Assembly: GCA_035298905.1 (NCBI GenBank)
Contig: DATGXQ010000126.1
Location: 1,296 to 65,295 of the forward strand
Origin: Nostocaceae cyanobacterium
GTDB taxonomy: Bacteria > Cyanobacteriota > Cyanobacteriia > Cyanobacteriales > Nostocaceae
Length of the DNA stretch: 64,000 bases
Direction: 5' to 3'
The position numbers were made by a program, and so were the translations under genes. Below, one piece after another: positions 1-64,000 of this stretch (position 1 is the first letter of the stretch; the number at the start of each line of letters is the position of its first letter). The notes under the pieces were generated by a model that ran no database searches, had not been told where the DNA came from, and saw only the letters and a list, made by a program, of their open reading frames with translations.

Positions 1-1081
1 TTGATTCAACAATCTCAGAATCCAATTTAATTGGCTTATTTGTAAGCTCCTGCAACCCCAGTATTGAAGTAGTTATTTCCTCACTATCATCCAGAAGATT
101 TTGAACAATCACTAGCGGGTTTTCATCATCAGAACCAGTAAAGAAACATTTTGATAATTCATCTCGGAGCGATCGCACCAATACCTTATTCTCTTCCTCC
201 AATCTCAACAACTCAGCAATTAATTCTTCTGGACTTGATAAATCTTCATAATCATCATTCTTTAGTTTATTGGGTTCTTCAAATTCAATCTTAGGAATCC
301 CCAGTGTCACGCCCTTGTCAATCACCAAAATGCAGCCACCAACGGGGGTTTCTTTAAAACTTCCATGAGGAATTGTAATCACATGTGCTTTAACAAATTC
401 CAACCATTCCCGGAATTTCTCGGATTTCCAATCACTACCTTTCACCCAAGACTGTGAAGTGATAGTTACTAATCTCCCTGGCTTTGCTAAACACGACCAC
501 ATCTTATAAACATGGTCAATATCCTGATGACCTGAAAACGGTGGATTGGCGATTATTCTTTGATATTTAATCTGTTCGTTGGCTTTGAGAAAATCTTCAC
601 CCAGTAAATTTACATTAGGAATTCCCTGTAAAATTACTCTGTTGCGTTCCATTAGTTCATAAGTGCTGATGCTTGGTAATTTAATCTTGGGGAATTTATT
701 AGCGATCGCCCGGAATATCCCTTTAATAATTTGTCCGTCACCACCGGAGGGTTCAAGAAAACATTGGGGTTGTAAAATATCTTGTTCAGTTAATCCCACG
801 ACTGCAATTTCTAGTAACTTATCCACCAAATTATCTGGTGTTGGTACAAACTGGTAATCTTGCTGAAGATTAATTTGCTCTCCGTTGGCGATTCGGTTTA
901 ATAATTCACTAGGGTCATGCTTGAATACAAACCCTTTCTTACTCTTATTCCACTTCCCACCAATACCTTTTAATGCTGCGGCTATTTGTTCGTAAAATTC
1001 TCGCTCAAATTGAATATCCGGGAGCTTCACAACCAAACTATTAACAGTACATTGTTGTAATACTTCCTGAACTGTGTGCAT
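1..1081 (-). CDS. N6-adenine DNA methyltransferase (5' end complete; 3' end runs off the window start)
   Basis: Own minus-strand translation from the ATG (revcomp of 1079-1081) stays open to position 1. SAM motif I FLEPSGGDGQ (revcomp ~731-760) precedes catalytic motif IV IANPPF (revcomp 536-553), both in frame with the start. Absent from the ORF track because there is no stop in the window. Confidence 0.8.
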   Translation of the reverse strand, partial: MHTVQEVLQQCTVNSLVVKLPDIQFEREFYEQIAAALKGIGGKWNKSKKGFVFKHDPSELLNRIANGEQINLQQDYQFVPTPDNLVDKLLEIAVVGLTEQDILQPQCFLEPSGGDGQIIKGIFRAIANKFPKIKLPSISTYELMERNRVILQGIPNVNLLGEDFLKANEQIKYQRIIANPPFSGHQDIDHVYKMWSCLAKPGRLVTITSQSWVKGSDWKSEKFREWLEFVKAHVITIPHGSFKETPVGGCILVIDKGVTLGIPKIEFEEPNKLKNDDYEDLSSPEELIAELLRLEEENKVLVRSLRDELSKCFFTGSDDENPLVIVQNLLDDSEEITTSILGLQELTNKPIKLDSEIVES

Positions 1082-1136
1082 ATTTAATACCCTGAAAATT
1101 AATCACATCAAACTCAGGAAGCGGTAGCCAAGATAA

Positions 1137-2675
1137 TTACTTTCTCAAGGCATTCTCTAACATCTTTTGCCAGTCATTATTATTCAAACTTGCACTTTTT
1201 ACCCCATTACTTACAGCCCAGTTATGCAATGCTTTAATTTGATGTTGGGCAACGCTGGCTAAGGGAACTGTGGATGCGATCGCTCCCAAAACATCCCCCT
1301 GCTCAAACTCCCGACCTTCTGAAAACCCCTGGTACATTGCATCAATCACACATTGCTCAATCTCAGCACCGGAGAAATCCAAAGCTTTTTCAGCTAGTAA
1401 ATTACAGTCAAATTTTGCTATTTCAGATTGTGGTCTGACTTTGGATAAATGCACGTAAAATATCCGCGCCCGCTCCCTCTGTGTGGGTAAATCCAAGAAA
1501 AACAACTCATCATAACGTCCCTTTCTGAGTGATTCTGGTGGTAAATTTTCAATTCTATTGGCAGTGGCAATTATGAATACCGGACTGGTTTTTTCCTGCA
1601 TCCAGGTAAGTAAAGTTCCTAATACCCTGCTGCTTGTTCCCCCGTCCCCGCCGCTATTACTGAACGCCTTCTCAAATTCGTCTAGTAGTAAACAACAGGG
1701 TGCAATCGCCTCAACCAAACTAATCATTTCACGAGTTTTGGCTTCACTTTCCCCAACTAATCCACTGAATAATCTGCCTATATCTAGCCTTAACAACGGA
1801 AGATTAAAATACCCTGCAATAGCCTTGGCAACTAAACTTTTACCAGTTCCGGGAATCCCAAATAAAAATAGACCTTTTGGCTGAGGTAAACCATATTCTC
1901 TCGCTTGCTGACCAAAAGCATCGCGTCGCACCTGAATCCAATATTTTAGGTTGTCCAGTCCACCAATATTGTTAATATGAATATTTGGTTGTAGAAATTC
2001 CAATATTCCTGTTTGTTTAACGGTTTCATGCTTTTGGGCAATCATCAGAGCGATCGCATCCTGGTCTACCTTGTTTTTGGTTAAGCATTTCCGTAAAACC
2101 TGAACAATTTTGGCTCTACTCAATCCTTGGCAGCTTCTTACTAATTGATCTAGGGGTTCATCTCTGAGTTTTAGTTTTGAAGCAGGAACAAGCCCAGTAA
2201 TTAATTCGTATATTTCACTGATACCGGGATACCCAAATTCAACTACTGCTGTTTCTTGTGTAATTTCAGTGGGAATTTGCAAGGTGCTTGTTATTAAAAC
2301 TAAAGTAACTCGTTTTCCTTCTAGCTCTTTACACAGATTTTTTAACTCCCGAACAATCGCCAACTGTTGAGGCTGATAATTACCGCCTCCCGTCTTAATT
2401 AAATTGGCAATATCCTTGAATACCACCAAACAAGATTGGTTTTTATCAAAGATTCCTACTTTCCCTAACGCACTCATGGGATTCCCCTTGTCGGAGTTCT
2501 CCGGGTCATGCTGCCATCCCCGACTGTAATCCCAAAAGTAAATTTGAGATTTGGTGTCTTGGGCGATTGCTGCTAAACTCTCTTCAACTAATCTTTCTTC
2601 TGGAGAAACCACCCAAATCAATGGGAATCTGGCTTTTAGGCAAAGTTTGATTTCTTGGTTAGTATCAGTTTTCAT
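1137..2675 (-). CDS. AAA+ ATPase with a degenerate N-terminal domain and a classical C-terminal AAA module (Ycf46-like)
   Basis: Walker A GIPGTGKS and Walker B LLLDEFEKAF. The N-terminal FPLIWVVSPEERLVE...YFWDYSRGW resembles my memory of cyanobacterial/plastid Ycf46. Lies 55 bp upstream of the methyltransferase on the same strand. Confidence 0.75.
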   Translation of the reverse strand: MKTDTNQEIKLCLKARFPLIWVVSPEERLVEESLAAIAQDTKSQIYFWDYSRGWQHDPENSDKGNPMSALGKVGIFDKNQSCLVVFKDIANLIKTGGGNYQPQQLAIVRELKNLCKELEGKRVTLVLITSTLQIPTEITQETAVVEFGYPGISEIYELITGLVPASKLKLRDEPLDQLVRSCQGLSRAKIVQVLRKCLTKNKVDQDAIALMIAQKHETVKQTGILEFLQPNIHINNIGGLDNLKYWIQVRRDAFGQQAREYGLPQPKGLFLFGIPGTGKSLVAKAIAGYFNLPLLRLDIGRLFSGLVGESEAKTREMISLVEAIAPCCLLLDEFEKAFSNSGGDGGTSSRVLGTLLTWMQEKTSPVFIIATANRIENLPPESLRKGRYDELFFLDLPTQRERARIFYVHLSKVRPQSEIAKFDCNLLAEKALDFSGAEIEQCVIDAMYQGFSEGREFEQGDVLGAIASTVPLASVAQHQIKALHNWAVSNGVKSASLNNNDWQKMLENALRK

Positions 2676-2701
2676 GGCTTATTTCATGGCTTATGCCTGA
2701 C

Positions 2702-2932
2702 TTAAACAATTGCAGTAAAGTATTTAACTTGTCCCAAAGATTTATTTAGTGCTGCTGCAAAATTCATTGCTGCCTCTTCGTTCATTCTCTGCACACTCGT
2801 CCGATCGCTTGTCCATCCTTTCCTACCATCAGCAAGATATTTTTGTGAAGTCAAGTCAATCACAGTAAATATTGGCAAACTCATTGGAATCCTTGATTTA
2901 CTCATGGCATCCCCCAAAACTATTGAATGCAC
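2702..2932 (-). CDS. hypothetical small protein
   Basis: 76-aa ORF ending 26 bp upstream of the AAA gene start, same strand. No recognisable motif. Confidence 0.4.
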   Translation of the reverse strand: MHSIVLGDAMSKSRIPMSLPIFTVIDLTSQKYLADGRKGWTSDRTSVQRMNEEAAMNFAAALNKSLGQVKYFTAIV

Positions 2933-2964
2933 ATATTGGTAATTTGCTTAAACTCTTGTTGTAA

Positions 2965-3030
2965 TCCCGGAATCGGAATTAGAATTCTTGGAAATTCCCG
3001 GAATCGGAACTATAGGAAATTCCCGATTCT
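2965..3030. promoter_or_regulatory. iteron-like direct repeats (TCCCGGAATCGGAA x2 plus a partial third; GGAAATTCCCG x2)
   Basis: TCCCGGAATCGGAA at 2965-2978 and 2996-3009. GGAAATTCCCG at 2990-3000 and 3015-3025. Intergenic, between the 376-aa and 76-aa ORFs. Confidence 0.4.
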
Positions 3031-3054
3031 CGTACTCGTTAATATCCGTCACTG

Positions 3055-4098
3055 CTAACTCACACTTACAGGCTGTTGGTTTTTATTTCGCTTGGGTTGA
3101 GGCTGAGATTGCTGCATTTCTTGGATTTGCTGCTTGAGTTGTGCTATTTCCTGGTCTTTTTCAGCCAGTAAAGCATCGGTGTCTACGTCTACTGCTAGGA
3201 TGCTGCTGCCCTTTACCTGCTGAGTCTGTAAATTAATGACTGTCTGATTGGCTTGCTCTAGTTGCTGCCGGAGTTCTGCGACTTGATTCTCCACTACAGC
3301 TTTTTCACCTTCAACTTTCTTGAGTTCTTTGATTTGCGCCTCCAACTGAGTCTTGTTTTTCTCTAACCCTTCGATCGTTCCCTGTAGTCTGGCAATCTGG
3401 TTATTTAACTCCCGCTCTGTCTGGTCATGAGTTGCCAGCCTTGCTACTTGTTCCTCAAGTTCCTGATTTCTGGTTAGCAACTCTCTTTTTTCGTCATCAA
3501 ACTTATTAAGTTTATTCCTTATATCTTCGGACTCTGCCAACTTCTGGGTATTTAGCTTAATGTAAGCATCTTTTAGTTCAGTGTTTACTCTTTCGTACTC
3601 CCTTTGATACCACCCCCGCTCATAGTCTAATGTTGGGTATCCTTTCAGTTTTTCATTTGCTTCATCTAACTGTTTGGTTAATTGTGCTATTCGATCACCT
3701 GATATACTGCTATCAGCGACTGAATATGCTTGTGAATATAAAAGCCTAGTAAATCTTTCACTTAAAAGCTTAAACTCTTCTGGGATTTCCAAATTTTCGG
3801 GGACGTGGGTAGCGATAGTCTGCTCTAACCCTTCTAAAATCCCATCCCCTGTTTTTACATTCTTAATAGCCTTCAGGTTATTGCGTTTCCAGTCCTTAAG
3901 CAATTGACAGCATCGGGAATTACTTATCCCTGAACCAAATATTTCCTTTAAAGCTGCCTGTACTTTCCCTATCTCCAATGGTATCTTATTAGCCAACAGC
4001 ACTCTACAAGCAAAGTCTACTGTTTCTTCATTAGCTCCGAAATTTTTATAAGCTGCCTCGGTGTCAAATCCGTTTAAATTTAACTGTAAGATATTCAT
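3055..4098 (-). CDS. coiled-coil protein with a KfrA-like N-terminal DNA-binding region
   Basis: The ORF extends to 4185, but the ATG at 4098 (MNILQLNL...) follows a GGGGGGAA Shine-Dalgarno. The C-terminal ~250 aa is a heptad-rich Q/E/K/L coiled coil. The N-terminus resembles plasmid KfrA_N from memory. Confidence 0.55.
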   Translation of the reverse strand: MNILQLNLNGFDTEAAYKNFGANEETVDFACRVLLANKIPLEIGKVQAALKEIFGSGISNSRCCQLLKDWKRNNLKAIKNVKTGDGILEGLEQTIATHVPENLEIPEEFKLLSERFTRLLYSQAYSVADSSISGDRIAQLTKQLDEANEKLKGYPTLDYERGWYQREYERVNTELKDAYIKLNTQKLAESEDIRNKLNKFDDEKRELLTRNQELEEQVARLATHDQTERELNNQIARLQGTIEGLEKNKTQLEAQIKELKKVEGEKAVVENQVAELRQQLEQANQTVINLQTQQVKGSSILAVDVDTDALLAEKDQEIAQLKQQIQEMQQSQPQPKRNKNQQPVSVS

Positions 4099-4142
4099 AT
4101 TCCCCCCCATATACTTAATTTGATACCTGCGCTTGCGTTTTT

Positions 4143-4199
4143 TGTTCTCTACACGTATCATATAAGTGAAAGGAAGAGGTGTCAATATTGTTCTCTATA
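4143..4199. promoter_or_regulatory. two copies of an 11-mer operator candidate (TGTTCTCTACA, TGTTCTCTATA) upstream of the KfrA-like gene
   Basis: 4143-4153 and 4189-4199, between the XRE gene stop (4225) and the probable KfrA-like start (4098). Confidence 0.35.
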
Positions 4200-4224
4200 A
4201 GAATCAAAAGTAAAACTTGACAAA

Positions 4225-4605
4225 TCAACGAATCTCGTTCATCCGGTCGGCTACTACGCGCAAAATCAAGTGTAAATCTTTTCTGGGGAGTAATTGAATC
4301 TGCTGTATTACTTTAGTCGTTGGTGACTCATTTTCACTATCTCTCTTGCCATTTAAGTAATCTAAGAATTCATTTAGCGATTCACCACGCATGGCAGCCA
4401 ACTTCTCTAGGTTTTTCGTGGACGGAATTGACTCCCCTTTTTCCCAGGCAGAAACAGCGCTATAGACAATAGGGAATTTTTTACCAAACTCACGGTAACT
4501 TTCGTCACCACGAAGTTCCTTAACAACCTTGGCAAGACGCTTTTTGTATTCCGAGTTCATCGTTTCTTCACAGAGAACAAGTTTCATCTTAACTGAAATT
4601 GACAC
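4225..4605 (-). CDS. XRE-family helix-turn-helix transcriptional regulator
   Basis: LRGDESYREFGKKFPIVYSAVSAWEKGESIPSTKNLEKLA is a typical HTH_3 pattern. The real start may be the ATG at 4560 (MNSEYKK). Confidence 0.75.
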   Translation of the reverse strand: MSISVKMKLVLCEETMNSEYKKRLAKVVKELRGDESYREFGKKFPIVYSAVSAWEKGESIPSTKNLEKLAAMRGESLNEFLDYLNGKRDSENESPTTKVIQQIQLLPRKDLHLILRVVADRMNEIR

Positions 4606-4617
4606 TTGTAGAGAACA
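4570..4617. promoter_or_regulatory. inverted copies of the same 11-mer (ACAGAGAACA, TGTAGAGAACA) upstream of the XRE gene and in the divergent promoter region
   Basis: TGTAGAGAACA at 4607-4617 is the exact reverse complement of 4143-4153. A 10-nt variant lies at 4570-4579. Confidence 0.35.
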
Positions 4618-4687
4618 GTAATGGTATGTATCTTTTGCTGGTTAACTGACGCTTTTTTGAGACTTACAAACAACAGGAGCAAAATGT

Positions 4688-5041
4688 ATGAAGCACAAAG
4701 GAAACTCAAGACACAAAAAAGAATCAAGAGTCTCTCCGGCAGGAAGAGAGTACATCCAGATATCTTTGAGAAGTGAAATAGCTCAAGCAGTTAGGGAACA
4801 CGCTGAAGTCAACGGAAAGTACATCAGTTACATGACTGATGCCGCCTTTGCAATGTACCTGGGCATTGCGTTAAATGATGCTGAGATTCCTGAATTGATG
4901 CCTGTAAACATTCCTAGTAATCTTTGCTTAGAGTTGTCGGCGATCGCTTCTCGCACAGGAATCTCTAGAGAACAACTAATTAATACAGCGATTACTCAAT
5001 ACCTAGAAAGCTTGAAAAAGGTTCTTCCTGTAGCATCTTAG
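4688..5041 (+). CDS. hypothetical protein with two ribbon-helix-helix-like segments
   Basis: REYIQISLRSEIAQAVREHAE and LCLELSAIASRTGISREQLINTAITQYL both look like a beta strand followed by a helix (RHH units). Divergent from the XRE gene. Confidence 0.45.
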   Translation: MKHKGNSRHKKESRVSPAGREYIQISLRSEIAQAVREHAEVNGKYISYMTDAAFAMYLGIALNDAEIPELMPVNIPSNLCLELSAIASRTGISREQLINTAITQYLESLKKVLPVAS

Positions 5042-5190
5042 ACTTAATTGCGGGATATATAAACTAACTCAACAATCCAAGGTTTCTGTCTATCTCAAGA
5101 CTGATATTGAGTGTTTTCCTCGAATCTTGCAGTCAATCTTTCAAAACCGCTCATCAAACAAATCGCTACACCCGGAAAATAGAGGCAAAT

Positions 5191-8100
5191 ATGACAGCCC
5201 AAGTTAATCAATTTCCTGAAGATTCCAACTTATTTGGAGGCTCTTTGGATAGTTCCAACGAGTCTAGCGAAGCACCAAGACAAGATGACATAGCTCATGA
5301 TGCTGGGACTGATTTGGGTGCTGGTTGTGAATCTGAACTCCCCCTAGAAGAACGCCTCACCCAAAGACTTAGCCAATTCTCATTCAAGACGGAAGGCAAT
5401 AATCGGTTCGAGAATTTCGACCACTTCAAAGCCTATATTCGTCATAACTTTATAGTAGGGAGTGCAGTTGACCCGGAATTATTCAACTCTTGTGTTCAGT
5501 TTGTGGAATCCCAATCATCAACATTATGGGGTGACTGGGAAGCACCGATACATGATGCACTGGGTTGGAATTTTAAGAGATTTGCCCACCAGTGTGATGA
5601 ATGGCTTTATGCTGCCCTTTTGAGAAATGAAGATGGTTCAGTTTGGCAAGCAGTCGTAAGCCTTTGGGATGAGAAAACCGGAAAGTATTACCGTTACTTA
5701 GCTCCAAAAGGTTCAGGCGATCGGGCGTTCTTTCCCCATGTACCCCAAGAATTATTTGAGAAAATCACCAAACGTTATAAGCATCAACCAGATGAGGATG
5801 TTTCATTTTGGGAATGGCTAGAACTTTCTTCTGGTGTCCCCCGTATCCGTACAGAGGGAGCAAAGAAAGCACTTTCATTACTGAGTCATGGGTACGCGGC
5901 GATCGCTGTTTACGGGTGCAGTTGCGGGGCAAAGGCTAAAGATGTCTTGGGAAATCCGGTACGCCCCTACTTAACAGACGATTTGGAAAAATTTGCATCT
6001 GCCGGCAGCATTTGGTTAGATGCCCTGGATGCCGATGAGAAGGAAAAACCCCGGATTGCGGTCGCCAGAGGTAAGAAGATACTTCGGCAAGCGCTGACTT
6101 CAAAGGGATGCTATGTAGCTGACATCAGGTGGCAACATTCCGAGGGTAAAGGTGTTGACGACTTTATAGTGAACCAAGGTTCAGCTGCTTTCGATGCTGC
6201 TTATGGGGACGCGGTGCGACGGGCGAAATATCAGCAGAGATTAGACACCGGTGAAGTGGCCAAAAGCGACAACAAAAAATTCTTGCAGTTGGTGCGGGAT
6301 AGATGGGGCGATCGCTTGACCTTTAACGAGATGACCCAAGAAATTGAATTTGATGGCAAACCCATAGACCCTGACACCATCAAGATGTTTGTGGCGGACA
6401 AACTGGATGTTGACGCATCTAACGACACAATTCTGCAAGCATTGATGACTGTGGCCAAAGAAAACTACAGTTATCATCCAGTCCGGGAATACCTACAAGA
6501 AATTGCTGAAAAATACCCGCGTAGTGAGGAGTTAGATAGGTTATTGGGGTCGATCGCTTCTCGTTATCTGGGAACTTCCCACCCACTACACAACACATTC
6601 CTGAGAAGAACCCTAATCGGTGCGGTAAAACGAGTTTTTGAGCCTGGGTGCAAGTTTGATACGGCTTGCGTGCTTCAGGGACGGCAGGGGATTATGAAGT
6701 CTAGCTTTTGGAAAACCCTGGCCAAAAACGATAAGTGGTTTGATGACACATTTTCGTCGTCAAGTGCAGCAATTGACAAGGATGAAAAAGCGGCACTAAG
6801 AGAGAATTGGATTATTGAGTTGTCAGAGATAGAAGCTGTTTTTAGGAAGAAAGAAGTAGCTACTCTACGAGCTTTCATGACAACAGCGATTGATCGTTAC
6901 AGACCTCCCTATGGTAGAAAAAATGGGAAATTCCCCCGGACATCTATATTTGTGGGAAGCGTAAACCCCGACTCATTTTTATGCGACCCGGAGGGTCATC
7001 GTAGGTATTGGGTTGTTCCGGTTCAGGTTGAAAAAATTAATATTAACGCACTAAAAGAAGAGTCCGATTTACTTTGGGCTGCTGCTTATCATGCCTATGC
7101 GGCGGGGGAAACTGTTTTCTTAAATCATGAGGAGGAAAAAATTAATAAAGTTCTCAACAAAATGTATGAAGACCGGGACATCTGGGAAGAACCAATAATC
7201 TTTTATTTGCAAAATGAATCCCGCGTCACCGTCAGTCAAATTATTAGTCAATGCCTAAAAATTCCCGAAGGACAAGCTGAGAAAAAACACGAACTGCGGG
7301 TTGTCCAAATCCTCAAAGCCCTCAACTGGGTGAAGGAAGGTAAACGCTCCCGGTCTGGTAGTAAGCGCGTCCAGTATTGGATTGAAGACAAAGCGCAACA
7401 GCAGTTTGAAGATGCCATCTTGGATGAAGTTTATGACATGATGCAGCAACCGCAAAGTGAATTAACTGCTGACCCCGCTAGTTTTTGTGGACGTACCCCG
7501 GAAATTGAGTTTGGTTGTCCTACGGATAGTCCAAACGGGGTAAATACTCAAAGCCCTTGCATTGGTTGTGTTTCAGGGGTTGATAATCCAGGTATAAATA
7601 AAGTACGTCCTACGGATAGTCCAAGCTCAAACCCAAGCGGGGTAATCATTTCAGAGATTTCTTCTGAAAATTACTCAAAAAATATAGGAGAACCAAATCC
7701 CAACACTAATAATCACCAGAACCTACAAAATTCTAATTTTTCACCAGTCCACTACGTCCAAGAACCCCAAAGCCTTGCCAACTCTGAATTTGAGGCTGGA
7801 CGTACCTCAAATAACCGTGCAATTGAGATACAAGTCCGAAAACTAGAAGGTGCTGTTGATTCCTACATATCTGATGAAATAGCCAGACGGGTCTATGGGG
7901 AGTATTTTGAATCCACAAAAGAAAATGAGAGCGATCGCACCGCCATTTGGAATGCCCTGAAACCGGAAACACAGAAGTATTACACCGATTTATTTCACCC
8001 GTTGGCTGAGAAGTTCCCAGTTAGTAGATATGTGAAAGTTAGAGACACATTTGACCGGAATATGTACCACGTCTCGCAAATTACTGGGTACTTTAGTGAA

Positions 8101-8211
8101 ACCCAAATTAATGTAACTGGGAAACACCTAAACGGCACAATAAAAGTTGCTAATTGTCAGTTGTTGAGTGACCAACAAGTAATGAAATTAAGAGCAGCTA
8201 AAAAGTTATAG
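5191..8211 (+). CDS. primase-helicase of a mobile element (DUF3854/Toprim-like N-terminal region plus VirE/VapE-type P-loop domain)
   Basis: P-loop GRQGIMKSSFW, followed by EIEAV...LRAFMT...YRPPYGR, which is typical of VirE/VapE. The N-terminal GAKKALSLLSHGYAAIAVYGCSCG...VDDFI is Toprim-like. The ATG at 5191 has an AGAGG SD; the ORF track starts at a TTG at 5107. Confidence 0.75.
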   Translation: MTAQVNQFPEDSNLFGGSLDSSNESSEAPRQDDIAHDAGTDLGAGCESELPLEERLTQRLSQFSFKTEGNNRFENFDHFKAYIRHNFIVGSAVDPELFNSCVQFVESQSSTLWGDWEAPIHDALGWNFKRFAHQCDEWLYAALLRNEDGSVWQAVVSLWDEKTGKYYRYLAPKGSGDRAFFPHVPQELFEKITKRYKHQPDEDVSFWEWLELSSGVPRIRTEGAKKALSLLSHGYAAIAVYGCSCGAKAKDVLGNPVRPYLTDDLEKFASAGSIWLDALDADEKEKPRIAVARGKKILRQALTSKGCYVADIRWQHSEGKGVDDFIVNQGSAAFDAAYGDAVRRAKYQQRLDTGEVAKSDNKKFLQLVRDRWGDRLTFNEMTQEIEFDGKPIDPDTIKMFVADKLDVDASNDTILQALMTVAKENYSYHPVREYLQEIAEKYPRSEELDRLLGSIASRYLGTSHPLHNTFLRRTLIGAVKRVFEPGCKFDTACVLQGRQGIMKSSFWKTLAKNDKWFDDTFSSSSAAIDKDEKAALRENWIIELSEIEAVFRKKEVATLRAFMTTAIDRYRPPYGRKNGKFPRTSIFVGSVNPDSFLCDPEGHRRYWVVPVQVEKININALKEESDLLWAAAYHAYAAGETVFLNHEEEKINKVLNKMYEDRDIWEEPIIFYLQNESRVTVSQIISQCLKIPEGQAEKKHELRVVQILKALNWVKEGKRSRSGSKRVQYWIEDKAQQQFEDAILDEVYDMMQQPQSELTADPASFCGRTPEIEFGCPTDSPNGVNTQSPCIGCVSGVDNPGINKVRPTDSPSSNPSGVIISEISSENYSKNIGEPNPNTNNHQNLQNSNFSPVHYVQEPQSLANSEFEAGRTSNNRAIEIQVRKLEGAVDSYISDEIARRVYGEYFESTKENESDRTAIWNALKPETQKYYTDLFHPLAEKFPVSRYVKVRDTFDRNMYHVSQITGYFSETQINVTGKHLNGTIKVANCQLLSDQQVMKLRAAKKL

Positions 8212-8278
8212 CGCGTTTGCTACCGCTTCTGGATTTTGGCGAATTTGAAGTATCTTACTGCTCCACCAGAATTACAAA

Positions 8279-8334
8279 TTTTGAGTTTTGAGTTTTGAAT
8301 TTTGAATTTTGAGTTTTGAATTTTGAATTTTGAC
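8279..8334. repeat. STRR heptamer array (TTTTGAR) x8
   Basis: Eight perfect-phase 7-bp units read directly. Confidence 0.95.
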
Positions 8335-8347
8335 TTCCGGGGTAATC

Positions 8348-8569
8348 ATGGCTAAAGAAAGTTTTCAACAATTACTACAAAGAATAGCGGCTGCTCACCT
8401 TGACCGCAAAACCCAGCAGTACATCAAATCACTAGAAAATGTTGCCCAAACAGCAAAACTGGTGATTGAGTCCAGTAATTTTGGAAATACCGAATCACAG
8501 CAATCGGAATTACAGCCATTAAAACTAGCGTTACAGCAGTTGGAATTGGAGGGCGCGAATGCCTCGTAA
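8348..8569 (+). CDS. hypothetical small protein
   Basis: ATG at 8348 just past the heptamer array; the track ORF begins at a TTG inside the array. Confidence 0.35.
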   Translation: MAKESFQQLLQRIAAAHLDRKTQQYIKSLENVAQTAKLVIESSNFGNTESQQSELQPLKLALQQLELEGANAS

Positions 8570-8855
8570 AAAAGCTAGTAGCAACGAAACCGGAATTTTG
8601 ATTTTGGAGAGTTCCAATTCTGGAAGTTCTAGTAATTCCAGCAATTCCACCAATTCCAAGTATGGAAACTGTCATATTTGTAAGTCCCCGTACCTAACTC
8701 CCGGCTTGGATTCTAACTATTGCCCCAAGTGCGGATGGGTTTTCACGTTGGAGTATTTGAGGTTTCTGCAAGAACAGGAACAGTCAAAGAAAAACAAGAA
8801 AGGGAAAAACTCTAAAACTGTTGATGATGAAGTAATTCAGGGTATTTATGATTAA
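8559..8855 (+). CDS. hypothetical zinc-ribbon protein
   Basis: CHIC...(12 aa)...CPKC four-cysteine motif. S/N-rich low-complexity N-terminus. Confidence 0.4.
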   Translation: MPRKKASSNETGILILESSNSGSSSNSSNSTNSKYGNCHICKSPYLTPGLDSNYCPKCGWVFTLEYLRFLQEQEQSKKNKKGKNSKTVDDEVIQGIYD

Positions 8856-9048
8856 TTTTGTGGATGAGGAAACCGTAGAAGCGGCGATCGCTCATAACGA
8901 GCAATTAACAAGTGAGTGTCACCAATTAGTAGATGCAGTAGCAAATCAGAAGTATTCACGGAAACTGCTAACGCTTGTTAAAAGCCTTCTTGAGAGTTGT
9001 CTTGATTACAAAGCCAATCGAATACATCAACCTGCGATTAGACAGTAA
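8848..9048 (+). CDS. hypothetical small protein
   Basis: 66-aa ORF whose start overlaps the preceding stop by 8 nt (coupled arrangement). Confidence 0.35.
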   Translation: MINFVDEETVEAAIAHNEQLTSECHQLVDAVANQKYSRKLLTLVKSLLESCLDYKANRIHQPAIRQ

Positions 9049-9078
9049 TTCAAAAGTATTTAGTAAAGGAATAGTCAA

Positions 9079-10137
9079 ATGTTCAACACCACAGGGATTC
9101 AACTGGGGTTATTTGATAATGCCAAACATCCAATTCAGATTCTGCGAGAACAACCAGAACCCGACCCCCGAAGTCCAATTGTTGTTAGTTGTGGGGGTGG
9201 GCGCAATTCGACTTATTTGTTGATTCGGTTGTGGCAGCAGGGCATCAAACCCGACTTAATACTGTTTGCTGATACTGGTAACGAAAAACGAGCGACCTAC
9301 GAATACATAGAAATGTTTTCCGGGTGGCTTGTTGAAAGGGGTATGCCACCGATTATCACGGTGCGGAGGAAACCTACGAAAGTGTCGAGCGATCGCAAGG
9401 GATTAATCCGAGTTAACCAAGCTATGGCAGCATGGAGGAATTTATTTTCCAAAACACCGATTAGTCAATGGCTAGATGGTTATTCTTGGTTAGCTTGGTG
9501 GAAATCCAAAGAAGGTGCTGTGTGGACTACGCTGGCTGAGGAATGTATCATTACCGGAACGCTTCCTAGTAAAGCCTATGGGCGATCGAATTGCTCTCAA
9601 ATCTGGAAAATTGAACCCCAGGAACTTTATGTCAGGGACTACATGCTTGAGAGAGGACTGTGGTACAGAAAGGGACGTTCCATCATTGCTGACGTGAAAG
9701 TTCGTAAGTTTATTGGATTTCACTGTGAAGAGGTTTCCCGGTTAATAAGTAAACAAACAGGTCAGATGCGGGAACTTGAGGATAAATTTTATCGGTATGA
9801 GTACCCCCTGATGGTGGACATGATTAATAATCTGGATTGCCAAGTGGGAATCCTAGCCGCAGGGTTGCCAATACCACCAAAGTCTAGCTGTGTGTTTTGT
9901 CCACGTTCTCGCAAAGAAGAGATTGATAATTTATCTCCAGAAGACTTAGAACTTGCGTTATTTATCGAGTGGAATGCCATGAATAGCCCCAATTGGCGGG
10001 GTGAGGGATCATCAATCAAAGGGTTAGGGCAAAGATTGAACTGGACTGATTATGTAGCGGGGAAAGTTAGTGAAACAGAATTAGCAGCGATCGCTCACCG
10101 CCAAGCCCAAATGTCCTGTAATTGTATTGACGATTAA
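9079..10137 (+). CDS. PAPS-reductase-family PP-loop protein (mobile-element type, not CysH)
   Basis: PP-loop-like VVSCGGGRNSTYLL, then LFADTGNE. C-terminal cysteines SSCVFCP and CNC. Confidence 0.65.
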   Translation: MFNTTGIQLGLFDNAKHPIQILREQPEPDPRSPIVVSCGGGRNSTYLLIRLWQQGIKPDLILFADTGNEKRATYEYIEMFSGWLVERGMPPIITVRRKPTKVSSDRKGLIRVNQAMAAWRNLFSKTPISQWLDGYSWLAWWKSKEGAVWTTLAEECIITGTLPSKAYGRSNCSQIWKIEPQELYVRDYMLERGLWYRKGRSIIADVKVRKFIGFHCEEVSRLISKQTGQMRELEDKFYRYEYPLMVDMINNLDCQVGILAAGLPIPPKSSCVFCPRSRKEEIDNLSPEDLELALFIEWNAMNSPNWRGEGSSIKGLGQRLNWTDYVAGKVSETELAAIAHRQAQMSCNCIDD

Positions 10138-10144
10138 ATAACTA

Positions 10145-10360
10145 TCAATTTACTGGTTTGATTTTCAACCACCAACCAGACTTTCTACGACCGCAAAGCC
10201 AAGCCTCAGCAACTATTGTTTTTTCGATGTACCAAGTGTAATGACCAAGTGAACCCTCTACAGCAGTAATCCCATCATAATTTTGCTTGACAATTTCAGT
10301 TGCATCATTGATGGTTGCTGCCCAGATTCTTTTTGATTTGAAGAAATATGTTTCTCTCAT
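10145..10360 (-). CDS. hypothetical small protein
   Basis: 71-aa ORF; the only long frame in this interval. Confidence 0.35.
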   Translation of the reverse strand: MRETYFFKSKRIWAATINDATEIVKQNYDGITAVEGSLGHYTWYIEKTIVAEAWLCGRRKSGWWLKIKPVN

Positions 10361-10381
10361 AGCAATTTACAGGGAAATCAA

Positions 10382-10777
10382 ATGACTCTAACTGAACTCC
10401 GCAGTATTGTTTGGATACTTGCTAATTCAATCCCTACTCGTTACTGGGTGCATTGGAATTATCCTGCTGTTCCCGAAAAAATGGCCATTTATTGTCAAGG
10501 TAAGGTTTATGAAGGGGACTTGATTAGGAAAGGATTCACAAAGGAAATCCACAATAGAAAAGTTTATTGGGTAATAGAACGAACCCCGGAACCGGAATTA
10601 CCAGAAATTCCAAAAGTTCTAGAATCGGAATTAGAATTCCCAAAAGTTCCAGAAAACGAGACAGAAACCCTAGAAGATTTTCTTAATGCCCACCTTGAGA
10701 ACACAGTAGAGTTTAGATTCCAGCAAAATACTAATGGTGAAATAAACTGCTTTTCTACGGATAACCCATTGAATTAG
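10382..10777 (+). CDS. hypothetical protein with a P/E-rich internal repeat
   Basis: 131-aa ORF. Contains the 18-mer GAATCGGAATTAGAATTC (10622-10639), which is also present intergenically at 2970-2987. Confidence 0.35.
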   Translation: MTLTELRSIVWILANSIPTRYWVHWNYPAVPEKMAIYCQGKVYEGDLIRKGFTKEIHNRKVYWVIERTPEPELPEIPKVLESELEFPKVPENETETLEDFLNAHLENTVEFRFQQNTNGEINCFSTDNPLN

Positions 10778-10827
10778 TTGGCTGCTGCTGGTTGAATCGC
10801 AATAACTGGAATTACAAAATAACGAAT

Positions 10828-11265
10828 ATGACAACGAAACCCAAGAATCTATTAATTAGCATTCATCCCAAGCCAATCAAAAAGATTATCAGTGGAAGTA
10901 AAGATATTGAAATTAGGAAAACCAAACCCAATATTAAAAAGGGTGATAATGTTTGGGGGTATGCTACACGTCCCGAATCCAGTTTGAAAGTAAAATTTGA
11001 ATGCGGCGGGGTAATTGAATGCGAGAAATCCAATTTTTGGTTGGAGTACGGCAGCCGCATCGGGATTACCAAAGATGAATTTGAAAGCTATTTATCTGGC
11101 AAGATGATGGTTTATGGAATAATCGTGAGCAATTTAACTGTTTTTGATGTTTCTTTGGTGGCATTGAAACAAATACCCGCATTTGAATACTTCCAGCCAC
11201 CCCAGGGGTTTTATTATCTGAGTGATGACCAAATTTCGGAGCTAAACAAATATTTAAAAGCATGA
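10828..11265 (+). CDS. ASCH-domain-like protein
   Basis: ISIHPKPIKKIISGSKDIEIRKTKP is a typical ASCH N-terminal strand pattern. ATG at 10828. Confidence 0.5.
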   Translation: MTTKPKNLLISIHPKPIKKIISGSKDIEIRKTKPNIKKGDNVWGYATRPESSLKVKFECGGVIECEKSNFWLEYGSRIGITKDEFESYLSGKMMVYGIIVSNLTVFDVSLVALKQIPAFEYFQPPQGFYYLSDDQISELNKYLKA

Positions 11266-11270
11266 ATAAT

Positions 11271-11315
11271 AAAAGCGATCATCTCTGGAGTTGTCCATTG
11301 GTAGTCGCTTTTTTT
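11271..11315 (+). terminator. hairpin plus T-run, candidate intrinsic terminator
   Basis: AAAAGCGA...loop...TCGCTTTTTTT directly after the stop at 11265. Confidence 0.45.
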
Positions 11316-11402
11316 AAATAGCAATGTTTTTATTTTGGTATTATGTTTAATACATAACATTGATATAATATTATGTGTTGATGATAAACAAAAATCAAAA
11401 CA

Positions 11403-11726
11403 ATGAGATACCTAAAAGAATTACTTCTTGGAATCCTAGTTTCCTTGGTGTTTTTGTTAAATCAAAGTGCAATGGCTGGGGCTGAACCAATAAAAGAATC
11501 TTCTCAGCAAGATTGCATTTACACAAAAGTTCCGGGATATAAAGGCTATTCGGCTGAGTGTCACCCTAAAAAAGAACCATCAAGTTCATTAAAAAATAAC
11601 GAACCTCAATGGATTTGGTCACTTGCTTCAAAATCTTGCTTTTCTCCAGGTTTACACCCGTGGCAATTAAAATTTGAGCGACTAGCCGATGGAGCGAAAG
11701 AATTTCCATTTTGCGTAGAACCATAA
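11403..11726 (+). CDS. small secreted protein
   Basis: N-terminal signal peptide LLGILVSLVFLLNQSAMA|GAE. Four cysteines. Confidence 0.45.
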   Translation: MRYLKELLLGILVSLVFLLNQSAMAGAEPIKESSQQDCIYTKVPGYKGYSAECHPKKEPSSSLKNNEPQWIWSLASKSCFSPGLHPWQLKFERLADGAKEFPFCVEP

Positions 11727-11736
11727 ATATTAAATA

Positions 11737-11782
11737 AAAGCGATCTCTTCTGGGGTTTCCATTGGCGATCGCTTATTTTTTG
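11737..11782 (+). terminator. hairpin plus T-run, candidate intrinsic terminator (paralogous to 11271-11315)
   Basis: AAAAGCGATC...CCATTGGCGATCGCTTATTTTTT. The 8-bp stem AAGCGATC/GATCGCTT is built on a HIP1 site. Confidence 0.5.
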
Positions 11783-11971
11783 CTTATATTGCTAAGTTAT
11801 GTTAACACAAACACCTTACTAATGAATTAGCAGAGGAGTTGAGAAAAATTGCCGGGGAGAACAACAGAAAAATATCAACAATGGGGATGCTGCTTTTACA
11901 GGAAACGATCGCCAACCATGCAAAACAAAACCAAAATGATATGATTGTGCGGTAGTATTTCTAACTTCAAG

Positions 11972-12493
11972 ATGCAGCGAATTATTAAGTTTTTGGTGGT
12001 TCTGGTAATTCTGTTTTCCACACAAATATACCCAGTCAATGCAGAAGTAGTGAGGGGAAGGATTGTTGCAGCAATCGATGGGGACACCTTAATCGCATTC
12101 ATAAATAATAATCAGGTATCCATCCGGCTAAACTGTATTGATGCCCCAGAGTTAGCCCAGTTCTTTGGAGTGGAATCTAAAACTAAACTTGCTAAGTTAA
12201 ATGGTGTTAATGCTGAGTTTGATGTTAAGGGAGTTGACAAATACAATCGCCTAATTGCAGAAGTGTTTGTAGGCAAAGACCGTCATAATGTAAATTCTGT
12301 GATGGTGAGGGATGGGATGGCTTTTGTATACAGAGAGTATCTGAGAGAATGTCCGGCGATCGCACCCCAGTTAATCAAATACGAACAATTAGCCAAACAG
12401 AAAAGATTGGGTTTATGGAAACAGAAAAACCCCGTGATGCCTTGGGATTATCGGCATGGAGAAAGTAATGATAGCGTTGGGTTTAAATCATGA
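11972..12493 (+). CDS. secreted thermonuclease (staphylococcal nuclease, SNase-like)
   Basis: Signal peptide, then VVRGRIVAAIDGDTLIAF...IRLNCIDAPE...YNRLIAEVF, the canonical SNase pattern. Confidence 0.8.
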   Translation: MQRIIKFLVVLVILFSTQIYPVNAEVVRGRIVAAIDGDTLIAFINNNQVSIRLNCIDAPELAQFFGVESKTKLAKLNGVNAEFDVKGVDKYNRLIAEVFVGKDRHNVNSVMVRDGMAFVYREYLRECPAIAPQLIKYEQLAKQKRLGLWKQKNPVMPWDYRHGESNDSVGFKS

Positions 12494-12705
12494 ATACTTT
12501 TAGATTAAAATTTCCAGTTGGGCGATCGGTGAAACTCAAGGAACAACAATACAATACATTTGGAATAGGAATAGTCATTGATTGGATTCCCGGAACAGGA
12601 GAAGTAAATTTTTTCTATCATGTAAATTTTGTAATTTTAGAAACTGGTGAATTTATGCCGATGTGGTGCAAGGAGTGTGAGATAGAAGAGTTGTTTTTGG
12701 AGTGA
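12490..12705 (+). CDS. hypothetical small protein
   Basis: 71-aa ORF with a 4-nt start/stop overlap with the nuclease gene. Confidence 0.35.
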   Translation: MNTFRLKFPVGRSVKLKEQQYNTFGIGIVIDWIPGTGEVNFFYHVNFVILETGEFMPMWCKECEIEELFLE

Positions 12706-12706
12706 C

Positions 12707-12901
12707 ATGAAAATTCTTATCACCGTAGAAGTTCCTGGCGGCATGATTCAGTCCGTGATTCAAGTACCCGACAATATTTCACCAGAGGATGCCGAGGATG
12801 CAGCGAAAGAAGAATACTTAAGCATGGTTAACTGGTGCTGGGAAACTCTACAAGATGATGCAGCAGAACCCAGGGAGCAAGGGTGCTTTATAAAAACTTG
12901 A
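12707..12901 (+). CDS. hypothetical small acidic protein
   Basis: 64-aa ORF starting 1 nt after the preceding stop. Confidence 0.35.
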   Translation: MKILITVEVPGGMIQSVIQVPDNISPEDAEDAAKEEYLSMVNWCWETLQDDAAEPREQGCFIKT

Positions 12902-13109
12902 CTCGTCTCCATAACATCAAAATTTGATTAATCTTATTTCTTCCTAAAAAGCTAATGCGTCATACCAGCAAAAGTCTTAAGATTCATGAAATCTTGCGAA
13001 GATTACTTAATATTGAGCAGTTGCTTCTTAATAAGATTTGTGAAGTTAAAGGCAAAGAAATTTAACAGGGAACACCTAAGTATTTTGTGATTTTCCTCCA
13101 TGCTGCAAG

Positions 13110-14603
13110 TTAAATTTTTAACTTAACCTCTACCACCTCACCATTTAAAATGACTACTGATTGAACAAGCTCACGATAGATGCGCTTTTTGTCTTCATCG
13201 GAGCAATTTTTCCAACATTCCGGGTCAGAGAATGCCCAAGTTAAAAGTTCTATAGAAGCAGAATTGATTTGTTCTGGAGTCTGCTGATACTGAAAAGCCA
13301 ATATCTGGTTTTCGATTTGGGTGATCGCATCTCGAATAGCTGGATTGGGAGCAATTGAATTTATCTGCTGCATCTGGGCAAGCTGGGATTCCAGTTTTAG
13401 CAGTTCTGGTGGTTTGGGGTTTTCTTTGGTTTCCGGCACTTGGGCAAGCTGGGCGATCGCTTCAGCACGCTGGGTTAACTTTTCAACAACGGCATTCTCA
13501 ACGATTTCCATGCGAATAGTTTTCTTGTTAGTACAGCTGCGAGTAGTCCAGTTTTTGCATTGAAAATAATAATTGCGCTCAAAAGGAATCCCCAAGCGTT
13601 TAGCTCTGTAATGATTTTTTATTCCTGAAAGCGAGTAACAAGCTCCCCGGCATTCAGCGCAAAATATTGATCCCGAAAGTGGGTATTTAAGTGCCGTGCT
13701 GCCATACCCTCGGACTTGTTTATTGTGAGCTAGAATGCTTTCAATTTCCTTAAATTCTGCTTCAGTGATTAGTCTTTCATCAGGATGAGTATCGTAGTAA
13801 ATTTCCGGCTCTCTGCCCTTGGCTGTCTGTTTTTTTCTTAAATATCCAATGTGTCCTCGGAGAATGGGATTTGTTAGCCAATTACTTAACCCAGATGTGC
13901 TAAATCTAAATACATCCCTAGCTGCCCGTCCGCCTTTTTTCTTTTCACCCAGGGCATTGTTGCGAGCAAAAGTTTGGATGCCGTATTTTTCATTAATTTC
14001 TCTTAGTGTTAACCCCAGAGAACGCTTTTCAAAAAACGCCTCAATAATTTCCCCAGCGATCGCTGCCCTAGTCATTTCTTGTTGGTTTTTAATCAAACAC
14101 AAAAACGGTCTGTCGTCCAGGCAGGGTTTATCATCAATCTTTCTGTAACCAAATGGAAGAATGTGAACTACTAGATTCTTCCGAGCATTTGCCCAACCAT
14201 GTCGAACTGATTCAGCCTTTTGGTCACTGTGAAGTTGAGCAAAAACAGCAAGCTGCCCTGCCATTGCTCGACCAGCAGCAGTAGTTAGGTCAAATGGTTC
14301 ATCAAGAGCGCGAAGAATTACACCAGAACTTGAAAATAAATCAAAAATTTGGAAACTCTTGACCCCCCGACGTGACAACCGATCAACGCGGGTAACAATC
14401 ACTTCATTTACGTGCTTTAACCTCACCATCCCTAAAACCTGATCTAATTGAGGACGGTGATTATCTTTCCACCCGGATTCCACATCCTTATAAATTTCTT
14501 CAGCACCAGCAGCTATTAATCTGTCAATCTGCTGTTGCAGGGCATTAGAGTTATTTGCTTGCTCAAGGCTGGAAACCCTAGCATAGCCAACTATTTTGGG
14601 CAT
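13110..14603 (-). CDS. large serine recombinase (resolvase/invertase N-domain, recombinase domain, zinc ribbon and coiled coil)
   Basis: IVGYARVSSLEQ carries the catalytic serine. VTRVDRLSRR, a cysteine cluster CAECRGAC...C...C and a C-terminal coiled coil follow. Sits about 40 bp from the element/comM junction. Confidence 0.9.
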   Translation of the reverse strand: MPKIVGYARVSSLEQANNSNALQQQIDRLIAAGAEEIYKDVESGWKDNHRPQLDQVLGMVRLKHVNEVIVTRVDRLSRRGVKSFQIFDLFSSSGVILRALDEPFDLTTAAGRAMAGQLAVFAQLHSDQKAESVRHGWANARKNLVVHILPFGYRKIDDKPCLDDRPFLCLIKNQQEMTRAAIAGEIIEAFFEKRSLGLTLREINEKYGIQTFARNNALGEKKKGGRAARDVFRFSTSGLSNWLTNPILRGHIGYLRKKQTAKGREPEIYYDTHPDERLITEAEFKEIESILAHNKQVRGYGSTALKYPLSGSIFCAECRGACYSLSGIKNHYRAKRLGIPFERNYYFQCKNWTTRSCTNKKTIRMEIVENAVVEKLTQRAEAIAQLAQVPETKENPKPPELLKLESQLAQMQQINSIAPNPAIRDAITQIENQILAFQYQQTPEQINSASIELLTWAFSDPECWKNCSDEDKKRIYRELVQSVVILNGEVVEVKLKI

Positions 14604-14642
14604 TTTCTGATAAAGTAATAGTGTACATTTAGTATTGTATAT

Positions 14643-15266
14643 ATGTTTCTTGACGAATTAAGCGAATTTAAGCGCGATGTATTAGAGTTTCTGCGCCAAC
14701 CTTTGGAAGATGGTTTTGTAACAATTTCTCGCACGAAACAATCTGTAATGTTTCCTGCCCAGTTTACTTTGGTGGCGAGTACCAATCCTTGTCCTTGTGG
14801 TTATTATGGTGATACTATTCAACAGTGTACCTGTTCACCGCGACAAAGAGAGCAATATTGGGCGAAGCTTTCTGGACCATTGATGGATAGAATTGATTTG
14901 CAGGTGGCTGTAAATCGCTTGAAGCCGGAGGAAATCACCCAGCAAGCTACAGGAGAACCATCAAAAGTTGTGAGGGAAAGGGTACAAAAGGCACGCGATC
15001 GCTCTCTGCACCGTTTCCAAAATGAAACAAATCTGCGTTGCAATGCCCAAATGCAAAGTAGCCACTTGCAAAAATGGTGCAAACTCGATGATGCTAGTAG
15101 GAACTTATTAGAAGCTGCAATCAGAAAATTAGGGTTATCAGCTAGGGCAAGCGATCGCATTCTCAAAGTAGCACGAACGATCGCAGATTTGGCAGGGGAT
15201 GAGGAACTCAAACCCCAACACGTAGCAGAAGCTATTCAATATCGTACAATTGATCGAATGCAGTGA
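14643..15266 (+). pseudogene. comM: 3' fragment of comM/yifB (Mg-chelatase-like AAA+ competence protein), truncated by the element
   Basis: Begins at (L)FLDELSEFKRDVLEFLRQPLEDGFVTISR...NPCPCGYYGD, i.e. from the Walker B motif onward. The N-terminal roughly 300 aa are missing. Confidence 0.85.
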
Positions 15267-15270
15267 GGAA

Positions 15271-15300
15271 TTAAAAATTAAAAATTAAAAATTAAAAATT
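15271..15300. repeat. STRR heptamer array (TTAAAAA) x4
   Basis: Read directly. Confidence 0.9.
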
Positions 15301-15403
15301 ACAGCAGGGAACAGGGAACAGGGAACAGGGAACAGGGTTGAAACTCCTTTAGCATCAGTCTTTGTTATTAACTTCTGTACTTCATTTACCCGAAACGTGC
15401 TGT
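15301..15403 (+). repeat. MITE-like small dispersed repeat, family A (ACAGCAG, (GGGAACA)n, ~60-bp tail, CTGCTGT-like end)
   Basis: Shares its ends and tail with 24157-24266, 30242-30344, 55162-55264, 56796-56894 and 62442-62639. Confidence 0.8.
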
Positions 15404-15455
15404 AAAAATTATCAGCAGTGAAAAAGTTTAATTTATACCAAAGTTATTCAATTAA

Positions 15456-16235
15456 TTGAAAATCATGAATAACGGCAAATTTTATCACATTGGATTTAGC
15501 AAAGAAGATTTGGGTGCATCACCGCCAAGTGTTGCTTTGTTATCTGGTGATCCGCAACGTGCTAGTTTAATTGCGGAGGATTATCTACAAGATGTGAAAA
15601 CTTTGTCAGAAAATCGCGGTTTAAATAGTTATGTGGGATATTTACCGAATGGTAAGAAAATTCTATCTGCTACTAGTGGAATGGGTGCGCCATCTTTAAG
15701 TATTGTTGTTAATGAATTGGTACAATTAGGAATTACAAAAATTATTCGCATTGGAACTTGTGGAGCAATTCAACCTAATATATCTGTAGGTAGTATTGTA
15801 ATTAGTAGTGCAGCATTGTGTCGTCAGGGTGCAGCTAATGATATTGCACCAGTAGAATACCCAGCCGCAGCAGATCCATTTTTAACTGTGGCTTTAGTAC
15901 AAGCTGCACAAGAATTAAAAATTAACTATTTTCTGGGTATCACTGCATCAGTGGATACTTTTTATGAAGGACAGGAACGGATTGATTCAGCTAACCCTCA
16001 TTTAAGGCGATCGCTAGTGGGAATCACTGAAGAATACCGACAGTTAAATATTTTAAATTACGAAATGGAAACTGGCACTTTATTTAAAATGGCAGGGGTG
16101 TATAATTTTTCTGCTGCCGCGATTTGTGGGGTAGTTGCCCAACGTAGTGTAGCAGAAGATGTGATTGTGGCACAAAAAGATATAGCTATTGAAAAAGCCA
16201 TTTTAACTGCTATACATACTATCAAAAATTTATAG
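15456..16235 (+). CDS. nucleoside phosphorylase (PNP/UDP family, uridine-phosphorylase-like)
   Basis: FYHIGFSKEDLG...ALLSGDPQRA...IRIGTCGA...YEMETG motifs. Confidence 0.7.
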   Translation: MKIMNNGKFYHIGFSKEDLGASPPSVALLSGDPQRASLIAEDYLQDVKTLSENRGLNSYVGYLPNGKKILSATSGMGAPSLSIVVNELVQLGITKIIRIGTCGAIQPNISVGSIVISSAALCRQGAANDIAPVEYPAAADPFLTVALVQAAQELKINYFLGITASVDTFYEGQERIDSANPHLRRSLVGITEEYRQLNILNYEMETGTLFKMAGVYNFSAAAICGVVAQRSVAEDVIVAQKDIAIEKAILTAIHTIKNL

Positions 16236-16591
16236 TTCTAAATTCTGCTAGTGATATTTTTTACTATTTATTGCGCTCACACAAAATCTTGAGCAATTAA
16301 ATTTATCTAAATTTCATTTAATCTTGATTTAATCAATATTTCATTTTTACCAAAATATTTTAAATAAAATCTGCTTTTATTGCTGATAAAGCTCCAGAAA
16401 AGTTGAAAAGTATAAAAAGTAGTCTATAGCCATAATCAATAAATGATTAACTCATCCTCAAGATAGTCGAAGAGGAATATGAGTTCTGGCAATTTAGACT
16501 GTGGAATATAGATTTTACGCATCAGCGAACTGTATACCATTCAGGGGTATCTAGTTAGAGTATAGCTGATAATTTTGGAGAACTATTTAAC

Positions 16592-17188
16592 ATGAAAGAT
16601 GCCTCACACAAAAAGATTTTTACCAATAAATTAGTTGTAATAGCATTTATCCCTACTCTCATAATTTCGGCTTTATCATCTCGTGTATTTGCTGAAGATC
16701 AAGGGGTATGCTTTATGGTGACACCTTCTGGAAAGACTATTAATTTAGGGAAAATTTGTGCTAGAGAAAGCCAACCTCAAACAATTGCCCAAGTTCCTAA
16801 TAATACCAAAATTTTACCAGGTAAAATTGCAAGAATTCCCATCAAACGGCGTATTGGCAAAATACCTGTAATCGAGGTGAAATTTAATAATAATCAAACT
16901 TATGAAATGATTTTAGATACAGGTGCTACTGCTACTCTCATTACTCGGAGAATGGCTAATAAACTTAATGTAAAGTCTACAGGAATAATAGAGGCACAAA
17001 TTGCTGATGGTACTCAAGTTAAATTATTTACTGGCAAGGTAAAATCTATAGCTGTAGCTGGAGTAACAGCTAAAAATATAGAAGTAGCGATCGCCCCCAA
17101 AGCAGGTATAGGACTTTTAGGTCATGATTTCTTTGGGGACTATGATATCAAATTACTAGAAAACGAAGTGCAATTTTATCTTCGTTGA
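16592..17188 (+). CDS. secreted retropepsin-like aspartic protease
   Basis: Signal peptide and ILDTGATATLI (D-T-G active-site motif). Confidence 0.65.
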   Translation: MKDASHKKIFTNKLVVIAFIPTLIISALSSRVFAEDQGVCFMVTPSGKTINLGKICARESQPQTIAQVPNNTKILPGKIARIPIKRRIGKIPVIEVKFNNNQTYEMILDTGATATLITRRMANKLNVKSTGIIEAQIADGTQVKLFTGKVKSIAVAGVTAKNIEVAIAPKAGIGLLGHDFFGDYDIKLLENEVQFYLR

Positions 17189-17229
17189 TTTTCGTTAAGG
17201 TTGATTTAATCAAATCTTGATAGCCAAAT

Positions 17230-18360
17230 TTAAGCAAGAAATACTTCTAAATCTGGTACATCTACCCAACTTCTATTGATATTAGATTTGTGTGATAAAT
17301 CCATGAGCAATTGAGAGTAAACACCCTCTTGTAAAGAGGGTATTGTTTGTTGCTTACTTTCAATTCCCTTGACCCATTGGTCAACTACACGTAGAAAAGC
17401 ACAAATTCTTCCATCATTGTAATGTTGAGGGAAAAGTAAGTTTTTAGGTATTTCCATTTCGCTTAATGGTTGACCGATTTGAGAACCCCAAACCCGAAAA
17501 CCGTGGATATAATCTTTTTGATTTTCACTACCTAAAATTAATGTGCCTTTATCCCCATATACTTCTATCCAATGGGGTCTAGGTGCATGGACAACTGCAC
17601 TAATAGAAACTTGGCAAGGCGTACCATCTGCCAATTCCAATGATAACATACAAGTATCATCAGTATTGACTGGTTTTAATTGTCCATTTTTGGGATCAAT
17701 TCGTTCTGGAATTGCTGTACTTAAATAGGCATTTAATTTCCGCACTGGTCCGAATAACCAGTAAATGTAATCAAAAGCATGAGAACCCAAAGATCCCAAA
17801 GCACCACCACCTTGATCTTTCCTAGAATACCAATTCCAAGGACGGGAAACATCCGCACGGGAAGAACCCAACCAATCAATTTTAATTAAACGTAATTTAC
17901 CTACATAACCAGAAGATAGAAGTTGAGCGAAAAATTGCCAACCAGGGACAAAGCGAAATTCAAAATCTAGAGTCGCAATTACTCCTTGAGTTTTAGCTAA
18001 TTGATATAGTTCCTTTGCTTCATCTGCATTTAAAGCTGTGGGTTTTTCTAAGAGCAGATGCTTTCCCGCTTGCAAGACAGCTTTTGCCATTTCATAATGT
18101 AAAAATGGTGGGGTAGAAATACTCACAGCTTGTACTTCTGGTAAAGCCAAAATATCTGCTAAGTTATCACAGGCATAAGGAATATTATGATTTGTTGCGA
18201 TAGTTTTGGCTTGATTGATATCTCGATGATAAACAGCGACTATCTCAGTATTATGATGTGCTTGAAATGCAGGAATATGAACTTTTTGACCGAATCCAGT
18301 ACCGACAATTGCCACTCCAATCATACGTAGTAAAAAATTAAATTTATGGACATTTTGCAA
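17230..18360 (-). CDS. Gfo/Idh/MocA-family NAD(P)-dependent oxidoreductase
   Basis: Rossmann IGVAIVGTGFGQKVHIPA and EKP motif LLLEKP. The true start may be the internal M at 18324. Confidence 0.75.
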   Translation of the reverse strand: MQNVHKFNFLLRMIGVAIVGTGFGQKVHIPAFQAHHNTEIVAVYHRDINQAKTIATNHNIPYACDNLADILALPEVQAVSISTPPFLHYEMAKAVLQAGKHLLLEKPTALNADEAKELYQLAKTQGVIATLDFEFRFVPGWQFFAQLLSSGYVGKLRLIKIDWLGSSRADVSRPWNWYSRKDQGGGALGSLGSHAFDYIYWLFGPVRKLNAYLSTAIPERIDPKNGQLKPVNTDDTCMLSLELADGTPCQVSISAVVHAPRPHWIEVYGDKGTLILGSENQKDYIHGFRVWGSQIGQPLSEMEIPKNLLFPQHYNDGRICAFLRVVDQWVKGIESKQQTIPSLQEGVYSQLLMDLSHKSNINRSWVDVPDLEVFLA

Positions 18361-19167
18361 AACAAAATTTAGAAGTTAGAAGCCAGAATATAGATTTGCT
18401 GGTCTACTCTTCGGGTTGCTATATCTGAATCTTGACTTCTGAATTCTTATTTTACTTCGTTTAAACATACACTAAAACCCGCTCAAATTAGCTATAAGTC
18501 GAGAATTTTCCGAAATCAAGGCTAAAATCAATAATGTATGGGGAACTAAAACAAATCTCTTTGCGTCTGTCTGTGTTGCGGTTCCATACCAGTTTCTACA
18601 AAACTGGATAACGCAGTGGTAGTTGGCCAGACCTTTGCTTGTTGTGTCAAATTCTCTTACATCTACTGTAAGATTGCACACAGGCAAAGTTCATTAATAT
18701 AGTAATTCTCCTTGATATGTGAATTAGACCTCTCCAAAAATTAACTATACATGACCTGAAACCCTTGTATGAACGTCAAGGAACGTCTCTACATCCATGA
18801 TAATTCACGATCGCTATAAACAATATTTATATTTAATTTGGAAAAGTCTAGTGTAATCAAAAAGTTGCGATTTATATTATTTATGTGTGGAAGAGGAGAG
18901 GAAATTAGAGATAGCCACATTCAATGTTTTCCCCATTCTCGTGACTTTACTACTTACCTGTATTCTACTTTACTCTAAACTAGCAACTCTAGTTATGCAG
19001 ATGTATTAACCTTGCTAATACTAATTTTGTATAGCAAATTACAAATTTCTGGCAACATAAAGATACTCAGAATGTCCTGTGTTTTTAAGTCAATCGAAAT
19101 TATTTTAATTTTGTACGTTAGCTATATCTACTACAATTAAGATACCTCAGTTTATGGTATCTTTAAT

Positions 19168-19329
19168 ATGCCTAAGCCAGAAATTTACATAACTTTCCGC
19201 TTAACACAACAAGAGAAAAATTTGCTACGGGAATATTGTGAACAAAGTGGAAGGAATCAAACCGATGTGTTGCGAGAATTAGTACGTGGATTAAAACGAA
19301 GAATCAAGAAAACTAACGCAGAGGTGTAA
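19168..19329 (+). CDS. 53-aa ribbon-helix-helix (CopG-like) protein, below the ORF-track length cut-off
   Basis: Own translation: MPKPEIYITFRLTQQEKNLLREYCEQSGRNQTDVLRELVRGLKRRIKKTNAEV. Beta strand (IYITFRL) followed by two helices. Confidence 0.5.
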   Translation: MPKPEIYITFRLTQQEKNLLREYCEQSGRNQTDVLRELVRGLKRRIKKTNAEV

Positions 19330-19999
19330 AAGTAAAGGATATTACCCCTATCGTTTGCTAGACTACGGAAGCAGCTTTATAGTTATTGAACCAAGTGCTT
19401 TTTTGATATAATTTAAGTCAATTTTTTGACTAGATTGCTTAGGCAATATGGCTTATTTGCACAAAAGATGTAATTTTAATTACAAGCTTCTCATGATGTA
19501 GAAACTACCTTGGTGAGTACCAAGAGTAAATTAGGTAACAGCTAACTGATATCTTGGTAGTTTCTCCCCTTAGCGATCGCGCGGTATACCCTCTGTTAGC
19601 GATCGCTCAGTGAAACAAAGTTAACACATCTTTAGCTAGGATATTTCAAGACCAGTTATGGACAGTCAGTTTACCCATTGGTTATGCTGCTGTTATTGGT
19701 ATAGTCTGCTATTTACCACAGTCTATCTTATCACTAGCGATCGTCTACAACGGACACACGCAACCATTGCTACTGGCTATTAAAATGGGTGATAGGCTTT
19801 TCTGTTTTTGCGTTTGGGAGTGAGGGTTATGCAGTTTACTGAAAATTTTCCTTGATTTAGTTTCTTCCCTATCAGATGACGCTGGCTAAATAAGCAATTA
19901 AACTGTGGATATTGTCAAACAACTAGGACTAAAAACAACACCCTTGTACATTTAATAATATTATCTATTATTTTTCCAATGTAAATCCTACTATATCAA

Positions 20000-22597
20000 A
20001 TGCTGGTTATGTCAGTGCATCAACCTACTGCTGGAGAAACTACCAATTTAATGAATGGTAATCATCATCAAGAAAATGATCATAAATTACAAACACATTA
20101 TACCCCTGTCAGCAGTTTAGCAATCAAACAAGGAACTATTGCTAAATTTCTTGCTCCTTTAACTCAAGATACTTTTAAGCAAGTCGTTCGAGAGGTTGAA
20201 CAAAAATTACAAATCGTACATCAAACCCTATCTATGTTAGACCATCAAGGGTTTGAAAAAATCTTACAAGAAATGTTGCATTCAATTGCTTTGAAAATAG
20301 GTGAATTATTGGGAGCAGATAGAACAACTATATTTTTACTAGACGAAGAAAAACAGGAACTTTGGTCAATTTTAGCCGAAGGAGGAAACGACAACTCTTT
20401 AGAAATTCGTGTCCCCGCAGATCAGGGTATTGCTGGTGAAGTGGCCACTTTCAAAAAACTGATTAATATTCCTTTTGATTTTTATAGTGACGTTCGCTCA
20501 ATTTTTGCTCAAGCTCAAGAAAAGAAAACTGGTTATCGTACCTATACTATGTTAGCTTTACCACTGTTAAATGAGGATGGTAAATTAGTAGCAGTAGTGC
20601 AATTATTAAATAAATTAAAAATCCAATATAATCCTGATGCTCCACTATTAGAACGTATTGACACCAGAGGTTTTACTAGAGCAGATGAATTGTTATTCCA
20701 AGAATTTGCCCCTTCAATTCGCTTAATTTTAGAATCATCACGCTCTTTTTATGTTGCTACACAAAAACAAAGAGCGGCTGCTGCTTTAATGAAGGCAATT
20801 AAATCTTTAAGTCAAAGCAGTTTGGACTTAGAAGATACTCTCAAGCGGGTAATGGATGAAGCTAAAGAATTGATGAATGCTGACCGCAGTACTCTTTGGT
20901 TAATCGATCGCGATCGCCAACTGTTATGGACAAAAATTTATCAAGATGATGGGACAACTAAGGAGTTACAAGTCCCCATTGGTAAAGGTTTTGCGGGTAT
21001 AGTAGCCGCATCGGGAAAAAAACTCAATATTCCCTTTGATTTATATGAACATCAAGATTCGGAAACGGCTAAAAAACTTGATCAACAAAATGGCTATCGT
21101 ACTTGTAGTCTGTTGTGTATGCCAATATTTAACAGTGATCAAGAATTAATTGGTGTGACTCAGTTAGTCAATAAAAAAAAGTCTGGTGATTTTCCTCCTT
21201 ACAATCCTGCTACTTGGCCAAATGCTCCCGAAATTTTTCAAGCTAGTTTTGATCGCAATGATGAAGAATTTATGGAAGCCTTTAATATTCAAGCAGGAGT
21301 AGCATTACAAAATGCTCAACTGTTTGCCAAGATTAAGCAACAAGAACAAATGCAGCGTGATATTTTACGGAGTCTTTCTAATGGAGTAATTTCTGTTGAT
21401 CAAGCAGGAGTAATTATTACTGCTAATGAAAGTGCCAAACGCTTGCTAGGGTTCTGTTTAGAAGAAAACCTAGCTGGCAAATTAATCAATGATGTAATTC
21501 AAATTGAGGAGGGAGATTTTAGTAAATGGTGTGCAAGTGCTTTAAATGCAATTGATGTCAGACATCATCATCAATATTATCCCGACCGCCTATTATTAAA
21601 TACTAAAAACGACAGACACAGTATAAATTTATCATTAAATACTATTGTTGATGTTAATGATCCACAAAAAATTTGTGGGGCATTAATTGTCATGGAAGAT
21701 ATTAGTGATGAAAAGCGCCTTAAGAGTACAATGTATCGTTACATGACGCAGGAATTAGCAGAGGAATTACTAAAATTAGATGATGCCAAATTAGGAGGCG
21801 ATCGCAAAGAAGTTTCTATCCTCTTTTCAGATATTCGTGGCTACACCACTTTAACAGAAAACATGGAAGCAGAAGAAGTGGTCAGTATGCTGAATGAATA
21901 TTTTGAATCAATGGTAGAAGCAGTTTTCCAACAAAAAGGGACTCTAGATAAATATATAGGCGATGCTATCATGGCTGTTTTTGGTTCTCCCTTACCTCTA
22001 GAACAACACGCCTTAATGGCAGTACGAGCATCATTAGAAATGCGTCATCGATTAAAAGAATTTAATCAACGCCGTTATGCTGCCAATAAGCCCAGAATTA
22101 GTATTGGTATTGGCATTAATTCCGATACAGTCATTAGTGGGAATATTGGTTCTAGTAAGCGCATGGAATTTACTGCTATTGGTGATGGTGTTAACCTTGG
22201 TTCTCGCTTAGAAAGCGTAACTAAACAGTACGGTTGTGATATTATTATTAGTGATAATACTTATCGCCTTTGCCATGAGTATATTTGGGCGCGAGAATTA
22301 GATTATATTCGTGTTAAAGGCAGAAATGAACCAGTAGCAATTTATGAGTTAATAGGTTTGCGCTCAGATCCAATCAGTAATGTAAAAATGCAAGTTATTG
22401 AGTATTATCACAAAGGACGTGAATATTATTTAAACCGTCAATTTAGCCTTGCTCAAGCAGAATTTGCTAAAGTTTTAGAAGCTGACATCCATGATCAAGC
22501 CGCTATCTTACATATTCACCGTTGTCAGCATTGGTTACATACCCCCCCATCAGATGCAGACTGGGATGATGGCGTTTGGACTTTTAAGGATAAGTAA
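20000..22597 (+). CDS. cyaB1: class III adenylate cyclase, GAF-GAF-PAS-CHD-TPR architecture (CyaB1-like)
   Basis: Two GAF segments (ADRTTIFLLD..., ADRSTLWLID...), a PAS segment (LRSLSNGVISVD) and the cyclase core VSILFSDIRGYTTL...KYIGDAIMAVFG...GDGVNLGSRLE. Confidence 0.85.
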   Translation: MLVMSVHQPTAGETTNLMNGNHHQENDHKLQTHYTPVSSLAIKQGTIAKFLAPLTQDTFKQVVREVEQKLQIVHQTLSMLDHQGFEKILQEMLHSIALKIGELLGADRTTIFLLDEEKQELWSILAEGGNDNSLEIRVPADQGIAGEVATFKKLINIPFDFYSDVRSIFAQAQEKKTGYRTYTMLALPLLNEDGKLVAVVQLLNKLKIQYNPDAPLLERIDTRGFTRADELLFQEFAPSIRLILESSRSFYVATQKQRAAAALMKAIKSLSQSSLDLEDTLKRVMDEAKELMNADRSTLWLIDRDRQLLWTKIYQDDGTTKELQVPIGKGFAGIVAASGKKLNIPFDLYEHQDSETAKKLDQQNGYRTCSLLCMPIFNSDQELIGVTQLVNKKKSGDFPPYNPATWPNAPEIFQASFDRNDEEFMEAFNIQAGVALQNAQLFAKIKQQEQMQRDILRSLSNGVISVDQAGVIITANESAKRLLGFCLEENLAGKLINDVIQIEEGDFSKWCASALNAIDVRHHHQYYPDRLLLNTKNDRHSINLSLNTIVDVNDPQKICGALIVMEDISDEKRLKSTMYRYMTQELAEELLKLDDAKLGGDRKEVSILFSDIRGYTTLTENMEAEEVVSMLNEYFESMVEAVFQQKGTLDKYIGDAIMAVFGSPLPLEQHALMAVRASLEMRHRLKEFNQRRYAANKPRISIGIGINSDTVISGNIGSSKRMEFTAIGDGVNLGSRLESVTKQYGCDIIISDNTYRLCHEYIWARELDYIRVKGRNEPVAIYELIGLRSDPISNVKMQVIEYYHKGREYYLNRQFSLAQAEFAKVLEADIHDQAAILHIHRCQHWLHTPPSDADWDDGVWTFKDK

Positions 22598-22620
22598 AAA
22601 GTTCAATAACAAACCTATTC

Positions 22621-23202
22621 TTACGGATAGGGAAAGAAAAAAGATTCCGAGTCGTAACCATAAAAATTTAATCTGCCAAAACCTAAAAATTGACCATGCG
22701 CTTTTTCACCTCTAGGATAAGCTGTCACACCAAACAGATAAACGCCCTCAACTAGAGGATTTTGTACTGGTTTTAAGGCAATAGTAATAGTCTGTCCAGG
22801 TGATACTGGAGGATCAAAGGTCAAAGTTACTGTTTTAGCTTTTTGGTCAATATTTGTATTTTTTATCTCTAATCTCTGCTGTTTACTTGTTGCCGTTTCT
22901 CCTAAAGCAAAGCTATCTTTGAGGTCAAAATTCACATAATCTACTCCCTGACGTTGGTTGATAGTTATGGTTTGCAAAGGTTCGCCAGCATTGTCCGGTA
23001 AAGTGATAGTAAAGTAATAAGTTGCTCCTACTATACCAATAGTATTGTAAGTGGTAGTGGCTTTAACTAAGCGGGGTGGTTGAGCAAAATAAACCGTACC
23101 ATCCTGTAACTCAATTGCTGGACTTTTAACAGCCGATACCGCAATTATTGTAAATGTGGAAAACAGGGTTAACGCTGTACTAAATAAAATTGGTACTCGC
23201 AT
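22621..23202 (-). CDS. secreted protein, DUF2808-like
   Basis: Signal peptide. ATYYFTITLPDNAGEPLQTITINQ resembles cyanobacterial DUF2808 from memory. Confidence 0.5.
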   Translation of the reverse strand: MRVPILFSTALTLFSTFTIIAVSAVKSPAIELQDGTVYFAQPPRLVKATTTYNTIGIVGATYYFTITLPDNAGEPLQTITINQRQGVDYVNFDLKDSFALGETATSKQQRLEIKNTNIDQKAKTVTLTFDPPVSPGQTITIALKPVQNPLVEGVYLFGVTAYPRGEKAHGQFLGFGRLNFYGYDSESFFFPYP

Positions 23203-23650
23203 TTAAGTTTCTCGATGTCAAATTAACTAAAATAAAGCCACTAATTCTATCATCAGGATTCAGAATTAAAGAGAAGTTGAGAGTCAAGCTGGATAATGTT
23301 CGCCAAGTAAAACTGCTATCTATTTCTGATGTGATAACTATTCTGGCTACTGACTCCTAACTCCTGAATTATTATATTCTATCTATTAGTAGATATCTCA
23401 AGTATCCCAATTACTTACCGTGCTGATTCCCAGATTTTAGCCATGTTGCGTTTATATTAGTGAATTAATTAGCTCTATGTGTTTACTTATGACTATTTCG
23501 CAATCAAACTTAAAAAATGTTCATCTTGATAATTAAAAATTGTATAGTGCAATGCTAACATAACCTCTATTTTGTTAAGTTAGTTGATATTGATTGTCAA
23601 AGCAATCCTTTTGATTAGAAACTAAGAATACAAAACAAGTAATTATTCAT

Positions 23651-24142
23651 ATGCAGACTATTTCTAAGCTGGAATTAATAAATCAGTCAACTTGGCAAAA
23701 GGCTATCATTCTGACTTTAGGTTTTTGGCTAAGTGCCAGCCTAATTTTAGATTGGGTAATTATGCCTAGTCTTTACGTTTCTGGCATGATGAGCCAAGCT
23801 AGTTTTACAACAGCAGGCTATGTAATTTTTTGGTTCTTCAATCGGCTAGAATTGCTTTTTGCAGCTGTAGTTTTAACTGGAGTTTTGGCTATCAATAAAA
23901 CTCAAGCTGAGTGGCGGGTGAGTAGTATATTTTTATCTGTTTTACTCCTAGCTATAGCTTTGCTAGATACCTATTTATTAACTCCCCAGATGTGTGCTGT
24001 GGGAATCGATTTGAATCTTTTTGCCACCGCCAATGTAGTACCCGCAATTATGAATTTACTACATGGTGGGTACTTCTTATTTGATGTTATGAAGCTGGTA
24101 GCAAGTGGTTTACTTTTAAATTGGTGCTGGCGGCAAATCTAG
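23651..24142 (+). CDS. integral membrane protein (4 predicted TM segments)
   Basis: Hydrophobic segments are obvious; no family recognised. Confidence 0.5.
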   Translation: MQTISKLELINQSTWQKAIILTLGFWLSASLILDWVIMPSLYVSGMMSQASFTTAGYVIFWFFNRLELLFAAVVLTGVLAINKTQAEWRVSSIFLSVLLLAIALLDTYLLTPQMCAVGIDLNLFATANVVPAIMNLLHGGYFLFDVMKLVASGLLLNWCWRQI

Positions 24143-24156
24143 CAACTTTGACAGTT

Positions 24157-24266
24157 ACAGCAGGGAACGGGGAACAGGGAACAGGTAACAGGGAACAGGG
24201 TTGAAAGTCTTTTGGCGTAAGGCTTTGTCCCTCAACTTTGTACCTCATTTACCTGAAATATACTGT
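24157..24266 (+). repeat. MITE-like repeat, family A
   Basis: ACAGCAGGGAACGGGGAACAGGGAACAGGTAACAGGGAACAGGGTTGAAAGTC...CATTTACCTGAAATATACTGT. Confidence 0.8.
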
Positions 24267-24775
24267 AAAAATTTCATAATCATAAATAACGCGCTTTGAT
24301 GAACTTTTCCATCAAGGCGCGTTAATTGTTATTTATTGGTTTGTGACAAAATTTTAAGCTCTGGGTGAAAGTTAAGTGTAGAAATGTAAACTATTTTTTC
24401 AGAAAACGCTCATGATTGTGATGATGCTGGCACTGGTCAACATGATTAAAGCACCCATCACTAAGGTATTAGGGAGTTTGGAGTTCTGCATAGTTGGTCA
24501 TTCCTCATGAATTGAGTATATTTACTAACGATATCAATTCCATTATGAATAGTTATCGGAATAGTATAAAAATTAAAATAATGTAAATTTTCTTAGCAAA
24601 TATGAGATTAAGTAGTCACTTTGATTTGATACAATTTCTTGATAAGTGGGTTTTACCCCTCTCAAGTACGGATAGCCCCACAACATAAATACCTACTAGC
24701 CGACCGGAGTGTGTGCCTTGATGCTGTAAGATAAAGCTTTATCAAGGCAAATAGTATTTTGGTCAAAAAATAATC

Positions 24776-25501
24776 ATGACAGCTTCCACGGCATCTATAA
24801 ATCCGACAGTAGAATTTGACTTAGATAAGTTAAATCAAGAGTTTGAGACTGCTACGCCGAAAGAAATCTTAGCTTGGTCTGTTGAGAATATTCCTACAGG
24901 ACTGGTACAAACTAGCGCTTTTAATGTGGATGATATGGTGATTACTCATATTCTCTACACTGAACTCAAGCATTCTGTTCCTGTAATCTTCCTTGACACC
25001 CTATTCCACTTCCGCGAAACTTTAGAATTGGTCGCTAAGACTATAGAAATTTACACCCTAGACTTAAAAACTTACAAAACACCAGATGTAGATACCCGTG
25101 AAGCTTTCACTGCTAAATATGGGGAAGCACTTTGGGACAAAGATATTGCTAAGTTTCATGACATTACTAAAATTGAACCTTTGCAACGGGGTTTAGATGA
25201 GTTAAATACTGTTGCTTGGATCACTGGTCGCCGTCGTGACCAAGCTGTTACCCGTGCCAATATGCCAGTTTTTGAATTAGATGGTAAGGGACGGTTAAAA
25301 GTTAATCCTTTAGCAACTTGGACTAGAAAAGATTCTTGGGCTTACGTAGCAGAACATAAGGTGATTTATAATCCTTTGCATGACCAAGGTTATCCCAGTA
25401 TTGGCGATGAACCTATTACTACTAAAGTAGGTGAAGGTGAAGACGAACGCGCCGGACGCTGGCGCGGTACTGGTAAGACTGAGTGTGGAATACACATCTA
25501 A
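24776..25501 (+). CDS. cysH: phosphoadenosine phosphosulfate (PAPS/APS) reductase
   Basis: Thioredoxin-dependent CysH pattern with C-terminal ECGIH. Confidence 0.85.
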   Translation: MTASTASINPTVEFDLDKLNQEFETATPKEILAWSVENIPTGLVQTSAFNVDDMVITHILYTELKHSVPVIFLDTLFHFRETLELVAKTIEIYTLDLKTYKTPDVDTREAFTAKYGEALWDKDIAKFHDITKIEPLQRGLDELNTVAWITGRRRDQAVTRANMPVFELDGKGRLKVNPLATWTRKDSWAYVAEHKVIYNPLHDQGYPSIGDEPITTKVGEGEDERAGRWRGTGKTECGIHI

Positions 25502-25513
25502 GTGAAGAGTTAG

Positions 25514-25544
25514 TAAAAAAGGCTCAGACATTTTTGCCTGAGCC
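25514..25544 (-). terminator. intrinsic terminator of rbp (possibly bidirectional, shared with cysH)
   Basis: Stem GGCTCAG/CTGAGCC (25521-25527 and 25538-25544), followed on the minus strand by a T-run (25515-25520). Confidence 0.6.
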
Positions 25545-25610
25545 CTTAAAATAGATAAAGCTAATTTTTTGAACTAATTTGTTAAGTTCAAAGGATCGAT
25601 TTACCAAGCC

Positions 25611-25910
25611 TTAGTAACGATTACGTCCACCATAGTTACCACGATTTCCACCAAAAGAACCTCTATCTTCTTTGGGTTTAGCCTTATTTACTTTTAAATC
25701 TCTTCCCATCCATTCAGCACCATCGAGCGCATCAATAGCAGCAGTTTCCTCTGCATCTGTACCCATTTCCACAAAACCAAAGCCGCGTACTCGGCCTGTT
25801 TCGCGATCAGTAGGTAGTTGAACTCTCTTGACAGAACCATATTCTGCAAATACAGCGTTCAGACTATCTTCTGTAACATCGTAAGAAAGATTGCCTACGT
25901 AAATTGACAT
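25611..25910 (-). CDS. rbp: RRM-type RNA-binding protein with a glycine-rich tail
   Basis: RNP2 IYVGNL, RNP1 RGFGFVEM and a C-terminal GGNRGNYGGRNRY. Confidence 0.9.
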   Translation of the reverse strand: MSIYVGNLSYDVTEDSLNAVFAEYGSVKRVQLPTDRETGRVRGFGFVEMGTDAEETAAIDALDGAEWMGRDLKVNKAKPKEDRGSFGGNRGNYGGRNRY

Positions 25911-25917
25911 AACTTGT

Positions 25918-25956
25918 CTCCGAAATCATGAGTGTGTAGAGATTTAAGTTTCGGAG
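25918..25956 (-). promoter_or_regulatory. 5'-UTR hairpin sequestering the rbp Shine-Dalgarno
   Basis: CTCCGAAA (25918-25925) pairs with TTTCGGAG (25949-25956). In the mRNA, the GGAG located 8 nt upstream of the AUG forms part of the stem. Confidence 0.5.
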
Positions 25957-26401
25957 AAAAGTCTGTAAATACCAAAAACAAAAAACCTGTCAATACTAAA
26001 AACAAACGAGGTCACCGAATTAACTCTCACTTTCTACCATAACACAACAATCAACTTTTAGGAAGGAAATCGCTTTAGCTTTATATAAAGTTTTGTAAAC
26101 AATTGATGGCTAGGTAGGGGTTGTGGTATCGCTTGAGCCATACTTTTACAGTTTCACTGTGCTTTACTGTAGATTAAATCTTCAACCAATAAAAATTTTT
26201 GCACTCACCAACTGTCAATCAAGGCTTGTTTGCTAACTGCTTTTCTAAGTAATATTCTTTAAGGTGATAATTTTTTTGACAAAAATTGAGTCTGTAGGGG
26301 AAGAGTAGTTTGTGTATGCTGGAATCAGCAGAAGATGAGGTCAAGGTAACTTGTAAATTGGTGATTACTTCATACTTTGAATGAACGACAACTGACAAAC
26401 T

Positions 26402-27667
26402 ATGATTAAAATACTGCACTTGTCAGATATCCACATGGGAAGCGGTTTTTCTCATGGACGGATTAATCCGGTGACGGGATTGAATACACGATTGGAAGAC
26501 TTTGTCAATACTTTGTCTTTGTGTATTGATAGAGCGATCGCTTCTCCCGTTGATCCTGTAGATTTAGTATTATTTGGTGGAGATGCTTTTCCCGATGCGA
26601 CACCACCACCCTATGTACAAGAGGCTTTTGCTGGTCAGTTTCGCCGCTTGGTAGATGCGGGTATTCCTACGGTTTTGTTGGTGGGAAATCATGACCAACA
26701 TTCTCAAGGTTTGGGAGGTGCAAGTTTAAATATCTACCGGACTCTAGGTGTACCTGGGGTAGTTGTGGGGGATACTTTAACTACTCATACTATTAAAACC
26801 CGTAAAGGTTCAGTACAGGTAATTACTCTCCCCTGGTTAACCCGTTCTACTTTGATGACACGTCAAGAAACTGAGGGGTTATCTTTAGCAGAAGTTCATC
26901 AGTTATTAATAGAAAGATTGCAGGTAGTATTAGAAGCAGAAATTCGCCGTTTAAACCCAGATTTACCTACGGTGCTGTTGGGTCATTTAATGGCGGATAA
27001 TGCTACTTTGGGGGCAGAAAAATTGTTAGCAGTGGGTAAGGGTTTTACTTTGCCTTTATCTTTACTGACACGTCCTTGTTTTGATTATGTGGCGCTAGGA
27101 CATGTCCACCGTCACCAAAATTTGAATAAGTCTAATAGTAAACCACCAATTATTTATCCGGGGAGTATTGAACGGGTAGATTTTAGCGAAGAGAAAGAAG
27201 AGAAAGGTTATGTGATGATCGAACTAGAAAAGGGGTGGGTAGAGTGGGAATTTTGCCCTTTACCAGTTCGCACTTTTCGCACGATCGAGGTAGATTTGTC
27301 TAAGGCAGATGATCCGCAAGCAGTATTGTTGAAGGCGATCGCTAAACACAATATTCAAGATGCTGTAGTCAGGTTAATATATAAATTACGCTCAGAACAA
27401 CTGGACTTAATTGATAATTCTGCCCTGCATCAAGCTTTAAGTGACGCTCACACCTATACTATTCAACCAGAATTAGTCAGTCAGTTAGCTAAACCCCGGA
27501 TTCCTGAACTGAGTGCTAGTAGCAGTATCGACCCAATGGAAGCCTTAAAAACCTACTTAAATAATCGGGAAGACTTAAAAGACATTGCACAATCAATGCT
27601 GGAAGCAGCAGAAAATTTGTTGGAGAATGAGCAGGGAATATGGCTAGAAACTGCTACTACTGATTAA
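26402..27667 (+). CDS. sbcD: SbcD/Mre11-family DNA repair exonuclease
   Basis: ILHLSDIHMG, GGDAF, GNHD and GHVH calcineurin-like phosphoesterase motifs. Confidence 0.8.
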   Translation: MIKILHLSDIHMGSGFSHGRINPVTGLNTRLEDFVNTLSLCIDRAIASPVDPVDLVLFGGDAFPDATPPPYVQEAFAGQFRRLVDAGIPTVLLVGNHDQHSQGLGGASLNIYRTLGVPGVVVGDTLTTHTIKTRKGSVQVITLPWLTRSTLMTRQETEGLSLAEVHQLLIERLQVVLEAEIRRLNPDLPTVLLGHLMADNATLGAEKLLAVGKGFTLPLSLLTRPCFDYVALGHVHRHQNLNKSNSKPPIIYPGSIERVDFSEEKEEKGYVMIELEKGWVEWEFCPLPVRTFRTIEVDLSKADDPQAVLLKAIAKHNIQDAVVRLIYKLRSEQLDLIDNSALHQALSDAHTYTIQPELVSQLAKPRIPELSASSSIDPMEALKTYLNNREDLKDIAQSMLEAAENLLENEQGIWLETATTD

Positions 27668-27834
27668 GTTGATTGGTGAAAATTGCCAATCTAGATTCAG
27701 CCCAGTAGTTAAAGTTGCTTTAAATTCCTGCATCAAGTCCCAATTAATCTGCAAAAATAACTGTATTTCTTAGCTCAAGTTTTGAGTTAATCTCAACTTA
27801 GCAGGAATGAAAACCTTTGTCAGTTGGACTTTTT

Positions 27835-29673
27835 ATGTCCCTCTACCCTCAGATTAAGCAATTTGTACTTGGTAAATCTTTACCTACCAGCGCCCACGCT
27901 GAAGAGAGATTAAGCAATGCCGCAGCTTTAGCCGTGCTTTCTTCTGATGCACTTTCTTCTGTTGCTTATGCCACAGAGGAAATTTTATTAGTGTTAGTAG
28001 CAGCAGGAAGCAATGCGCTGGGTTTGTCTCTCCCCATTGCTATAGCGATTATCATTCTTCTAAGCATAGTTGTACTTTCTTACCGCCAAACTATTCGCGC
28101 TTATCCTCAAGGGGGCGGTTCTTATATTGTTGCTAGGGAAAACTTAGGTTTATACCCTGGACTGGTGGCTGGTGGTTCATTAATGATTGACTACATTTTA
28201 ACAGTCACAGTCAGTATATCTGCGGGTACGGCTGCTTTGACTTCAGCTATTCCTCAATTACAACCCCACACAGTTCTTCTCTGTTTGATTTTCATTTTTC
28301 TGTTGATGCTGGCAAATTTGCGGGGTGTCAAGGAATCAGGCAAAATATTTATGATTCCTACCTATGCTTTTATTGCCAGTGTTTTTGTTTTAATTACTGT
28401 GGGTTTATTTAAGTATATTACTGGTGGGACTGTTGCACATAACTATCCTACACTTCCCGTTACAGAAGGACTGAGTTTATTCTTTATTTTACGTGCCTTT
28501 TCCGCAGGATGTACAGCATTAACGGGAGTTGAGGCGATTTCTGATGGAGTTTTGGCTTTCAAACAACCAGAATGGAAAAATGCCCGGTTAACATTACTCT
28601 ATTTGGGGGTAATTTTGGGTTTAATGTTTGTGGGCATTACTTATTTAGGTAATGTTTACCATGTTGTGCCAGAAGAGGGACAAACAGTAGTATCATTGCT
28701 AGGTAGGGAAATTCTAGGTGTTGGGCCACTGTACTATTTTCTGCAAATAGTGACTTTATTAATTTTGCTGTTAGCTGCCAATACCAGTTATGCAGACTTT
28801 CCCAGACTTTGTTACTTTTTGTCACGGGATGGATTTTTACCCAGACAATTATCACTGTTAGGCGATCGCCTGGTCTATTCCAACGGTATCATTCTCTTGA
28901 GTTTGTGCGCTGCCATCCTGGTAATAATTTTCAAAGGCCAAGTAAATGCTGTGATTCCCCTGTATGCAGTGGGTGTGTTTACTTCCTTCACCCTTTCCCA
29001 AGCCGGGATGGTGCGTCACTGGTTCCAAGAACAACGAGGACATTGGCACTATAGCGCAGTGATGAATGGCTTGGGGGCGATCGCTACCGCTATTGTCTTA
29101 GTTGTCATTGTTTCTACAAAGTTCCTTTTGGGCGCTTGGTTAGTGGTGTTAGCCATTCCTTTGTTAGTAGGTTTATTTGTGGCTATTCACCGTCACTATC
29201 AATACGTGTCCCAACGTCTAAGTATTCAAGGAATTGCCCCCCGGAGTTATATTCCTCGACCTAAACCAGAAGTGATCACTCATCCAGCAGTGGTATTGGT
29301 GGGACAATTAAACCGAGGCACAGTAGAAGCTTTAGATTATGCACGGACAATAGCAGATGAAATTGTAGCAGTGCATATAGATATTGGTTCTACAGACCGG
29401 GAAAAATTACAAGAAAAATGGCGTAATCTTGAGTCTGATATTCCTCTAGAAATCATCGATTCACCTTATCGTTCGGTCATTCATCCTCTTGTCGATTTTG
29501 TGAGTCGATTTGAAGAACGTCACCCTGATGTATTTACCACTATCATTGTTCCCGCTTTTGTAACTCGTAATTGGTGGGATGGCATTTTACATAACCAAAC
29601 AACTTTCTTTTTAAAGAATGCTTTACGCGCTAAGAAAAGCCGAGTTATTACCACAGTGAGACATTATCTGTAA
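27835..29673 (+). CDS. APC-superfamily permease with a cytoplasmic C-terminal domain
   Basis: About 12 TM segments. LSSDALSSVAYATEEIL is typical of the APC/KimA-like group. Confidence 0.7.
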   Translation: MSLYPQIKQFVLGKSLPTSAHAEERLSNAAALAVLSSDALSSVAYATEEILLVLVAAGSNALGLSLPIAIAIIILLSIVVLSYRQTIRAYPQGGGSYIVARENLGLYPGLVAGGSLMIDYILTVTVSISAGTAALTSAIPQLQPHTVLLCLIFIFLLMLANLRGVKESGKIFMIPTYAFIASVFVLITVGLFKYITGGTVAHNYPTLPVTEGLSLFFILRAFSAGCTALTGVEAISDGVLAFKQPEWKNARLTLLYLGVILGLMFVGITYLGNVYHVVPEEGQTVVSLLGREILGVGPLYYFLQIVTLLILLLAANTSYADFPRLCYFLSRDGFLPRQLSLLGDRLVYSNGIILLSLCAAILVIIFKGQVNAVIPLYAVGVFTSFTLSQAGMVRHWFQEQRGHWHYSAVMNGLGAIATAIVLVVIVSTKFLLGAWLVVLAIPLLVGLFVAIHRHYQYVSQRLSIQGIAPRSYIPRPKPEVITHPAVVLVGQLNRGTVEALDYARTIADEIVAVHIDIGSTDREKLQEKWRNLESDIPLEIIDSPYRSVIHPLVDFVSRFEERHPDVFTTIIVPAFVTRNWWDGILHNQTTFFLKNALRAKKSRVITTVRHYL

Positions 29674-29694
29674 TCTGATGATAATTGAAGTAGG

Positions 29695-29814
29695 GCAAAC
29701 GCACCTTATTTTTAAAATGCTTACTGGGCAAAGGTTTCAAGCGTTGTTAACTTTTGTATCTAAAAATTGAAACCCTTGCTGTGTATGGGTTACAGAATTT
29801 AAATGCGTTTGCCC
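29695..29814. repeat. 120-bp insertion with 11-bp terminal inverted repeats, flanked by a 16-bp direct duplication
   Basis: GGGCAAACGCA (29692-29702) and TGCGTTTGCCC (29804-29814). TGATAATTGAAGTAGG occurs at 29679-29694 and 29815-29830. Confidence 0.7.
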
Positions 29815-30047
29815 TGATAATTGAAGTAGGTAATGGGTAGATGTAAGCCAACTAATCACCTCTTGCCTATCAAATTTATTAGGAGCAAATACTTAGGGCT
29901 TGCTGAATAAATGTGAAAATATTACAGGTAAAGGGTTTGAGCCGTTCTCAGGTTAAAAAAGTGCAAGATTTTACGAGGTGGGAACTCAAAAACCTTGCAT
30001 TTAATTTCTACACAAAGGAAAAATAGCTCCCATCCAACTCTTGAAAC

Positions 30048-30078
30048 TGTTCCCTGTTCCCTGTTCCCTGTTCCCTGT
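30048..30078. repeat. solo heptamer array (TGTTCCC) x4
   Basis: Read directly. Confidence 0.9.
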
Positions 30079-30241
30079 CTCCACAACAAGACTTTTTCAG
30101 CAAACCCTACTTAGAGATAAAACCTTTGGCAGCAACTAATAAAATCTGATAGAGGAAGTGAACAAGTAATGCCAATTCAAAATTCAAAATTGGGAAAGTC
30201 AAGTTTGCTTAGGGTTGCCCGATTTACATCCGTTACCTTAT

Positions 30242-30344
30242 ACAGCAGATTTCAGGTAAATGAGGTACAAATTTTAAGAACAAAGCCATATACCAAGAGG
30301 CTTTCAACCCTGTTCCCTGTTAAGAGTTCCCTGTTCCCTGCTGT
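30242..30344 (-). repeat. MITE-like repeat, family A (inverted orientation)
   Basis: ACAGCAGATTTCAGGTAAATGAGGTACAAA...CTTTCAACCCTGTTCCCTG...CTGCTGT. Confidence 0.8.
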
Positions 30345-30489
30345 AATAGTAAATTGGAATTATAAGAGCAATGACAAGATGATCGCTATACCGTTTATAG
30401 CCAGCACTATTAATACCAATTTACTAAAAGAGTGTAACAACTATAAATCGTCAAATCCTGATCAAATCTGGTCTTACCCATTTTGAATT

Positions 30490-30518
30490 TTGTTGGCGAA
30501 GCCTTGCCGAAGGCTATT
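30490..30518. repeat. 29-bp mini-insert TTGTTGGCGAAGCCTTGCCGAAGGCTATT within TTTTGAA heptamers
   Basis: An exact second copy lies at 62962-62990. Confidence 0.85.
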
Positions 30519-30541
30519 TTGAATTTTGAATTGGTATAAGC

Positions 30542-31102
30542 TTACTCAATCAGTTTTTCTAAGTACTGAGCTATCATCTGCTGTTGACCAGCACGGGAAA
30601 TTACTGTTTGTCTTGTACGGTATTGCTTACCAATAAATTTTAATTCTTCTTCAAACAAAGAGCCATTTTCTTCTGTCCACAAATAAATAGTTTGAGGATC
30701 ACGAAAGTAAAATTTAGCTATAACTAGCCTTGGTACAGGAAAATTACGCCCAAAATACATAGTATCTCCTATTGTACCCAAAACAGTCCAGCGTTTAGTT
30801 CCTTCCTCTCCTGTCTCTAAATCTACACCATTCCATTCCACATAAGAACCACATTCCATACAAGCAGTTTGATCCAGTTGATGCAGTTGTGCTAAATCAA
30901 TTAATTCAGTACAGCCTTCATCTAGAAATTTCATGGATACTGTTTTCTTAATATCCCTGATTTTACCATTGGGTAGTGCATAGTATCTACGCTCTGAACA
31001 CCATTTACCGTCAGATGCCTTGAGAAAATCTTTGATCAAATTAGCTGCATCTTGAGTAGTAAGTTGAGAAAACTTATCGAGATAGGTTTTACTAGAATGC
31101 AT
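30542..31102 (-). CDS. CpcS/CpeS-family (DUF1001) phycobiliprotein lyase-like protein
   Basis: DGKWCSERRYY, YVEWNG and EEELKFIGKQYRTRQTVIS match the GxWxSxR, V.WNG and EE..WF...R.R pattern of S-type lyases (from memory). Confidence 0.5.
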   Translation of the reverse strand: MHSSKTYLDKFSQLTTQDAANLIKDFLKASDGKWCSERRYYALPNGKIRDIKKTVSMKFLDEGCTELIDLAQLHQLDQTACMECGSYVEWNGVDLETGEEGTKRWTVLGTIGDTMYFGRNFPVPRLVIAKFYFRDPQTIYLWTEENGSLFEEELKFIGKQYRTRQTVISRAGQQQMIAQYLEKLIE

Positions 31103-31380
31103 GACTTATTGAGGTTGTTCAAAAGAATAGATGCGTCAAAATTGGAGAGTTAATAATTTGTTTAACTCTCAAAGATTCGGGCTATTTTCGACCTACAGGA
31201 ACTGCTGTTTGTTGAGCAGACATAATGCTTTTTATACGTTACTATTATTTTATATTAAGATATGTTTACCAATAGTAGGGACACTGAAATGTTTATAATA
31301 CATTATACTAAGTATACAATAATCCTCTATGTAATGTTAGTTTGAATAGTTAACATTCATAGTCGAAAAACTACAGTTTT

Positions 31381-31797
31381 ATGTATAAGCTCATATCTGC
31401 AACACTGCTAACTACTACGCTGCTGTTATCAACCAATAACTTTTCATTTGCGGGTACTTGTGCTTCTCGTTGTGGCCCCCGTCCCCTGGAGGTCAAACCG
31501 GGTCAATATATTCGGTTGCAAGTGGTCAATAAAACCTATGGGCCTTTAAAAATCGAGGATGTGCAAGCTAGAAAGCAAATGACTCTGGAATCAGGGAAAG
31601 AATTACAATTGGATCAGGCAGGTGCAACAGAACCTAATCTGTCAATTTTGTTTTGGGATGAGGATGGGAGGTCTTTACAGGGGGTTGTATCTAAACCAAA
31701 TCCGTGGATTTTGCGTTTAGAAATTCGTCCTAGTAATCGTTATCCTAGCGATCGCTCTCTTTACATTCTTAACGATGGTCGTGTAAATGTGTTCTAA
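31381..31797 (+). CDS. small secreted protein
   Basis: Signal peptide LLLSTNNFSFA|GT. Confidence 0.45.
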   Translation: MYKLISATLLTTTLLLSTNNFSFAGTCASRCGPRPLEVKPGQYIRLQVVNKTYGPLKIEDVQARKQMTLESGKELQLDQAGATEPNLSILFWDEDGRSLQGVVSKPNPWILRLEIRPSNRYPSDRSLYILNDGRVNVF

Positions 31798-31836
31798 AGG
31801 TGCAAAATATTCTATAGTGCTAAACTTGCCTAATTT

Positions 31837-33894
31837 TTGATTGTGCCAGACCGACCTTACTCTGAAATTGCGACAAATTCCCAACGTTTACCGATTCAGC
31901 GTTGGCAATTTTATCCCACAAAGCCAGATATAGCGCAAGAATTGGTGATTTTAACCAATCTATCTCCTATTATCTGCCAATTGCTGATTAATCGGGGCAT
32001 GGAAACGCCAGAACAAGCGCAAACTTTTCTTGACCCTGAATCTCTCAATTTACCTTCACCCTTGGAGGAATTTCCCCATTTAGCGGTGAGTGTGGAATTG
32101 TTGGAACAGGCGATCGCTAATAAGATGAAAATTGCCATTTGTGGAGATTATGACGCAGATGGCATGACTAGTACTGCATTACTATTGCGTAGCCTCCGCG
32201 CCTTGGGTGCTGATGTAGATTACGCCATACCTAGTCGAATGCATGATGGTTATGGTATTAATAAGCGGATTGTAGAAGAATTTTACAATGAAGGTGTGGG
32301 TTTAATTCTCACTGTTGATAATGGAATTTCTGCTTTTGAACCTATTAAAAGAGCGAGAGAATTAGGTTTACAAGTAATTATCACAGACCATCATGATCTA
32401 CCCCAACAATTACCCCCAGCTAATGCTATTCTCAACCCCAAATTAATTGCGGAAACTTCACCTTATCGCGGCGTTGCTGGTGTAGGTGTGGCTTATATTC
32501 TAGCTGTTTCTTTAGCACAGCAATTAGGAGAAGGTAGAAGTTTAATTCCTGTAATGTTAGCTTTATTTACTTTGGGAACAATTGCTGATTTAGCCCCGTT
32601 AGTTGGTGTTAATCGCCGTTGGGTAAAACGGGGTTTAAAAGTTTTACCTAAATCTAGTTTACCAGGTATTCAATGTTTAATTCAAGTGGCTGGTGTTCAA
32701 CCTAGTGAAAATGGTCAAAGTGCTAATAATTCCAAAACATTAAAACCTGAAGATATTGGTTTTCGACTGGGACCGAGAATTAATGCGATCGGCAGAATTG
32801 GTGATCCACAAATTGTTATAGATTTACTGACTACAGATGATTGGGGAATAGCACTAGAAAAAGCCATGCAGTGCGAACAAACCAACCTCCAGCGTCAGCA
32901 GATGTGCGAACAAATTGAAAAAGAAGCGATCGCTATTGTTGAAGAGTTATACAGTCAAACTTTACACCAAGATAGAGTATTAGTAGTTGTCCATGAAAAC
33001 TGGCATCACGGTGTAATCGGGATTGTGGCTTCTCGACTAGTTGAGCGTTATGGTGTTCCGGTATTTATTGCTACTAATGAAAACGAGAGTTTAATTCGCG
33101 GTTCAGCTAGAGGTATTCCCGAATTTCATGTATTTACAGCCTTAGAATTTTGTCACGATTTACTGGGTAAATTTGGTGGACATAAAGCCGCAGGTGGATT
33201 TTCTTTACCATCGGAGAATTTATCAGAATTTAGGCGGCGTTTATCTCAGTTTGCTAACAATTGTTTAGAATTACAACACCTCAAACCCTTATTAAAAATC
33301 GACACTCAAGTCAATTTTGACCAAATCAATTCTACACTTTACGAACAGTTAAACATTCTCCATCCTTGCGGTATTGATAACCCTGATCCGGTGTTTTGGA
33401 CTCCTAATGTCCACATAGCTGAACAGCAAATTGTCGGTAAAGGTCACATTAAGTTAACTCTATCACAAACAGTCAATTATCAGAGGTATGAAATAAAGGC
33501 GATCGCTTGGCGTTGGCGTGATTATTTTCCTTTACCTCAACGTCTAGACATTGCTTACAAATTGCGGGAAAATAACTTTAATGGCAAAACAACAATTGAA
33601 CTAGAATTATTAGGTGTAAGATTACCAAATCAAGCACCAGAACCTTTCTCTTTATTCCCACGTCAAGCCACTTTTGAATACAAACAGCGTCAATACACCT
33701 GTGGCGTTTATCAAAATGGTGTTGGTTCGGAACTGAGGATTAAAAATCCTGAAGGGAAAATTTTAGTGATGCAGCCAGGTAATACAATCGGGTTGATTGG
33801 CAACAGTCAAGAGGATGCAAAACAGGTTGATTTATCTCAACCTCAATTTAATTGTATTGTTCAAGCTGCTATTCAAGCTTTGGAAATTACTTAA
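31837..33894 (+). CDS. recJ: single-stranded-DNA-specific exonuclease RecJ
   Basis: DHH motifs ICGDYDADGMTS, TVDNG and ITDHHD, plus DHHA1 GGHKAAGG. Confidence 0.9.
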   Translation: MIVPDRPYSEIATNSQRLPIQRWQFYPTKPDIAQELVILTNLSPIICQLLINRGMETPEQAQTFLDPESLNLPSPLEEFPHLAVSVELLEQAIANKMKIAICGDYDADGMTSTALLLRSLRALGADVDYAIPSRMHDGYGINKRIVEEFYNEGVGLILTVDNGISAFEPIKRARELGLQVIITDHHDLPQQLPPANAILNPKLIAETSPYRGVAGVGVAYILAVSLAQQLGEGRSLIPVMLALFTLGTIADLAPLVGVNRRWVKRGLKVLPKSSLPGIQCLIQVAGVQPSENGQSANNSKTLKPEDIGFRLGPRINAIGRIGDPQIVIDLLTTDDWGIALEKAMQCEQTNLQRQQMCEQIEKEAIAIVEELYSQTLHQDRVLVVVHENWHHGVIGIVASRLVERYGVPVFIATNENESLIRGSARGIPEFHVFTALEFCHDLLGKFGGHKAAGGFSLPSENLSEFRRRLSQFANNCLELQHLKPLLKIDTQVNFDQINSTLYEQLNILHPCGIDNPDPVFWTPNVHIAEQQIVGKGHIKLTLSQTVNYQRYEIKAIAWRWRDYFPLPQRLDIAYKLRENNFNGKTTIELELLGVRLPNQAPEPFSLFPRQATFEYKQRQYTCGVYQNGVGSELRIKNPEGKILVMQPGNTIGLIGNSQEDAKQVDLSQPQFNCIVQAAIQALEIT

Positions 33895-34173
33895 ACGTCA
33901 GTTAATGCGGATAGTAAGATTAAGAGGCAGTTAAATGAAAATGTGAGGATTTATTTAAACGCAGATGGACGCAGACAGACGCAGAGGGACGCAGATAAAA
34001 AACAATCTCTATTTTCTGTTACTAAATTAGGAGTGCTGAGTTATTGCAGTGCAAATCTTGACAGTAATTTGCGACCTGTTGAAGTCTAGAAATTAAGTCA
34101 AAGCTGAGTAAGAAGCTGATTTTAATTCTGACTTCTGACCCTTGACTCAGCACTCATAACTTAGTTGGGACTA

Positions 34174-34302
34174 TTACAGGTCGCCGTTGCGGAAAGCTAA
34201 AACAAAGATAACTGCTGGCCCAGCAAGTACAATCAGTGCAACGAAGGTTAACTGTAAAATTACTTCCCAGTTGAGGTTGCCTAAATTTGCTAAAAAGTCC
34301 AT
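34174..34302 (-). CDS. psb30: photosystem II protein Psb30 (Ycf12), 42 aa; not in the ORF track
   Basis: Own translation: [51 protein letters not shown] 7 nt upstream. Confidence 0.8.
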
Positions 34303-34463
34303 AATCTTTTCCTCCCAGTGGTTTTAAAAGATTCAATAATCAATTGCACAACTCGCAACTGATCATATCTGGCTAAAGGCGACCAGATTTAATTTACTTA
34401 ACAAAATTATAGAAAAAAACACAAAAAAGTAAAATAGCAAACAGACAAAGGGGTTTGATCAAA

Positions 34464-34823
34464 ATGGCTACTTGGCAATGTGTAAAGCAATGTGGTGCTT
34501 GCTGTCACCTAGATCCAGCAGAACGTCCAGATTTGGAAGATTATCTCACACCAGAGGAACTAGAGTTGTATTTGAGTATGGTTGGTGAGGACGGTTGGTG
34601 TGTAAATTTTGACCATGATACACGAGAATGCCGCATTTATTCCCAGCGTCCGCGCTTCTGTCGGGTGACAGTAGAGACATTTACAGAGATGTTTGGGATT
34701 GAACCAGAAGAGTTAGACGATTTTGCCATAGATTGCTGTCGTCAGCAAATTGAAGGGGTTTATGGCGATCGCAGTTTGGAAATTTTGCGCTTCGATCGCG
34801 CGATCGGTTACATCGAATGTTAA
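34464..34823 (+). CDS. YkgJ-family (UPF0153) cysteine-cluster protein
   Basis: CVKQCGACCH plus C-terminal CRIY...FCR. Confidence 0.7.
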   Translation: MATWQCVKQCGACCHLDPAERPDLEDYLTPEELELYLSMVGEDGWCVNFDHDTRECRIYSQRPRFCRVTVETFTEMFGIEPEELDDFAIDCCRQQIEGVYGDRSLEILRFDRAIGYIEC

Positions 34824-34942
34824 TGAAGAATAGCGGGTTTCACAAGTTTCTGTGCTATTTTCTCCTAAAAAGTTGCAATTTATTACAATCATCTGAGAAA
34901 ATGAAAGGAATATGAAAAAACCTAGCAATAGAATTACTACTT

Positions 34943-35347
34943 GTGAAACTCGACTCACCACCCGTCAGCATTTCTAGCGATTCTCCGACCACAAGCCAGT
35001 TAAATCTGGAAAATGAGACTCAAGCAACACTCCAGCCTGTAGTTAGCAGCGATGACAAAAAGCGAGAATCTGTTTTTGTCACATTTAGTACAACATTTGT
35101 CACTATCTTTTTAGCAGAAATTGGCGATAAAACCCAACTTTCAACATTACTAATGAGTGCAGAATCTCATGCACCTTGGGTAGTTTTCCTGGGTTCTGGT
35201 GCTGCATTAATTACTACAAGTTTATTAGGTGTATTATTGGGTAGTTGGATAGCCAGCAAACTCAGCCCTAAAACTGTAGAAAAATCAGCAGGTGTAATGT
35301 TATTGCTAATTTCTATCATGCTAGTTTGGGATATAATTGGCAATTAA
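34943..35347 (+). CDS. UPF0016 (TMEM165/GDT1) half-size membrane protein
   Basis: EIGDKTQL signature. Confidence 0.75.
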   Translation: MKLDSPPVSISSDSPTTSQLNLENETQATLQPVVSSDDKKRESVFVTFSTTFVTIFLAEIGDKTQLSTLLMSAESHAPWVVFLGSGAALITTSLLGVLLGSWIASKLSPKTVEKSAGVMLLLISIMLVWDIIGN

Positions 35348-35425
35348 ACAGCAAAAGCATGTATGAAGCTAACTGTCTAGTCAAACAGTTTTTAACTTTT
35401 AATTTTTCATTTTTAACTGTTCACT

Positions 35426-35716
35426 ATGGATTGGAATCTTTTAGGACTAAGCTTTATTACGGTTTTTCTGTCAGAATTAGGTGATAAAAGTCAACTAGCA
35501 GCGATCGCACTTTCTGGTCGTGGTCAATCACAAAAAGCTGTATTCTTTGGCACGGCTGGCGCACTGTTATTAACTAGCTTTTTAGGCGCGATCGCTGGGG
35601 GAGTAGTATCAGAAATATTACCTACTAGATTGTTGAAGGCGATCGCAGCTGTAGGATTTGCTATCTTAGCTATTCGTTTGCTGTTACCCAAAAATGAAAG
35701 TGAAACAGAAGATTAA
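35426..35716 (+). CDS. UPF0016 (TMEM165/GDT1) half-size membrane protein, partner of the previous gene
   Basis: ELGDKSQL signature. Confidence 0.75.
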   Translation: MDWNLLGLSFITVFLSELGDKSQLAAIALSGRGQSQKAVFFGTAGALLLTSFLGAIAGGVVSEILPTRLLKAIAAVGFAILAIRLLLPKNESETED

Positions 35717-36072
35717 CTAGCTTTTTCAGCTAAAAATACTATTTAGCTAAATAATACAAGCATCGGCGTGGTCTAGCTACGCCGAACAAAAACTTACTAT
35801 AAAAGGCGAAATTTATTAAATCAAATAATTTGATAGTCAGTAGTAGTTAATCTAATACATTATTCTCTTAATTTTATCAGCTAAATTTTTGACACTTCAC
35901 GAAATTAAAATCAACTAAAATAGTGCTAATGATTAAGTTATTCGGCATACATCATAATTTTTGAGTGCATCCGACTTGTATAATTTCCAGCCAAATCATT
36001 GTTAACTATATTCTGCTGGACTAGGAAAAATGGTGAACCAAAAGCGTTGCACCTGCGTCGTCTAGTGGACAA

Positions 36073-37383
36073 ATGCTTGTAGACTGTATGACAAACACAT
36101 TGCATCACCAAAAAATGCGATCGCACAAGTGGCCAGATAAAGCATCATTTAAAAGTATGAACTTCATTTTCCTGCGTTCAGGGTGGCAACGTAGCATAAT
36201 AGCCGTTCGTCAGATTTTACCCAAAAAAAGCTTGTTTTCTCTACTGCTCTTTTTCTCTTTTCTCTCAGTTTTACTTTTAGGCAGCTTTACTCCAATTAAT
36301 GCCCAAATACCCCGTCAAGAAATTCGTGGCGTTTGGATGACAAACAACGATCTTGATATCATGAAAGATCGGAATAAAGTTCAAGAAGCTGTTACCCAAC
36401 TACGAAAACTTAACTTTAATACCATCTATCCCGTAGTATGGAATTCAGGATATGTAATGTATCCCAGCCCTGTAGCGCAAAAAATCGGTATTCAACCATT
36501 TGTATTTCGCGGTTCAGATGGACATGATATTTTAGCTGATGTAATTGCTAAAGCCCATAGTCAAAATTTATTAGTAGTTCCTTGGTTTGAATTTGGGTTT
36601 ATGGCTCCCCCAACATCAGAATTAGTATTAAATAAACCAGAGTGGTTTACACAAAAACAAGACGGTAGTCAAACTTCTATTAGTGCGGCTGGTGAAGTAA
36701 TGTGGCTTAATCCCTTCCGTCCAGAAGTACAGAAATTTATCACTGATTTAGTCTTAGAAGTTGTTACTAAATACGATGTTGATGGGATTCAGTTTGACGA
36801 CCACATGAGTTTACCCCGTGAATTTGGTTATGATCAATACACCATCAATTTATACAAACAAGAAACCAAAAATCTCCCACCTAAAAATGTTGATGATTTA
36901 GACTGGGTAGCTTGGCGGGCAAATAAAATTACCAATTTCATGATTCAACTCAACCAAGCAGTAAAACAAAGAAAACCAAAAGCCATCTTCTCAGTTTCTC
37001 CCAATTATTACGACTTTGCCTATAAGCTACAACTACAAGACTGGTTAAGTTGGGTAAGATTAAATATTGTAGATGAGCTAATTGTGCAAGTTTATCGCCC
37101 AAATTTACCAAGTTTCGTCGAAAAACTCGACCGCCCAGAAATGGAAGAAGTAAAAAACATGGTTCCTAATACTGGGGTGGGAATTATGGCAGGTTTAAGA
37201 ACAAACCCTGTACCCATACAACTAATTAAATCTCAAGTTAGTGCAGCCCAAGAACGAGGATTAGGAGTAATTTTCTTTTATTACGAAAGCCTCTGGAATG
37301 CCGCACCAGAACCCATAGCCGAACGCCAATCTGGATTCCAAACCCTCTTCCCCAATCCAGCTTTGAGAGCGCGTTTAGATTAA
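36073..37383 (+). CDS. glycoside-hydrolase-like family 10 (DUF187/YngK-like) protein
   Basis: TM/signal segment, then EIRGVWMTN...NTIYPVVWNSGY...PWFEFGF. The start is probably downstream of 36073. Confidence 0.65.
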   Translation: MLVDCMTNTLHHQKMRSHKWPDKASFKSMNFIFLRSGWQRSIIAVRQILPKKSLFSLLLFFSFLSVLLLGSFTPINAQIPRQEIRGVWMTNNDLDIMKDRNKVQEAVTQLRKLNFNTIYPVVWNSGYVMYPSPVAQKIGIQPFVFRGSDGHDILADVIAKAHSQNLLVVPWFEFGFMAPPTSELVLNKPEWFTQKQDGSQTSISAAGEVMWLNPFRPEVQKFITDLVLEVVTKYDVDGIQFDDHMSLPREFGYDQYTINLYKQETKNLPPKNVDDLDWVAWRANKITNFMIQLNQAVKQRKPKAIFSVSPNYYDFAYKLQLQDWLSWVRLNIVDELIVQVYRPNLPSFVEKLDRPEMEEVKNMVPNTGVGIMAGLRTNPVPIQLIKSQVSAAQERGLGVIFFYYESLWNAAPEPIAERQSGFQTLFPNPALRARLD

Positions 37384-37419
37384 GCTAGAAGGCAGGAAGC
37401 AGGAGTTAATAAATCGGCA

Positions 37420-37440
37420 GGACATGGCAGTGCCATGTCC
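37420..37440. repeat. palindromic hairpin repeat GGACATGGCA-G-TGCCATGTCC
   Basis: Read directly. Related copies at 37739-37757 and 55104-55124 (GGACAAAGCA-T-TGCTTTGTCC). Confidence 0.85.
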
Positions 37441-37485
37441 CTACCATACAATCCTCATAGCTCATTTGAAATTATACAGCAGAAT

Positions 37486-37578
37486 TCAGGAGTCAGGAGT
37501 CAGGAGTCAGAAGTAAAAGTCGCTTGGTGTCTGAGTTTCGATTTTCAATTTGTACCTCATGTACTGGAAATATGCTGT
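37486..37578 (+). repeat. MITE-like repeat, family B (ACAGCAG, (CAGGAGT)n, tail, CTGT end)
   Basis: Near-identical copy at 58156-58251. The tail is related to that of family A. Confidence 0.8.
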
Positions 37579-38325
37579 ATAATTACCGAATGTTTTAGAA
37601 ATCGGAGTCTTAATTTTTTTATGTTCATTATTGTTTTTTGAGTTTTCACAATCTTCACACACACGATTAATATAATATTGAAATTAATGCCATTTAATTA
37701 AAACTATAAGACTGTAATATATAAATATATTGTGTAGAGACATGGCAATGCCATGTCCTTCCGAGAATATTAATTTTATTGCAAAATTCCCATAATATAA
37801 ACCTCAAAAGGCTTGATTTGCTTTCAATTTGCACAGTTCAGCATAGTTTAGGTAGCCTCTAATTTTATTTCCTTTGGATATTGTTGACAAAGATTTTTCG
37901 ATGGTATATTCTTAATTTATATGTATAGGCGGACAGTTTATCTAAAAGAACAAACCGCTACAGCGCATCAAAACACAAGTAATCCTTATGTGACGAAAAT
38001 GTTCTTGATTAAGTCTTGAGCCGCCTTTAAAATATTTATCGCGCTGAAGTTGGTGTGTTCTGGCAAAAACAGTAAAAAACAACTCTGACAACTGTAGGTT
38101 TTTTGTTGTGTAGAGGTTTTGATACTGCAATAACTCCATAAAGCAGATTGAGTTCTCAAAATTTGAGAGCTTTAATTGTCTATGGTTGAATGCCAGGATA
38201 TACTAACTTTAGTTGTATATACTTTGTGAAATCAATCTGCTGTTGTGTAGTTACTGCAAAATCTTGAACTCTCATCACAAAAACCTCCAGTTGTGGAAAA
38301 TTAACAGCATCCCAACAGAGGTAAA

Positions 38326-38550
38326 ATGCCTAACAAACCAAAAGATAAAGCTATTAAAATTCTTACTCAGTACGAAAGATTAGCAAATAAATATGGTTTA
38401 AAGCTATCAGATGAGAAAATCAAAGAACTGAATGATTTACGAGATAGAGGATTAATTAAAATCTCAAATCTTCCTGCTAAATTACGCGCTGAGTTTCCTG
38501 GTGAGTTTCGTGATATGAATCTTAATGACATTCGAGCGTATCAGGAGTAA
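38326..38550 (+). CDS. hypothetical 74-aa protein
   Basis: ORF with an AGAGG SD, followed 26 bp later by the HEAT-repeat gene. Confidence 0.4.
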   Translation: MPNKPKDKAIKILTQYERLANKYGLKLSDEKIKELNDLRDRGLIKISNLPAKLRAEFPGEFRDMNLNDIRAYQE

Positions 38551-38576
38551 AATAAATGAATTAGAGGAGGTAAGAC

Positions 38577-39203
38577 ATGAGTTTTTATCCAGAACTCGAT
38601 AACCTCAATTTAGAAGAACTCGCTAATCGCTTTCAACTTCCACCACCAGCAGGAGAAAGTGAAGCTTTATACTACCAAGAAATAGCTGATATAATAGCCA
38701 ACACAGGTAAAGCAGGTATAGACTTTCTATTTAGCAAAATTAATGATGCAAACACAGTACGATTACAAGCAATTATCTTTGCGCTGACAGGAGCAAAATT
38801 AGAAAATTCTCAACTCAAAAGTTTATTAATTAACTATCTTCATAATCAAAATCCCTCAATTGTTATGGAAGCAATAGAGGGTTTAATTAGATTAGAAGCA
38901 AAAGAAACAAAAAATGAGATTTTAGCTTTGCGTGAACATTCTTCGCAATATGTAAGAAGTAGTGTTTTGCGCTATATCAGTAAGTTATATCCTGAAGAAG
39001 CACTACCTTTATTAATAGAAGGCTTGAAAGATCCAGATTATGTTGTGCGGGAAAGTGCAGCCGATGAACTAGGAGAATTAGAAGCTGTAGAAGCCATAGA
39101 ATATCTACAACCACTAACAGAAGATGCTCATCCAGATGTTAGACAAGCTGCACAAACCAGTATTGAAATATTAAGAGGAAATTTTTCTTACAGCATTTCT
39201 TGA
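38577..39203 (+). CDS. HEAT-repeat (PBS-lyase-type repeat) protein
   Basis: DPDYVVRESAADELGEL and HPDVRQAAQTSIEIL repeats. Confidence 0.65.
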   Translation: MSFYPELDNLNLEELANRFQLPPPAGESEALYYQEIADIIANTGKAGIDFLFSKINDANTVRLQAIIFALTGAKLENSQLKSLLINYLHNQNPSIVMEAIEGLIRLEAKETKNEILALREHSSQYVRSSVLRYISKLYPEEALPLLIEGLKDPDYVVRESAADELGELEAVEAIEYLQPLTEDAHPDVRQAAQTSIEILRGNFSYSIS

Positions 39204-39233
39204 TTGAGGATAAATTATGAATATGTAAATTTT

Positions 39234-39261
39234 GTAGAGATGTTACATGGAACGTCTCTAC
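39234..39261. repeat. hairpin repeat GTAGAGATGTT-ACATGG-AACGTCTCTAC between convergent genes
   Basis: 11-bp arms with one mismatch. A half-copy GAACGTCTCTAC occurs near 18790. Confidence 0.7.
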
Positions 39262-39291
39262 GTTTTAGAGAATTATTTATTGCTGTAAATA

Positions 39292-39792
39292 TCAACCTTT
39301 AACCATTTCAAATTCTAATTGATGATTCTTGCGAAAATCATAACTACCAAAATCTACAATATTGGTATCACTCAATTCTAAATTATAAAAATTGACAAAA
39401 TCATGATCAAAGTAGGGGCCAGCGTGCCAAGTACCTTCATTTAGTTTAATAAAACAGTTTCCGGGAATATAAAAAGCAGCAAGTTTTTCTAAATTAGGTT
39501 GATCACTGTCATTATTTGGTGGACAAACTGCCATAAACCAATCTTTTCCTTCTAATGCACCTAAACATTGAGTACATTTTACATGACGTGCAATGTTGTG
39601 AAATTTTCTTCCTCTTTTCTCCAAACGCATAATATAAAATCTTGGAATACCATTTTGTAAATTTAATTGTGCATCTGTTTCATCAAATGGTTTACCGTCA
39701 TGGCTGGGAAAAATCACTTGTCCATAACTTTGAAAATTTTCTGGTGTAATCAATTCTGCTTTGATTTGTTGCAATGTTGGAGATGCATTCAT
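39292..39792 (-). CDS. ureidoglycolate lyase (AllA-like) family protein
   Basis: LITPENFQSYGQVI...PRFYIMRL...GTWHAGPYF resembles the AllA cupin from memory. The ATG at 39792 is the likely start. Confidence 0.5.
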   Translation of the reverse strand: MNASPTLQQIKAELITPENFQSYGQVIFPSHDGKPFDETDAQLNLQNGIPRFYIMRLEKRGRKFHNIARHVKCTQCLGALEGKDWFMAVCPPNNDSDQPNLEKLAAFYIPGNCFIKLNEGTWHAGPYFDHDFVNFYNLELSDTNIVDFGSYDFRKNHQLEFEMVKG

Positions 39793-39928
39793 AAAAAAAT
39801 CCTTATCTGTGCAATTTTGATTATAGCGTTTCCTGTTTGCCAGCAATAGATTATAATTTTTCCTTAGAGTGATGCTATATATCACTAAAGGAAAGTGTCA
39901 AGGTTTTTCAATGTGTGAGGGGTAATCT

Positions 39929-40984
39929 ATGGAAGCTAATTTTAGCCGCAGAAAATTCATAATTTATGGTGCAGCTACCTTTAGTACTAGCTTACTTTTA
40001 AAAGCGTGTGCTAACAACTCCTCACCTACACCAACAGAGACAATTAGTGGAAATGGATTTAAAATAGCGATCGCACTTCCCGGAGTCATCACAGATCAAG
40101 CTTGGAATCAGTCCGGTTACGAAGGTGTAAACCTTGCAAAACAAAGTTTAGGTGCAGAAATCGCTTATGTCGAAAAAGTAGCACAAGCGGATCAAGCGGA
40201 AGTATTAACAGATTTTGCTCGTAAAGGCTACAATGTAGTATTTGCTCATGGTGGACAGTTTGATGCAGCTGTAGAACAAGTTGCGTCACAATTTCCTAAT
40301 ACCTTTTTTATAGCAGTTAACGGTTCTATCAAAGGTGAAAATATCGCTGCTTTGCGAATAGACCATATCCAAGCCAGTTATTTATGCGGGATTATTGGTG
40401 CTACGCTAACCAAATCTAATAAATTAGCCTATATTGCTGGACAGGAATTTGAGGCTACCCAACAAGAATTAAGAGGCTTTGAATTAGGAGCAAAATCAGT
40501 TAAACCTAATATCCAAATCACATCTACTTTTACAGGTGACTGGAATGATATCGCTAAAGCTAAAGAAGCAACTCTCGCTTTAATTTCTACAGGCAATGAT
40601 GTGATTTTCCAATGGTTAGATAATGCCTCACCCATAGTTTTACAAACTGCTAGTGATAAAGGTGTTTATGCCTTTGGTAATACAAAAGACCAGTTAGACA
40701 TTGCCCCTAAAGCAGTATTAACCAGTGCTGTAAAACGGTTAGATTTAGCTATAGAGTTTTTAGCAAAATTAGCACAGGAAAAGAAATTAAAAGGAGAAAT
40801 CTATACAATAGGCTTAGAAAAACCAGATATACTAAATTTAGGTAAATTTGGGGCAGCAGTTACGGAAGCAGTACAGCAAAAAGTCCAAACTGTCAAAACA
40901 GAAATCGTTAGTAAGAAAATTGTGTTTGAACCATGTAAAGAAGGCGATAAAGATACGCTCTGTATAAAGTCTGCCTCAAAATAA
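39929..40984 (+). CDS. BMP-family (PnrA/Med-like) ABC transporter substrate-binding lipoprotein
   Basis: Lipobox LLLKAC, then FKIAIALPGVITDQAWNQSGYEG. Confidence 0.8.
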   Translation: MEANFSRRKFIIYGAATFSTSLLLKACANNSSPTPTETISGNGFKIAIALPGVITDQAWNQSGYEGVNLAKQSLGAEIAYVEKVAQADQAEVLTDFARKGYNVVFAHGGQFDAAVEQVASQFPNTFFIAVNGSIKGENIAALRIDHIQASYLCGIIGATLTKSNKLAYIAGQEFEATQQELRGFELGAKSVKPNIQITSTFTGDWNDIAKAKEATLALISTGNDVIFQWLDNASPIVLQTASDKGVYAFGNTKDQLDIAPKAVLTSAVKRLDLAIEFLAKLAQEKKLKGEIYTIGLEKPDILNLGKFGAAVTEAVQQKVQTVKTEIVSKKIVFEPCKEGDKDTLCIKSASK

Positions 40985-41061
40985 ATTATCAAATTCCTAC
41001 AGAATTTTTGCTGATTTACACTTCTATATGATACCCTTGAATATAGTAATAAAAACCATCT

Positions 41062-41502
41062 TCATTTTATTTTCGCACCTGACTTTATCTTACGCAAGGT
41101 GATTGAACTAGATGATGAATCACTATATTCAACATTAATAACACAATAGCGATCGCTTCCCAGAGAAATCACACTGCCAGTGAATACCATCTCCTCGCGT
41201 GACTGCTGTGAGGTAGGGTCAAGGATTGCAAGGATTGCACTCGTACGAGGTGCTATCACACCCTTATCATTTGGTAGCTCCCTTTCCCAAATATTAGCAA
41301 CACCTACTCGATAGTTGGAAATTGTCCCTACTGTGTTTGAGCCGATTGTTATCTCATTACTAATCGTTGCTTTCTCCAAAGAACCACAGGTCGAACGTAC
41401 TAATAATGACCTTGGTATTTTTGGGGTGGTAGTTTTCGGTGCTGTACAGGCGAGTAATCCCCAAGCAATTATCGCTGCAAATACCAATTTTTTATCGACC
41501 AT
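41062..41502 (-). CDS. lipoprotein, paralog 2 (candidate immunity/inhibitor)
   Basis: MVDKKLVFAAIIAWGLLAC (lipobox). By eye about 60-65% identical to the upstream 140-aa protein. Confidence 0.6.
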   Translation of the reverse strand: MVDKKLVFAAIIAWGLLACTAPKTTTPKIPRSLLVRSTCGSLEKATISNEITIGSNTVGTISNYRVGVANIWERELPNDKGVIAPRTSAILAILDPTSQQSREEMVFTGSVISLGSDRYCVINVEYSDSSSSSITLRKIKSGAKIK

Positions 41503-41576
41503 TGATAATAGCCTCAATGAAGAATGAGCGCACTTTGTCAAGTGCATCCATCTTTTTTACTTCTTGTTCTTATGCT

Positions 41577-41999
41577 TTACGGTATCTTCCGCAGAGTAAC
41601 TGAACCGTATTTTGAGTTTCCTCCATCAACATGAACAACACAGTAGCGATCGGTTCCCAGGGAAATTACACTGCCAGCAAATACATCCTCATCATGTGAC
41701 TGCTTTGTGCTAGGGTCAAGGATCGCAAGAATTGCACTTATACGAGGTGCTATCACACCTTTATCATCTGGGAGCTCCCGTTCCCCAACATTAACAACAC
41801 CTACTGCATAGTTGGATATTGTCCCTACTGTGTTTTCATTGATAGTTATTTCATCACTAATCATTGGTTTCTCCACAAAACTACAGGTCGAAGGTACTAC
41901 TGATGATTTAGATATTTTTGCAGGGGTGGTTGTTGGTGCTGCACAAGCGATCGCTCCCCAAACAATTATTGCTGTACATACCAATTTTTGATCAACCAT
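41577..41999 (-). CDS. lipoprotein, paralog 1 (candidate immunity/inhibitor)
   Basis: MVDQKLVCTAIIVWGAIAC (lipobox). Its start overlaps the stop of the protease gene by 8 nt. Confidence 0.6.
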   Translation of the reverse strand: MVDQKLVCTAIIVWGAIACAAPTTTPAKISKSSVVPSTCSFVEKPMISDEITINENTVGTISNYAVGVVNVGERELPDDKGVIAPRISAILAILDPSTKQSHDEDVFAGSVISLGTDRYCVVHVDGGNSKYGSVTLRKIP

Positions 42000-43185
42000 T
42001 AATCATAACCTCAGCGAAGAATTTGTGCACTGTTTCGATGTCCATCCATCCATCACCGCGTGGGTGGCGGTAACCCCAAGGATTGAACAGCTTAGTTCGT
42101 TTCTGGGATGGGTCTACATCTATGATGGTATAGGCGTGATTGAAGGGTATACGTTCACTATTAAATATCGCTATCGCTTCTCTTGAAGCCTTTTGTTCTT
42201 CGGGTGAGCTAACCGTTATCATTTGCTTATTCTTCTTCGCCTGAACCAATATATTCATGAAATCATCTACGGATATTTTCTGCGGATTGAAAGCACCTAC
42301 TTTTTTATTAGTCATATCTTTGATCGCACTTGCAGGACTACCGCCATTATTAATCGCGTCAATCCCGCCTTTCTGCTGTGCGTAAGCTTTCTCAATGATG
42401 AGTGGCCAAAAAGCCTTGCGATCCATCACTTTCCCATGCTTACCAACCAAGAAGTCTGCTGTGACTGTCTGTTTAGCTCGCCAATGGGCGAAGCCAATCC
42501 CCTTGAATGTTACGGTATAAGTGCCATTCCCGTTATCCTGAATCATGTTGACTATTAGCTGGGGATCTTTGTTGACGATCGCAGCCATAGCCGCAAAGAA
42601 AAAGCAGTTATTGACTCCACCTTGTCCAATGTCGTCCAAGCTGGGTGGGAGGATATTTCCTTTTTTATCTCTAGCCCAGAGTGTAGCTCCTGGTATACGG
42701 TGTGTAGGCTGCGTTGGTTTTGGTTTATTACCCTTGAGTTGAATAAGTGGATCGATGGGAGTCTTGACTGGTGTTTTTTCCTCTGATTCCTGGTGCTGAA
42801 TCCTATTCACCAAGGGTTTGAGCCTGATTTGTTGGTCTTCCTGTTGTTCCTTGGTTTGGAAAGATGGAGTTTCAGGTGCATGAATGTGTTGCACTACTTC
42901 CTGTGCTACTTGATCCGCTTCTTGCGCGTATTTGTCACCAATTTGACCAATTTTGAGTTTTAGCTGTATTGTAGGAGGTTTGTGGGTTGGGCGATTAGTA
43001 ACTATAGATGAATCGTGGTAGTTCCCTTCAGATGCTTTGATTTTTTCATATTCTTCTGCTGATATTGGTTTTCTTTCTTCCTGTTTGGGTTGCAAAAAGA
43101 ATTTGGATGGTACAAATTGATTTGTAGGTGGTGTATGAGCAGATTTTGAGGAGTTTTGGTTATTCCTCTGTTGTTTATGGTACAT
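41992..43185 (-). CDS. calpain-type (peptidase C2-like) cysteine protease with a DUF4157-style N-terminal leader
   Basis: Triad contexts QGGVNNCFFFAAMAAI, FNHAYTIIDV and KLFNPWGY. Leader IQLKLKIGQIGDKYAQEADQVAQEVV. Confidence 0.7.
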   Translation of the reverse strand: MYHKQQRNNQNSSKSAHTPPTNQFVPSKFFLQPKQEERKPISAEEYEKIKASEGNYHDSSIVTNRPTHKPPTIQLKLKIGQIGDKYAQEADQVAQEVVQHIHAPETPSFQTKEQQEDQQIRLKPLVNRIQHQESEEKTPVKTPIDPLIQLKGNKPKPTQPTHRIPGATLWARDKKGNILPPSLDDIGQGGVNNCFFFAAMAAIVNKDPQLIVNMIQDNGNGTYTVTFKGIGFAHWRAKQTVTADFLVGKHGKVMDRKAFWPLIIEKAYAQQKGGIDAINNGGSPASAIKDMTNKKVGAFNPQKISVDDFMNILVQAKKNKQMITVSSPEEQKASREAIAIFNSERIPFNHAYTIIDVDPSQKRTKLFNPWGYRHPRGDGWMDIETVHKFFAEVMING

Positions 43186-43424
43186 TTCCTTTTGCTTGGT
43201 GGTATTTGGTAATAATGCAGTAGCGCGTATTCATAACGAATTACAAGTAGTATGACATACTACCTTAAGAATTGATAGCCTTATCTATACAAATTTTATA
43301 ATTATTTCTACTGGTAAATACTTACTTGATGTTTTGATCAACTAATCGCGCCTATTATTTCGCTCCCAAATGCTGGGAAACAGACGATCGCCCACCGCAA
43401 GCGATCGCCTATTCATCTCTTTTA

Positions 43425-44285
43425 CTAAAAAACTCCAACCCAACCTTTTATTTCTGCTTCAGTTAAAGGTCTTTCTAATTTTGCATATTCACTTTTAGCA
43501 GCTTGTAAAATGTGTTTCATTTGCACATCTTCACCTGCATCCGCAGCCAAGAAAGCTGCATTTAAGGCAATATTACGAATATTACCTCCAGATACATTTA
43601 ACTGTGCTAACAATTCGGGGTCTAAATCTTTGGTTGGTGTCTGTTTGGGGAAAATCCGTTGCCAAATTTCAGCCCGTTGGTTAGCATCAGGAAAGGGAAA
43701 TTGCACAATAAATCGAATCCGGCGTAAAAAGGCTTGGTCTAGTGAACTTTTTAAGTTAGTAGTGAGGATTGCTAAACCCCGATAGGCTTCCATTCTTTGT
43801 AGTAAATAACCCACTTCGATATTTGCATGACGGTCATGGCTATCTTTGACTTCACTACGTTTCCCAAATAAAGCATCAGCTTCATCAAACAGTAAGATAG
43901 CACCGCCATATTCTGCTGCATCAAATACCCGACGCAGATTTTTTTCTGTTTCCCCGATATATTTACTAACTACTTGGCTTAAATCTATGCGGTACAAATC
44001 TAAATTTAATTCATTCGCAATCACCTCTGCGGCTAAAGTTTTACCTGTACCACTAGCACCGGCAAATAAGGCACTAATGCCTAAACCCCGACCACCTTTT
44101 TTACCGAATCCCCACTTTTCATAAACTGTCATTCTTTGACGGACATGAGCAGAAATATCTTGTAATACTTGACGCTGGTTATCTGGTAAAATTAAATCTT
44201 CCCATGTTGTACCTGGTTCTATGGGTTGGGCTAGTTCATGCAATCGGGGGCGGGCTTGAGAACGACAACTATCCCAAATAATCAT
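43425..44285 (-). CDS. AAA+ ATPase, short form (resembles the C-terminal module of Afp15-type, contractile-injection-system-associated ATPases)
   Basis: Walker A GASGTGKT, Walker B LLFDEADALF and second region of homology TTNLKSSLDQAFLRR. Confidence 0.75.
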   Translation of the reverse strand: MIIWDSCRSQARPRLHELAQPIEPGTTWEDLILPDNQRQVLQDISAHVRQRMTVYEKWGFGKKGGRGLGISALFAGASGTGKTLAAEVIANELNLDLYRIDLSQVVSKYIGETEKNLRRVFDAAEYGGAILLFDEADALFGKRSEVKDSHDRHANIEVGYLLQRMEAYRGLAILTTNLKSSLDQAFLRRIRFIVQFPFPDANQRAEIWQRIFPKQTPTKDLDPELLAQLNVSGGNIRNIALNAAFLAADAGEDVQMKHILQAAKSEYAKLERPLTEAEIKGWVGVF

Positions 44286-44427
44286 ATCTAAAGGTGTTTG
44301 ATCTCCTTGGTCTATTTAGCGTCAGTACATTGATGCTTACTATAATCAAAAGTGTAACTTATTATTTAGTCACTATTGCTGAATTAAATTGGTAAATTTT
44401 AATATAATTACAGTATGTCACTTTTAA

Positions 44428-45918
44428 TTGCAAAATAATAAAATGATGCACTTACGCCTAGAAAATATAACTAAAGGCTTTGGTTCTTTTCTTGCTAACG
44501 ATAATATTAGTTTGAGTATAGAAGCTGGAAAAATTCATGCAATTTTAGGTGAAAATGGTGCAGGTAAATCTACTTTAATGAATATTATTAGTGGTCTTTA
44601 TCAACCAGATGCAGGACAAATCTATTTAGAAGAACAACCGGTAAAAATTACTTCACCTTATCAAGCGATTAAGTTGGGTATTGGCATGATTTATCAACAT
44701 TTTATGCTTGTACCCCAATTAAGTGTAGCAGAAAATATTATTTTAGGAACTGAAAATAATTGGCGATTGAATCTGCATCAAAAATCACAAGAAATTGCTA
44801 CTTTATCTCAAGCTTATCAATTAGAAATTAACCCTAAAGCTAAAGTAGAAGATTTACCAGTAGGAATGCAACAAAGGGTAGAAATTCTTAAAGTTCTTTA
44901 TCGTCAAGCCAAATTATTAATTTTGGATGAACCAACAGCAGTTTTAACACCTCCAGAAATCACTGCATTAATGAATATTTTGCGTCAATTAGCAGCAAAA
45001 GGAAACACAATTATTTTTATTAGTCATAAATTAGAAGAAGTAATGAATTTATGTGATACAATTACAGTATTACGTAAAGGTAAAGTTGTCGCAACAACAG
45101 ATATTAAAACTACGACACCACAGCAGTTAGCTAATTTAATGGTAGGACGAGATGTGGTGTTAAATTTGCAAAAGTCACCAGCAAAATCAGGAAAGGTAGT
45201 GTTATCAGTAGAGGGTTTACAAGTCGCAGACGATCGCGGCCTGTTGGCAGTTCGTAATATATCTTTACAATTACGGGAAGGGGAAATTTTAGGGGTTGCT
45301 GGTGTAGACGGAAATGGACAGCGAGAGTTAGCTGACGCTATAGCTGGTTTACGAAAACTACAAAAGGGAAAAATGCAAATTGCAGGAAACATAGTCAAAA
45401 TAGGATATATCCCAGAAGATAGACAAAAAATCGGTTTAGTGATGCAGTTTAATATTGGTGAAAATTTAATTTTAAAGGCTTTTAATCAATTACCATTTTC
45501 TCGTTATTTTCTATTACAAAAATCAGCTATTAAAAACCATGCCAAAAGAGCGATACAAGATTATGATATTCGCGGAATAGGGGAAAATACACAAGTCAGC
45601 TATTTATCAGGAGGAAATCAACAAAAAGTAGTTTTAGCACGAGAATTAGCGGGAGAACCTACCTTGATTATAGCAATGCAACCCACGCGGGGGCTAGATG
45701 TAGGAGCGATGGAAGCAGTACATCACAAGTTATTAAAAGAACGCGATCGCGGTGCAGCGATTTTGTATATTTCTACTGAGTTAGAGGAAGTCATAGCCAT
45801 GAGCGATCGCATTGCAGTAATGTACAAAGGTGAATTTGTAGAGATTTTGGAAGCTGAAAATGCCACAGCTGAAAAAATTGGTTTGTTGATGGGTGGTGGG
45901 AAGATTATTGATAACTAA
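44428..45918 (+). CDS. ABC transporter ATP-binding protein with duplicated ATPase domains (nucleoside/sugar type)
   Basis: GENGAGKST, LSGGNQQK and two ABC cassettes. Confidence 0.85.
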   Translation: MQNNKMMHLRLENITKGFGSFLANDNISLSIEAGKIHAILGENGAGKSTLMNIISGLYQPDAGQIYLEEQPVKITSPYQAIKLGIGMIYQHFMLVPQLSVAENIILGTENNWRLNLHQKSQEIATLSQAYQLEINPKAKVEDLPVGMQQRVEILKVLYRQAKLLILDEPTAVLTPPEITALMNILRQLAAKGNTIIFISHKLEEVMNLCDTITVLRKGKVVATTDIKTTTPQQLANLMVGRDVVLNLQKSPAKSGKVVLSVEGLQVADDRGLLAVRNISLQLREGEILGVAGVDGNGQRELADAIAGLRKLQKGKMQIAGNIVKIGYIPEDRQKIGLVMQFNIGENLILKAFNQLPFSRYFLLQKSAIKNHAKRAIQDYDIRGIGENTQVSYLSGGNQQKVVLARELAGEPTLIIAMQPTRGLDVGAMEAVHHKLLKERDRGAAILYISTELEEVIAMSDRIAVMYKGEFVEILEAENATAEKIGLLMGGGKIIDN

Positions 45919-46457
45919 TAATTTCCCAATAACAAAGGTAGTGCCATACTAACTATTAGAGCATAAATAAAATCAAACCACACAATTCTCAAAAGATTGG
46001 CAATTCTGAACAATAAGGCAAGAATTTGACAGAAAAAGTAAAGAATATTTTCAGCAGTACCTTTCTTGATTTCTTTAAATACATTCAAAAAATTCTTTAT
46101 ATCTTCATTGCTAGGAAAAGCGTGCATACCAATAGAATAGCCAACCCAGATGAGCAGAAAAGTAATCAAAGGATTAGTGTCTGCGTCTTTTGTCAGAAAT
46201 TCCGATAAAACGACAGGATAAGTTAATACTGCACAAAGTATAGTATTAATAATTAAAGGTCCAACAGCAATTAACAATGCGTCTTTTAAATTCCTTACTT
46301 TCCCATGTTCAACATAACCAGCAGGATTTCCAATCCGAAAATAACAAACTTCGTACACAGGTACTTTTGCCAAATCGCAGAAAAATTTGTGTGCAGCTTC
46401 GTGAACAACCACACCGGGAAAAGTAGCTAAAGAAATTAACCAACCAGGAATAAACAT
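45915..46457 (-). CDS. membrane protein with an HExxH motif (DUF3267-like putative zincin)
   Basis: VVHEAAHKF at the N-terminus and 4 TM segments. Its stop overlaps the convergent ABC ATPase stop. Confidence 0.5.
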   Translation of the reverse strand: MFIPGWLISLATFPGVVVHEAAHKFFCDLAKVPVYEVCYFRIGNPAGYVEHGKVRNLKDALLIAVGPLIINTILCAVLTYPVVLSEFLTKDADTNPLITFLLIWVGYSIGMHAFPSNEDIKNFLNVFKEIKKGTAENILYFFCQILALLFRIANLLRIVWFDFIYALIVSMALPLLLGNY

Positions 46458-46459
46458 AT

Positions 46460-46855
46460 TTAGATTATATAAAATTTATCGAGATTTTTTTTGTATTTTT
46501 CAGGTATAGCTTTAGCCAGTCTTTGAACATCGGATTTATCTAAAATCAAACCTTTTAAATAAGATTCACCTTTTTCTATATCTGCTGGCTGGCCTTTAGT
46601 AAAATAAACCTCTGCTAAAGATATTTTAGCTTCTTGGGAACTAGGAATCTTGACTAAAACAGCTTCGTAATTCTTGATTGCTTCTGTATATTGTCGATTC
46701 TTATAGGCTTCCTGTCCAATTTTGAGTTCTTTGGAAGCTACAAAATATTTAGGGACAAAAATTAGGGAATATAATAAAGAAGCAAAAACAACAGCACCAA
46801 GGACTGTTACCCATAGAGGGTATTTGTGTGGTGCAACAGTATTAACGTTACTCAT
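46460..46855 (-). CDS. membrane-anchored TPR-like protein
   Basis: One TM segment, then YKNRQYTEAIKNYEAVL (TPR-like). Confidence 0.5.
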   Translation of the reverse strand: MSNVNTVAPHKYPLWVTVLGAVVFASLLYSLIFVPKYFVASKELKIGQEAYKNRQYTEAIKNYEAVLVKIPSSQEAKISLAEVYFTKGQPADIEKGESYLKGLILDKSDVQRLAKAIPEKYKKNLDKFYII

Positions 46856-47009
46856 GCTTTTGTTAGGTCTTGGGCTTGAGTCTTGATTGAAAGTGAGATA
46901 ATTTTTTTGGAAAAATCTATTTGTGAGTATAATATAAAACTACTGAACACTTTTTGTCAAGTTAACCATAGTAATTTTTTGGGCAGCAATAATTTCTCAA
47001 GTTAATTTA

Positions 47010-48092
47010 ATGCTACAGTCTACAAAGCTAATCAATTGGTTGAAACCAGCTTTACTCACTATTCTTTCTCCAGTTATAGCCATAATCTTGGCTTTACTGG
47101 CTGGTGCAATTTTGATTTGGCTGGCTGGTGGTAGTCCGATTACTGCTTATACTGCCTTATTTCAGGAATCCCTTTTTACCTATTTTGGTTTTGGTAATAC
47201 ACTGACCAAAATGACACCTTTATTATTTACCAGCTTAGGTGTTTTGTTGGCATTACGTGGGGGACAATTTAATATTGGTGGAGAAGGACAAATTTATTTT
47301 GGTGCTTTAGGTAGTAGTTTAATTGGTTTATATTGGCAAAATTTACCTGCATTAATTCATATACCTTTAGCTTTATTAGGAGGATTTTTATTAGGTGGAT
47401 TTTGGGGTTGGATACCTGGTTATTTAAAAGCTGTGCGGGGAGTAAATGAGGTTATTACTACTTTATTACTCAATTATATTGCTGTAAATTTAGTGAGTTA
47501 TTTGGTACAAAATCCTCTTAAAGCACCAAATGCACCTAGTCCTTATTCTCCTCTCATTGCTAAATCTGCATGGCTACCAATGATTTTAACTAATAGTTTT
47601 ACTCATGGAGGAATTTTACTAGCGTTAATTACAGCAGTAATTGTGTGGGTTTTGCTAGTAAAATCCCCTCTAGGATATCAAATTAAAGCAGTTGGATATA
47701 ACCCTATTGCTGCCCGTTATGCTAAGATTTCCGTGGAAAATACTATTATGTTGGTAATGGCTTTAGCTGGTGGTTTAGGGGGTTTAGGAGGTGCTTGTGA
47801 GGTACTGGGTGCAAAACATCGTTTGTATGAACAAGTTTCTCCGGGTTATGGTTTTGATGCTATAGCGATCGCCTTTTTAAGTCGTGGTAATATATTCGGT
47901 GTAGTGTTAAATTCGCTGTTCTTTGCTGCTTTAAATAGTGGTGCAAATGTTATGCAGCGCAGCGCAGGTGTACCTGTAACTATAGTTTACGCTATTCAAG
48001 GTTTAATGGTGTTATTTATAGCTATTAGTCTAGCAGTAGAAAGGGAAGTGAAAAATCAAATAGTTAAAACGCAGAGTAACGCAGAGGTTTAA
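47010..48092 (+). CDS. ABC transporter permease (BMP-type system)
   Basis: Multi-TM protein. FNIGGEGQ is typical of this permease family. Confidence 0.8.
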   Translation: MLQSTKLINWLKPALLTILSPVIAIILALLAGAILIWLAGGSPITAYTALFQESLFTYFGFGNTLTKMTPLLFTSLGVLLALRGGQFNIGGEGQIYFGALGSSLIGLYWQNLPALIHIPLALLGGFLLGGFWGWIPGYLKAVRGVNEVITTLLLNYIAVNLVSYLVQNPLKAPNAPSPYSPLIAKSAWLPMILTNSFTHGGILLALITAVIVWVLLVKSPLGYQIKAVGYNPIAARYAKISVENTIMLVMALAGGLGGLGGACEVLGAKHRLYEQVSPGYGFDAIAIAFLSRGNIFGVVLNSLFFAALNSGANVMQRSAGVPVTIVYAIQGLMVLFIAISLAVEREVKNQIVKTQSNAEV

Positions 48093-48125
48093 CGCGGAGG
48101 TACGCAGAGAAGTTTTTACTGTTTT

Positions 48126-49058
48126 ATGGAGAACTTACAATTTTTTTCCGATTATCTTGTGGCTAGTTTACATTTAGCAGTTCCTTTAGCTTTTGCGGCT
48201 TTGGGAGGGTTATATTCTGAACGTTCTGGAGTTTTAAATATTGCTTTAGAAGGAATGTTGCTAACTGGTGCTTTTAGTAGTGCGGCTGCAACTTTTTACA
48301 GTCATAATCCTTGGTTGGGGATATTTGCAGCTTTAGTTTTTGGCGGTTTGGTAGGTTTATTGCATGGTTTTTTATGCGTGACTTTGCGGGTAAATCAGTT
48401 AGTTTCTGGGTTAGCAATTAATTTAGTCGCATCAGGAATTACGGCGTTTTTATCACGGTTAGTATTTAATGCTAGTAACAATCAAAGATTACCAGGAATT
48501 GAAGCAATAACTATTCCCGGTTTAGCGAATATTCCTATAATTGGCAAGTTGTTATTTCAGCAAGATATTTTTGTTTATCTACTTTTGTTATTAATTATTT
48601 TTACTATTTATATTTTATTTTATACCAGCTTTGGTTTATCTTTACGAGCGGTAGGAGAATATCCCCAAGCAGTTGATACAGCAGGGGTTTCGGTTGTATG
48701 GTTGCGTTATTGTGCAGTCATAATTAGCGGTTGTTTAGCAAGTTTAGGAGGTGCTTATTTAGCATTAGTGCAGGTGAGATATTTTGCTGAAGGAATGAGT
48801 GCTGGTAAGGGATTTATTGCTATTGCTGCATTAATTTTTGGTAAATGGCATCCGGTGGGAAGTACATTAGCTTGTTTGTTATTTGGAGCAACTGAAGCTT
48901 TACAATTAAGAATCCAGGCTTTAGGTGCGAATATTCCTTATCAATTCCTATTAATGTTACCTTACGCGATCGCTATTTTGGCATTAGTCGGGTTAGTAGG
49001 TAAATCTACACCCCCTCAAGCCTTGGGAAAGCCTTATTTTAAAGGAAGTCGAGAATAA
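48126..49058 (+). CDS. ABC transporter permease (BMP-type system)
   Basis: Multi-TM protein with LNIALEGM, typical of the second permease. Confidence 0.8.
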   Translation: MENLQFFSDYLVASLHLAVPLAFAALGGLYSERSGVLNIALEGMLLTGAFSSAAATFYSHNPWLGIFAALVFGGLVGLLHGFLCVTLRVNQLVSGLAINLVASGITAFLSRLVFNASNNQRLPGIEAITIPGLANIPIIGKLLFQQDIFVYLLLLLIIFTIYILFYTSFGLSLRAVGEYPQAVDTAGVSVVWLRYCAVIISGCLASLGGAYLALVQVRYFAEGMSAGKGFIAIAALIFGKWHPVGSTLACLLFGATEALQLRIQALGANIPYQFLLMLPYAIAILALVGLVGKSTPPQALGKPYFKGSRE

Positions 49059-49254
49059 TTCCTTTTTCTCCCAGCCGGAAGTAATACAACCATGCTCACT
49101 TAGTTTTTTAGTGTCAATAGCTACAGTCAAATAAACTAACCTCAAGTATTCTTATCCCAAGCTCGTAAATGGTTGTTTGTAACTCTACTTAATTAGAACC
49201 TGTAATTAGTATTACAGAATACAATCTAATTGACAAAAATTTCTGGATTAGCAT

Positions 49255-49818
49255 TTGACTTCCAAGAAAACTTATGATGACTTTAATGTCAACTTAGGGG
49301 ATAATCTTGTGCGAATGTTCCAAGATCAACACACCAATAGCAGATTCATGGATTCTTTATCTATCAATTCCTTACTTGAAGATTTGAAAAATCCCGATGC
49401 TACAGTCCGTGAGCAAGCAACCCGGAAAATTTGGCGGATTTGGTTCCAGCAAAAAGGAATATACGGGCTAGAGAAGATTGATTATAGCCAAAAATTAATG
49501 GATACAGGGGATATTTCTCAAGCGGAAGAAGTCCTAACAGAATTAGTCAAAGAACAACCAGATTTTGCCGAAGCTTGGAACCGCCGTGCTTTTCTCTATT
49601 ACAGTACTGGTAACTATCAAAAATCCCTTGCTGACTGTCAAATGGTTGTCCAGCTAAACCCAGTCCATTTTGGCGCACTTCACGGAATGGGTTTATGCTA
49701 CGCAGCATTAGGAGAATATTCCCAAGCTATCCAAGCTTTTCAACGTGCTTTGACAATTCAGCCCTATTCCTTAGTCAATCAAAAATTGATTCTAGAATGT
49801 ACTCTCCGACTCAGTTAA
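49255..49818 (+). CDS. TPR-repeat protein
   Basis: AEAWNRRAFLYYSTGNYQKSLADCQMVVQLNP and following repeats. Confidence 0.65.
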   Translation: MTSKKTYDDFNVNLGDNLVRMFQDQHTNSRFMDSLSINSLLEDLKNPDATVREQATRKIWRIWFQQKGIYGLEKIDYSQKLMDTGDISQAEEVLTELVKEQPDFAEAWNRRAFLYYSTGNYQKSLADCQMVVQLNPVHFGALHGMGLCYAALGEYSQAIQAFQRALTIQPYSLVNQKLILECTLRLS

Positions 49819-50235
49819 AATCGTTAATTGTCTATTCTTTGTCACCCTAAAACGTGATAATTCCTAGCCTGAATTACCACCAGTGCATTTTGTGTATATC
49901 TGCTTCTACAACTACCAACCCTAACCCCAAGTTGACAATTAGACACATTGGAAGCAGAAGATAACATAATGCTTTTATCAGGCTAATCACCAGGACATCT
50001 ACAAAATGGGTAGCGATGAAACAATTCAAAATTCAAAATTCAAAATCAACAAATGGATTTTTACTCATTTGTTAAACTGTCATATCTAGCTATAAATAAC
50101 CAAAAATTCAGCTTTAAGGTAGATTGTAGGAATTTTCTCAATTTACCTAGTAAATCTGGAATTTTTCTACGAAAATAATACAAAAGCAGCTTTAATTTTT
50201 GACATCCTTCTGCGTTTAACAACCAGGATAAAACA

Positions 50236-51591
50236 ATGACCACACAGGAAAAATCTACTAATTTGGGGAATTTGATTAACTCTTTAGCAGGTATAGAGGT
50301 GATTAGAGAACCTAGCCAGGTAGCCAAATTATCCCAAGACTACCACACCTTTAGCCCTGTTCTGGTTCCCAAGTTAGCGGGTAAAATCGGGGATGTGGTC
50401 ATTCGTCCTGCTAATGAACAGGAAGTAATCAGAGTAGCGGCTGCTTGTGTACAACATCGCATACCTGTAACCGTGCGGGGTGCAGGAACGGGAAATTATG
50501 GACAATGCGTTCCCTTGCATGGTGGTGTGATTCTGGACATGACCAAAATGCAAGAAATTCTCTGGATTAAACCAGGAGTAGCACGAGTAGAAGCGGGGGT
50601 AAAATTAGCAGCAATCGACAAACAAGCGCGATCAACTGGTTGGGAGATGCGGATGCAGCCTTCAACCTACCGCACAGCAACCATTGGTGGATTTATTGCT
50701 GGTGGTAGCGGAGGTATTGGTTCAATACAATATGGCTTGTTAGGCGATCGCGGTAATCTCCTCGCCCTAAAAGTTGTTACTCTAGAAGATACACCCCAAA
50801 TTATCGAGCTACGTGGCGACGATGTACAAAAAGTTAATCATGCTTGGGGTATTAATGGTATTATCACTGAAGTGGAAATCCCCTTAGCACCCGCTTATCC
50901 TTGGGTAGAAGTTATTATTAGCTTTGAAAACTTCCTGAATGCAGCTAATTTTGGTCAAGCATTAGGCAACTGTGACGGGATAATGAAAAAATTAATCACA
51001 GTTTTTGCATCACCCATTCCCCAATATTTTACACACCTCCAGCAATATATCCCCGCAAATACTCATCCAGTATTTTTATTAATTTCTGAACCGAATTTAG
51101 AATCATTAACAGGATTAGTAAGACAATATAACGGACAAATTACTTATCAAAAACTAGCCCAAGATAAAGGCGCGAATCTAGCAGAATTTACTTGGAATCA
51201 TACCACCTTACACGCCAGGACGCTAGATACTTCTATCACCTATTTACAAAGTATGTTTCCGGCAGAACCAGATTTACAAACTGTTGCACATTTTTATCAT
51301 CATTTTGGTGATGAAGTGATGATGCATTTAGAATTTATTCGCGCCAAAGGTCAGGTAGTACCTGCTGGTTTACAACTGGTACGCTACACTACAGAAGAAC
51401 GATTAAATGAAATTATTCGCTATCATGAAGAAAAAGGCGTATTTATTGCTAATCCCCATACTTATATTATTGAAGATGGTGGCAGAAAAGTAATTGATCC
51501 AGAACAATTAAAATTTAAAGCACAAGTTGATCCCTATGGCTTAATGAATCCTGGTAAAAGTAAATTTATTCAGTTTCCAAGCATAAATTAA
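50236..51591 (+). CDS. FAD-binding (PCMH-type) oxidoreductase
   Basis: RGAGTGNYGQ and the FAD_binding_4 pattern. Confidence 0.75.
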   Translation: MTTQEKSTNLGNLINSLAGIEVIREPSQVAKLSQDYHTFSPVLVPKLAGKIGDVVIRPANEQEVIRVAAACVQHRIPVTVRGAGTGNYGQCVPLHGGVILDMTKMQEILWIKPGVARVEAGVKLAAIDKQARSTGWEMRMQPSTYRTATIGGFIAGGSGGIGSIQYGLLGDRGNLLALKVVTLEDTPQIIELRGDDVQKVNHAWGINGIITEVEIPLAPAYPWVEVIISFENFLNAANFGQALGNCDGIMKKLITVFASPIPQYFTHLQQYIPANTHPVFLLISEPNLESLTGLVRQYNGQITYQKLAQDKGANLAEFTWNHTTLHARTLDTSITYLQSMFPAEPDLQTVAHFYHHFGDEVMMHLEFIRAKGQVVPAGLQLVRYTTEERLNEIIRYHEEKGVFIANPHTYIIEDGGRKVIDPEQLKFKAQVDPYGLMNPGKSKFIQFPSIN

Positions 51592-51639
51592 AAATTAAAA
51601 ACTAAACAAAATAATTTAATCTACGGTGCAAAACTACCC

Positions 51640-52686
51640 ATGTTAGAAATTGATGGTTCTTATGGTGAAGGAGGCGGACAAGTTCTTCGATCTTCCTTAA
51701 GTTTAGCAGTTATCACTGGTACACCCATCCGTTTAGTAAATATTCGCGCTAGACGTGATAACCCAGGAATAGCAGCCCAACATTTAACTTCCATTCGTGC
51801 GGCGGCGCAAATTTGTCAAGCGCAGGTAACAGGTGATGCTTTAGGTTCAAAGTATTTAGAATTTATTCCTGGTAGTTCCGTAAAAACAGGAAATTATACT
51901 TTTGATGTTAGGGAAATATTACCAACTGGTTCTGCGGGTGCAGTTACTCTCATTCTGCAAACAATTCTTTTACCTTTAGCTTTAGCAAGTGGTGATTCTA
52001 AAATTACTCTCAAGGGTGGAACTCATGTAAATTATAGTCCCACATTTACCTATATTCAAGAAGTTTATCTGCCCATATTAAATCAAATGGGAATCAAGAG
52101 CAAAATTCAGTTAAATAGTTGGGGCTGGTATCCTCAAGGCAGGGGAGAAGTAGAAATAGAAATTAATGGTAATTGCCATTTAAAAGGAATCAATTTATTA
52201 GAAAGAGGGAATTTAAAACAAGTACAAGGACTAGCAGTAGCTACAAATTTACCTGCTCATATTTCCCAAAGAATGGCCAATCGAGCGGGAAATGTATTAA
52301 GAGAAGAGGGGTTAAAAGTTCATATTCAAACCTTGCGGGCTAGGGGACTAACAGCAGGTGCAGGAATCTTTTTAACTGCTAAATATGAATATAGCGTAGC
52401 GAGTTTCTTTGGTTTAGGAAGGGTAGGGATAGCAGCCGAAAAAGTTGCAGATTTTGCTTGTGAACAATTATTAAATTTTCATTATACAAACGCACCAATA
52501 GATGAACACTTAGCAGATCAATTATTATTACCTGCTGCTTTAGCTGCTGGTGAAAGTCACTATCGAGTCTCAGATGTAACTGGTCATTTAACTACCAATG
52601 GTGCTGTGATTGAAAAGTTTGGTTTAGCACGGATAAATGTTGATAAACAGGAAAAGATAGTAAGAGTTACACCAATTAAAAATTAA
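51640..52686 (+). CDS. rtcA: RNA 3'-terminal phosphate cyclase
   Basis: IDGSYGEGGGQVLRSSLSLAVITGTPIRLVNIRARR is the canonical RtcA N-terminus. Confidence 0.9.
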   Translation: MLEIDGSYGEGGGQVLRSSLSLAVITGTPIRLVNIRARRDNPGIAAQHLTSIRAAAQICQAQVTGDALGSKYLEFIPGSSVKTGNYTFDVREILPTGSAGAVTLILQTILLPLALASGDSKITLKGGTHVNYSPTFTYIQEVYLPILNQMGIKSKIQLNSWGWYPQGRGEVEIEINGNCHLKGINLLERGNLKQVQGLAVATNLPAHISQRMANRAGNVLREEGLKVHIQTLRARGLTAGAGIFLTAKYEYSVASFFGLGRVGIAAEKVADFACEQLLNFHYTNAPIDEHLADQLLLPAALAAGESHYRVSDVTGHLTTNGAVIEKFGLARINVDKQEKIVRVTPIKN

Positions 52687-52838
52687 AAATTAAAAATTAT
52701 AAAAACTTGATACACTTTAGGTTTAAGAGTTTGAATCTGTTGTAAAATTTTCAATACTCTCAAAACCAACAACTTGCTCTGTTGATCTAAAACAATTTTA
52801 ATTCAATTAGCGATCGCCTCCCTTCCTCCCCTCACTCG

Positions 52839-53546
52839 CTAATCCTTCCACAGTGCTATACCACCAAGCAAACCAGTGATATTGGGAATCAATTTTACAT
52901 TGAGCGGGAGAGTCATATTTACTTTCACAGCTTCACCACCGCCAATATATAGCCAATCATAATTGAACAGATTTTGTAAAGTGGCGATCGCTCTCTTTAA
53001 TCTCCGATTCCATTTTTTCTCACCAATCTTTTCTAAAGCAGCACGTCCTAGCTGTTCTTCGTAACTTTCCCCTTTGCGGAACGGATGATGTCCCATTTCC
53101 ATATTCGGGACTAATTTACCATCAACAAATAACGCAGAACCAAAACCAGTCCCTAAAGTAATTACTAATTCTACACCTTTACCACAAATTGCTCCTAATC
53201 CCTGCATATCAGCATCATTAATTACCCGCACAGGTTTATTTAAAGTTTGGGTAAGTGTGGCTGCAAAATCAAACCCAATCCAGTTAGGATGTAAATTGGC
53301 TGCTGTTTCTGTGACTCCAGAACGTACCACTCCCGGAAAACCCACGGAAACCCGGTGAAACTCTCCTTGACTTGCTGCTAACACAGCAATAGCATTAATT
53401 ACTACTTCTGGTGTAGCGGGTTGGGGTGTCTCTAAACGAACCCTTTCTGTTAGCGGTTTCCCGGTAATATCCAATACCATCGCTTTGACACCGCTACCAC
53501 CAATGTCTACCGATAGGGTACGCACTGAACCGTTATCTTCAATCAT
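52839..53546 (-). CDS. ppgK: polyphosphate glucokinase (ROK family, short cyanobacterial type)
   Basis: LSVDIGGSGVKAMVLD...INDADMQGLG...GTGFGSALF. Confidence 0.8.
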   Translation of the reverse strand: MIEDNGSVRTLSVDIGGSGVKAMVLDITGKPLTERVRLETPQPATPEVVINAIAVLAASQGEFHRVSVGFPGVVRSGVTETAANLHPNWIGFDFAATLTQTLNKPVRVINDADMQGLGAICGKGVELVITLGTGFGSALFVDGKLVPNMEMGHHPFRKGESYEEQLGRAALEKIGEKKWNRRLKRAIATLQNLFNYDWLYIGGGEAVKVNMTLPLNVKLIPNITGLLGGIALWKD

Positions 53547-53677
53547 CCAGTTCTCCTGTTTTTAGTCAAGTGCCAATTTTTTGCCAATCCTGACAACTCA
53601 TCAGTCCCGCTAAGATAGTTATTATCTAGCAGGTTTTCCTAGTTTTGAATTTTTAATTTTTAATTTTTAATTTTTCC

Positions 53678-54484
53678 ATGATGCACGGCTTTATCCCCCC
53701 TCACCGTTTTTTCCCCTACCTGACTTGGAAAGAAGTACAGGAGATGCCAAATAAGGACAATGTGGTTATTATTCAACCAGTGGGAGCGATCGAACAACAT
53801 GGACTTCATCTTCCCCTGGTTGTGGATGCAGCGATCGGTGTGGGAGTCTTAGGAAAAGCATTAGAAAAACTAGATGCTACTATCCCTGCCTATGCTTTGC
53901 CTAATCTATATTATGGCAAATCCAATGAACACTGGAATTTTCCCGGCACAATTACTTTAAGTACCCAAACTCTAACGGCGATTATTATGGAGATGGGAGA
54001 GTGCATTTATCGTGCAGGGTTTAGAAAGTTGGTGTTAATGAACTCTCACGGGGGACAACCCCAAGTCATGCAAATGGCAGCACGAGATTTACATGTCAAA
54101 TATCCTGATTTTGCCGTTTTTCCTCTATTTACTTGGCGTGTGCCACATATTACTAAAGATTTATTAACTACCAAGGAAGCAACTCAGGGAATGCACGCGG
54201 GAGACGCAGAAACTAGCATTATGTTGTCACTTTTACCAGAACAAGTAAAAATGGCTCAAGCTATTGCTGAGTATCCACCAGAACAAACAGAAGGTAGTTT
54301 ACTGAGTTGGGAAGGTAAATTACCAGTGGCTTGGGTAACGGAAGATATTAGTAAAAGCGGGGTAATTGGTGATCCGACGACTGCGACAAAGGAAAAAGGC
54401 GATCGCATTTTGGAGTCAGTCGCTAATGGTTGGGTAGAAGTGATTAAGGAAATCTATGCTTTTCGCTTGCCTCAAGTGAGTTAA
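53678..54484 (+). CDS. creatininase-family amidohydrolase
   Basis: GAIEQHGLHLPL...NSHGG...HAGDAETS. Confidence 0.75.
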   Translation: MMHGFIPPHRFFPYLTWKEVQEMPNKDNVVIIQPVGAIEQHGLHLPLVVDAAIGVGVLGKALEKLDATIPAYALPNLYYGKSNEHWNFPGTITLSTQTLTAIIMEMGECIYRAGFRKLVLMNSHGGQPQVMQMAARDLHVKYPDFAVFPLFTWRVPHITKDLLTTKEATQGMHAGDAETSIMLSLLPEQVKMAQAIAEYPPEQTEGSLLSWEGKLPVAWVTEDISKSGVIGDPTTATKEKGDRILESVANGWVEVIKEIYAFRLPQVS

Positions 54485-54563
54485 TACCAGTTTGATAGAG
54501 ATTTGTTAGGCTAGGATTATTAAGCAGCAATGGTTATTGAAAGTTGATATTTGAGTGAGAATT

Positions 54564-55067
54564 ATGACAGCCTTTGAATCTAACAGTTCTCGTTCCTATA
54601 GTCAAGAGGATATACAGCAAATTCTCCAATTAGCGATCGCTCGTCAAACTGATGACACAAACAAAGAATTTTCCTACTCTCAATTGTTAGAAATTGCCGA
54701 AGAATTACAAATACCACCAGAATCTATCAAGCTGGCAGAAAAAGATTGGATAGCAAAACAAACTGAGGTAGAAAAGCGTAAAGCATTTGATATTTACCGT
54801 CAAGGAAAATTTAAAAAGCGTTTGGGTAATTATGGAATTATCAACGCTTTTCTGTTGCTAATAGATTTTATTGGTGGTGCTAATGTTTCTTGGTCACTTT
54901 ATATTTTATCCTTTTGTGGATTAGCTATTACTCTGGATGTTTGGAATACTTTTCAAACTAAAGGCGAAGATTATGAAGTTGCTTTCCAAAAATGGAATCG
55001 AAAACATCAAATGAAGCAAAGTTTTAACTCAGTTTTAAATAAAGTGTTTAAATTCTTACAAAGTTAG
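54564..55067 (+). CDS. hypothetical membrane protein (2 TM segments)
   Basis: ATG at 54564; two hydrophobic helices in the C-terminal half. Confidence 0.45.
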   Translation: MTAFESNSSRSYSQEDIQQILQLAIARQTDDTNKEFSYSQLLEIAEELQIPPESIKLAEKDWIAKQTEVEKRKAFDIYRQGKFKKRLGNYGIINAFLLLIDFIGGANVSWSLYILSFCGLAITLDVWNTFQTKGEDYEVAFQKWNRKHQMKQSFNSVLNKVFKFLQS

Positions 55068-55161
55068 TGGCATAAAAAGCAATAAATATACAGAGAACGC
55101 TAAGGACAAAGCATTGCTTTGTCCCTACATTCCCAATTTTGAGTTTTGAATTTTGAGTTTT

Positions 55162-55264
55162 ACAGCATATTTCAGGTAAATGAGGTACAAGTTTTAGTCA
55201 CAAAGCCTTATGCTCAGAGACTTTCAACCCTGTTCCCTGTTCCCTGTTCCCTGTTCCCTGCTGT
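55162..55264 (-). repeat. MITE-like repeat, family A (inverted orientation), flanked by TTTTGAR heptamers
   Basis: ACAGCATATTTCAGGTAAATGAGGTACAAG...CTTTCAACC(CTGTTCC)n...CTGCTGT. Confidence 0.8.
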
Positions 55265-55287
55265 AAATTGTGAATTTTGAATTGGTC

Positions 55288-55911
55288 TTACCAATTAGCT
55301 ACAATTTGCGCGATCGCTTCCCTGGCAGCTACTAGAGATTTTTCTCTGGCTTCTTCCCCTAAATTGAGTCCATCAGCATGAATAAATGTCACATCTGTAA
55401 GACCAATAAAACCTAAAATAGTCCGCAGGTAAGGTTCTTGTAAATCATAGGCTGCGGTGGGTGTTCCTGGGGCAAACGTCCCACCACGAGAGGTAATGAT
55501 TAAAACTTTTTTGCTACTATCCACTAAACCTTGATAACCTTGTTCACCTACTGCAAAAGTTCGACCGATGCGGACAATTTGGTCGATATAAGCTTTCAAT
55601 GTAGAAGGAATATTCAGGTTGTACATTGGTACACCAAAAACATAGCGATCGGCTGCCAATAACTCATCAACTAAACTATCAGATACTTCAATCGCATCTT
55701 TTAATTCTGGTGTCCGTGCTTCTGGTGGGGTAAAAGCTGCGGCAATCCAAGATTCATCAACGTGAGGAACAGGATTATGTCCTAAATCCCGGTAAGCTAC
55801 GGTATCACCAGGATGGGCATTTTTCCACGCAGTGACAAACTCCTGGGTAAGAGTACGAGAAATTGAGCGATCGCCTCTGGGGCTAGAATCAATATGTAGG
55901 ATATTAGCCAT
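55288..55911 (-). CDS. azoR: FMN-dependent NADH-azoreductase
   Basis: MANILHIDSSPRGDRSISR and the flavodoxin-like fold 2 pattern. Confidence 0.85.
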   Translation of the reverse strand: MANILHIDSSPRGDRSISRTLTQEFVTAWKNAHPGDTVAYRDLGHNPVPHVDESWIAAAFTPPEARTPELKDAIEVSDSLVDELLAADRYVFGVPMYNLNIPSTLKAYIDQIVRIGRTFAVGEQGYQGLVDSSKKVLIITSRGGTFAPGTPTAAYDLQEPYLRTILGFIGLTDVTFIHADGLNLGEEAREKSLVAAREAIAQIVANW

Positions 55912-56026
55912 AATATATATTTCCTTGCAAATACTAGGTTTGGTAGATTTGAATATCTTTGTGACAAATTTCTGTCAAAATTGACTGTAAACTATATAAA
56001 GTTTATTTGCAAAGTACGCACTTAAA

Positions 56027-56041
56027 AGTAAGCTACTTACT
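56027..56041. promoter_or_regulatory. palindrome AGTAAG-CTA-CTTACT (operator candidate)
   Basis: Perfect 6-bp arms in the azoR/hxlR intergenic region. Confidence 0.45.
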
Positions 56042-56216
56042 AAAAGGTAACTATCAAAAGTTAGATTTATAGGTAAAAATCAGCAGTTTAACTCTTGCAT
56101 AAAAATGATACTTCTACATGCTCTGATTACAGCTAAAAACCTCAAGGTGAATATCTGAGTTTGATATCAATGTAATTAGATACAAAAATTAATTAATTTC
56201 ATTAGGACTTGTTCTG

Positions 56217-56228
56217 AGTAAATTTACT
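56217..56228. promoter_or_regulatory. palindrome AGTAAATTTACT (operator candidate)
   Basis: Perfect 12-bp palindrome in the same intergenic region. Confidence 0.45.
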
Positions 56229-56448
56229 TGCCAAACTCTAATTTTCTAACCAGTTAATCTGGAAATTTTGATGTAGTCACTATCATAAAAAGGTTAATTT
56301 TCAGTATATTTACACTTCCCAGATAATGCAATTAACTGTAAAGCTATCATCACAAAAAGGTTGATTTTGAGATTTACCCACTCAGCTAAATTTGTTTTTT
56401 GTATTGACTTTAATCTATGTACAATTACTATAGATAGTAGGGACTGAA

Positions 56449-56461
56449 AAGTAATTTACTT
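56449..56461. promoter_or_regulatory. palindrome AAGTAA-T-TTACTT (operator candidate)
   Basis: Perfect 6-bp arms, 15 bp upstream of the hxlR-family ATG. Confidence 0.45.
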
Positions 56462-56475
56462 ACCAAAAAGTAACC

Positions 56476-56820
56476 ATGAGAGCTGATGCAGAAATTCACA
56501 CCAAAACCACCTGTGAAGTAGAAAGTACACTGAAAATCATTGGTGGACGCTGGAAGGTTTTGATTATCAGAGAATTGATGTCAGGAGTAAAACGTTTTGG
56601 TGAACTCCAACGTTTATTACCGGGAATTACTCAAAAGATGCTCACTCAGCAACTACGAGAAATGGAAGAGGATGGAATCATACATCGAAAAGTATACCCT
56701 CAAATCCCCCCAAAGGTAGAATATTCTCTCACTCCTTTGGGGGAAAGTTTACAGCCTATTCTCTATGCAATGCATGAATGGGCTGTAAAACATTTACAGC
56801 AGGGAACAGGGAACTCTTAA
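56476..56820 (+). CDS. HxlR (DUF24/YodB-type) winged-helix transcriptional regulator
   Basis: [34 protein letters not shown]...[19 protein letters not shown]. Confidence 0.85.
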
Positions 56821-56894
56821 CAGGAAGGTTGAAAGTCTTTTAGCATAAGAATTTGTTCCTAACATTTGTACCTCATTTAGCTGAAATCTGCTGG
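56796..56894 (+). repeat. MITE-like repeat, family A, overlapping the last 8 codons of the HxlR-family gene
   Basis: ACAGCAGGGAACAGGGAACTCTTAACAGGAAGGTTGAAAGTC...TTAGCTGAAATCTGCTG. Confidence 0.8.
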
Positions 56895-56955
56895 ATCTGG
56901 TCAAAATTATCAAGTAAATAATAGCTACGACTAACAAAATGCAAATGAATAGAGT

Positions 56956-57417
56956 TTAAATATTGGTTTGCATATATTCTATCGCCGCTTCTAATTTTGA
57001 GGGGTAGCTTTCTGCAAACCTTTCAAACCATAGACCCTCCGGTGATAAAGGATCTAACTTAGCTAACCAGTCTTTAGCTTGTTTTTCTAAAGCTTTTAAT
57101 TGTTGTTTTCTCAGTTTTGCTTGACGAATTTTCTCCTGTTCTATTTCTTGTTGTTTTCTTAACTCCTCAGCTGCATCTAAAGCCGCAAAATCCGATTTAA
57201 CTACATCCAACAAATCATCTAGTAATGAATCTGATTTGGATGCAGAAGAAATTGATGATTTAACTGAGTTGAGATTCAACTGCTGTGGTATTGCTACTGA
57301 TGGAGGTGTAGATGAAATTAAGGGTTTAGCTGGTGGGATGGGAGGCTGTTTAACTTCAGTTTTTTTTTCTGTGTATTCAGCCTGAAGTTCAGCTAATAGT
57401 TTATCAATGTTATCCAT
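56956..57417 (-). CDS. hypothetical coiled-coil protein
   Basis: 153 aa with a P/S-rich linker and a K/Q/E coiled coil. Lies 26 bp downstream of the vWA gene. Confidence 0.5.
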   Translation of the reverse strand: MDNIDKLLAELQAEYTEKKTEVKQPPIPPAKPLISSTPPSVAIPQQLNLNSVKSSISSASKSDSLLDDLLDVVKSDFAALDAAEELRKQQEIEQEKIRQAKLRKQQLKALEKQAKDWLAKLDPLSPEGLWFERFAESYPSKLEAAIEYMQTNI

Positions 57418-57443
57418 CTTTTTCTGTCCGATTTAAAGCGTAG

Positions 57444-58049
57444 CTAATCATTAATAGCATTTAATAACACTTCAGATAGGCTCATATCTTCCATATCTTC
57501 CATTGTTACGGTGTCACAAATATCAAATTTAGCACCCGCACTTTGTAGTTCATCATCTAAAATCTTCAAAAAGCGGCTGGCATGAGGATCTGTACCAACT
57601 TGAATAAAGGAGATTGCTAATTCTTCATCTCGATCCAAACGTCGAGAAGCCTCGATAATTACTTTCATTACTGCTTTGCGATCGTCCGGTTCGCCATCAG
57701 TTACAACTAATATTGTTTCACCATTAGGTTTAGCTTCACCACTGGCTTTGCGATGAAAGTAATCATCAGTAGCATGTTTTAATACACCTGCTAAATCGGT
57801 GCTGCCAGAAGGATCATTTTCGCGGAAAATTTGCGCTACTTTACTGGATGTTACATTATCATAGCGTTTGAATCTACCGGAAAATAAGTAAATTGTAATA
57901 CCATCTGGATCAAATTGTTCACACTTACTAGCCAAGGCTAGTGTCGATTCTTGAGCAGCTACCCATCTAGTTCTACCACCTTTTTGATCTGGTGTGGCCA
58001 TGCTGCCACTTTTATCAATAATTAATGTATAGTCCCGATTTTCCAACAT
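57444..58049 (-). CDS. vWA-domain protein (TerY/TerF-C-like), paralog 2
   Basis: MIDAS DKSGSM...TDGEPDD. Confidence 0.75.
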   Translation of the reverse strand: MLENRDYTLIIDKSGSMATPDQKGGRTRWVAAQESTLALASKCEQFDPDGITIYLFSGRFKRYDNVTSSKVAQIFRENDPSGSTDLAGVLKHATDDYFHRKASGEAKPNGETILVVTDGEPDDRKAVMKVIIEASRRLDRDEELAISFIQVGTDPHASRFLKILDDELQSAGAKFDICDTVTMEDMEDMSLSEVLLNAIND

Positions 58050-58155
58050 ATTTTTTTGTAGTCAGTGCTTAGTTGTCAATTTTGAAAATTTACTAGTAGC
58101 ACATCATAAAAATCAAGCCAATTTTTTAACTGTGCTACTAGAGCAATGCTAAATT

Positions 58156-58251
58156 ACAGCAGAATTCAGGAGTCAGGAGTCAGGAGTGAAAGCCGCTTGG
58201 TGTCTGAGTTTTGATTTTCAATTTGTACCTCATGTACTTGAAATCTGCTGT
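58156..58251 (+). repeat. MITE-like repeat, family B, between the two vWA paralogs
   Basis: ACAGCAGAATT(CAGGAGT)3...GCTTGGTGTCTGAGTTTTGATTTTCAATTTGTACCTCATGTACTTGAAATCTGCTGT. Confidence 0.8.
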
Positions 58252-58278
58252 ACGTATCTTATTCTCAATTGTTTTTAA

Positions 58279-58884
58279 TTAGTCAGTGATGGCATTCATT
58301 AACACATCTGTTAAACTCATATCTTCTAAGTCTTCTAAAGTGATTGTATCGCAAATATCAAACTTAGCACCAACACCTTGTAATTGATCATCTAAGGCTT
58401 TGAGGAATTTTGTGGCTTGGGGATCTGCTCCGACTTGAATCAGCGAAATGGCTAATTCTTCATCTTTCTCCATTTGTCGAGAGGCACTAATTATTACTTC
58501 AAATACTGCTTTACGGTCGTCTGGTTCGCCATCTGTAATCACTAAAATTGTCTCACCATTGGGTTTGGTTTGACCAGAAGCTTTGCGTTGAAAGTAATTA
58601 TTAGTTGCATCTTGTAAAACACCAGCTAAATTTGTTGTCCCAGCCGGATCATTTTCTTGGAATATTTGAGCAACTTTCGCGGTGGTTACATTTTCGTAAC
58701 GTTTGAAGCGACCTGAGAAAACATAGAGTGTAATGCCATCAGGGTCGAACTGTTCACATTTTCTGGCTAAGGCTACAGTAGACTCTTGGGCTATGTCCCA
58801 ACGGCTTCTACCCCCAGCTTGGTCAGGGGTGGACATACTACCGCTTTTGTCAATAATTAGTGTATAGTCACGATCGCTCATCAT
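58279..58884 (-). CDS. vWA-domain protein (TerY/TerF-C-like), paralog 1
   Basis: MIDAS DKSGSM...TDGEPDD. By eye about three quarters identical to paralog 2. Confidence 0.75.
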   Translation of the reverse strand: MMSDRDYTLIIDKSGSMSTPDQAGGRSRWDIAQESTVALARKCEQFDPDGITLYVFSGRFKRYENVTTAKVAQIFQENDPAGTTNLAGVLQDATNNYFQRKASGQTKPNGETILVITDGEPDDRKAVFEVIISASRQMEKDEELAISLIQVGADPQATKFLKALDDQLQGVGAKFDICDTITLEDLEDMSLTDVLMNAITD

Positions 58885-59080
58885 ATTAACCCTGTGATTA
58901 TTTTCCTATCTTTAGTTTATCCTTAAGTAGTAGCCAGGTATCGAAATTGAACAAATTCCTCACAATAATTTAAGTATTGACAACTTTCAAAACAGTATCT
59001 TGAGTACAGGCAATTAAACTACGTGATCGCCTTTGTACTAATTATGTAGACACTTGCCATCTAGAAAAGGGGAGAGGTTC

Positions 59081-59407
59081 TTAATTTGTCGAAACAACCA
59101 GCAAAGGTTGGGCTGAACGCAACACCGCCTCTAGTAAACCTGGAAACAGTGCTTCTAACTCCTCGCGGCGCAGTTGATTGATGTGCTGTGTCCCTTCCTT
59201 TCGTGTAAAGACGATCCCCGCTTCTCGTAATATTTTGAAATGATTCGACATAGTAGATTTGGCGATCGCAAAATCAAAGTCTGCACAGCACTGTTCCCCC
59301 CGCGTCGCCAAAAGCCTGACAATCTCTAGCCTGACGGGATCTCCCAAAGCGTACAACACACCTGCCAAAGAAATATTTTTCTGATCTGGGTGATATAAAA
59401 ATCTCAT
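59081..59407 (-). CDS. ArsR/SmtB-family transcriptional regulator
   Basis: LGDPVRLEIVRLL...STMSNHFKILREAGIV. Confidence 0.8.
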   Translation of the reverse strand: MRFLYHPDQKNISLAGVLYALGDPVRLEIVRLLATRGEQCCADFDFAIAKSTMSNHFKILREAGIVFTRKEGTQHINQLRREELEALFPGLLEAVLRSAQPLLVVSTN

Positions 59408-59444
59408 ACTTGAATATTCTCTAAAAATGGCCTATATTCTGTTT

Positions 59445-59461
59445 ATTCGATAATATCGAAT
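59445..59461. promoter_or_regulatory. perfect 8-1-8 palindrome ATTCGATA-A-TATCGAAT (operator candidate)
   Basis: Lies in the 80-bp divergent arsR-family/trxA intergenic region. Confidence 0.5.
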
Positions 59462-59487
59462 TAATGAAATAATTCAGGAGGACTACT

Positions 59488-59817
59488 ATGTCATCCGTTA
59501 CTAATGTCACCGAAGCCACCTTTAGACAAGAAGTACTAGAGAGCGAAACTCCAGTATTAGTTGACTTTTGGGCCCCTTGGTGTGGCCCTTGTCGGATGCT
59601 GTCTCCCGTTGTGGATGAAGTTGCATCCGAATATGACGGACAGGTAAAGGTAGTAAAACTGAACACTGATCAGAATCCTACCGTGGCCAGCCATTACGGT
59701 ATTCGGAGCATCCCTACCTTGATGGTATTTAAAGGTGGTCGGCAAGTCGATACTGTTGTCGGTGCAGTACCAAAAACAACTTTAGCTAAAGCTCTATCTC
59801 AACACATTCCTGTTTAG
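59488..59817 (+). CDS. trxA: thioredoxin
   Basis: WAPWCGPC active site. Confidence 0.9.
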
Positions 59818-59897
59818 TAATCAATAAATACTAACTAGGATGATTTATGTCAATTTCTGACCGTTAATAGTGGAATCTCTGTCAGGGTGAAAACAGA

Positions 59898-60692
59898 ATG
59901 GATCTGAAATTAACTGGTAAATCCGCACTAGTGACTGGTTCAACCGCAGGTATTGGCTTTGCGGTTGCCCAAACACTAGCCCAAGAGGGAGTATTAACAT
60001 TTGTTAATGGTCGATCGCCTGCAAGAGTGGCCGAGGCAGTAGCCAAAATTCAACAAGCCACTCCTGCTGCCCAAGTTTCTGGCATAGTTGCGGATCTTGG
60101 CACAGAAGCAGGAGCAGAGGAACTATTTCCACAACTGCCACAAATTGATATTCTGATTAATAACTTGGGAACTTACGAACCCAAAGCATTTTTTGATATT
60201 ACCGATGCTGATTGGTTAAAAATATTTGAGGTTAATGTCCTCAGTGGTGTGCGCTTAAGTCGGCACTACTTACCCAAAATGCTACAGCAGAACTGGGGCA
60301 GAATTATTTTTATTTCTAGTGAGTCGGGGGTGCAAATTCCCGTAGAAATGATTCACTATGGTACAACTAAAACCGCACAGTTAGCTATTTCCAGGGGTTT
60401 AGCCGAAATGACGGCCGGGACTGGTGTAACAGTAAATTCCGTGCTGCCAGGGCCAACCCGTTCTGAAGGAGTAGAGGAATTTATTCACAAGATTGCCCAA
60501 GAAAAAGGCGTTAGTACACAAGAAGTAGAAACGGAATTTTTCCAAAATCTGCGTCCGACTTCCTTGATTAAACGTTTTGCTACCACTGAAGAAGTAGCTA
60601 CAACAGTGGTTTATCTTGCCAGTCCTTTAGCTTCGGCAACAAATGGTGCAGCCGTGCGCGTAGATGGGGGCGTAGTTCGATCTATTATTTAA
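59898..60692 (+). CDS. short-chain dehydrogenase/reductase (SDR)
   Basis: TGSTAGIG, NNLG and Y..TK motifs. Confidence 0.8.
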   Translation: MDLKLTGKSALVTGSTAGIGFAVAQTLAQEGVLTFVNGRSPARVAEAVAKIQQATPAAQVSGIVADLGTEAGAEELFPQLPQIDILINNLGTYEPKAFFDITDADWLKIFEVNVLSGVRLSRHYLPKMLQQNWGRIIFISSESGVQIPVEMIHYGTTKTAQLAISRGLAEMTAGTGVTVNSVLPGPTRSEGVEEFIHKIAQEKGVSTQEVETEFFQNLRPTSLIKRFATTEEVATTVVYLASPLASATNGAAVRVDGGVVRSII

Positions 60693-60785
60693 TTGAGTAG
60701 CGATCGCCTAAAGCATAAATTTTAACCGACAGGATGATTTCATCCTCAATCACCAACGCTATAACTTACAAAAACACGGAATCTC

Positions 60786-61451
60786 ATGAGTACAATCACC
60801 ACTAATAAAGCTTTAGACGTACCTAGCGCCATTATCCAGCGCCGTTCCATCAAAACCTTTAAAACAGACCCCATCAGCCCAGAACTACTCAAGCAACTGG
60901 TAGAATTAACCGTTGCTGCCCCCAGTAGCTTTAACGTCCAACCTTGGCGGATTATTCTGGTACAAGACGAAGCCCAAAAAGCCGCACTAGCAGAAGCTGC
61001 TTGGAACCAAAAACAAGTTATTCAAGCACCTGTTACCTTTGTATTTGCCGCAGATGCCAGTGCAGGTGATCAAGATTTAACCCCCATTTTAGAGGAAGCA
61101 GCCAGAACAGGGGCTTGGAATGAAGGTACAGTTAACTACTTTAGAAATGCTATTCCCCAGTTCCAACAGACTTTGGGAGATAAGCGCCGGGAGTATGCCA
61201 TCAAAGATGCGATTATTGCCTCAACTCATCTAGTATTAGCGGCAGAAAGCTTAGGCTTATCTACCTGCTTTCTGAATGGTTGGATTGAGGATAAAGTAAA
61301 AGCTGTAATTGGTGCGGCTGACAATCCTGATCTAGCGATCGCCGTTTTAGTTCCCGTAGGTTATGCCGCAGAACCCCGTTTAAATCCCGGTCGTCTGCCA
61401 TTATCCTACAACGTCGCTGTAGATAGAATTGACAACCCCTATCAAGGCTAA
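60786..61451 (+). CDS. nitroreductase-family protein
   Basis: RRSIKTF...APSSFNVQPWR. Confidence 0.8.
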   Translation: MSTITTNKALDVPSAIIQRRSIKTFKTDPISPELLKQLVELTVAAPSSFNVQPWRIILVQDEAQKAALAEAAWNQKQVIQAPVTFVFAADASAGDQDLTPILEEAARTGAWNEGTVNYFRNAIPQFQQTLGDKRREYAIKDAIIASTHLVLAAESLGLSTCFLNGWIEDKVKAVIGAADNPDLAIAVLVPVGYAAEPRLNPGRLPLSYNVAVDRIDNPYQG

Positions 61452-61737
61452 AACTACAACCCGGTTTCTTTGGCATTCATCAAAGTAGAAGCCGGGTGAC
61501 TAATCTAGATTTTTCCAAAAAATTCATACCTAAGATAGATGTATGCAGATATTTCGAGCTAATTTGTTCTGCGTTCATATCTGCGACAGATTCCTGTTGG
61601 TGATGTAAATTTTTCATGCCTACGGAGAGAAGCTTGTAAAGCTGATATTGGCTAGAAAAGTAAAGTTGCAGTTTCTCTGGTCATAAAACAAAAGTCCAAA
61701 ATTCAACTTTTGCATTAATTAAATAGGAAGCACTACC

Positions 61738-62436
61738 ATGATTGACTTATATTATTGGACAACACCCAACGGTCATAAAATTACTATCTTCTTAGAAGAA
61801 ACTGGATTACCATACAAAATTATTCCGGTAAATATTGGTGCTGGTGAACAATTTAAACCGGAGTTTCTGAAAATTTCTCCTAATAATCGCATCCCGGCAA
61901 TTGTTGATCATCAACCAGTAAACGGTAGCGAACCAATTTCTATATTTGAATCTGGAGCAATTTTACTATATTTAGCAGAAAAAACAGGTCAATTAATTGC
62001 TGAAGATTTACGGGGAAGAGTAGAAGTTTTGCAATGGTTATTTTGGCAAATGGCTGGTTTAGGACCAATGGCAGGACAAAACCATCATTTTAGTGTTTAT
62101 GCACCCGAAAAAATCGAATATGCTATCAATCGTTATGTTAAAGAAACGGGGCGGTTATATGCAGTTTTAGATCAAAGATTAGCCGATAGAGAATTTGTGG
62201 CTGGTGATTATTCTATTGCCGATATTGCCATTTATCCTTGGATAGTTCCCCATGAACGCCAAAGCCAAAATTTAGATGATTTCCCCCATGTTAAACGCTG
62301 GTTTGAAACTATTAAAAGCCGTCCCGCAGTTATTCGCGCTTATGAAAAAGCCGAAGAGTTTAAAAATCAAACTCTAGATATTGAGAAATCAAGAGAGTTA
62401 TTGTTTAATCAATCAGCAGAAACAGTTAAACGTTAA
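61738..62436 (+). CDS. glutathione S-transferase (YfcG/YghU-like)
   Basis: LYYWTTPNGHKITIFLEE...ISPNNRIPAIVD...ESGAILLYLAEK. Confidence 0.8.
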   Translation: MIDLYYWTTPNGHKITIFLEETGLPYKIIPVNIGAGEQFKPEFLKISPNNRIPAIVDHQPVNGSEPISIFESGAILLYLAEKTGQLIAEDLRGRVEVLQWLFWQMAGLGPMAGQNHHFSVYAPEKIEYAINRYVKETGRLYAVLDQRLADREFVAGDYSIADIAIYPWIVPHERQSQNLDDFPHVKRWFETIKSRPAVIRAYEKAEEFKNQTLDIEKSRELLFNQSAETVKR

Positions 62437-62441
62437 ATTAT

Positions 62442-62639
62442 CTGTAGGGAACAGGGAACAGGGAACAGGGAACAGGTGAAGCAGCGCGGTCTTCTCCCAA
62501 AGGGAGAGGCTAACGCCAAGGGGGTTTCCCCCATAAGCGACTGCTGAACCCGAAGGGGAACAGGGAACAGGGTTGAAAGTCTTTTAGCATCAGGCTTTGT
62601 TCCTAACATTTGTACCTCATTTAGCTGAAATCTGCTGTA
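62442..62639 (+). repeat. MITE-like repeat, family A, carrying a nested ~80-bp insertion (62476-62556)
   Basis: The (GGGAACA)n array is interrupted by GTGAAGCAGCGCGGTCTTCTCCCAAAGGGAGAGGCTAACGCCAAGGGGGTTTCCCCCATAAGCGACTGCTGAACCCGAAGG. The array then resumes, followed by the usual tail. Confidence 0.75.
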
Positions 62640-62961
62640 TGTGTAGGGTGGGCATTTCTAGATTAAATTCTGAATTACAGCAAAAAATGCTAGGAAATGC
62701 CCACATTAAGTATCTAAATTCTCAGTAAACAAAGTGAAATCTTAGTAACTGCATTTTGTTGATTTAGATATCTGGTGAAAAAATGTACTAATTTCTTCAT
62801 TTGGAATTTTGTGTAAGTATTCAGAATACAGAATCCAGAATTCAGCATTTAAGAGACTTTTACAGTCAAGCTGAATGATTCTTAAGAAATATTACTACTA
62901 TCTATTCCTTATTGGATCAGCATTCTGACTTCTGACTTCTGACTCCTGAATTCTTACAATT

Positions 62962-62990
62962 TTGTTGGCGAAGCCTTGCCGAAGGCTATT
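62962..62990. repeat. second exact copy of the 29-bp mini-insert TTGTTGGCGAAGCCTTGCCGAAGGCTATT
   Basis: Identical to 30490-30518; adjacent to heptamer arrays. Confidence 0.85.
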
Positions 62991-63021
62991 GTGAATTTTG
63001 AATTTTCTCGGTAGATGTCTA

Positions 63022-64000
63022 ATGGAAAAAGCCGGTAATAATCGTGTCTCTTTGGGTTTGTTGGGTGCAGCTGCATTCATGGTAATAGCAGATGCTAGGG
63101 TAATTGACCCTTTATTACATATAATTGCTGAAGAATTTGATATTGGTGTAGGTGGTGCAGCGATAATTATTTCTGCTTACACTATCCCCTATGGGTTATT
63201 TCAATTATTTTATGGCCCTTTAGGCGATCGCATCGGTCGATTAAAAGTTATCACGTTTGCACTCACAGCTTTTGCTGTCGGTACTACCTTATGTGCGTTC
63301 GTTTCCAATATTGTCATTCTTACTCTGCTGCGGTTTCTGACAGGGATGTTTGCAGCCGGTATCATTCCCGTTACCCTGGCTTACATTGGTGATAACTTTC
63401 CCTATGCAGAACGTCAAACCGCTATTGGTAAGTATCTCAGCGCCTTGGTTTTAGGACAAGTCCTCAGCACCAGTTTAGGGGGGATTTTTGGGCAGTATAT
63501 TAGCTGGCGAGAAATATTTTTGGTTTTAGGGGGTATGTCGCTAATTATTGCCTTCCCGATGTGGCAAAAAAGCCGTAGTCACAAAACTAAGCCACATCAA
63601 CAAACTGGTGCTTGGTTTAAATTTCGCCCCTATTACGAATTGTTAACCCAACAGACAGCCAGAACTGTCATGATTGGGGTTTTGATCGAGGGTAGTTGTG
63701 CTTTAGGTGCGTATTCTTATACTGGTGCATTTTTGCGCGATCGCTTTAATATACCTTATTTAACCATTGGCTTTATGCTTGGTGGTTTTGGTTTGGGAGG
63801 CTTTGTTTATAGTCGTTGTGTGAAATGGTTAGTACAGCGTTTAGGTGAAAATGGTCTGATTGGGGTTGGTGGATGCTTGATGTTCATTGGCTATATAACC
63901 GTAGCATTTTTACCACATTGGACAGTATTTATCCCCATTAGTATGCTCATGGGACTAGCTTACTATATGCTACATGGTACTCTGCAAACCAGAGCCACAG
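63022..64000 (+). CDS. MFS transporter (3' end beyond the window)
   Basis: Own translation from the ATG at 63022 stays open to the window end. MFS motif A GPLGDRIGR. Confidence 0.75.
   Translation, partial: MEKAGNNRVSLGLLGAAAFMVIADARVIDPLLHIIAEEFDIGVGGAAIIISAYTIPYGLFQLFYGPLGDRIGRLKVITFALTAFAVGTTLCAFVSNIVILTLLRFLTGMFAAGIIPVTLAYIGDNFPYAERQTAIGKYLSALVLGQVLSTSLGGIFGQYISWREIFLVLGGMSLIIAFPMWQKSRSHKTKPHQQTGAWFKFRPYYELLTQQTARTVMIGVLIEGSCALGAYSYTGAFLRDRFNIPYLTIGFMLGGFGLGGFVYSRCVKWLVQRLGENGLIGVGGCLMFIGYITVAFLPHWTVFIPISMLMGLAYYMLHGTLQTRAT

What the first reader, a model, noticed from the sequence alone, without database searches (positions are those of the whole stretch)
1..15266. comM is split by a plasmid-like element at least 14.6 kb long, with a large serine recombinase at its edge
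The ORF at 14643-15266 is only the C-terminal part of ComM/YifB, so an inserted element has replaced the upstream part of the gene.
- Everything to the left is accessory-type: primase-helicase, KfrA-like protein, XRE/RHH regulators, orphan methyltransferase, nuclease.
- A 497-aa large serine recombinase ends about 40 bp from the junction.
- In heterocyst-forming cyanobacteria, gene-interrupting elements with an edge-located recombinase are excised developmentally (the fdxN element with XisF is the serine-recombinase precedent).
- comM is a known island integration hotspot in other phyla.
- I see no capsid, tail, relaxase or T4SS genes in the visible part, so the element looks like an integrated replicon rather than a prophage or ICE.
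Basis: partly seen in the sequence, partly recalled or inferred. Interest (0 to 1): 0.7.

Follow-up and report, generated by a model that had tools for sequence, protein, structure and literature searches.

The report
Serine-recombinase mobile element splitting comM
A mobile, plasmid-like DNA element at least 15.8 kb long has been inserted by its own serine recombinase into the competence gene comM of a Nostocales cyanobacterium; this is a new example of a known kind of event, not a special developmental device.

Summary
ORF 14643-15266 encodes only residues ~305-510 of ComM/YifB. A 497-aa large serine recombinase (LSR) begins 42 bp from the break, and everything to the left is accessory DNA. 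An independent read-based assembly shows the same junction.

- **Intact gene is the norm:** all 80 best-matching Nostocales species have an uninterrupted comM, and their DNA homology to the window starts at 14644-14647.
- **The recombinase family targets this site:** every relative I could evaluate (37-63% identity) either sits at the same Walker-B codons of comM or is in an unintegrated attP form. One lineage was found in both states (97.6% identical). This places the crossover in TTTCT (window 14646-14650).
- **A syntenic relative has both halves:** they join into a 509-aa ComM.
- **The window's 3' half shows no decay.**
- **Cargo:** the replication protein matches cyanobacterial plasmid replication proteins. 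No capsid, tail, relaxase or T4SS genes are visible.

The developmental-excision idea is not supported. The same recombinase clade splits comM in unicellular Geminocystis, and no XisH/XisI is present.

Not achieved: the 5' half and attL of this genome could not be retrieved.

comM targeting in cyanobacteria by CASTs and a tyrosine-recombinase element is already published.

The parts
1..14645 (.). Visible right-hand part of the inserted element; it continues at least 1.18 kb beyond position 1
   Evidence: No homology to intact comM loci to the left of 14644. GC is 0.407 against 0.378 for the rest of the window. L001 extends it to the left.
14646..14650 (+). att core TTTCT (Phe codon and first two bases of the Leu codon of Walker B); predicted crossover dinucleotide CT at 14649-14650
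   Evidence: The integrated/unintegrated pair L092/L097 is identical up to TTTCT and diverges after it. ATTGT and ACAAT arm motifs lie 22 nt apart and centre on CT. The window has the same ATTGT-N7-TTTCT geometry. The crossover position in the window is inferred.
14604..14645 (+). P arm of attR (element side), containing the ATTGT motif at 14634-14638
   Evidence: Aligned with the P arms of L106, L090, L091, L092/L097, L095 and L096.
13110..14603 (-). Large serine recombinase, 497 aa, XisF clade; the element's integrase
   Evidence: Pfam Resolvase, Recombinase and Zn_ribbon_recom. NCBIfam recomb_XisF 445 bits against a cut-off of 375, covering the whole model. Relatives sit at the same comM site.
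14643..15266 (+). comM/yifB 3' fragment (native codons from 14646; the ATG at 14643 is element-derived)
   Evidence: It deviates at 1 of 139 columns that are invariant in 77 intact orthologs.
5107..8211 (+). DUF3854 + VapE primase-helicase-type replication protein, 1034 aa
   Evidence: Pfam. 46-53% identical to the VapE protein of Nostoc sp. UHCC 0302 plasmid. Hits on 74 Nostoc plasmids. The N-terminal part is similar to a protein annotated CyRepA1 plasmid replication protein.
4225..4605 (-). HTH_3 (XRE-type) regulator, divergent from the next gene
   Evidence: Pfam. Homologs in L096, L099 and L106.
4688..5041 (+). Ribbon-helix-helix (CopG-like) regulator; weak match
   Evidence: Pfam RHH_1, E = 4e-4.
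3055..4185 (-). Coiled-coil protein, 376 aa, conserved in related elements
   Evidence: phrog_36553, E = 2e-61. Homologs in L090 and L106. No Pfam family, including KfrA.
1137..2675 (-). AAA+ ATPase, 512 aa
   Evidence: Pfam AAA. phrog_8638, E = 2e-152. 55% identical homolog at the same position in L106. Weak IetA-like hit.
1..1081 (-). Methyltransferase-like gene (381 aa in L001), cut by the window edge
   Evidence: PHROG DNA methyltransferase families and a weak Eco57I hit.
8330..9048 (+). Three small ORFs (79, 98, 66 aa) conserved in related elements
   Evidence: Homologs in L090, L091 and L106.
9079..10137 (+). PAPS-reductase-like protein, 352 aa
   Evidence: phrog_424, E = 2e-23; weak Pfam PAPS_reduct. 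49% identical homolog in L106.
10792..11265 (+). 157-aa protein of phrog_3136 / candidate defence family PDC-M11B
11945..12493 (+). Staphylococcal-nuclease-type nuclease, 182 aa
   Evidence: Pfam SNase, E = 4e-19. Homolog in L094.

Best explanation
This is the right-hand end (attR) of an integrative, plasmid-like mobile element at least 15.8 kb long.

**How it got there.** The element's own XisF-clade large serine recombinase recombined an attP on the circular element with an attB inside comM. The attP has a centre that mimics the Walker-B codons. The attB lies at the codons for Phe305-Leu306 (core TTTCT, probable crossover dinucleotide CT).

**Effect on the host.** Integration separates the Walker A half of the ComM helicase from the Walker B and C-terminal half. 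This should abolish ComM function, which in other Gram-negative bacteria is branch migration during natural transformation.

**Reversibility.** Serine recombination is conservative, so excision would rebuild comM exactly. Excision presumably needs an unidentified directionality factor.

**Life outside the chromosome.** The element carries a plasmid-type primase-helicase replication protein and divergent regulators, so the excised circle could probably replicate.

**Shown:** the break, the recombinase, the family-wide site specificity, the attP forms in relatives, and the lack of decay.
**Inferred:** the crossover position in this window, loss of ComM function, mobility of this particular copy, and episomal replication.
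For: - **Break position:** inside Walker B, with homology to 80 intact comM loci starting at 14644-14647.
- **Independent assembly:** the junction is reproduced in L104.
- **Recombinase relatives at the same site:**
  - L090, L092, L095, L096 and L106 lie divergently next to a comM 3' half.
  - L093/L094 and Geminocystis L006 lie next to a comM 5' half ending ...LFL.
  - L091 and L097 are unintegrated attP forms.
- **One lineage in both states:** L092 (integrated) and L097 (attP) are 97.6% identical over 1100 nt, starting exactly at the junction and diverging after TTTCT.
- **Syntenic relative:** L106 shares the gene order (recombinase 62%, AAA 55%, PAPS-like 49%, coiled-coil 38% identity). 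Its two comM halves (P0358 + P0021) join into 509 aa that align end to end with intact ComM.
- **No decay:** the window's 3' half deviates at 1 of 139 invariant columns, against 0-2 in functional genes.
- **Plasmid-type replication protein:** 46-53% identical to a Nostoc plasmid protein, with 74 Nostoc plasmids hit.
- **Nothing phage- or conjugation-specific:** no capsid, tail, terminase, relaxase or T4SS hit in any ORF scanned.
- **Absent from IMG/VR:** no recombinase relative and no attP signature.
Against: - The 5' comM half and attL of this genome were never seen, so integrity of the left end, the total size and the mobility of this copy are unproven.
- The unseen left part could hold structural or transfer genes.
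- Two cargo proteins have their best family matches in phage protein families (phrog_8638, phrog_36553).
- No partition genes and no directionality factor were identified.
- The window's comM has Ser where all 77 orthologs have Thr (DELS instead of DELT), 11-13 nt from the predicted crossover. This could impair the site.
- That P0358 and P0021 lie on one contig is inferred only from matching contig lengths.
Confidence: 0.78

Rival explanations
1. Developmentally programmed interruption element. The element stays in comM in vegetative cells and is excised by the XisF-like recombinase during heterocyst (or akinete or hormogonium) differentiation, restoring comM only in that cell type, as XisF does for fdxN.
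For: The recombinase passes the NCBIfam XisF equivalog model. It lies at the element's edge inside an ORF, as in the interruption elements of Hilton et al.. The host is a Nostocales cyanobacterium, judged by synteny and identity. The 3' half is undecayed, as expected if excision is selected for.
Against: The same recombinase clade splits comM at the same codons in unicellular Geminocystis sp. NIES-3709, and that enzyme also passes the XisF model. No XisH or XisI was detected in the element. comM has no known heterocyst role and is absent from the 25 interrupted orthologs listed. Heterocysts are terminally differentiated, so restoring a recombination helicase there has no obvious benefit (inference). 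Unintegrated attP forms with replication genes point to a mobile lifestyle.
Confidence: 0.07
2. Phage satellite or defective prophage. The element is a PICI- or tycheposon-like satellite, or the replication-and-regulation arm of a prophage whose structural genes lie beyond the window.
For: The layout resembles a satellite: integrase, divergent HTH/RHH regulators, then a primase-helicase. The AAA ATPase and the coiled-coil protein match phage protein families strongly. The Geminocystis element at the same site carries a Sipho_Gp157 gene. The primase-helicase is swapped for a D5_N/DUF5906 type in L106, which is typical module shuffling. Prophages do abut comM in other cyanobacteria (L138).
Against: No capsid, portal, terminase, tail or packaging gene in 15.8 kb. 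Phage homologs of the AAA and VapE proteins are only ~30% identical and come from unrelated hosts, whereas the replication protein is 46-53% identical to a Nostoc plasmid protein. No recombinase relative and no attP signature among 2.9 million IMG/VR contigs.
Confidence: 0.2
3. Immobilised remnant. The element did integrate by the serine recombinase, but the left end or the comM 5' half has since been deleted or rearranged. The 207-codon piece is then a stranded fragment that can never be repaired.
For: The left junction was not found in the window, in the 1.18-kb extension or in any public contig reached. There is a unique Thr-to-Ser change next to the core. No sigma-70-like promoter is predicted upstream of the recombinase in the integrated state.
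Against: The recombinase is full length against the XisF model. The 3' half shows no excess substitutions, frameshifts or stops. The cargo ORFs are all open. In the syntenic relative, both comM halves are intact.
Confidence: 0.12

Closest known systems
fdxN element and XisF of Anabaena/Nostoc sp. PCC 7120
   Same: A large serine recombinase of the same NCBIfam equivalog family, encoded at the edge of an element that interrupts an ORF in a Nostocales genome.
   Different: The target is comM, not fdxN. Identity to XisF-annotated proteins is only ~35%. No XisH or XisI was found. The same clade acts in a unicellular cyanobacterium. Relatives exist as unintegrated attP forms with replication genes.
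Gene-interrupting elements of heterocyst-forming cyanobacteria (Hilton et al. 2016, PMC4874684)
   Same: An element inside a functional gene, with the recombinase gene at the edge. Serine-recombinase variants were also reported there in non-N2-fixation genes and in three non-heterocystous strains.
   Different: comM is not among the 22 + 3 interrupted orthologs listed. No evidence for developmental excision here.
comM-targeting elements in cyanobacteria: type I-B1 CASTs and a tyrosine-recombinase element (Hsieh & Peters 2022, PMC9881144)
   Same: The same target gene in the same phylum. The proposed rationale is also the same: inactivating competence protects the element.
   Different: The integration machinery differs: a serine recombinase rather than guide-RNA-directed Tn7-like transposition or tyrosine recombinases. 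I also saw tyrosine-recombinase pairs at comM (L102, L105).
AbaR/Tn6022 islands in comM of Acinetobacter baumannii, and other comM insertions in Gram-negative bacteria (PMC11441513, PMC12378983)
   Same: Site-specific disruption of comM by a mobile element. This is known to lower transformation.
   Different: Those are Tn7-like transposons (TnsABC/TniQ). No such genes are present here. The phylum is different.
Serine-integrase prophages inserted in host genes that are restored on excision (Listeria A118-type phage in comK; SPbeta SprA in spsM, PMC5499854, PMC3556126)
   Same: A large serine integrase splits a host gene, in one case a competence gene. Precise excision rebuilds it and requires a directionality factor.
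   Different: Those are complete prophages with proven regulated excision. Here no structural genes are visible and excision is untested.
Cyanobacterial plasmids with VapE/CyRepA-type replication proteins
   Same: The 1034-aa DUF3854+VapE protein is 46-53% identical to the VapE protein of a 37-kb Nostoc plasmid. Its N-terminal part resembles a protein annotated CyRepA1.
   Different: Only this one gene is shared with that plasmid. The element here is chromosomally integrated. No ParA/ParB or relaxase is visible.

Membership tests
Large-serine-recombinase integrative element | Encodes a recombinase with Resolvase catalytic, Recombinase and zinc-ribbon domains | tested here: met
   Pfam, all three domains. 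Full-length match to NF041201.
Large-serine-recombinase integrative element | Recombinase gene adjacent to an att site at the element boundary | tested here: met
   The start codon lies 42 bp from the break.
Large-serine-recombinase integrative element | Both attL and attR present, sharing a short core, with host halves that rejoin in frame | tested here: inconclusive
   Only attR is visible in this genome. In the syntenic relative L106, the halves P0358 + P0021 join to 509 aa.
Large-serine-recombinase integrative element | A matching attP on an unintegrated form and an empty attB in related genomes | tested here: met
   Met for relatives, not for this copy. L097 and L091 are attP forms. There are 80 empty attB loci.
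Large-serine-recombinase integrative element | Recombination directionality factor for excision | not testable with these tools
   These factors have no common sequence signature. No candidate was identified.
XisF / fdxN-type developmental excision system | Recombinase meets the XisF equivalog model | tested here: met
   445 bits against a cut-off of 375. The model also accepts the Geminocystis enzyme.
XisF / fdxN-type developmental excision system | Element interrupts fdxN or another heterocyst-specific gene | tested here: not met
   The target is comM, which is absent from the list of interrupted orthologs.
XisF / fdxN-type developmental excision system | XisH and XisI accessory genes present | tested here: not met
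   No XisH or XisI Pfam hit in any element ORF scanned in the window and the L001 extension. The unseen left part was not tested.
XisF / fdxN-type developmental excision system | Excision restricted to differentiating heterocysts | not testable with these tools
   Needs cell-type-resolved PCR or long reads.
Prophage | Capsid, portal, terminase and tail genes | tested here: not met
   None in the visible 15.8 kb. The unseen part was not tested.
Integrative conjugative or mobilisable element | Relaxase and/or type IV secretion genes | tested here: not met
   None in the visible part.
Cyanobacterial VapE/CyRepA-type plasmid replicon | Replication initiator homologous to those of sequenced cyanobacterial plasmids | tested here: met
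   46-53% identity to the Nostoc sp. UHCC 0302 plasmid protein. 74 Nostoc plasmids hit.
Cyanobacterial VapE/CyRepA-type plasmid replicon | Autonomous replication of the excised circle | not testable with these tools
   Needs an experiment. L091 and L097 are unintegrated but are not closed circles.
Tn7-like comM-targeting transposon (AbaR/Tn6022, CAST) | TnsA/B/C and TniQ genes, with or without a CRISPR module | tested here: not met
   No such domains in any ORF.

The most novel reading that the evidence does not exclude
The insertion may act as a reversible switch on natural transformation in cyanobacteria, comparable to 'active lysogeny' at comK in Listeria. A whole clade of XisF-like serine recombinases has evolved attP sites that copy the Walker-B codons of comM. 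Regulated excision under stress, in hormogonia, or in another cell state would restore ComM on demand, while the excised circle replicates as a plasmid. Unrelated tyrosine-recombinase pairs hit the same codons, and published CASTs target the same gene. That convergence would then reflect a phylum-wide conflict between mobile elements and transformation-mediated curing.
Probability: 0.12. Interest if true: 0.75.

Novelty: new member of a known kind. Interest (0 to 1): 0.42.

Why it matters
- **Annotation:** it shows that the 'XisF' label given to cyanobacterial serine recombinases does not imply heterocyst-specific excision. One clade of these enzymes targets the Walker-B codons of comM in both filamentous and unicellular cyanobacteria.
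- **Competence and mobile elements:** it adds serine-recombinase elements to the CASTs and tyrosine-recombinase elements already known to hit comM in this phylum. This strengthens the case that mobile elements repeatedly disable transformation-linked recombination.
- **Practical use:** the recombinase/attP/attB sets defined here offer candidate site-specific integration tools. The attB sequence is present and highly conserved in most Nostocales.
- **Strain genetics:** strains carrying the element may transform or recombine poorly.

Tried and rejected
- **Finding the 5' comM half of the source strain failed.**
  - It is not in the window or in the 1.18-kb extension.
  - The single genome-contig scan returned only intact genes, because split hits rank lower.
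  - Four candidate 5' fragments came from other samples. One of them (L105) belonged to a tyrosine-recombinase element.
  - The cluster listing gave no sample names.
  - All look-ups are now used.
- **An early inference was withdrawn.** I first suspected that full-length comM is rare. The protein search favours short targets, and searches show that intact genes dominate.
- **P0121/P0057 are not an insertion.** They looked like split halves but are one frameshifted, contiguous gene.
- **Plasmid-borne 'XisF' homologs have no comM-like attP.** The homologs at 30-35% identity (Trichormus plasmid B, Geminocystis pGM01) lack such a site.
- **IMG/VR gave nothing relevant.** No recombinase relatives and no attP signature were found. 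AAA homologs there share no other gene with the element.
- **Sequence-signal scans were uninformative.** The promoter, terminator and inverted-repeat scans at the junction showed nothing.
- **Circularity tests were negative.** None of the metagenomic contigs has a terminal overlap.
- **The defence library gave only partial hits**.
- **No tRNA genes** in the window.
Full report
**1. The observation**

ORF 14643-15266(+) matches Pfam Mg_chelatase only from profile position 110 onward, plus the whole Mg_chelatase_C domain. It matches the YifB model TIGR00368 at positions 299-499 of 499. Translation upstream in the same frame gives stop codons and unrelated residues; the ComM-like sequence begins at FLDEL, the Walker B motif. 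Intact orthologs are 509-512 aa, with the Phe of FLDEL at residue 305.

ORF 13110-14603(-) is a complete large serine recombinase with Resolvase, Recombinase and zinc-ribbon domains. Its start codon, not its end, lies 42 bp from the break.

No 5' comM homology exists elsewhere in the window. An independent read-based assembly from SRA run SRR5823602 (L104) has the same recombinase/207-aa ComM arrangement. Contigs L001 and L002 from SRR5823600/02 are 100% identical to window 1-8305. The junction is therefore real. L001 extends the element ~1.18 kb beyond window position 1 without reaching comM, so the element is at least 15.8 kb long.

**2. It is an insertion into a normally intact gene**

A scan of one genome per species returned 80 loci as its best matches, all with uninterrupted comM. 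They come from Nostoc, Anabaena, Nodularia, Dolichospermum, Cuspidothrix, Sphaerospermopsis, Tolypothrix and others. A protein search with a full N-terminal query is likewise dominated by 509-512-aa proteins.

Nucleotide homology between the window and every one of these loci starts at 14644-14647. Downstream synteny is closest to Dolichospermum and Cuspidothrix, so the host is a Nostocales cyanobacterium and the right flank is chromosomal.

The 3' half is not decaying. Of 139 alignment columns invariant in 77 intact orthologs, it deviates at one (Thr to Ser in DELT). Leave-one-out values for functional genes are 0-2.

**3. The recombinase family is specific for this site**

Relatives of the window recombinase were recovered from metagenomes and genomes. 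Every one whose flank could be evaluated falls into one of three classes:

- **Divergent from a comM 3' half that starts at Walker B, as in the window:** L090 (63% identity), L092 (49%), L095 (43%), L096 (46%) and L106 (62%).
- **Directly after a comM 5' half ending ...LFL, reading the same way:** L093/L094 (47%) and Geminocystis sp. NIES-3709 (39%).
- **Unintegrated, next to an attP:** L091 (61%) and L097 (53%).

In L005 (37%) the comM 3' half starts at the same Walker B site, but the recombinase lies ~10 kb away, presumably at the element's other edge, and that junction is not visible.

L092 and L097 are decisive. They are 97.6% identical over 1100 nt, starting exactly at the junction. They are identical from the recombinase start codon through ...CCATTGTCTAGTCATTTCT and then diverge. 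L092 continues into comM (TGACGAATTAACAGAATTC). L097 continues into GAATAGATAGACAATAGCAAG.

That second sequence is the motif seen to the right of the break in the attL junctions of L006, L093 and L088, and in the attP of L091. The same element lineage was therefore sampled both integrated and free.

The arms carry inverted ATTGT and ACAAT motifs 22 nt apart, whose centre is the CT of TTTCT. The window has the same geometry: ATTGT at 14634-14638, seven bases, then TTTCT at 14646-14650. I therefore place the crossover at CT 14649-14650. This placement is an inference.

**4. Both halves exist in a syntenic relative**

L106, from a 132-kb metagenome contig, has the window's gene order:

- on the minus strand: AAA ATPase, a small ORF, the coiled-coil protein and a regulator;
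- on the plus strand: a second regulator, a ~1020-aa primase-helicase and a PAPS-reductase-like gene;
- then the recombinase (minus strand) and the comM 3' half.

Identities run from 30% to 62%. Its primase-helicase is of a different type (D5_N/DUF5906).

A 5' fragment, P0358, is reported from contigs of the same length. Joined to the 3' fragment P0021 at the shared DELT, it gives 509 aa that align end to end with intact ComM. That both lie on one contig is inferred, not shown.

**5. What kind of element**

The 1034-aa DUF3854+VapE protein is closest to proteins of cyanobacterial plasmids:

- 46-53% identity to a 37-kb Nostoc sp. UHCC 0302 plasmid protein;
- hits on 74 Nostoc plasmids;
- an N-terminal part similar to a protein annotated CyRepA1 plasmid replication protein.

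Phage homologs of this protein and of the AAA ATPase are only ~30% identical and come from unrelated hosts. However, the AAA ATPase and the coiled-coil protein do fall in phage protein families.

No capsid, terminase, tail, relaxase or secretion gene was found in any ORF scanned. IMG/VR holds neither recombinase relatives nor the attP signature. L091 is a small unintegrated relative carrying small-ORF homologs of the window element.

I therefore favour an integrative plasmid-like element. A phage satellite remains a real alternative, because the left part of the element is unseen.

**6. The developmental-excision idea**

The recombinase passes the NCBIfam XisF equivalog model (445 bits, cut-off 375). 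So does the Geminocystis enzyme (487 bits), from a unicellular organism that forms no heterocysts. No XisH or XisI was detected. comM is not among the interrupted orthologs catalogued by Hilton et al.. The idea cannot be excluded without experiments, but nothing here favours it.

**7. Comparison with what is known**

- comM disruption by mobile elements is well documented in Gram-negative bacteria.
- ComM is a helicase that drives branch migration in transformation.
- In cyanobacteria, Hsieh and Peters reported type I-B1 CASTs and one tyrosine-recombinase element that target comM.
- Natural competence exists in a heterocystous cyanobacterium.
- I found no paper in the held library linking XisF-type or large serine recombinases to comM.

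The finding is a new member of two known kinds: comM-targeting elements, and serine-recombinase gene-interrupting elements of cyanobacteria.

**8. Limits**

- The 5' half and attL of this genome were not retrieved.
- Mobility, loss of ComM function and replication of the excised form are inferred.
- The crossover dinucleotide is deduced from relatives.

Noticed in passing
L102 (Nostoc sp. HK-01, AP018318.1) 1354-10846: comM is split at a second site, just after Walker A (GKT|MLARRL). The ~8-kb element carries two tyrosine recombinases (375 and 533 aa), DUF6262 and a KilA-N protein. Both halves are visible (225 aa and 281 aa). About 30 of the 120 protein clusters start at this same MLARRL position.
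   Followed up: partly
L105 (Logan SRR25993475) 2235-5872: A comM 5' fragment ends ...GVLFL|FYIH* at the same Walker B codons and is followed by a pair of tyrosine recombinases (391 and 482 aa). Three host lineages share this tail (P0296, P0328, P0356). Unrelated recombinase families therefore converge on the same few codons.
   Followed up: partly
L138 (IMGVR_UViG_3300044900_000004) 9278-10621: A 73.7-kb predicted provirus with structural-looking genes abuts a comM that starts only at native residue ~62. This may be another insertion site near the 5' end of the gene.
   Followed up: no
window 14661-14663: The window's comM reads DELS (AGC) where all 77 intact Nostocales orthologs and all other split copies read DELT. 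This is the only deviation at an invariant position, and it lies 11-13 nt from the predicted crossover, inside the probable recombinase binding site.
   Followed up: partly
P0299 (Cylindrospermum sp. FACHB-282, 490 aa): This protein is annotated as YifB. Its N-terminal ComM domains run into a staphylococcal-nuclease (SNase) domain. This suggests a comM 5' half read through into an element-encoded nuclease like the one at window 11945-12493.
   Followed up: no
L036 19431-19572 and 20467-20577; also L041, L024, L062, L059, L053, L045: Several genomes with an intact comM carry extra 55-140-bp copies of the comM 3' end (homologous to parts of window 15125-15266) 1-10 kb downstream. These may be scars or target duplications left by other elements.
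   Followed up: no
window 15268-15340: Two short tandem heptamer arrays lie directly after the comM stop codon: AATTAAA repeated about four times, then GGGAACA repeated about four to five times.
   Followed up: no
L006 and L093 versus window, L106 and L092: The recombinase gene lies on opposite sides of a homologous attP in the two groups: next to the P' arm and co-directional with comM in one, next to the P arm and divergent in the other. In the first arrangement the recombinase could be read through from the comM promoter.
   Followed up: partly
L003/L004 (GCA_032153685.1, JASEJY010000036.1): comM is called as three consecutive overlapping ORFs (126, 242 and 195 aa) with no insertion. This is a frameshifted gene or an assembly error, and it can mimic a split gene in protein searches.
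   Followed up: yes

Follow-up and report, generated by a model that had tools for sequence, protein, structure and literature searches.

A calpain-type protease with putative lipoprotein partners in a Nostocaceae cyanobacterium: a probable stray cargo/immunity cassette of a contractile injection system

Genes of the locus and the truncated loader ATPase

The window, that is the whole stretch of 64,000 nucleotides (64 kb) analysed here, belongs to a metagenome-derived genome (MAG) of a Nostocaceae cyanobacterium and contains, on its minus strand, consecutive genes for an AAA+ ATPase (ORF 43425-44285, 286 aa), a protease (ORF 41992-43185, 397 aa) and two small partner proteins; the first-pass annotation had described all four on this strand, and each ORF was found in its place with every quoted motif present. 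The features are listed in Table 1. The first partner gene overlaps the protease stop by 8 nt (41992-41999), while the second, listed as an ORF of 161 aa (41062-41547, minus strand), most likely starts at M16, the start used by both NCBI (HLO84625) and Logan, which gives a product of 146 aa. The two partners share 66-69% aminoacid identity (dS 0.39, omega 0.54) and form a tandem duplication with a repeat spacing of 497 nt, in agreement with their earlier description as paralogous lipoproteins, the first of which starts 8 nt before the end of the protease gene.

Table 1. Features of the cassette, in coordinates of the window.
Feature	Position	Strand	Basis or remark
Partner protein 2, 146 aa from M16, lipobox LLAC, tandem duplicate of partner 1	41062..41502	-	HLO84625
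Partner protein 1, 140 aa, lipoprotein-type signal (…GAIAC) and predicted all-beta core of ~95 aa	41577..41999	-	putative immunity protein/inhibitor
Calpain-type Peptidase_C2 cysteine protease core, aa 171-397, predicted toxin domain	41992..42675	-	Pfam, triad, fold
eCIS cargo leader, aa 1-170 of the 397-aa protein	42676..43185	-	similarity to DUF4157/eCIS_core cargo N-termini
Intergenic region, ~95 nt of which are conserved ahead of cargo genes	43186..43424	-	alignment to cargo upstream regions
5'-truncated Afp15/Pvc15-type eCIS loader ATPase, D2 AAA domain only	43425..44315	-	homology to L004 ATPase
Relic of Pvc16_N-domain gene, 48 nt	44316..44363	-	89.6% identical to L004 7112-7159

The ATPase ORF (Pfam AAA, 4e-26) corresponds to the 3' 43% of a gene for an Afp15/Pvc15-type loader of ~660 aa. 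Over residues 378-660 of the WHD+AAA ATPase (660 aa) of L004, an eCIS locus with an intact gene in the MAG of a relative within the Nostocaceae, identity is 94% at the aminoacid level and 88.6% at the nucleotide level, and the 80 genomic homologues retrieved are 64-87% identical to the product; it groups with the eCIS loader family and not with housekeeping AAA proteins, as the assignment to the Afp15/Pvc15 type had anticipated. Homology to the intact gene sets in at nt 1102 of the latter, and the 377 aa of the WHD/N-terminal domain and D1 are missing. The homology includes 30 nt upstream of the 286-aa ORF, beyond an in-frame TAA. The fragment is directly abutted by the scrap of a Pvc16_N gene, whose first 34 nt are identical to L004 and whose counterpart there (7112-7159) falls within a 422-aa Pvc16_N gene, the gene preceding the loader ATPase in intact eCIS loci; this contact therefore points to a 1267-nt internal deletion, the junctions of which are read from one MAG assembly, the independent Logan contig beginning inside the ATPase fragment. 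Among the complete genomic homologues of the ATPase, 75 of 76 are 613-906 aa long. Moreover, the locus tag of the ORF, VK203_06385, has no NCBI protein accession and is skipped between HLO84627 and HLO84628. The gene had been taken at first for a complete partner of the protease; the in-frame stop inside continuing homology, together with the missing accession, marks it instead as a 5'-truncated fragment.

The portion that is left has not decayed: both Walker A and Walker B are kept, none of 108 highly conserved columns is violated, omega is 0.064 and the substitution rate equals that of the intact orthologue, and some function of its own may be conceived for the D2 fragment. An apparent excess of ATPase substitutions in the window lineage (13 versus 4, by family consensus) was discarded as an artefact of distant outgroups, the rates being equal with the closer L013 and P0391 sequences. 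The non-coding relics of the Pvc16_N and ATPase genes together differ from L004 at 14 of 78 nt, without preference for any codon position, 34 nt being identical and the D1-D2 linker being naturally variable.

No genes for sheath, tube, baseplate or Pvc16_N proteins occur in the 64-kb window, where only relics are present, in accordance with the absence of structural genes already remarked on from the sequence. The search for signs of a mobile element gave no tRNA and no flanking inverted or direct repeats pointing to one, and the promoter/terminator scan provided nothing usable, promoter-like sites being fewer than in shuffled sequence.

Cargo leader, calpain core and lipoprotein partners

The N-terminal region of the 397-aa protein had been described as a DUF4157-type leader, and searches recover in it the leader of DUF4157/eCIS_core cargo. 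This leader is common to 1058 cluster representatives at E<=1e-3, mostly DUF4157/eCIS_core proteins with varied toxin domains (eCIS_core is present in 57 of 85 proteins scanned, namely the 397-aa protein and 84 leader-sharing matches), and it is 66% identical to the N-terminus of P0086, an eCIS-adjacent DUF4157 protein. In the AlphaFold model it is mostly disordered, with pLDDT <50 apart from two short helices; the conserved YxQEADxVA helix, DKYAQEADQVAQEVV, corresponds to aa 85-101 (nt 42883-42933). All the nearly invariant leader positions are retained (Q74, K76, L77, G80, D84, Y86, E89, A90, D91 and A94), the sole deviation being A87 where the consensus is E. The DUF4157 zincin itself was not detected in the 397-aa protein, which has no PF13699 match in Pfam at E<=0.1 and no HExxH motif; loading in AlgoCIS depends on the disordered N-terminal region and can do without DUF4157. 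DUF4157 proteins co-purify with the Anabaena CIS. Upstream of the gene, positions 43186-43279 align at 76-81% with the corresponding regions in L004, where the cargo is eCIS-linked, and in L002 and L007, where the calpain genes are orphans; judging from these alignments, a sequence of about 95 nt travels with the cargo gene.

The leader is followed by a Peptidase_C2 domain (Pfam, 4e-20), in which the catalytic triad of calpain-9 (Cys, His, Asn) is matched in the alignment by C194, H350 and N368, residues that, together with Q188 and W370, are nearly invariant among 56 homologues. The AlphaFold model of the core has pLDDT >95 and Foldseek matches it to calpain protease cores (calpain-3 core, E 8.5e-15); thus profile, triad and fold bear out the calpain catalytic signature of the first-pass annotation. 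By similarity, this core is predicted to be the toxin domain of the cargo and to act by proteolysis. A metagenome scan with the protease retrieved only two distant relatives, at 31% identity. The replacement of the zincin by a calpain had been regarded as a novelty, a view that does not stand: DUF4157+Peptidase_C2 fusions are numerous, leader-calpain genes devoid of DUF4157 are located inside true eCIS operons, right after full-length ATPases, and Geller et al. 2021 already list Peptidase_C2 among eCIS-enriched domains in their supplement.

The partner family is 45-69% identical, with HMM E-values of 1e-41 to 1e-43, and partner 1 has weak similarity to DUF6406. The core was modelled, from a two-sequence alignment, as all-beta in the best of five models (pLDDT 76-88), the other four being poor, and Foldseek against the PDB gave no match at E<=0.001 and none that was inhibitor-like. 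By inspection, a hydrophobic stretch followed by AIAC, LLAC, MAC, VAC or STC is present in 5/5 cyanobacterial copies, and the N-terminal signal extension is absent in the four non-cyanobacterial copies read. Omega is 0.41 for the protease and 0.54-0.61 for the partners; values of 0.4-0.6 would fit an arms race and, equally, relaxed constraint.

A partner homologue directly follows the calpain gene in 8/8 homologous loci examined, i.e., L002, L007, L008, L010, L012, L096, L098 and, for gene order only, the incomplete L099 contig. The pair has been found in different settings: in L098 the order is ATPase, calpain, 96-aa partner, DUF4157 protein, Pvc16_N, sheath and tube, L010 and L012 are cargo arrays, and in L002, L007, L008 and L096 intact orphan pairs occur without any ATPase. 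In L014 and L050 a more distant calpain ORF lies directly after the ATPase and no ORF reached the partner HMM, the L050 contig ending 6 nt past the calpain ORF. Leader-bearing ORFs are located just downstream in many homologous ATPase loci, and those inspected gene by gene are eCIS loci. The partner is most likely a cognate immunity protein or inhibitor of the calpain, exported here as a putative lipoprotein; this putative immunity role is assigned from the conserved adjacency only. The lipoproteins represent the form that a conserved partner gene, located after the calpain, takes in cyanobacteria, and not a new addition, as had been supposed. Similarly, co-occurrence of the four genes in other genomes, which the proposal of an undescribed four-gene module implied, was not found in these loci, where only the calpain/small-protein pair recurs.

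Origin, possible function and site of action

Taken together, these data make it likely that the locus is a stray cargo/immunity cassette of an eCIS, or of the thylakoid-anchored CIS type known from Nostocaceae, whose cargo is loaded in trans. The four-gene set is a further example of known contractile injection system cargo and no new system. The cargo end of an eCIS operon would have been displaced, or the remainder of the operon lost, with the ATPase relic carried along. Transcription of the protease gene would then be driven by the conserved region ahead of it, and an intact loader ATPase of 659 aa, coded for on another part of the genome, would recognise the leader of the product; the protease would be packed into the CIS tube, and the lipoproteins would shield the producer and its kin against incoming protease. 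Candidates for the remaining components are P0391 (HLO86905), a 659-aa WHD+AAA ATPase, and P0087 (VK203_14660), a second leader-bearing protein, which share the accession/locus-tag series of the window MAG; the MAG thus apparently carries both on other contigs, which is evidence for an intact system, and we infer that structural CIS genes are present elsewhere in this genome. Of the orphan cargo/loader cassette initially envisaged, the orphan cargo part holds and the loader part falls, the ATPase being a relic with D2 only.

Other explanations have to be weighed against a displaced cassette. The D2-only ATPase might be functional, serving as a chaperone reserved for the calpain, which it would bind by the leader and stabilise, so that ATPase, protease and lipoproteins act together. 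Its ORF is uninterrupted, with a start Met that the full-length protein also has, and the retention of the Walker motifs and of all conserved columns, as well as the low omega without any rate acceleration, would agree with such a role, although a recent truncation would give an equally low omega. In Pvc15, N-D1 is needed for ATPase activity and loading, but payload abundance is unchanged when it is removed, and the authors concluded that D2 alone is enough for chaperoning and not for ATPase activity or loading. On the other hand, the short form occurs in no other genome, calpain and partner pairs do without the ATPase at four other loci, and the edge of the ORF, an in-frame stop within homology beside the scrap of another gene, is the signature of a deletion; the lack of a protein accession and of a promoter-like site upstream on the minus strand adds to this, and we regard a functional fragment as improbable. 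Comparable doubt attaches to the view that the whole cassette is the decaying remnant of a lost injection-system locus, with protease and lipoproteins left without a delivery route. The truncated ATPase, the structural genes missing from the window and the raised omega of protease and partners speak for decay, and the 64-kb window is the only part of the MAG readable for CIS genes. Against it, the protease retains every nearly invariant residue, catalytic ones included, both partner genes are intact, one having been duplicated and kept, orphan pairs are intact in several other genomes, and the same MAG apparently has an intact loader and another leader-bearing protein.

An anti-phage pair resembling IetAS, with an AAA ATPase and a calpain in place of the S8 protease, was also considered and rejected as very unlikely. 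In PADLOC the ATPase gives matches to IetA models (E 4.6e-33), and the NCBIfam IteA model is its top match; however, NCBIfam sets the cutoff at 510 and the ATPase scores 104.7, and these matches reflect generic AAA similarity, whereas the identity to eCIS loaders and the eCIS context of the inspected homologue loci indicate orthology to eCIS ATPases. In addition, neither the protease nor the partners have a PADLOC match, the ATPase is a fragment and the protease is of the C2 and not of the S8 type.

As regards the site of action, one could imagine, with little confidence, that the calpain acts in the periplasm or envelope of filamentous cyanobacteria and, jointly, that the D2-only fragment is a stand-alone cargo chaperone. 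Under stress, the thylakoid-anchored CIS would then fire outward across the envelope of its own cell, the protease would help in dismantling the envelope during ghost-cell formation, and the lipoproteins would guard the neighbouring cells that share the continuous periplasm of the filament; the undecayed D2 fragment would survive as a natural equivalent of Pvc15 minus N-D1. If true, action in the periplasm or envelope would explain why an otherwise cytoplasmic partner is an exported lipoprotein in cyanobacterial lineages only.

With the locus read as a displaced cassette, what seemed a novel four-gene module becomes one end of an operon for a contractile injection system, removed from its original place, and its annotation can be corrected: the ATPase is a pseudogene relic, the protease a cargo and the lipoproteins are probable immunity proteins. 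The calpain toxin and its DUF6406-like partner of ~95 aa form a pair that recurs from cargo arrays to orphan loci and is experimentally uncharacterised, only the Peptidase_C2 domain having appeared in a supplementary enrichment table. The existence of leader-bearing cargo genes without DUF4157, dispersed over genomes together with a conserved upstream sequence, suggests that surveys centred on operons underestimate both the size and the mobility of CIS cargo repertoires. Furthermore, the apparent switch of the partner from cytoplasmic protein to lipoprotein in cyanobacteria is a clue to where cyanobacterial CIS cargo acts, a question left open by the work on the thylakoid-anchored CIS of Anabaena.

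Comparison with known systems

A toxin and immunity pair displaced from its main locus is familiar from the orphans of polymorphic toxin systems (Rhs, CdiA-CT/CdiI). As in such orphans, the pair in the window has kept a conserved stretch ahead of the toxin domain, which runs from the 3' part of the ATPase gene through the upstream region to the leader; the delivery machine is different, being here a contractile injection system. The combination proposed here, of a toxin devoid of a Sec signal with an immunity protein exported to the periplasm, is also found in the T6SS pairs that act in the periplasm, such as Tse1/Tsi1, which depend on another secretion machine. With the eukaryotic calpain-1, -3 and -9 the protease shares the core fold, the Cys/His/Asn triad and the oxyanion Gln; however, identity is 18-20% and the C2-like and penta-EF-hand domains are absent from the 397-aa protein. 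Unlike the disordered, calpastatin-like peptide of the calpain/calpastatin couple, the partner is a predicted all-beta domain of ~95 aa. The ATPase is comparable to the Afp15/Pvc15/Cis15 loaders in its D2 AAA domain, with its high identity to the eCIS-locus enzyme and intact Walker A/B motifs, and differs from them in lacking the WHD/N-terminal domain and D1 (286 aa versus about 610-900 aa).

The closest parallel is provided by the eCIS-associated toxins (EATs) with DUF4157/eCIS_core, such as AlgoCIS Cgo1/Cgo2 and Anabaena Alr3311/Alr3312 (Geller et al. 2021; Danov et al. 2024; Weiss et al. 2022), which have the same disordered leader, with the QxKLxIG...DxYEQEADxVA helix, followed by a variable C-terminal toxin domain, and whose genes are normally located just downstream of the loader ATPase. 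The 397-aa protein differs from them in that it has no DUF4157 zincin, is encoded, as far as the 64-kb window extends, away from the structural CIS genes (its homologues of L098, L010, L012, L014 and L050 lie at most about ten genes from the eCIS core), and is followed by partners that are putative exported lipoproteins.

Organization of the Cassette and Its Surroundings

The four minus-strand ORFs lie where the first-pass annotation had placed them, all the motifs that it quoted were found, and the start of lipoprotein 1 indeed shares 8 nt with the end of the protease gene. The two lipoproteins, rightly taken for paralogs, are 66% identical to each other and form a 497-nt tandem duplication; in the second, M16 is the most likely start, which gives 146 aa, as in NCBI.

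Features of the cassette and its surroundings in the window
Feature	Coordinates	Strand	Remarks
Bmp/PnrA-type ABC transporter genes	39929-49058	+	substrate-binding protein, ATPase, two permeases
Bmp substrate-binding gene	39929-40984	+	one flank of the cassette; transporter component
Lipoprotein 2 ORF	41062-41547	-	161 aa for the full ORF
Lipoprotein 1 ORF	41577-41999	-	140 aa
Protease ORF	41992-43185	-	397 aa
ATPase ORF	43425-44285	-	286 aa; Pfam AAA at 4e-26
ATPase homology	44315-43389	-	88.6% (DNA) vs. L004 8427-9353
48-nt Pvc16_N-gene scrap	44363-44316	-	89.6% vs. L004 7112-7159; directly abuts ATPase homology
First 34 nt of Pvc16_N relic	44330-44363		100% vs. L004
ABC transporter ATPase gene	44428-45918	+	other flank of the cassette
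Membrane protein	45915-46457	-	180 aa; weak Peptidase_M50 match, HEAAH motif
TPR protein	46460-46855	-	131 aa
ABC transporter permease genes	starting 47010 and 48126	+	downstream of ABC ATPase gene
Dispersed repeat copies	15296-15432, 24170-24286, 30238-30348, 55158-55265, 56795-56886, 62556-62639	both

The plus-strand transporter genes are interrupted twice by minus-strand genes: by the cargo cassette, and by the membrane and TPR proteins. The flanks of the cassette are unlike those at the homologous loci L004, L002 and L007; about 95 nt 5′ of the cargo start are conserved between the window and these three loci. The search for a tRNA, an insertion sequence or terminal repeats around the cassette gave nothing. 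Sheath and tube genes, noted as missing nearby, are absent from the whole window, as is a Pvc16_N gene. A repeat of about 100 nt (76–87% identity), which is probably of the short dispersed, MITE-like type of cyanobacteria, occurs in at least six copies in the window, in both orientations and never within the cassette; it is also intergenic at L007 (2435-2570, 4820-4927), from a related MAG.

Truncation and Preservation of the Loader ATPase

The ORF first described as a 286-aa AAA+ ATPase is on sequence grounds a truncated relic of a 660-aa-type loader gene. Its product shares 94% identity with the 660-aa WHD+AAA ATPase of L004 over residues 378-660 of the latter. L004 is an eCIS locus from a related MAG of the Nostocaceae (GCA_035299225.1) and comprises two tube genes, sheath, Pvc16_N, histidine kinase, GerE regulator, Pvc16_N, ATPase and DUF4157 protein, in this order. 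The DNA alignment shows that homology to the ATPase gene sets in at its nt 1102, and the abutting scrap corresponds to the interior of the Pvc16_N gene upstream of the L004 ATPase; breakpoint and scrap together indicate a 1267-nt internal deletion, plus the loss of all sequence further upstream. An in-frame TAA lies just before the ORF start, and homology runs on across it (IDQGDQTPLD-M vs. IDKGEQTSLS-M in L004). The 5′ end is complete in 76 of the 80 genomic loci encoding a homologous D2 domain (the C-terminal AAA domain of the loader), with products of 613–906 aa in 75 and of 404 aa in one. In NCBI, the accessions of the protease (HLO84627) and the ABC ATPase (HLO84628) are consecutive; between locus tags 06375 (lipoprotein 1) and 06395 (the gene after the ABC ATPase), 06380, 06385 and 06390 remain for three features and protein accessions for two, so that the ATPase fragment is left with a tag and without a protein, as for a pseudogene.

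The D2 domain is unusually conserved: the 80 loci (L013-L092), from Cyanobacteria, Chloroflexota, Acidobacteriota, Streptomyces, Bacteroidota and methanogenic archaea, show 64–87% aminoacid identity, while the N-terminal half of the loader reaches just 33–58% even in the nearest relatives found, most of which are cyanobacterial.

Two further proteins share the accession and locus-tag series of the window genes (VK203_06370-06400): P0391 (HLO86905), a 659-aa WHD+AAA ATPase, which shares 93% identity with the window fragment in the D2 domain and 58% with the L004 ATPase in the N-terminal part, and P0087 (HLO86232, VK203_14660), a leader-bearing protein of 599 aa. An intact loader ATPase is thus attributed to the same MAG, and the genome probably holds an intact injection system, judging from these sequences; the CIS structural genes would also belong to this MAG. 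P0087, in which no Pfam domain was found, has a long Ala/Lys/Glu/Gln-rich C-terminal region, probably a coiled-coil from its composition, and may recall the tape-measure-related CIS effectors reported from Streptomyces.

The window fragment is undecayed: none of 108 conserved columns is violated, dS and omega against L004 are 0.45 and 0.064, distances to L013 give no rate excess, and the 18 differences, polarized with P0391, fall in about equal counts on either side. Either the truncation is recent, or some function is kept by the D2 piece. The identical 34 nt of the Pvc16_N relic are followed by 44 nt with 14 mismatches, at a synonymous divergence of about 0.45 between both genomes; this identity could be due to chance or to a retained regulatory element.

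Leader, Calpain Domain and Partner Family

The proposed DUF4157-type cargo leader was corroborated: over residues 1-134, the protease shares 66% identity with the N-terminus of P0086, which is the DUF4157 protein adjoining the L004 ATPase, and an exhaustive search with residues 1-170 (E ≤ 1e-3) retrieved 1058 cluster representatives. The conserved core comprises Q74, K76, L77, G80, D84, Y86, E89, A90, D91 and A94. Among 85 scanned proteins (the window protease and 84 leader-sharing matches), 57 contain eCIS_core and five, the window protease included, a calpain domain; SLT, ribonuclease, Ntox16, ADP-ribosyltransferase, deamidase, endonuclease and GNAT domains were also found. Most carry HExxH about 130–150 residues beyond the EAD motif; the window protease lacks it. 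In the AlphaFold model the N-terminus is disordered but contains two short helices, of which the EAD motif forms one. These properties agree with published work on AlgoCIS, where the disordered N-terminal region is needed for loading and DUF4157 is dispensable, on eCIS toxins, of which DUF4157 is a marker, and on the Anabaena CIS, with which DUF4157 proteins co-purify. In P0002, a paralogous leader-calpain protein of a related MAG (L007 9273-10709), a stretch of about 50 aa in the leader/linker is duplicated exactly (STKEEQEDQQISLKPLENRIQRQESEEETPLRFKEQWWKADMSANTIMNS, present twice), which shows the linker region to be recombination-prone.

The calpain-type assignment of the catalytic part is solid, from both sequence and predicted structure: Pfam Peptidase_C2 matches residues 184-378 (4e-20), the catalytic Cys, His and Asn of calpain-9 are aligned with C194, H350 and N368, which, like Q188 and W370, are nearly invariant across 56 homologs, and the AlphaFold core (pLDDT >95) gives a Foldseek E of 8.5e-15 against calpain protease cores. 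The replacement of the zincin by a calpain had been noted as a difference; however, PF13699 is very often also present in close calpain homologs (45–59% identity). Peptidase_C2 figures among the eCIS-enriched “cloud” domains in a supplementary table of Geller et al. (2 genes, odds ratio 29.6), and no further discussion of it as an eCIS domain was found in the literature searched.

Gene contexts vary. L098 contains an ATPase (732 aa), a calpain (355 aa, without DUF4157), a 96-aa ORF, a DUF4157 protein, Pvc16_N, sheath and tube, in this order; at L010 and L012, DUF4157-calpains within cargo arrays are each followed by a 95–98-aa ORF; L014 and L050 have a full-length ATPase and directly thereafter a calpain-domain ORF; L002, L007, L008 and L096 have an orphan calpain and a small ORF, with no ATPase nearby. 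The small ORFs constitute one family: their identity to the cores of the window lipoproteins is 45–69%, their HMM E-values lie between 1e-41 and 1e-43, and their similarity to DUF6406 is weak. Thus, the recurrent unit is the calpain-partner pair and not the four-gene module initially proposed. Only the five cyanobacterial partner copies have an N-terminal hydrophobic extension ending in Cys (AIAC and LLAC in the window lipoproteins); it is absent in the four non-cyanobacterial partners read (L010, L012, L096, L098).

Nature of the Locus

The analysis established the homology of each part, the ATPase truncation and the conserved calpain-partner pairing, and the locus is probably an orphan eCIS/tCIS cargo-immunity cassette. 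The protease would be loaded in trans via its leader, the lipoproteins may act as immunity proteins, and the cargo would be directed to a given compartment; that this is the periplasm, the cargo being tied to an outward-firing thylakoid-anchored CIS and to ghost-cell formation, with lipoproteins shielding neighboring filament cells, is a rather unlikely extension.

The lack of decay in the fragment, together with the Pvc15 study, in which D2 alone stabilizes the payload, argues for a D2-only ATPase working as a chaperone, which we nevertheless consider improbable; that the whole cassette is a decaying remnant is similarly doubtful. An IetAS-like defense system was rejected as extremely improbable, given the 94% identity between the 286-aa product and an eCIS-locus ATPase. 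As an orphan cargo-immunity cassette, the locus belongs to a kind already known, the eCIS-associated toxin with immunity, from which it stands out by three unusual traits: the cargo lacks the DUF4157 domain, its partners are of the lipoprotein type, and an undecayed D2 relic of the ATPase has been kept.
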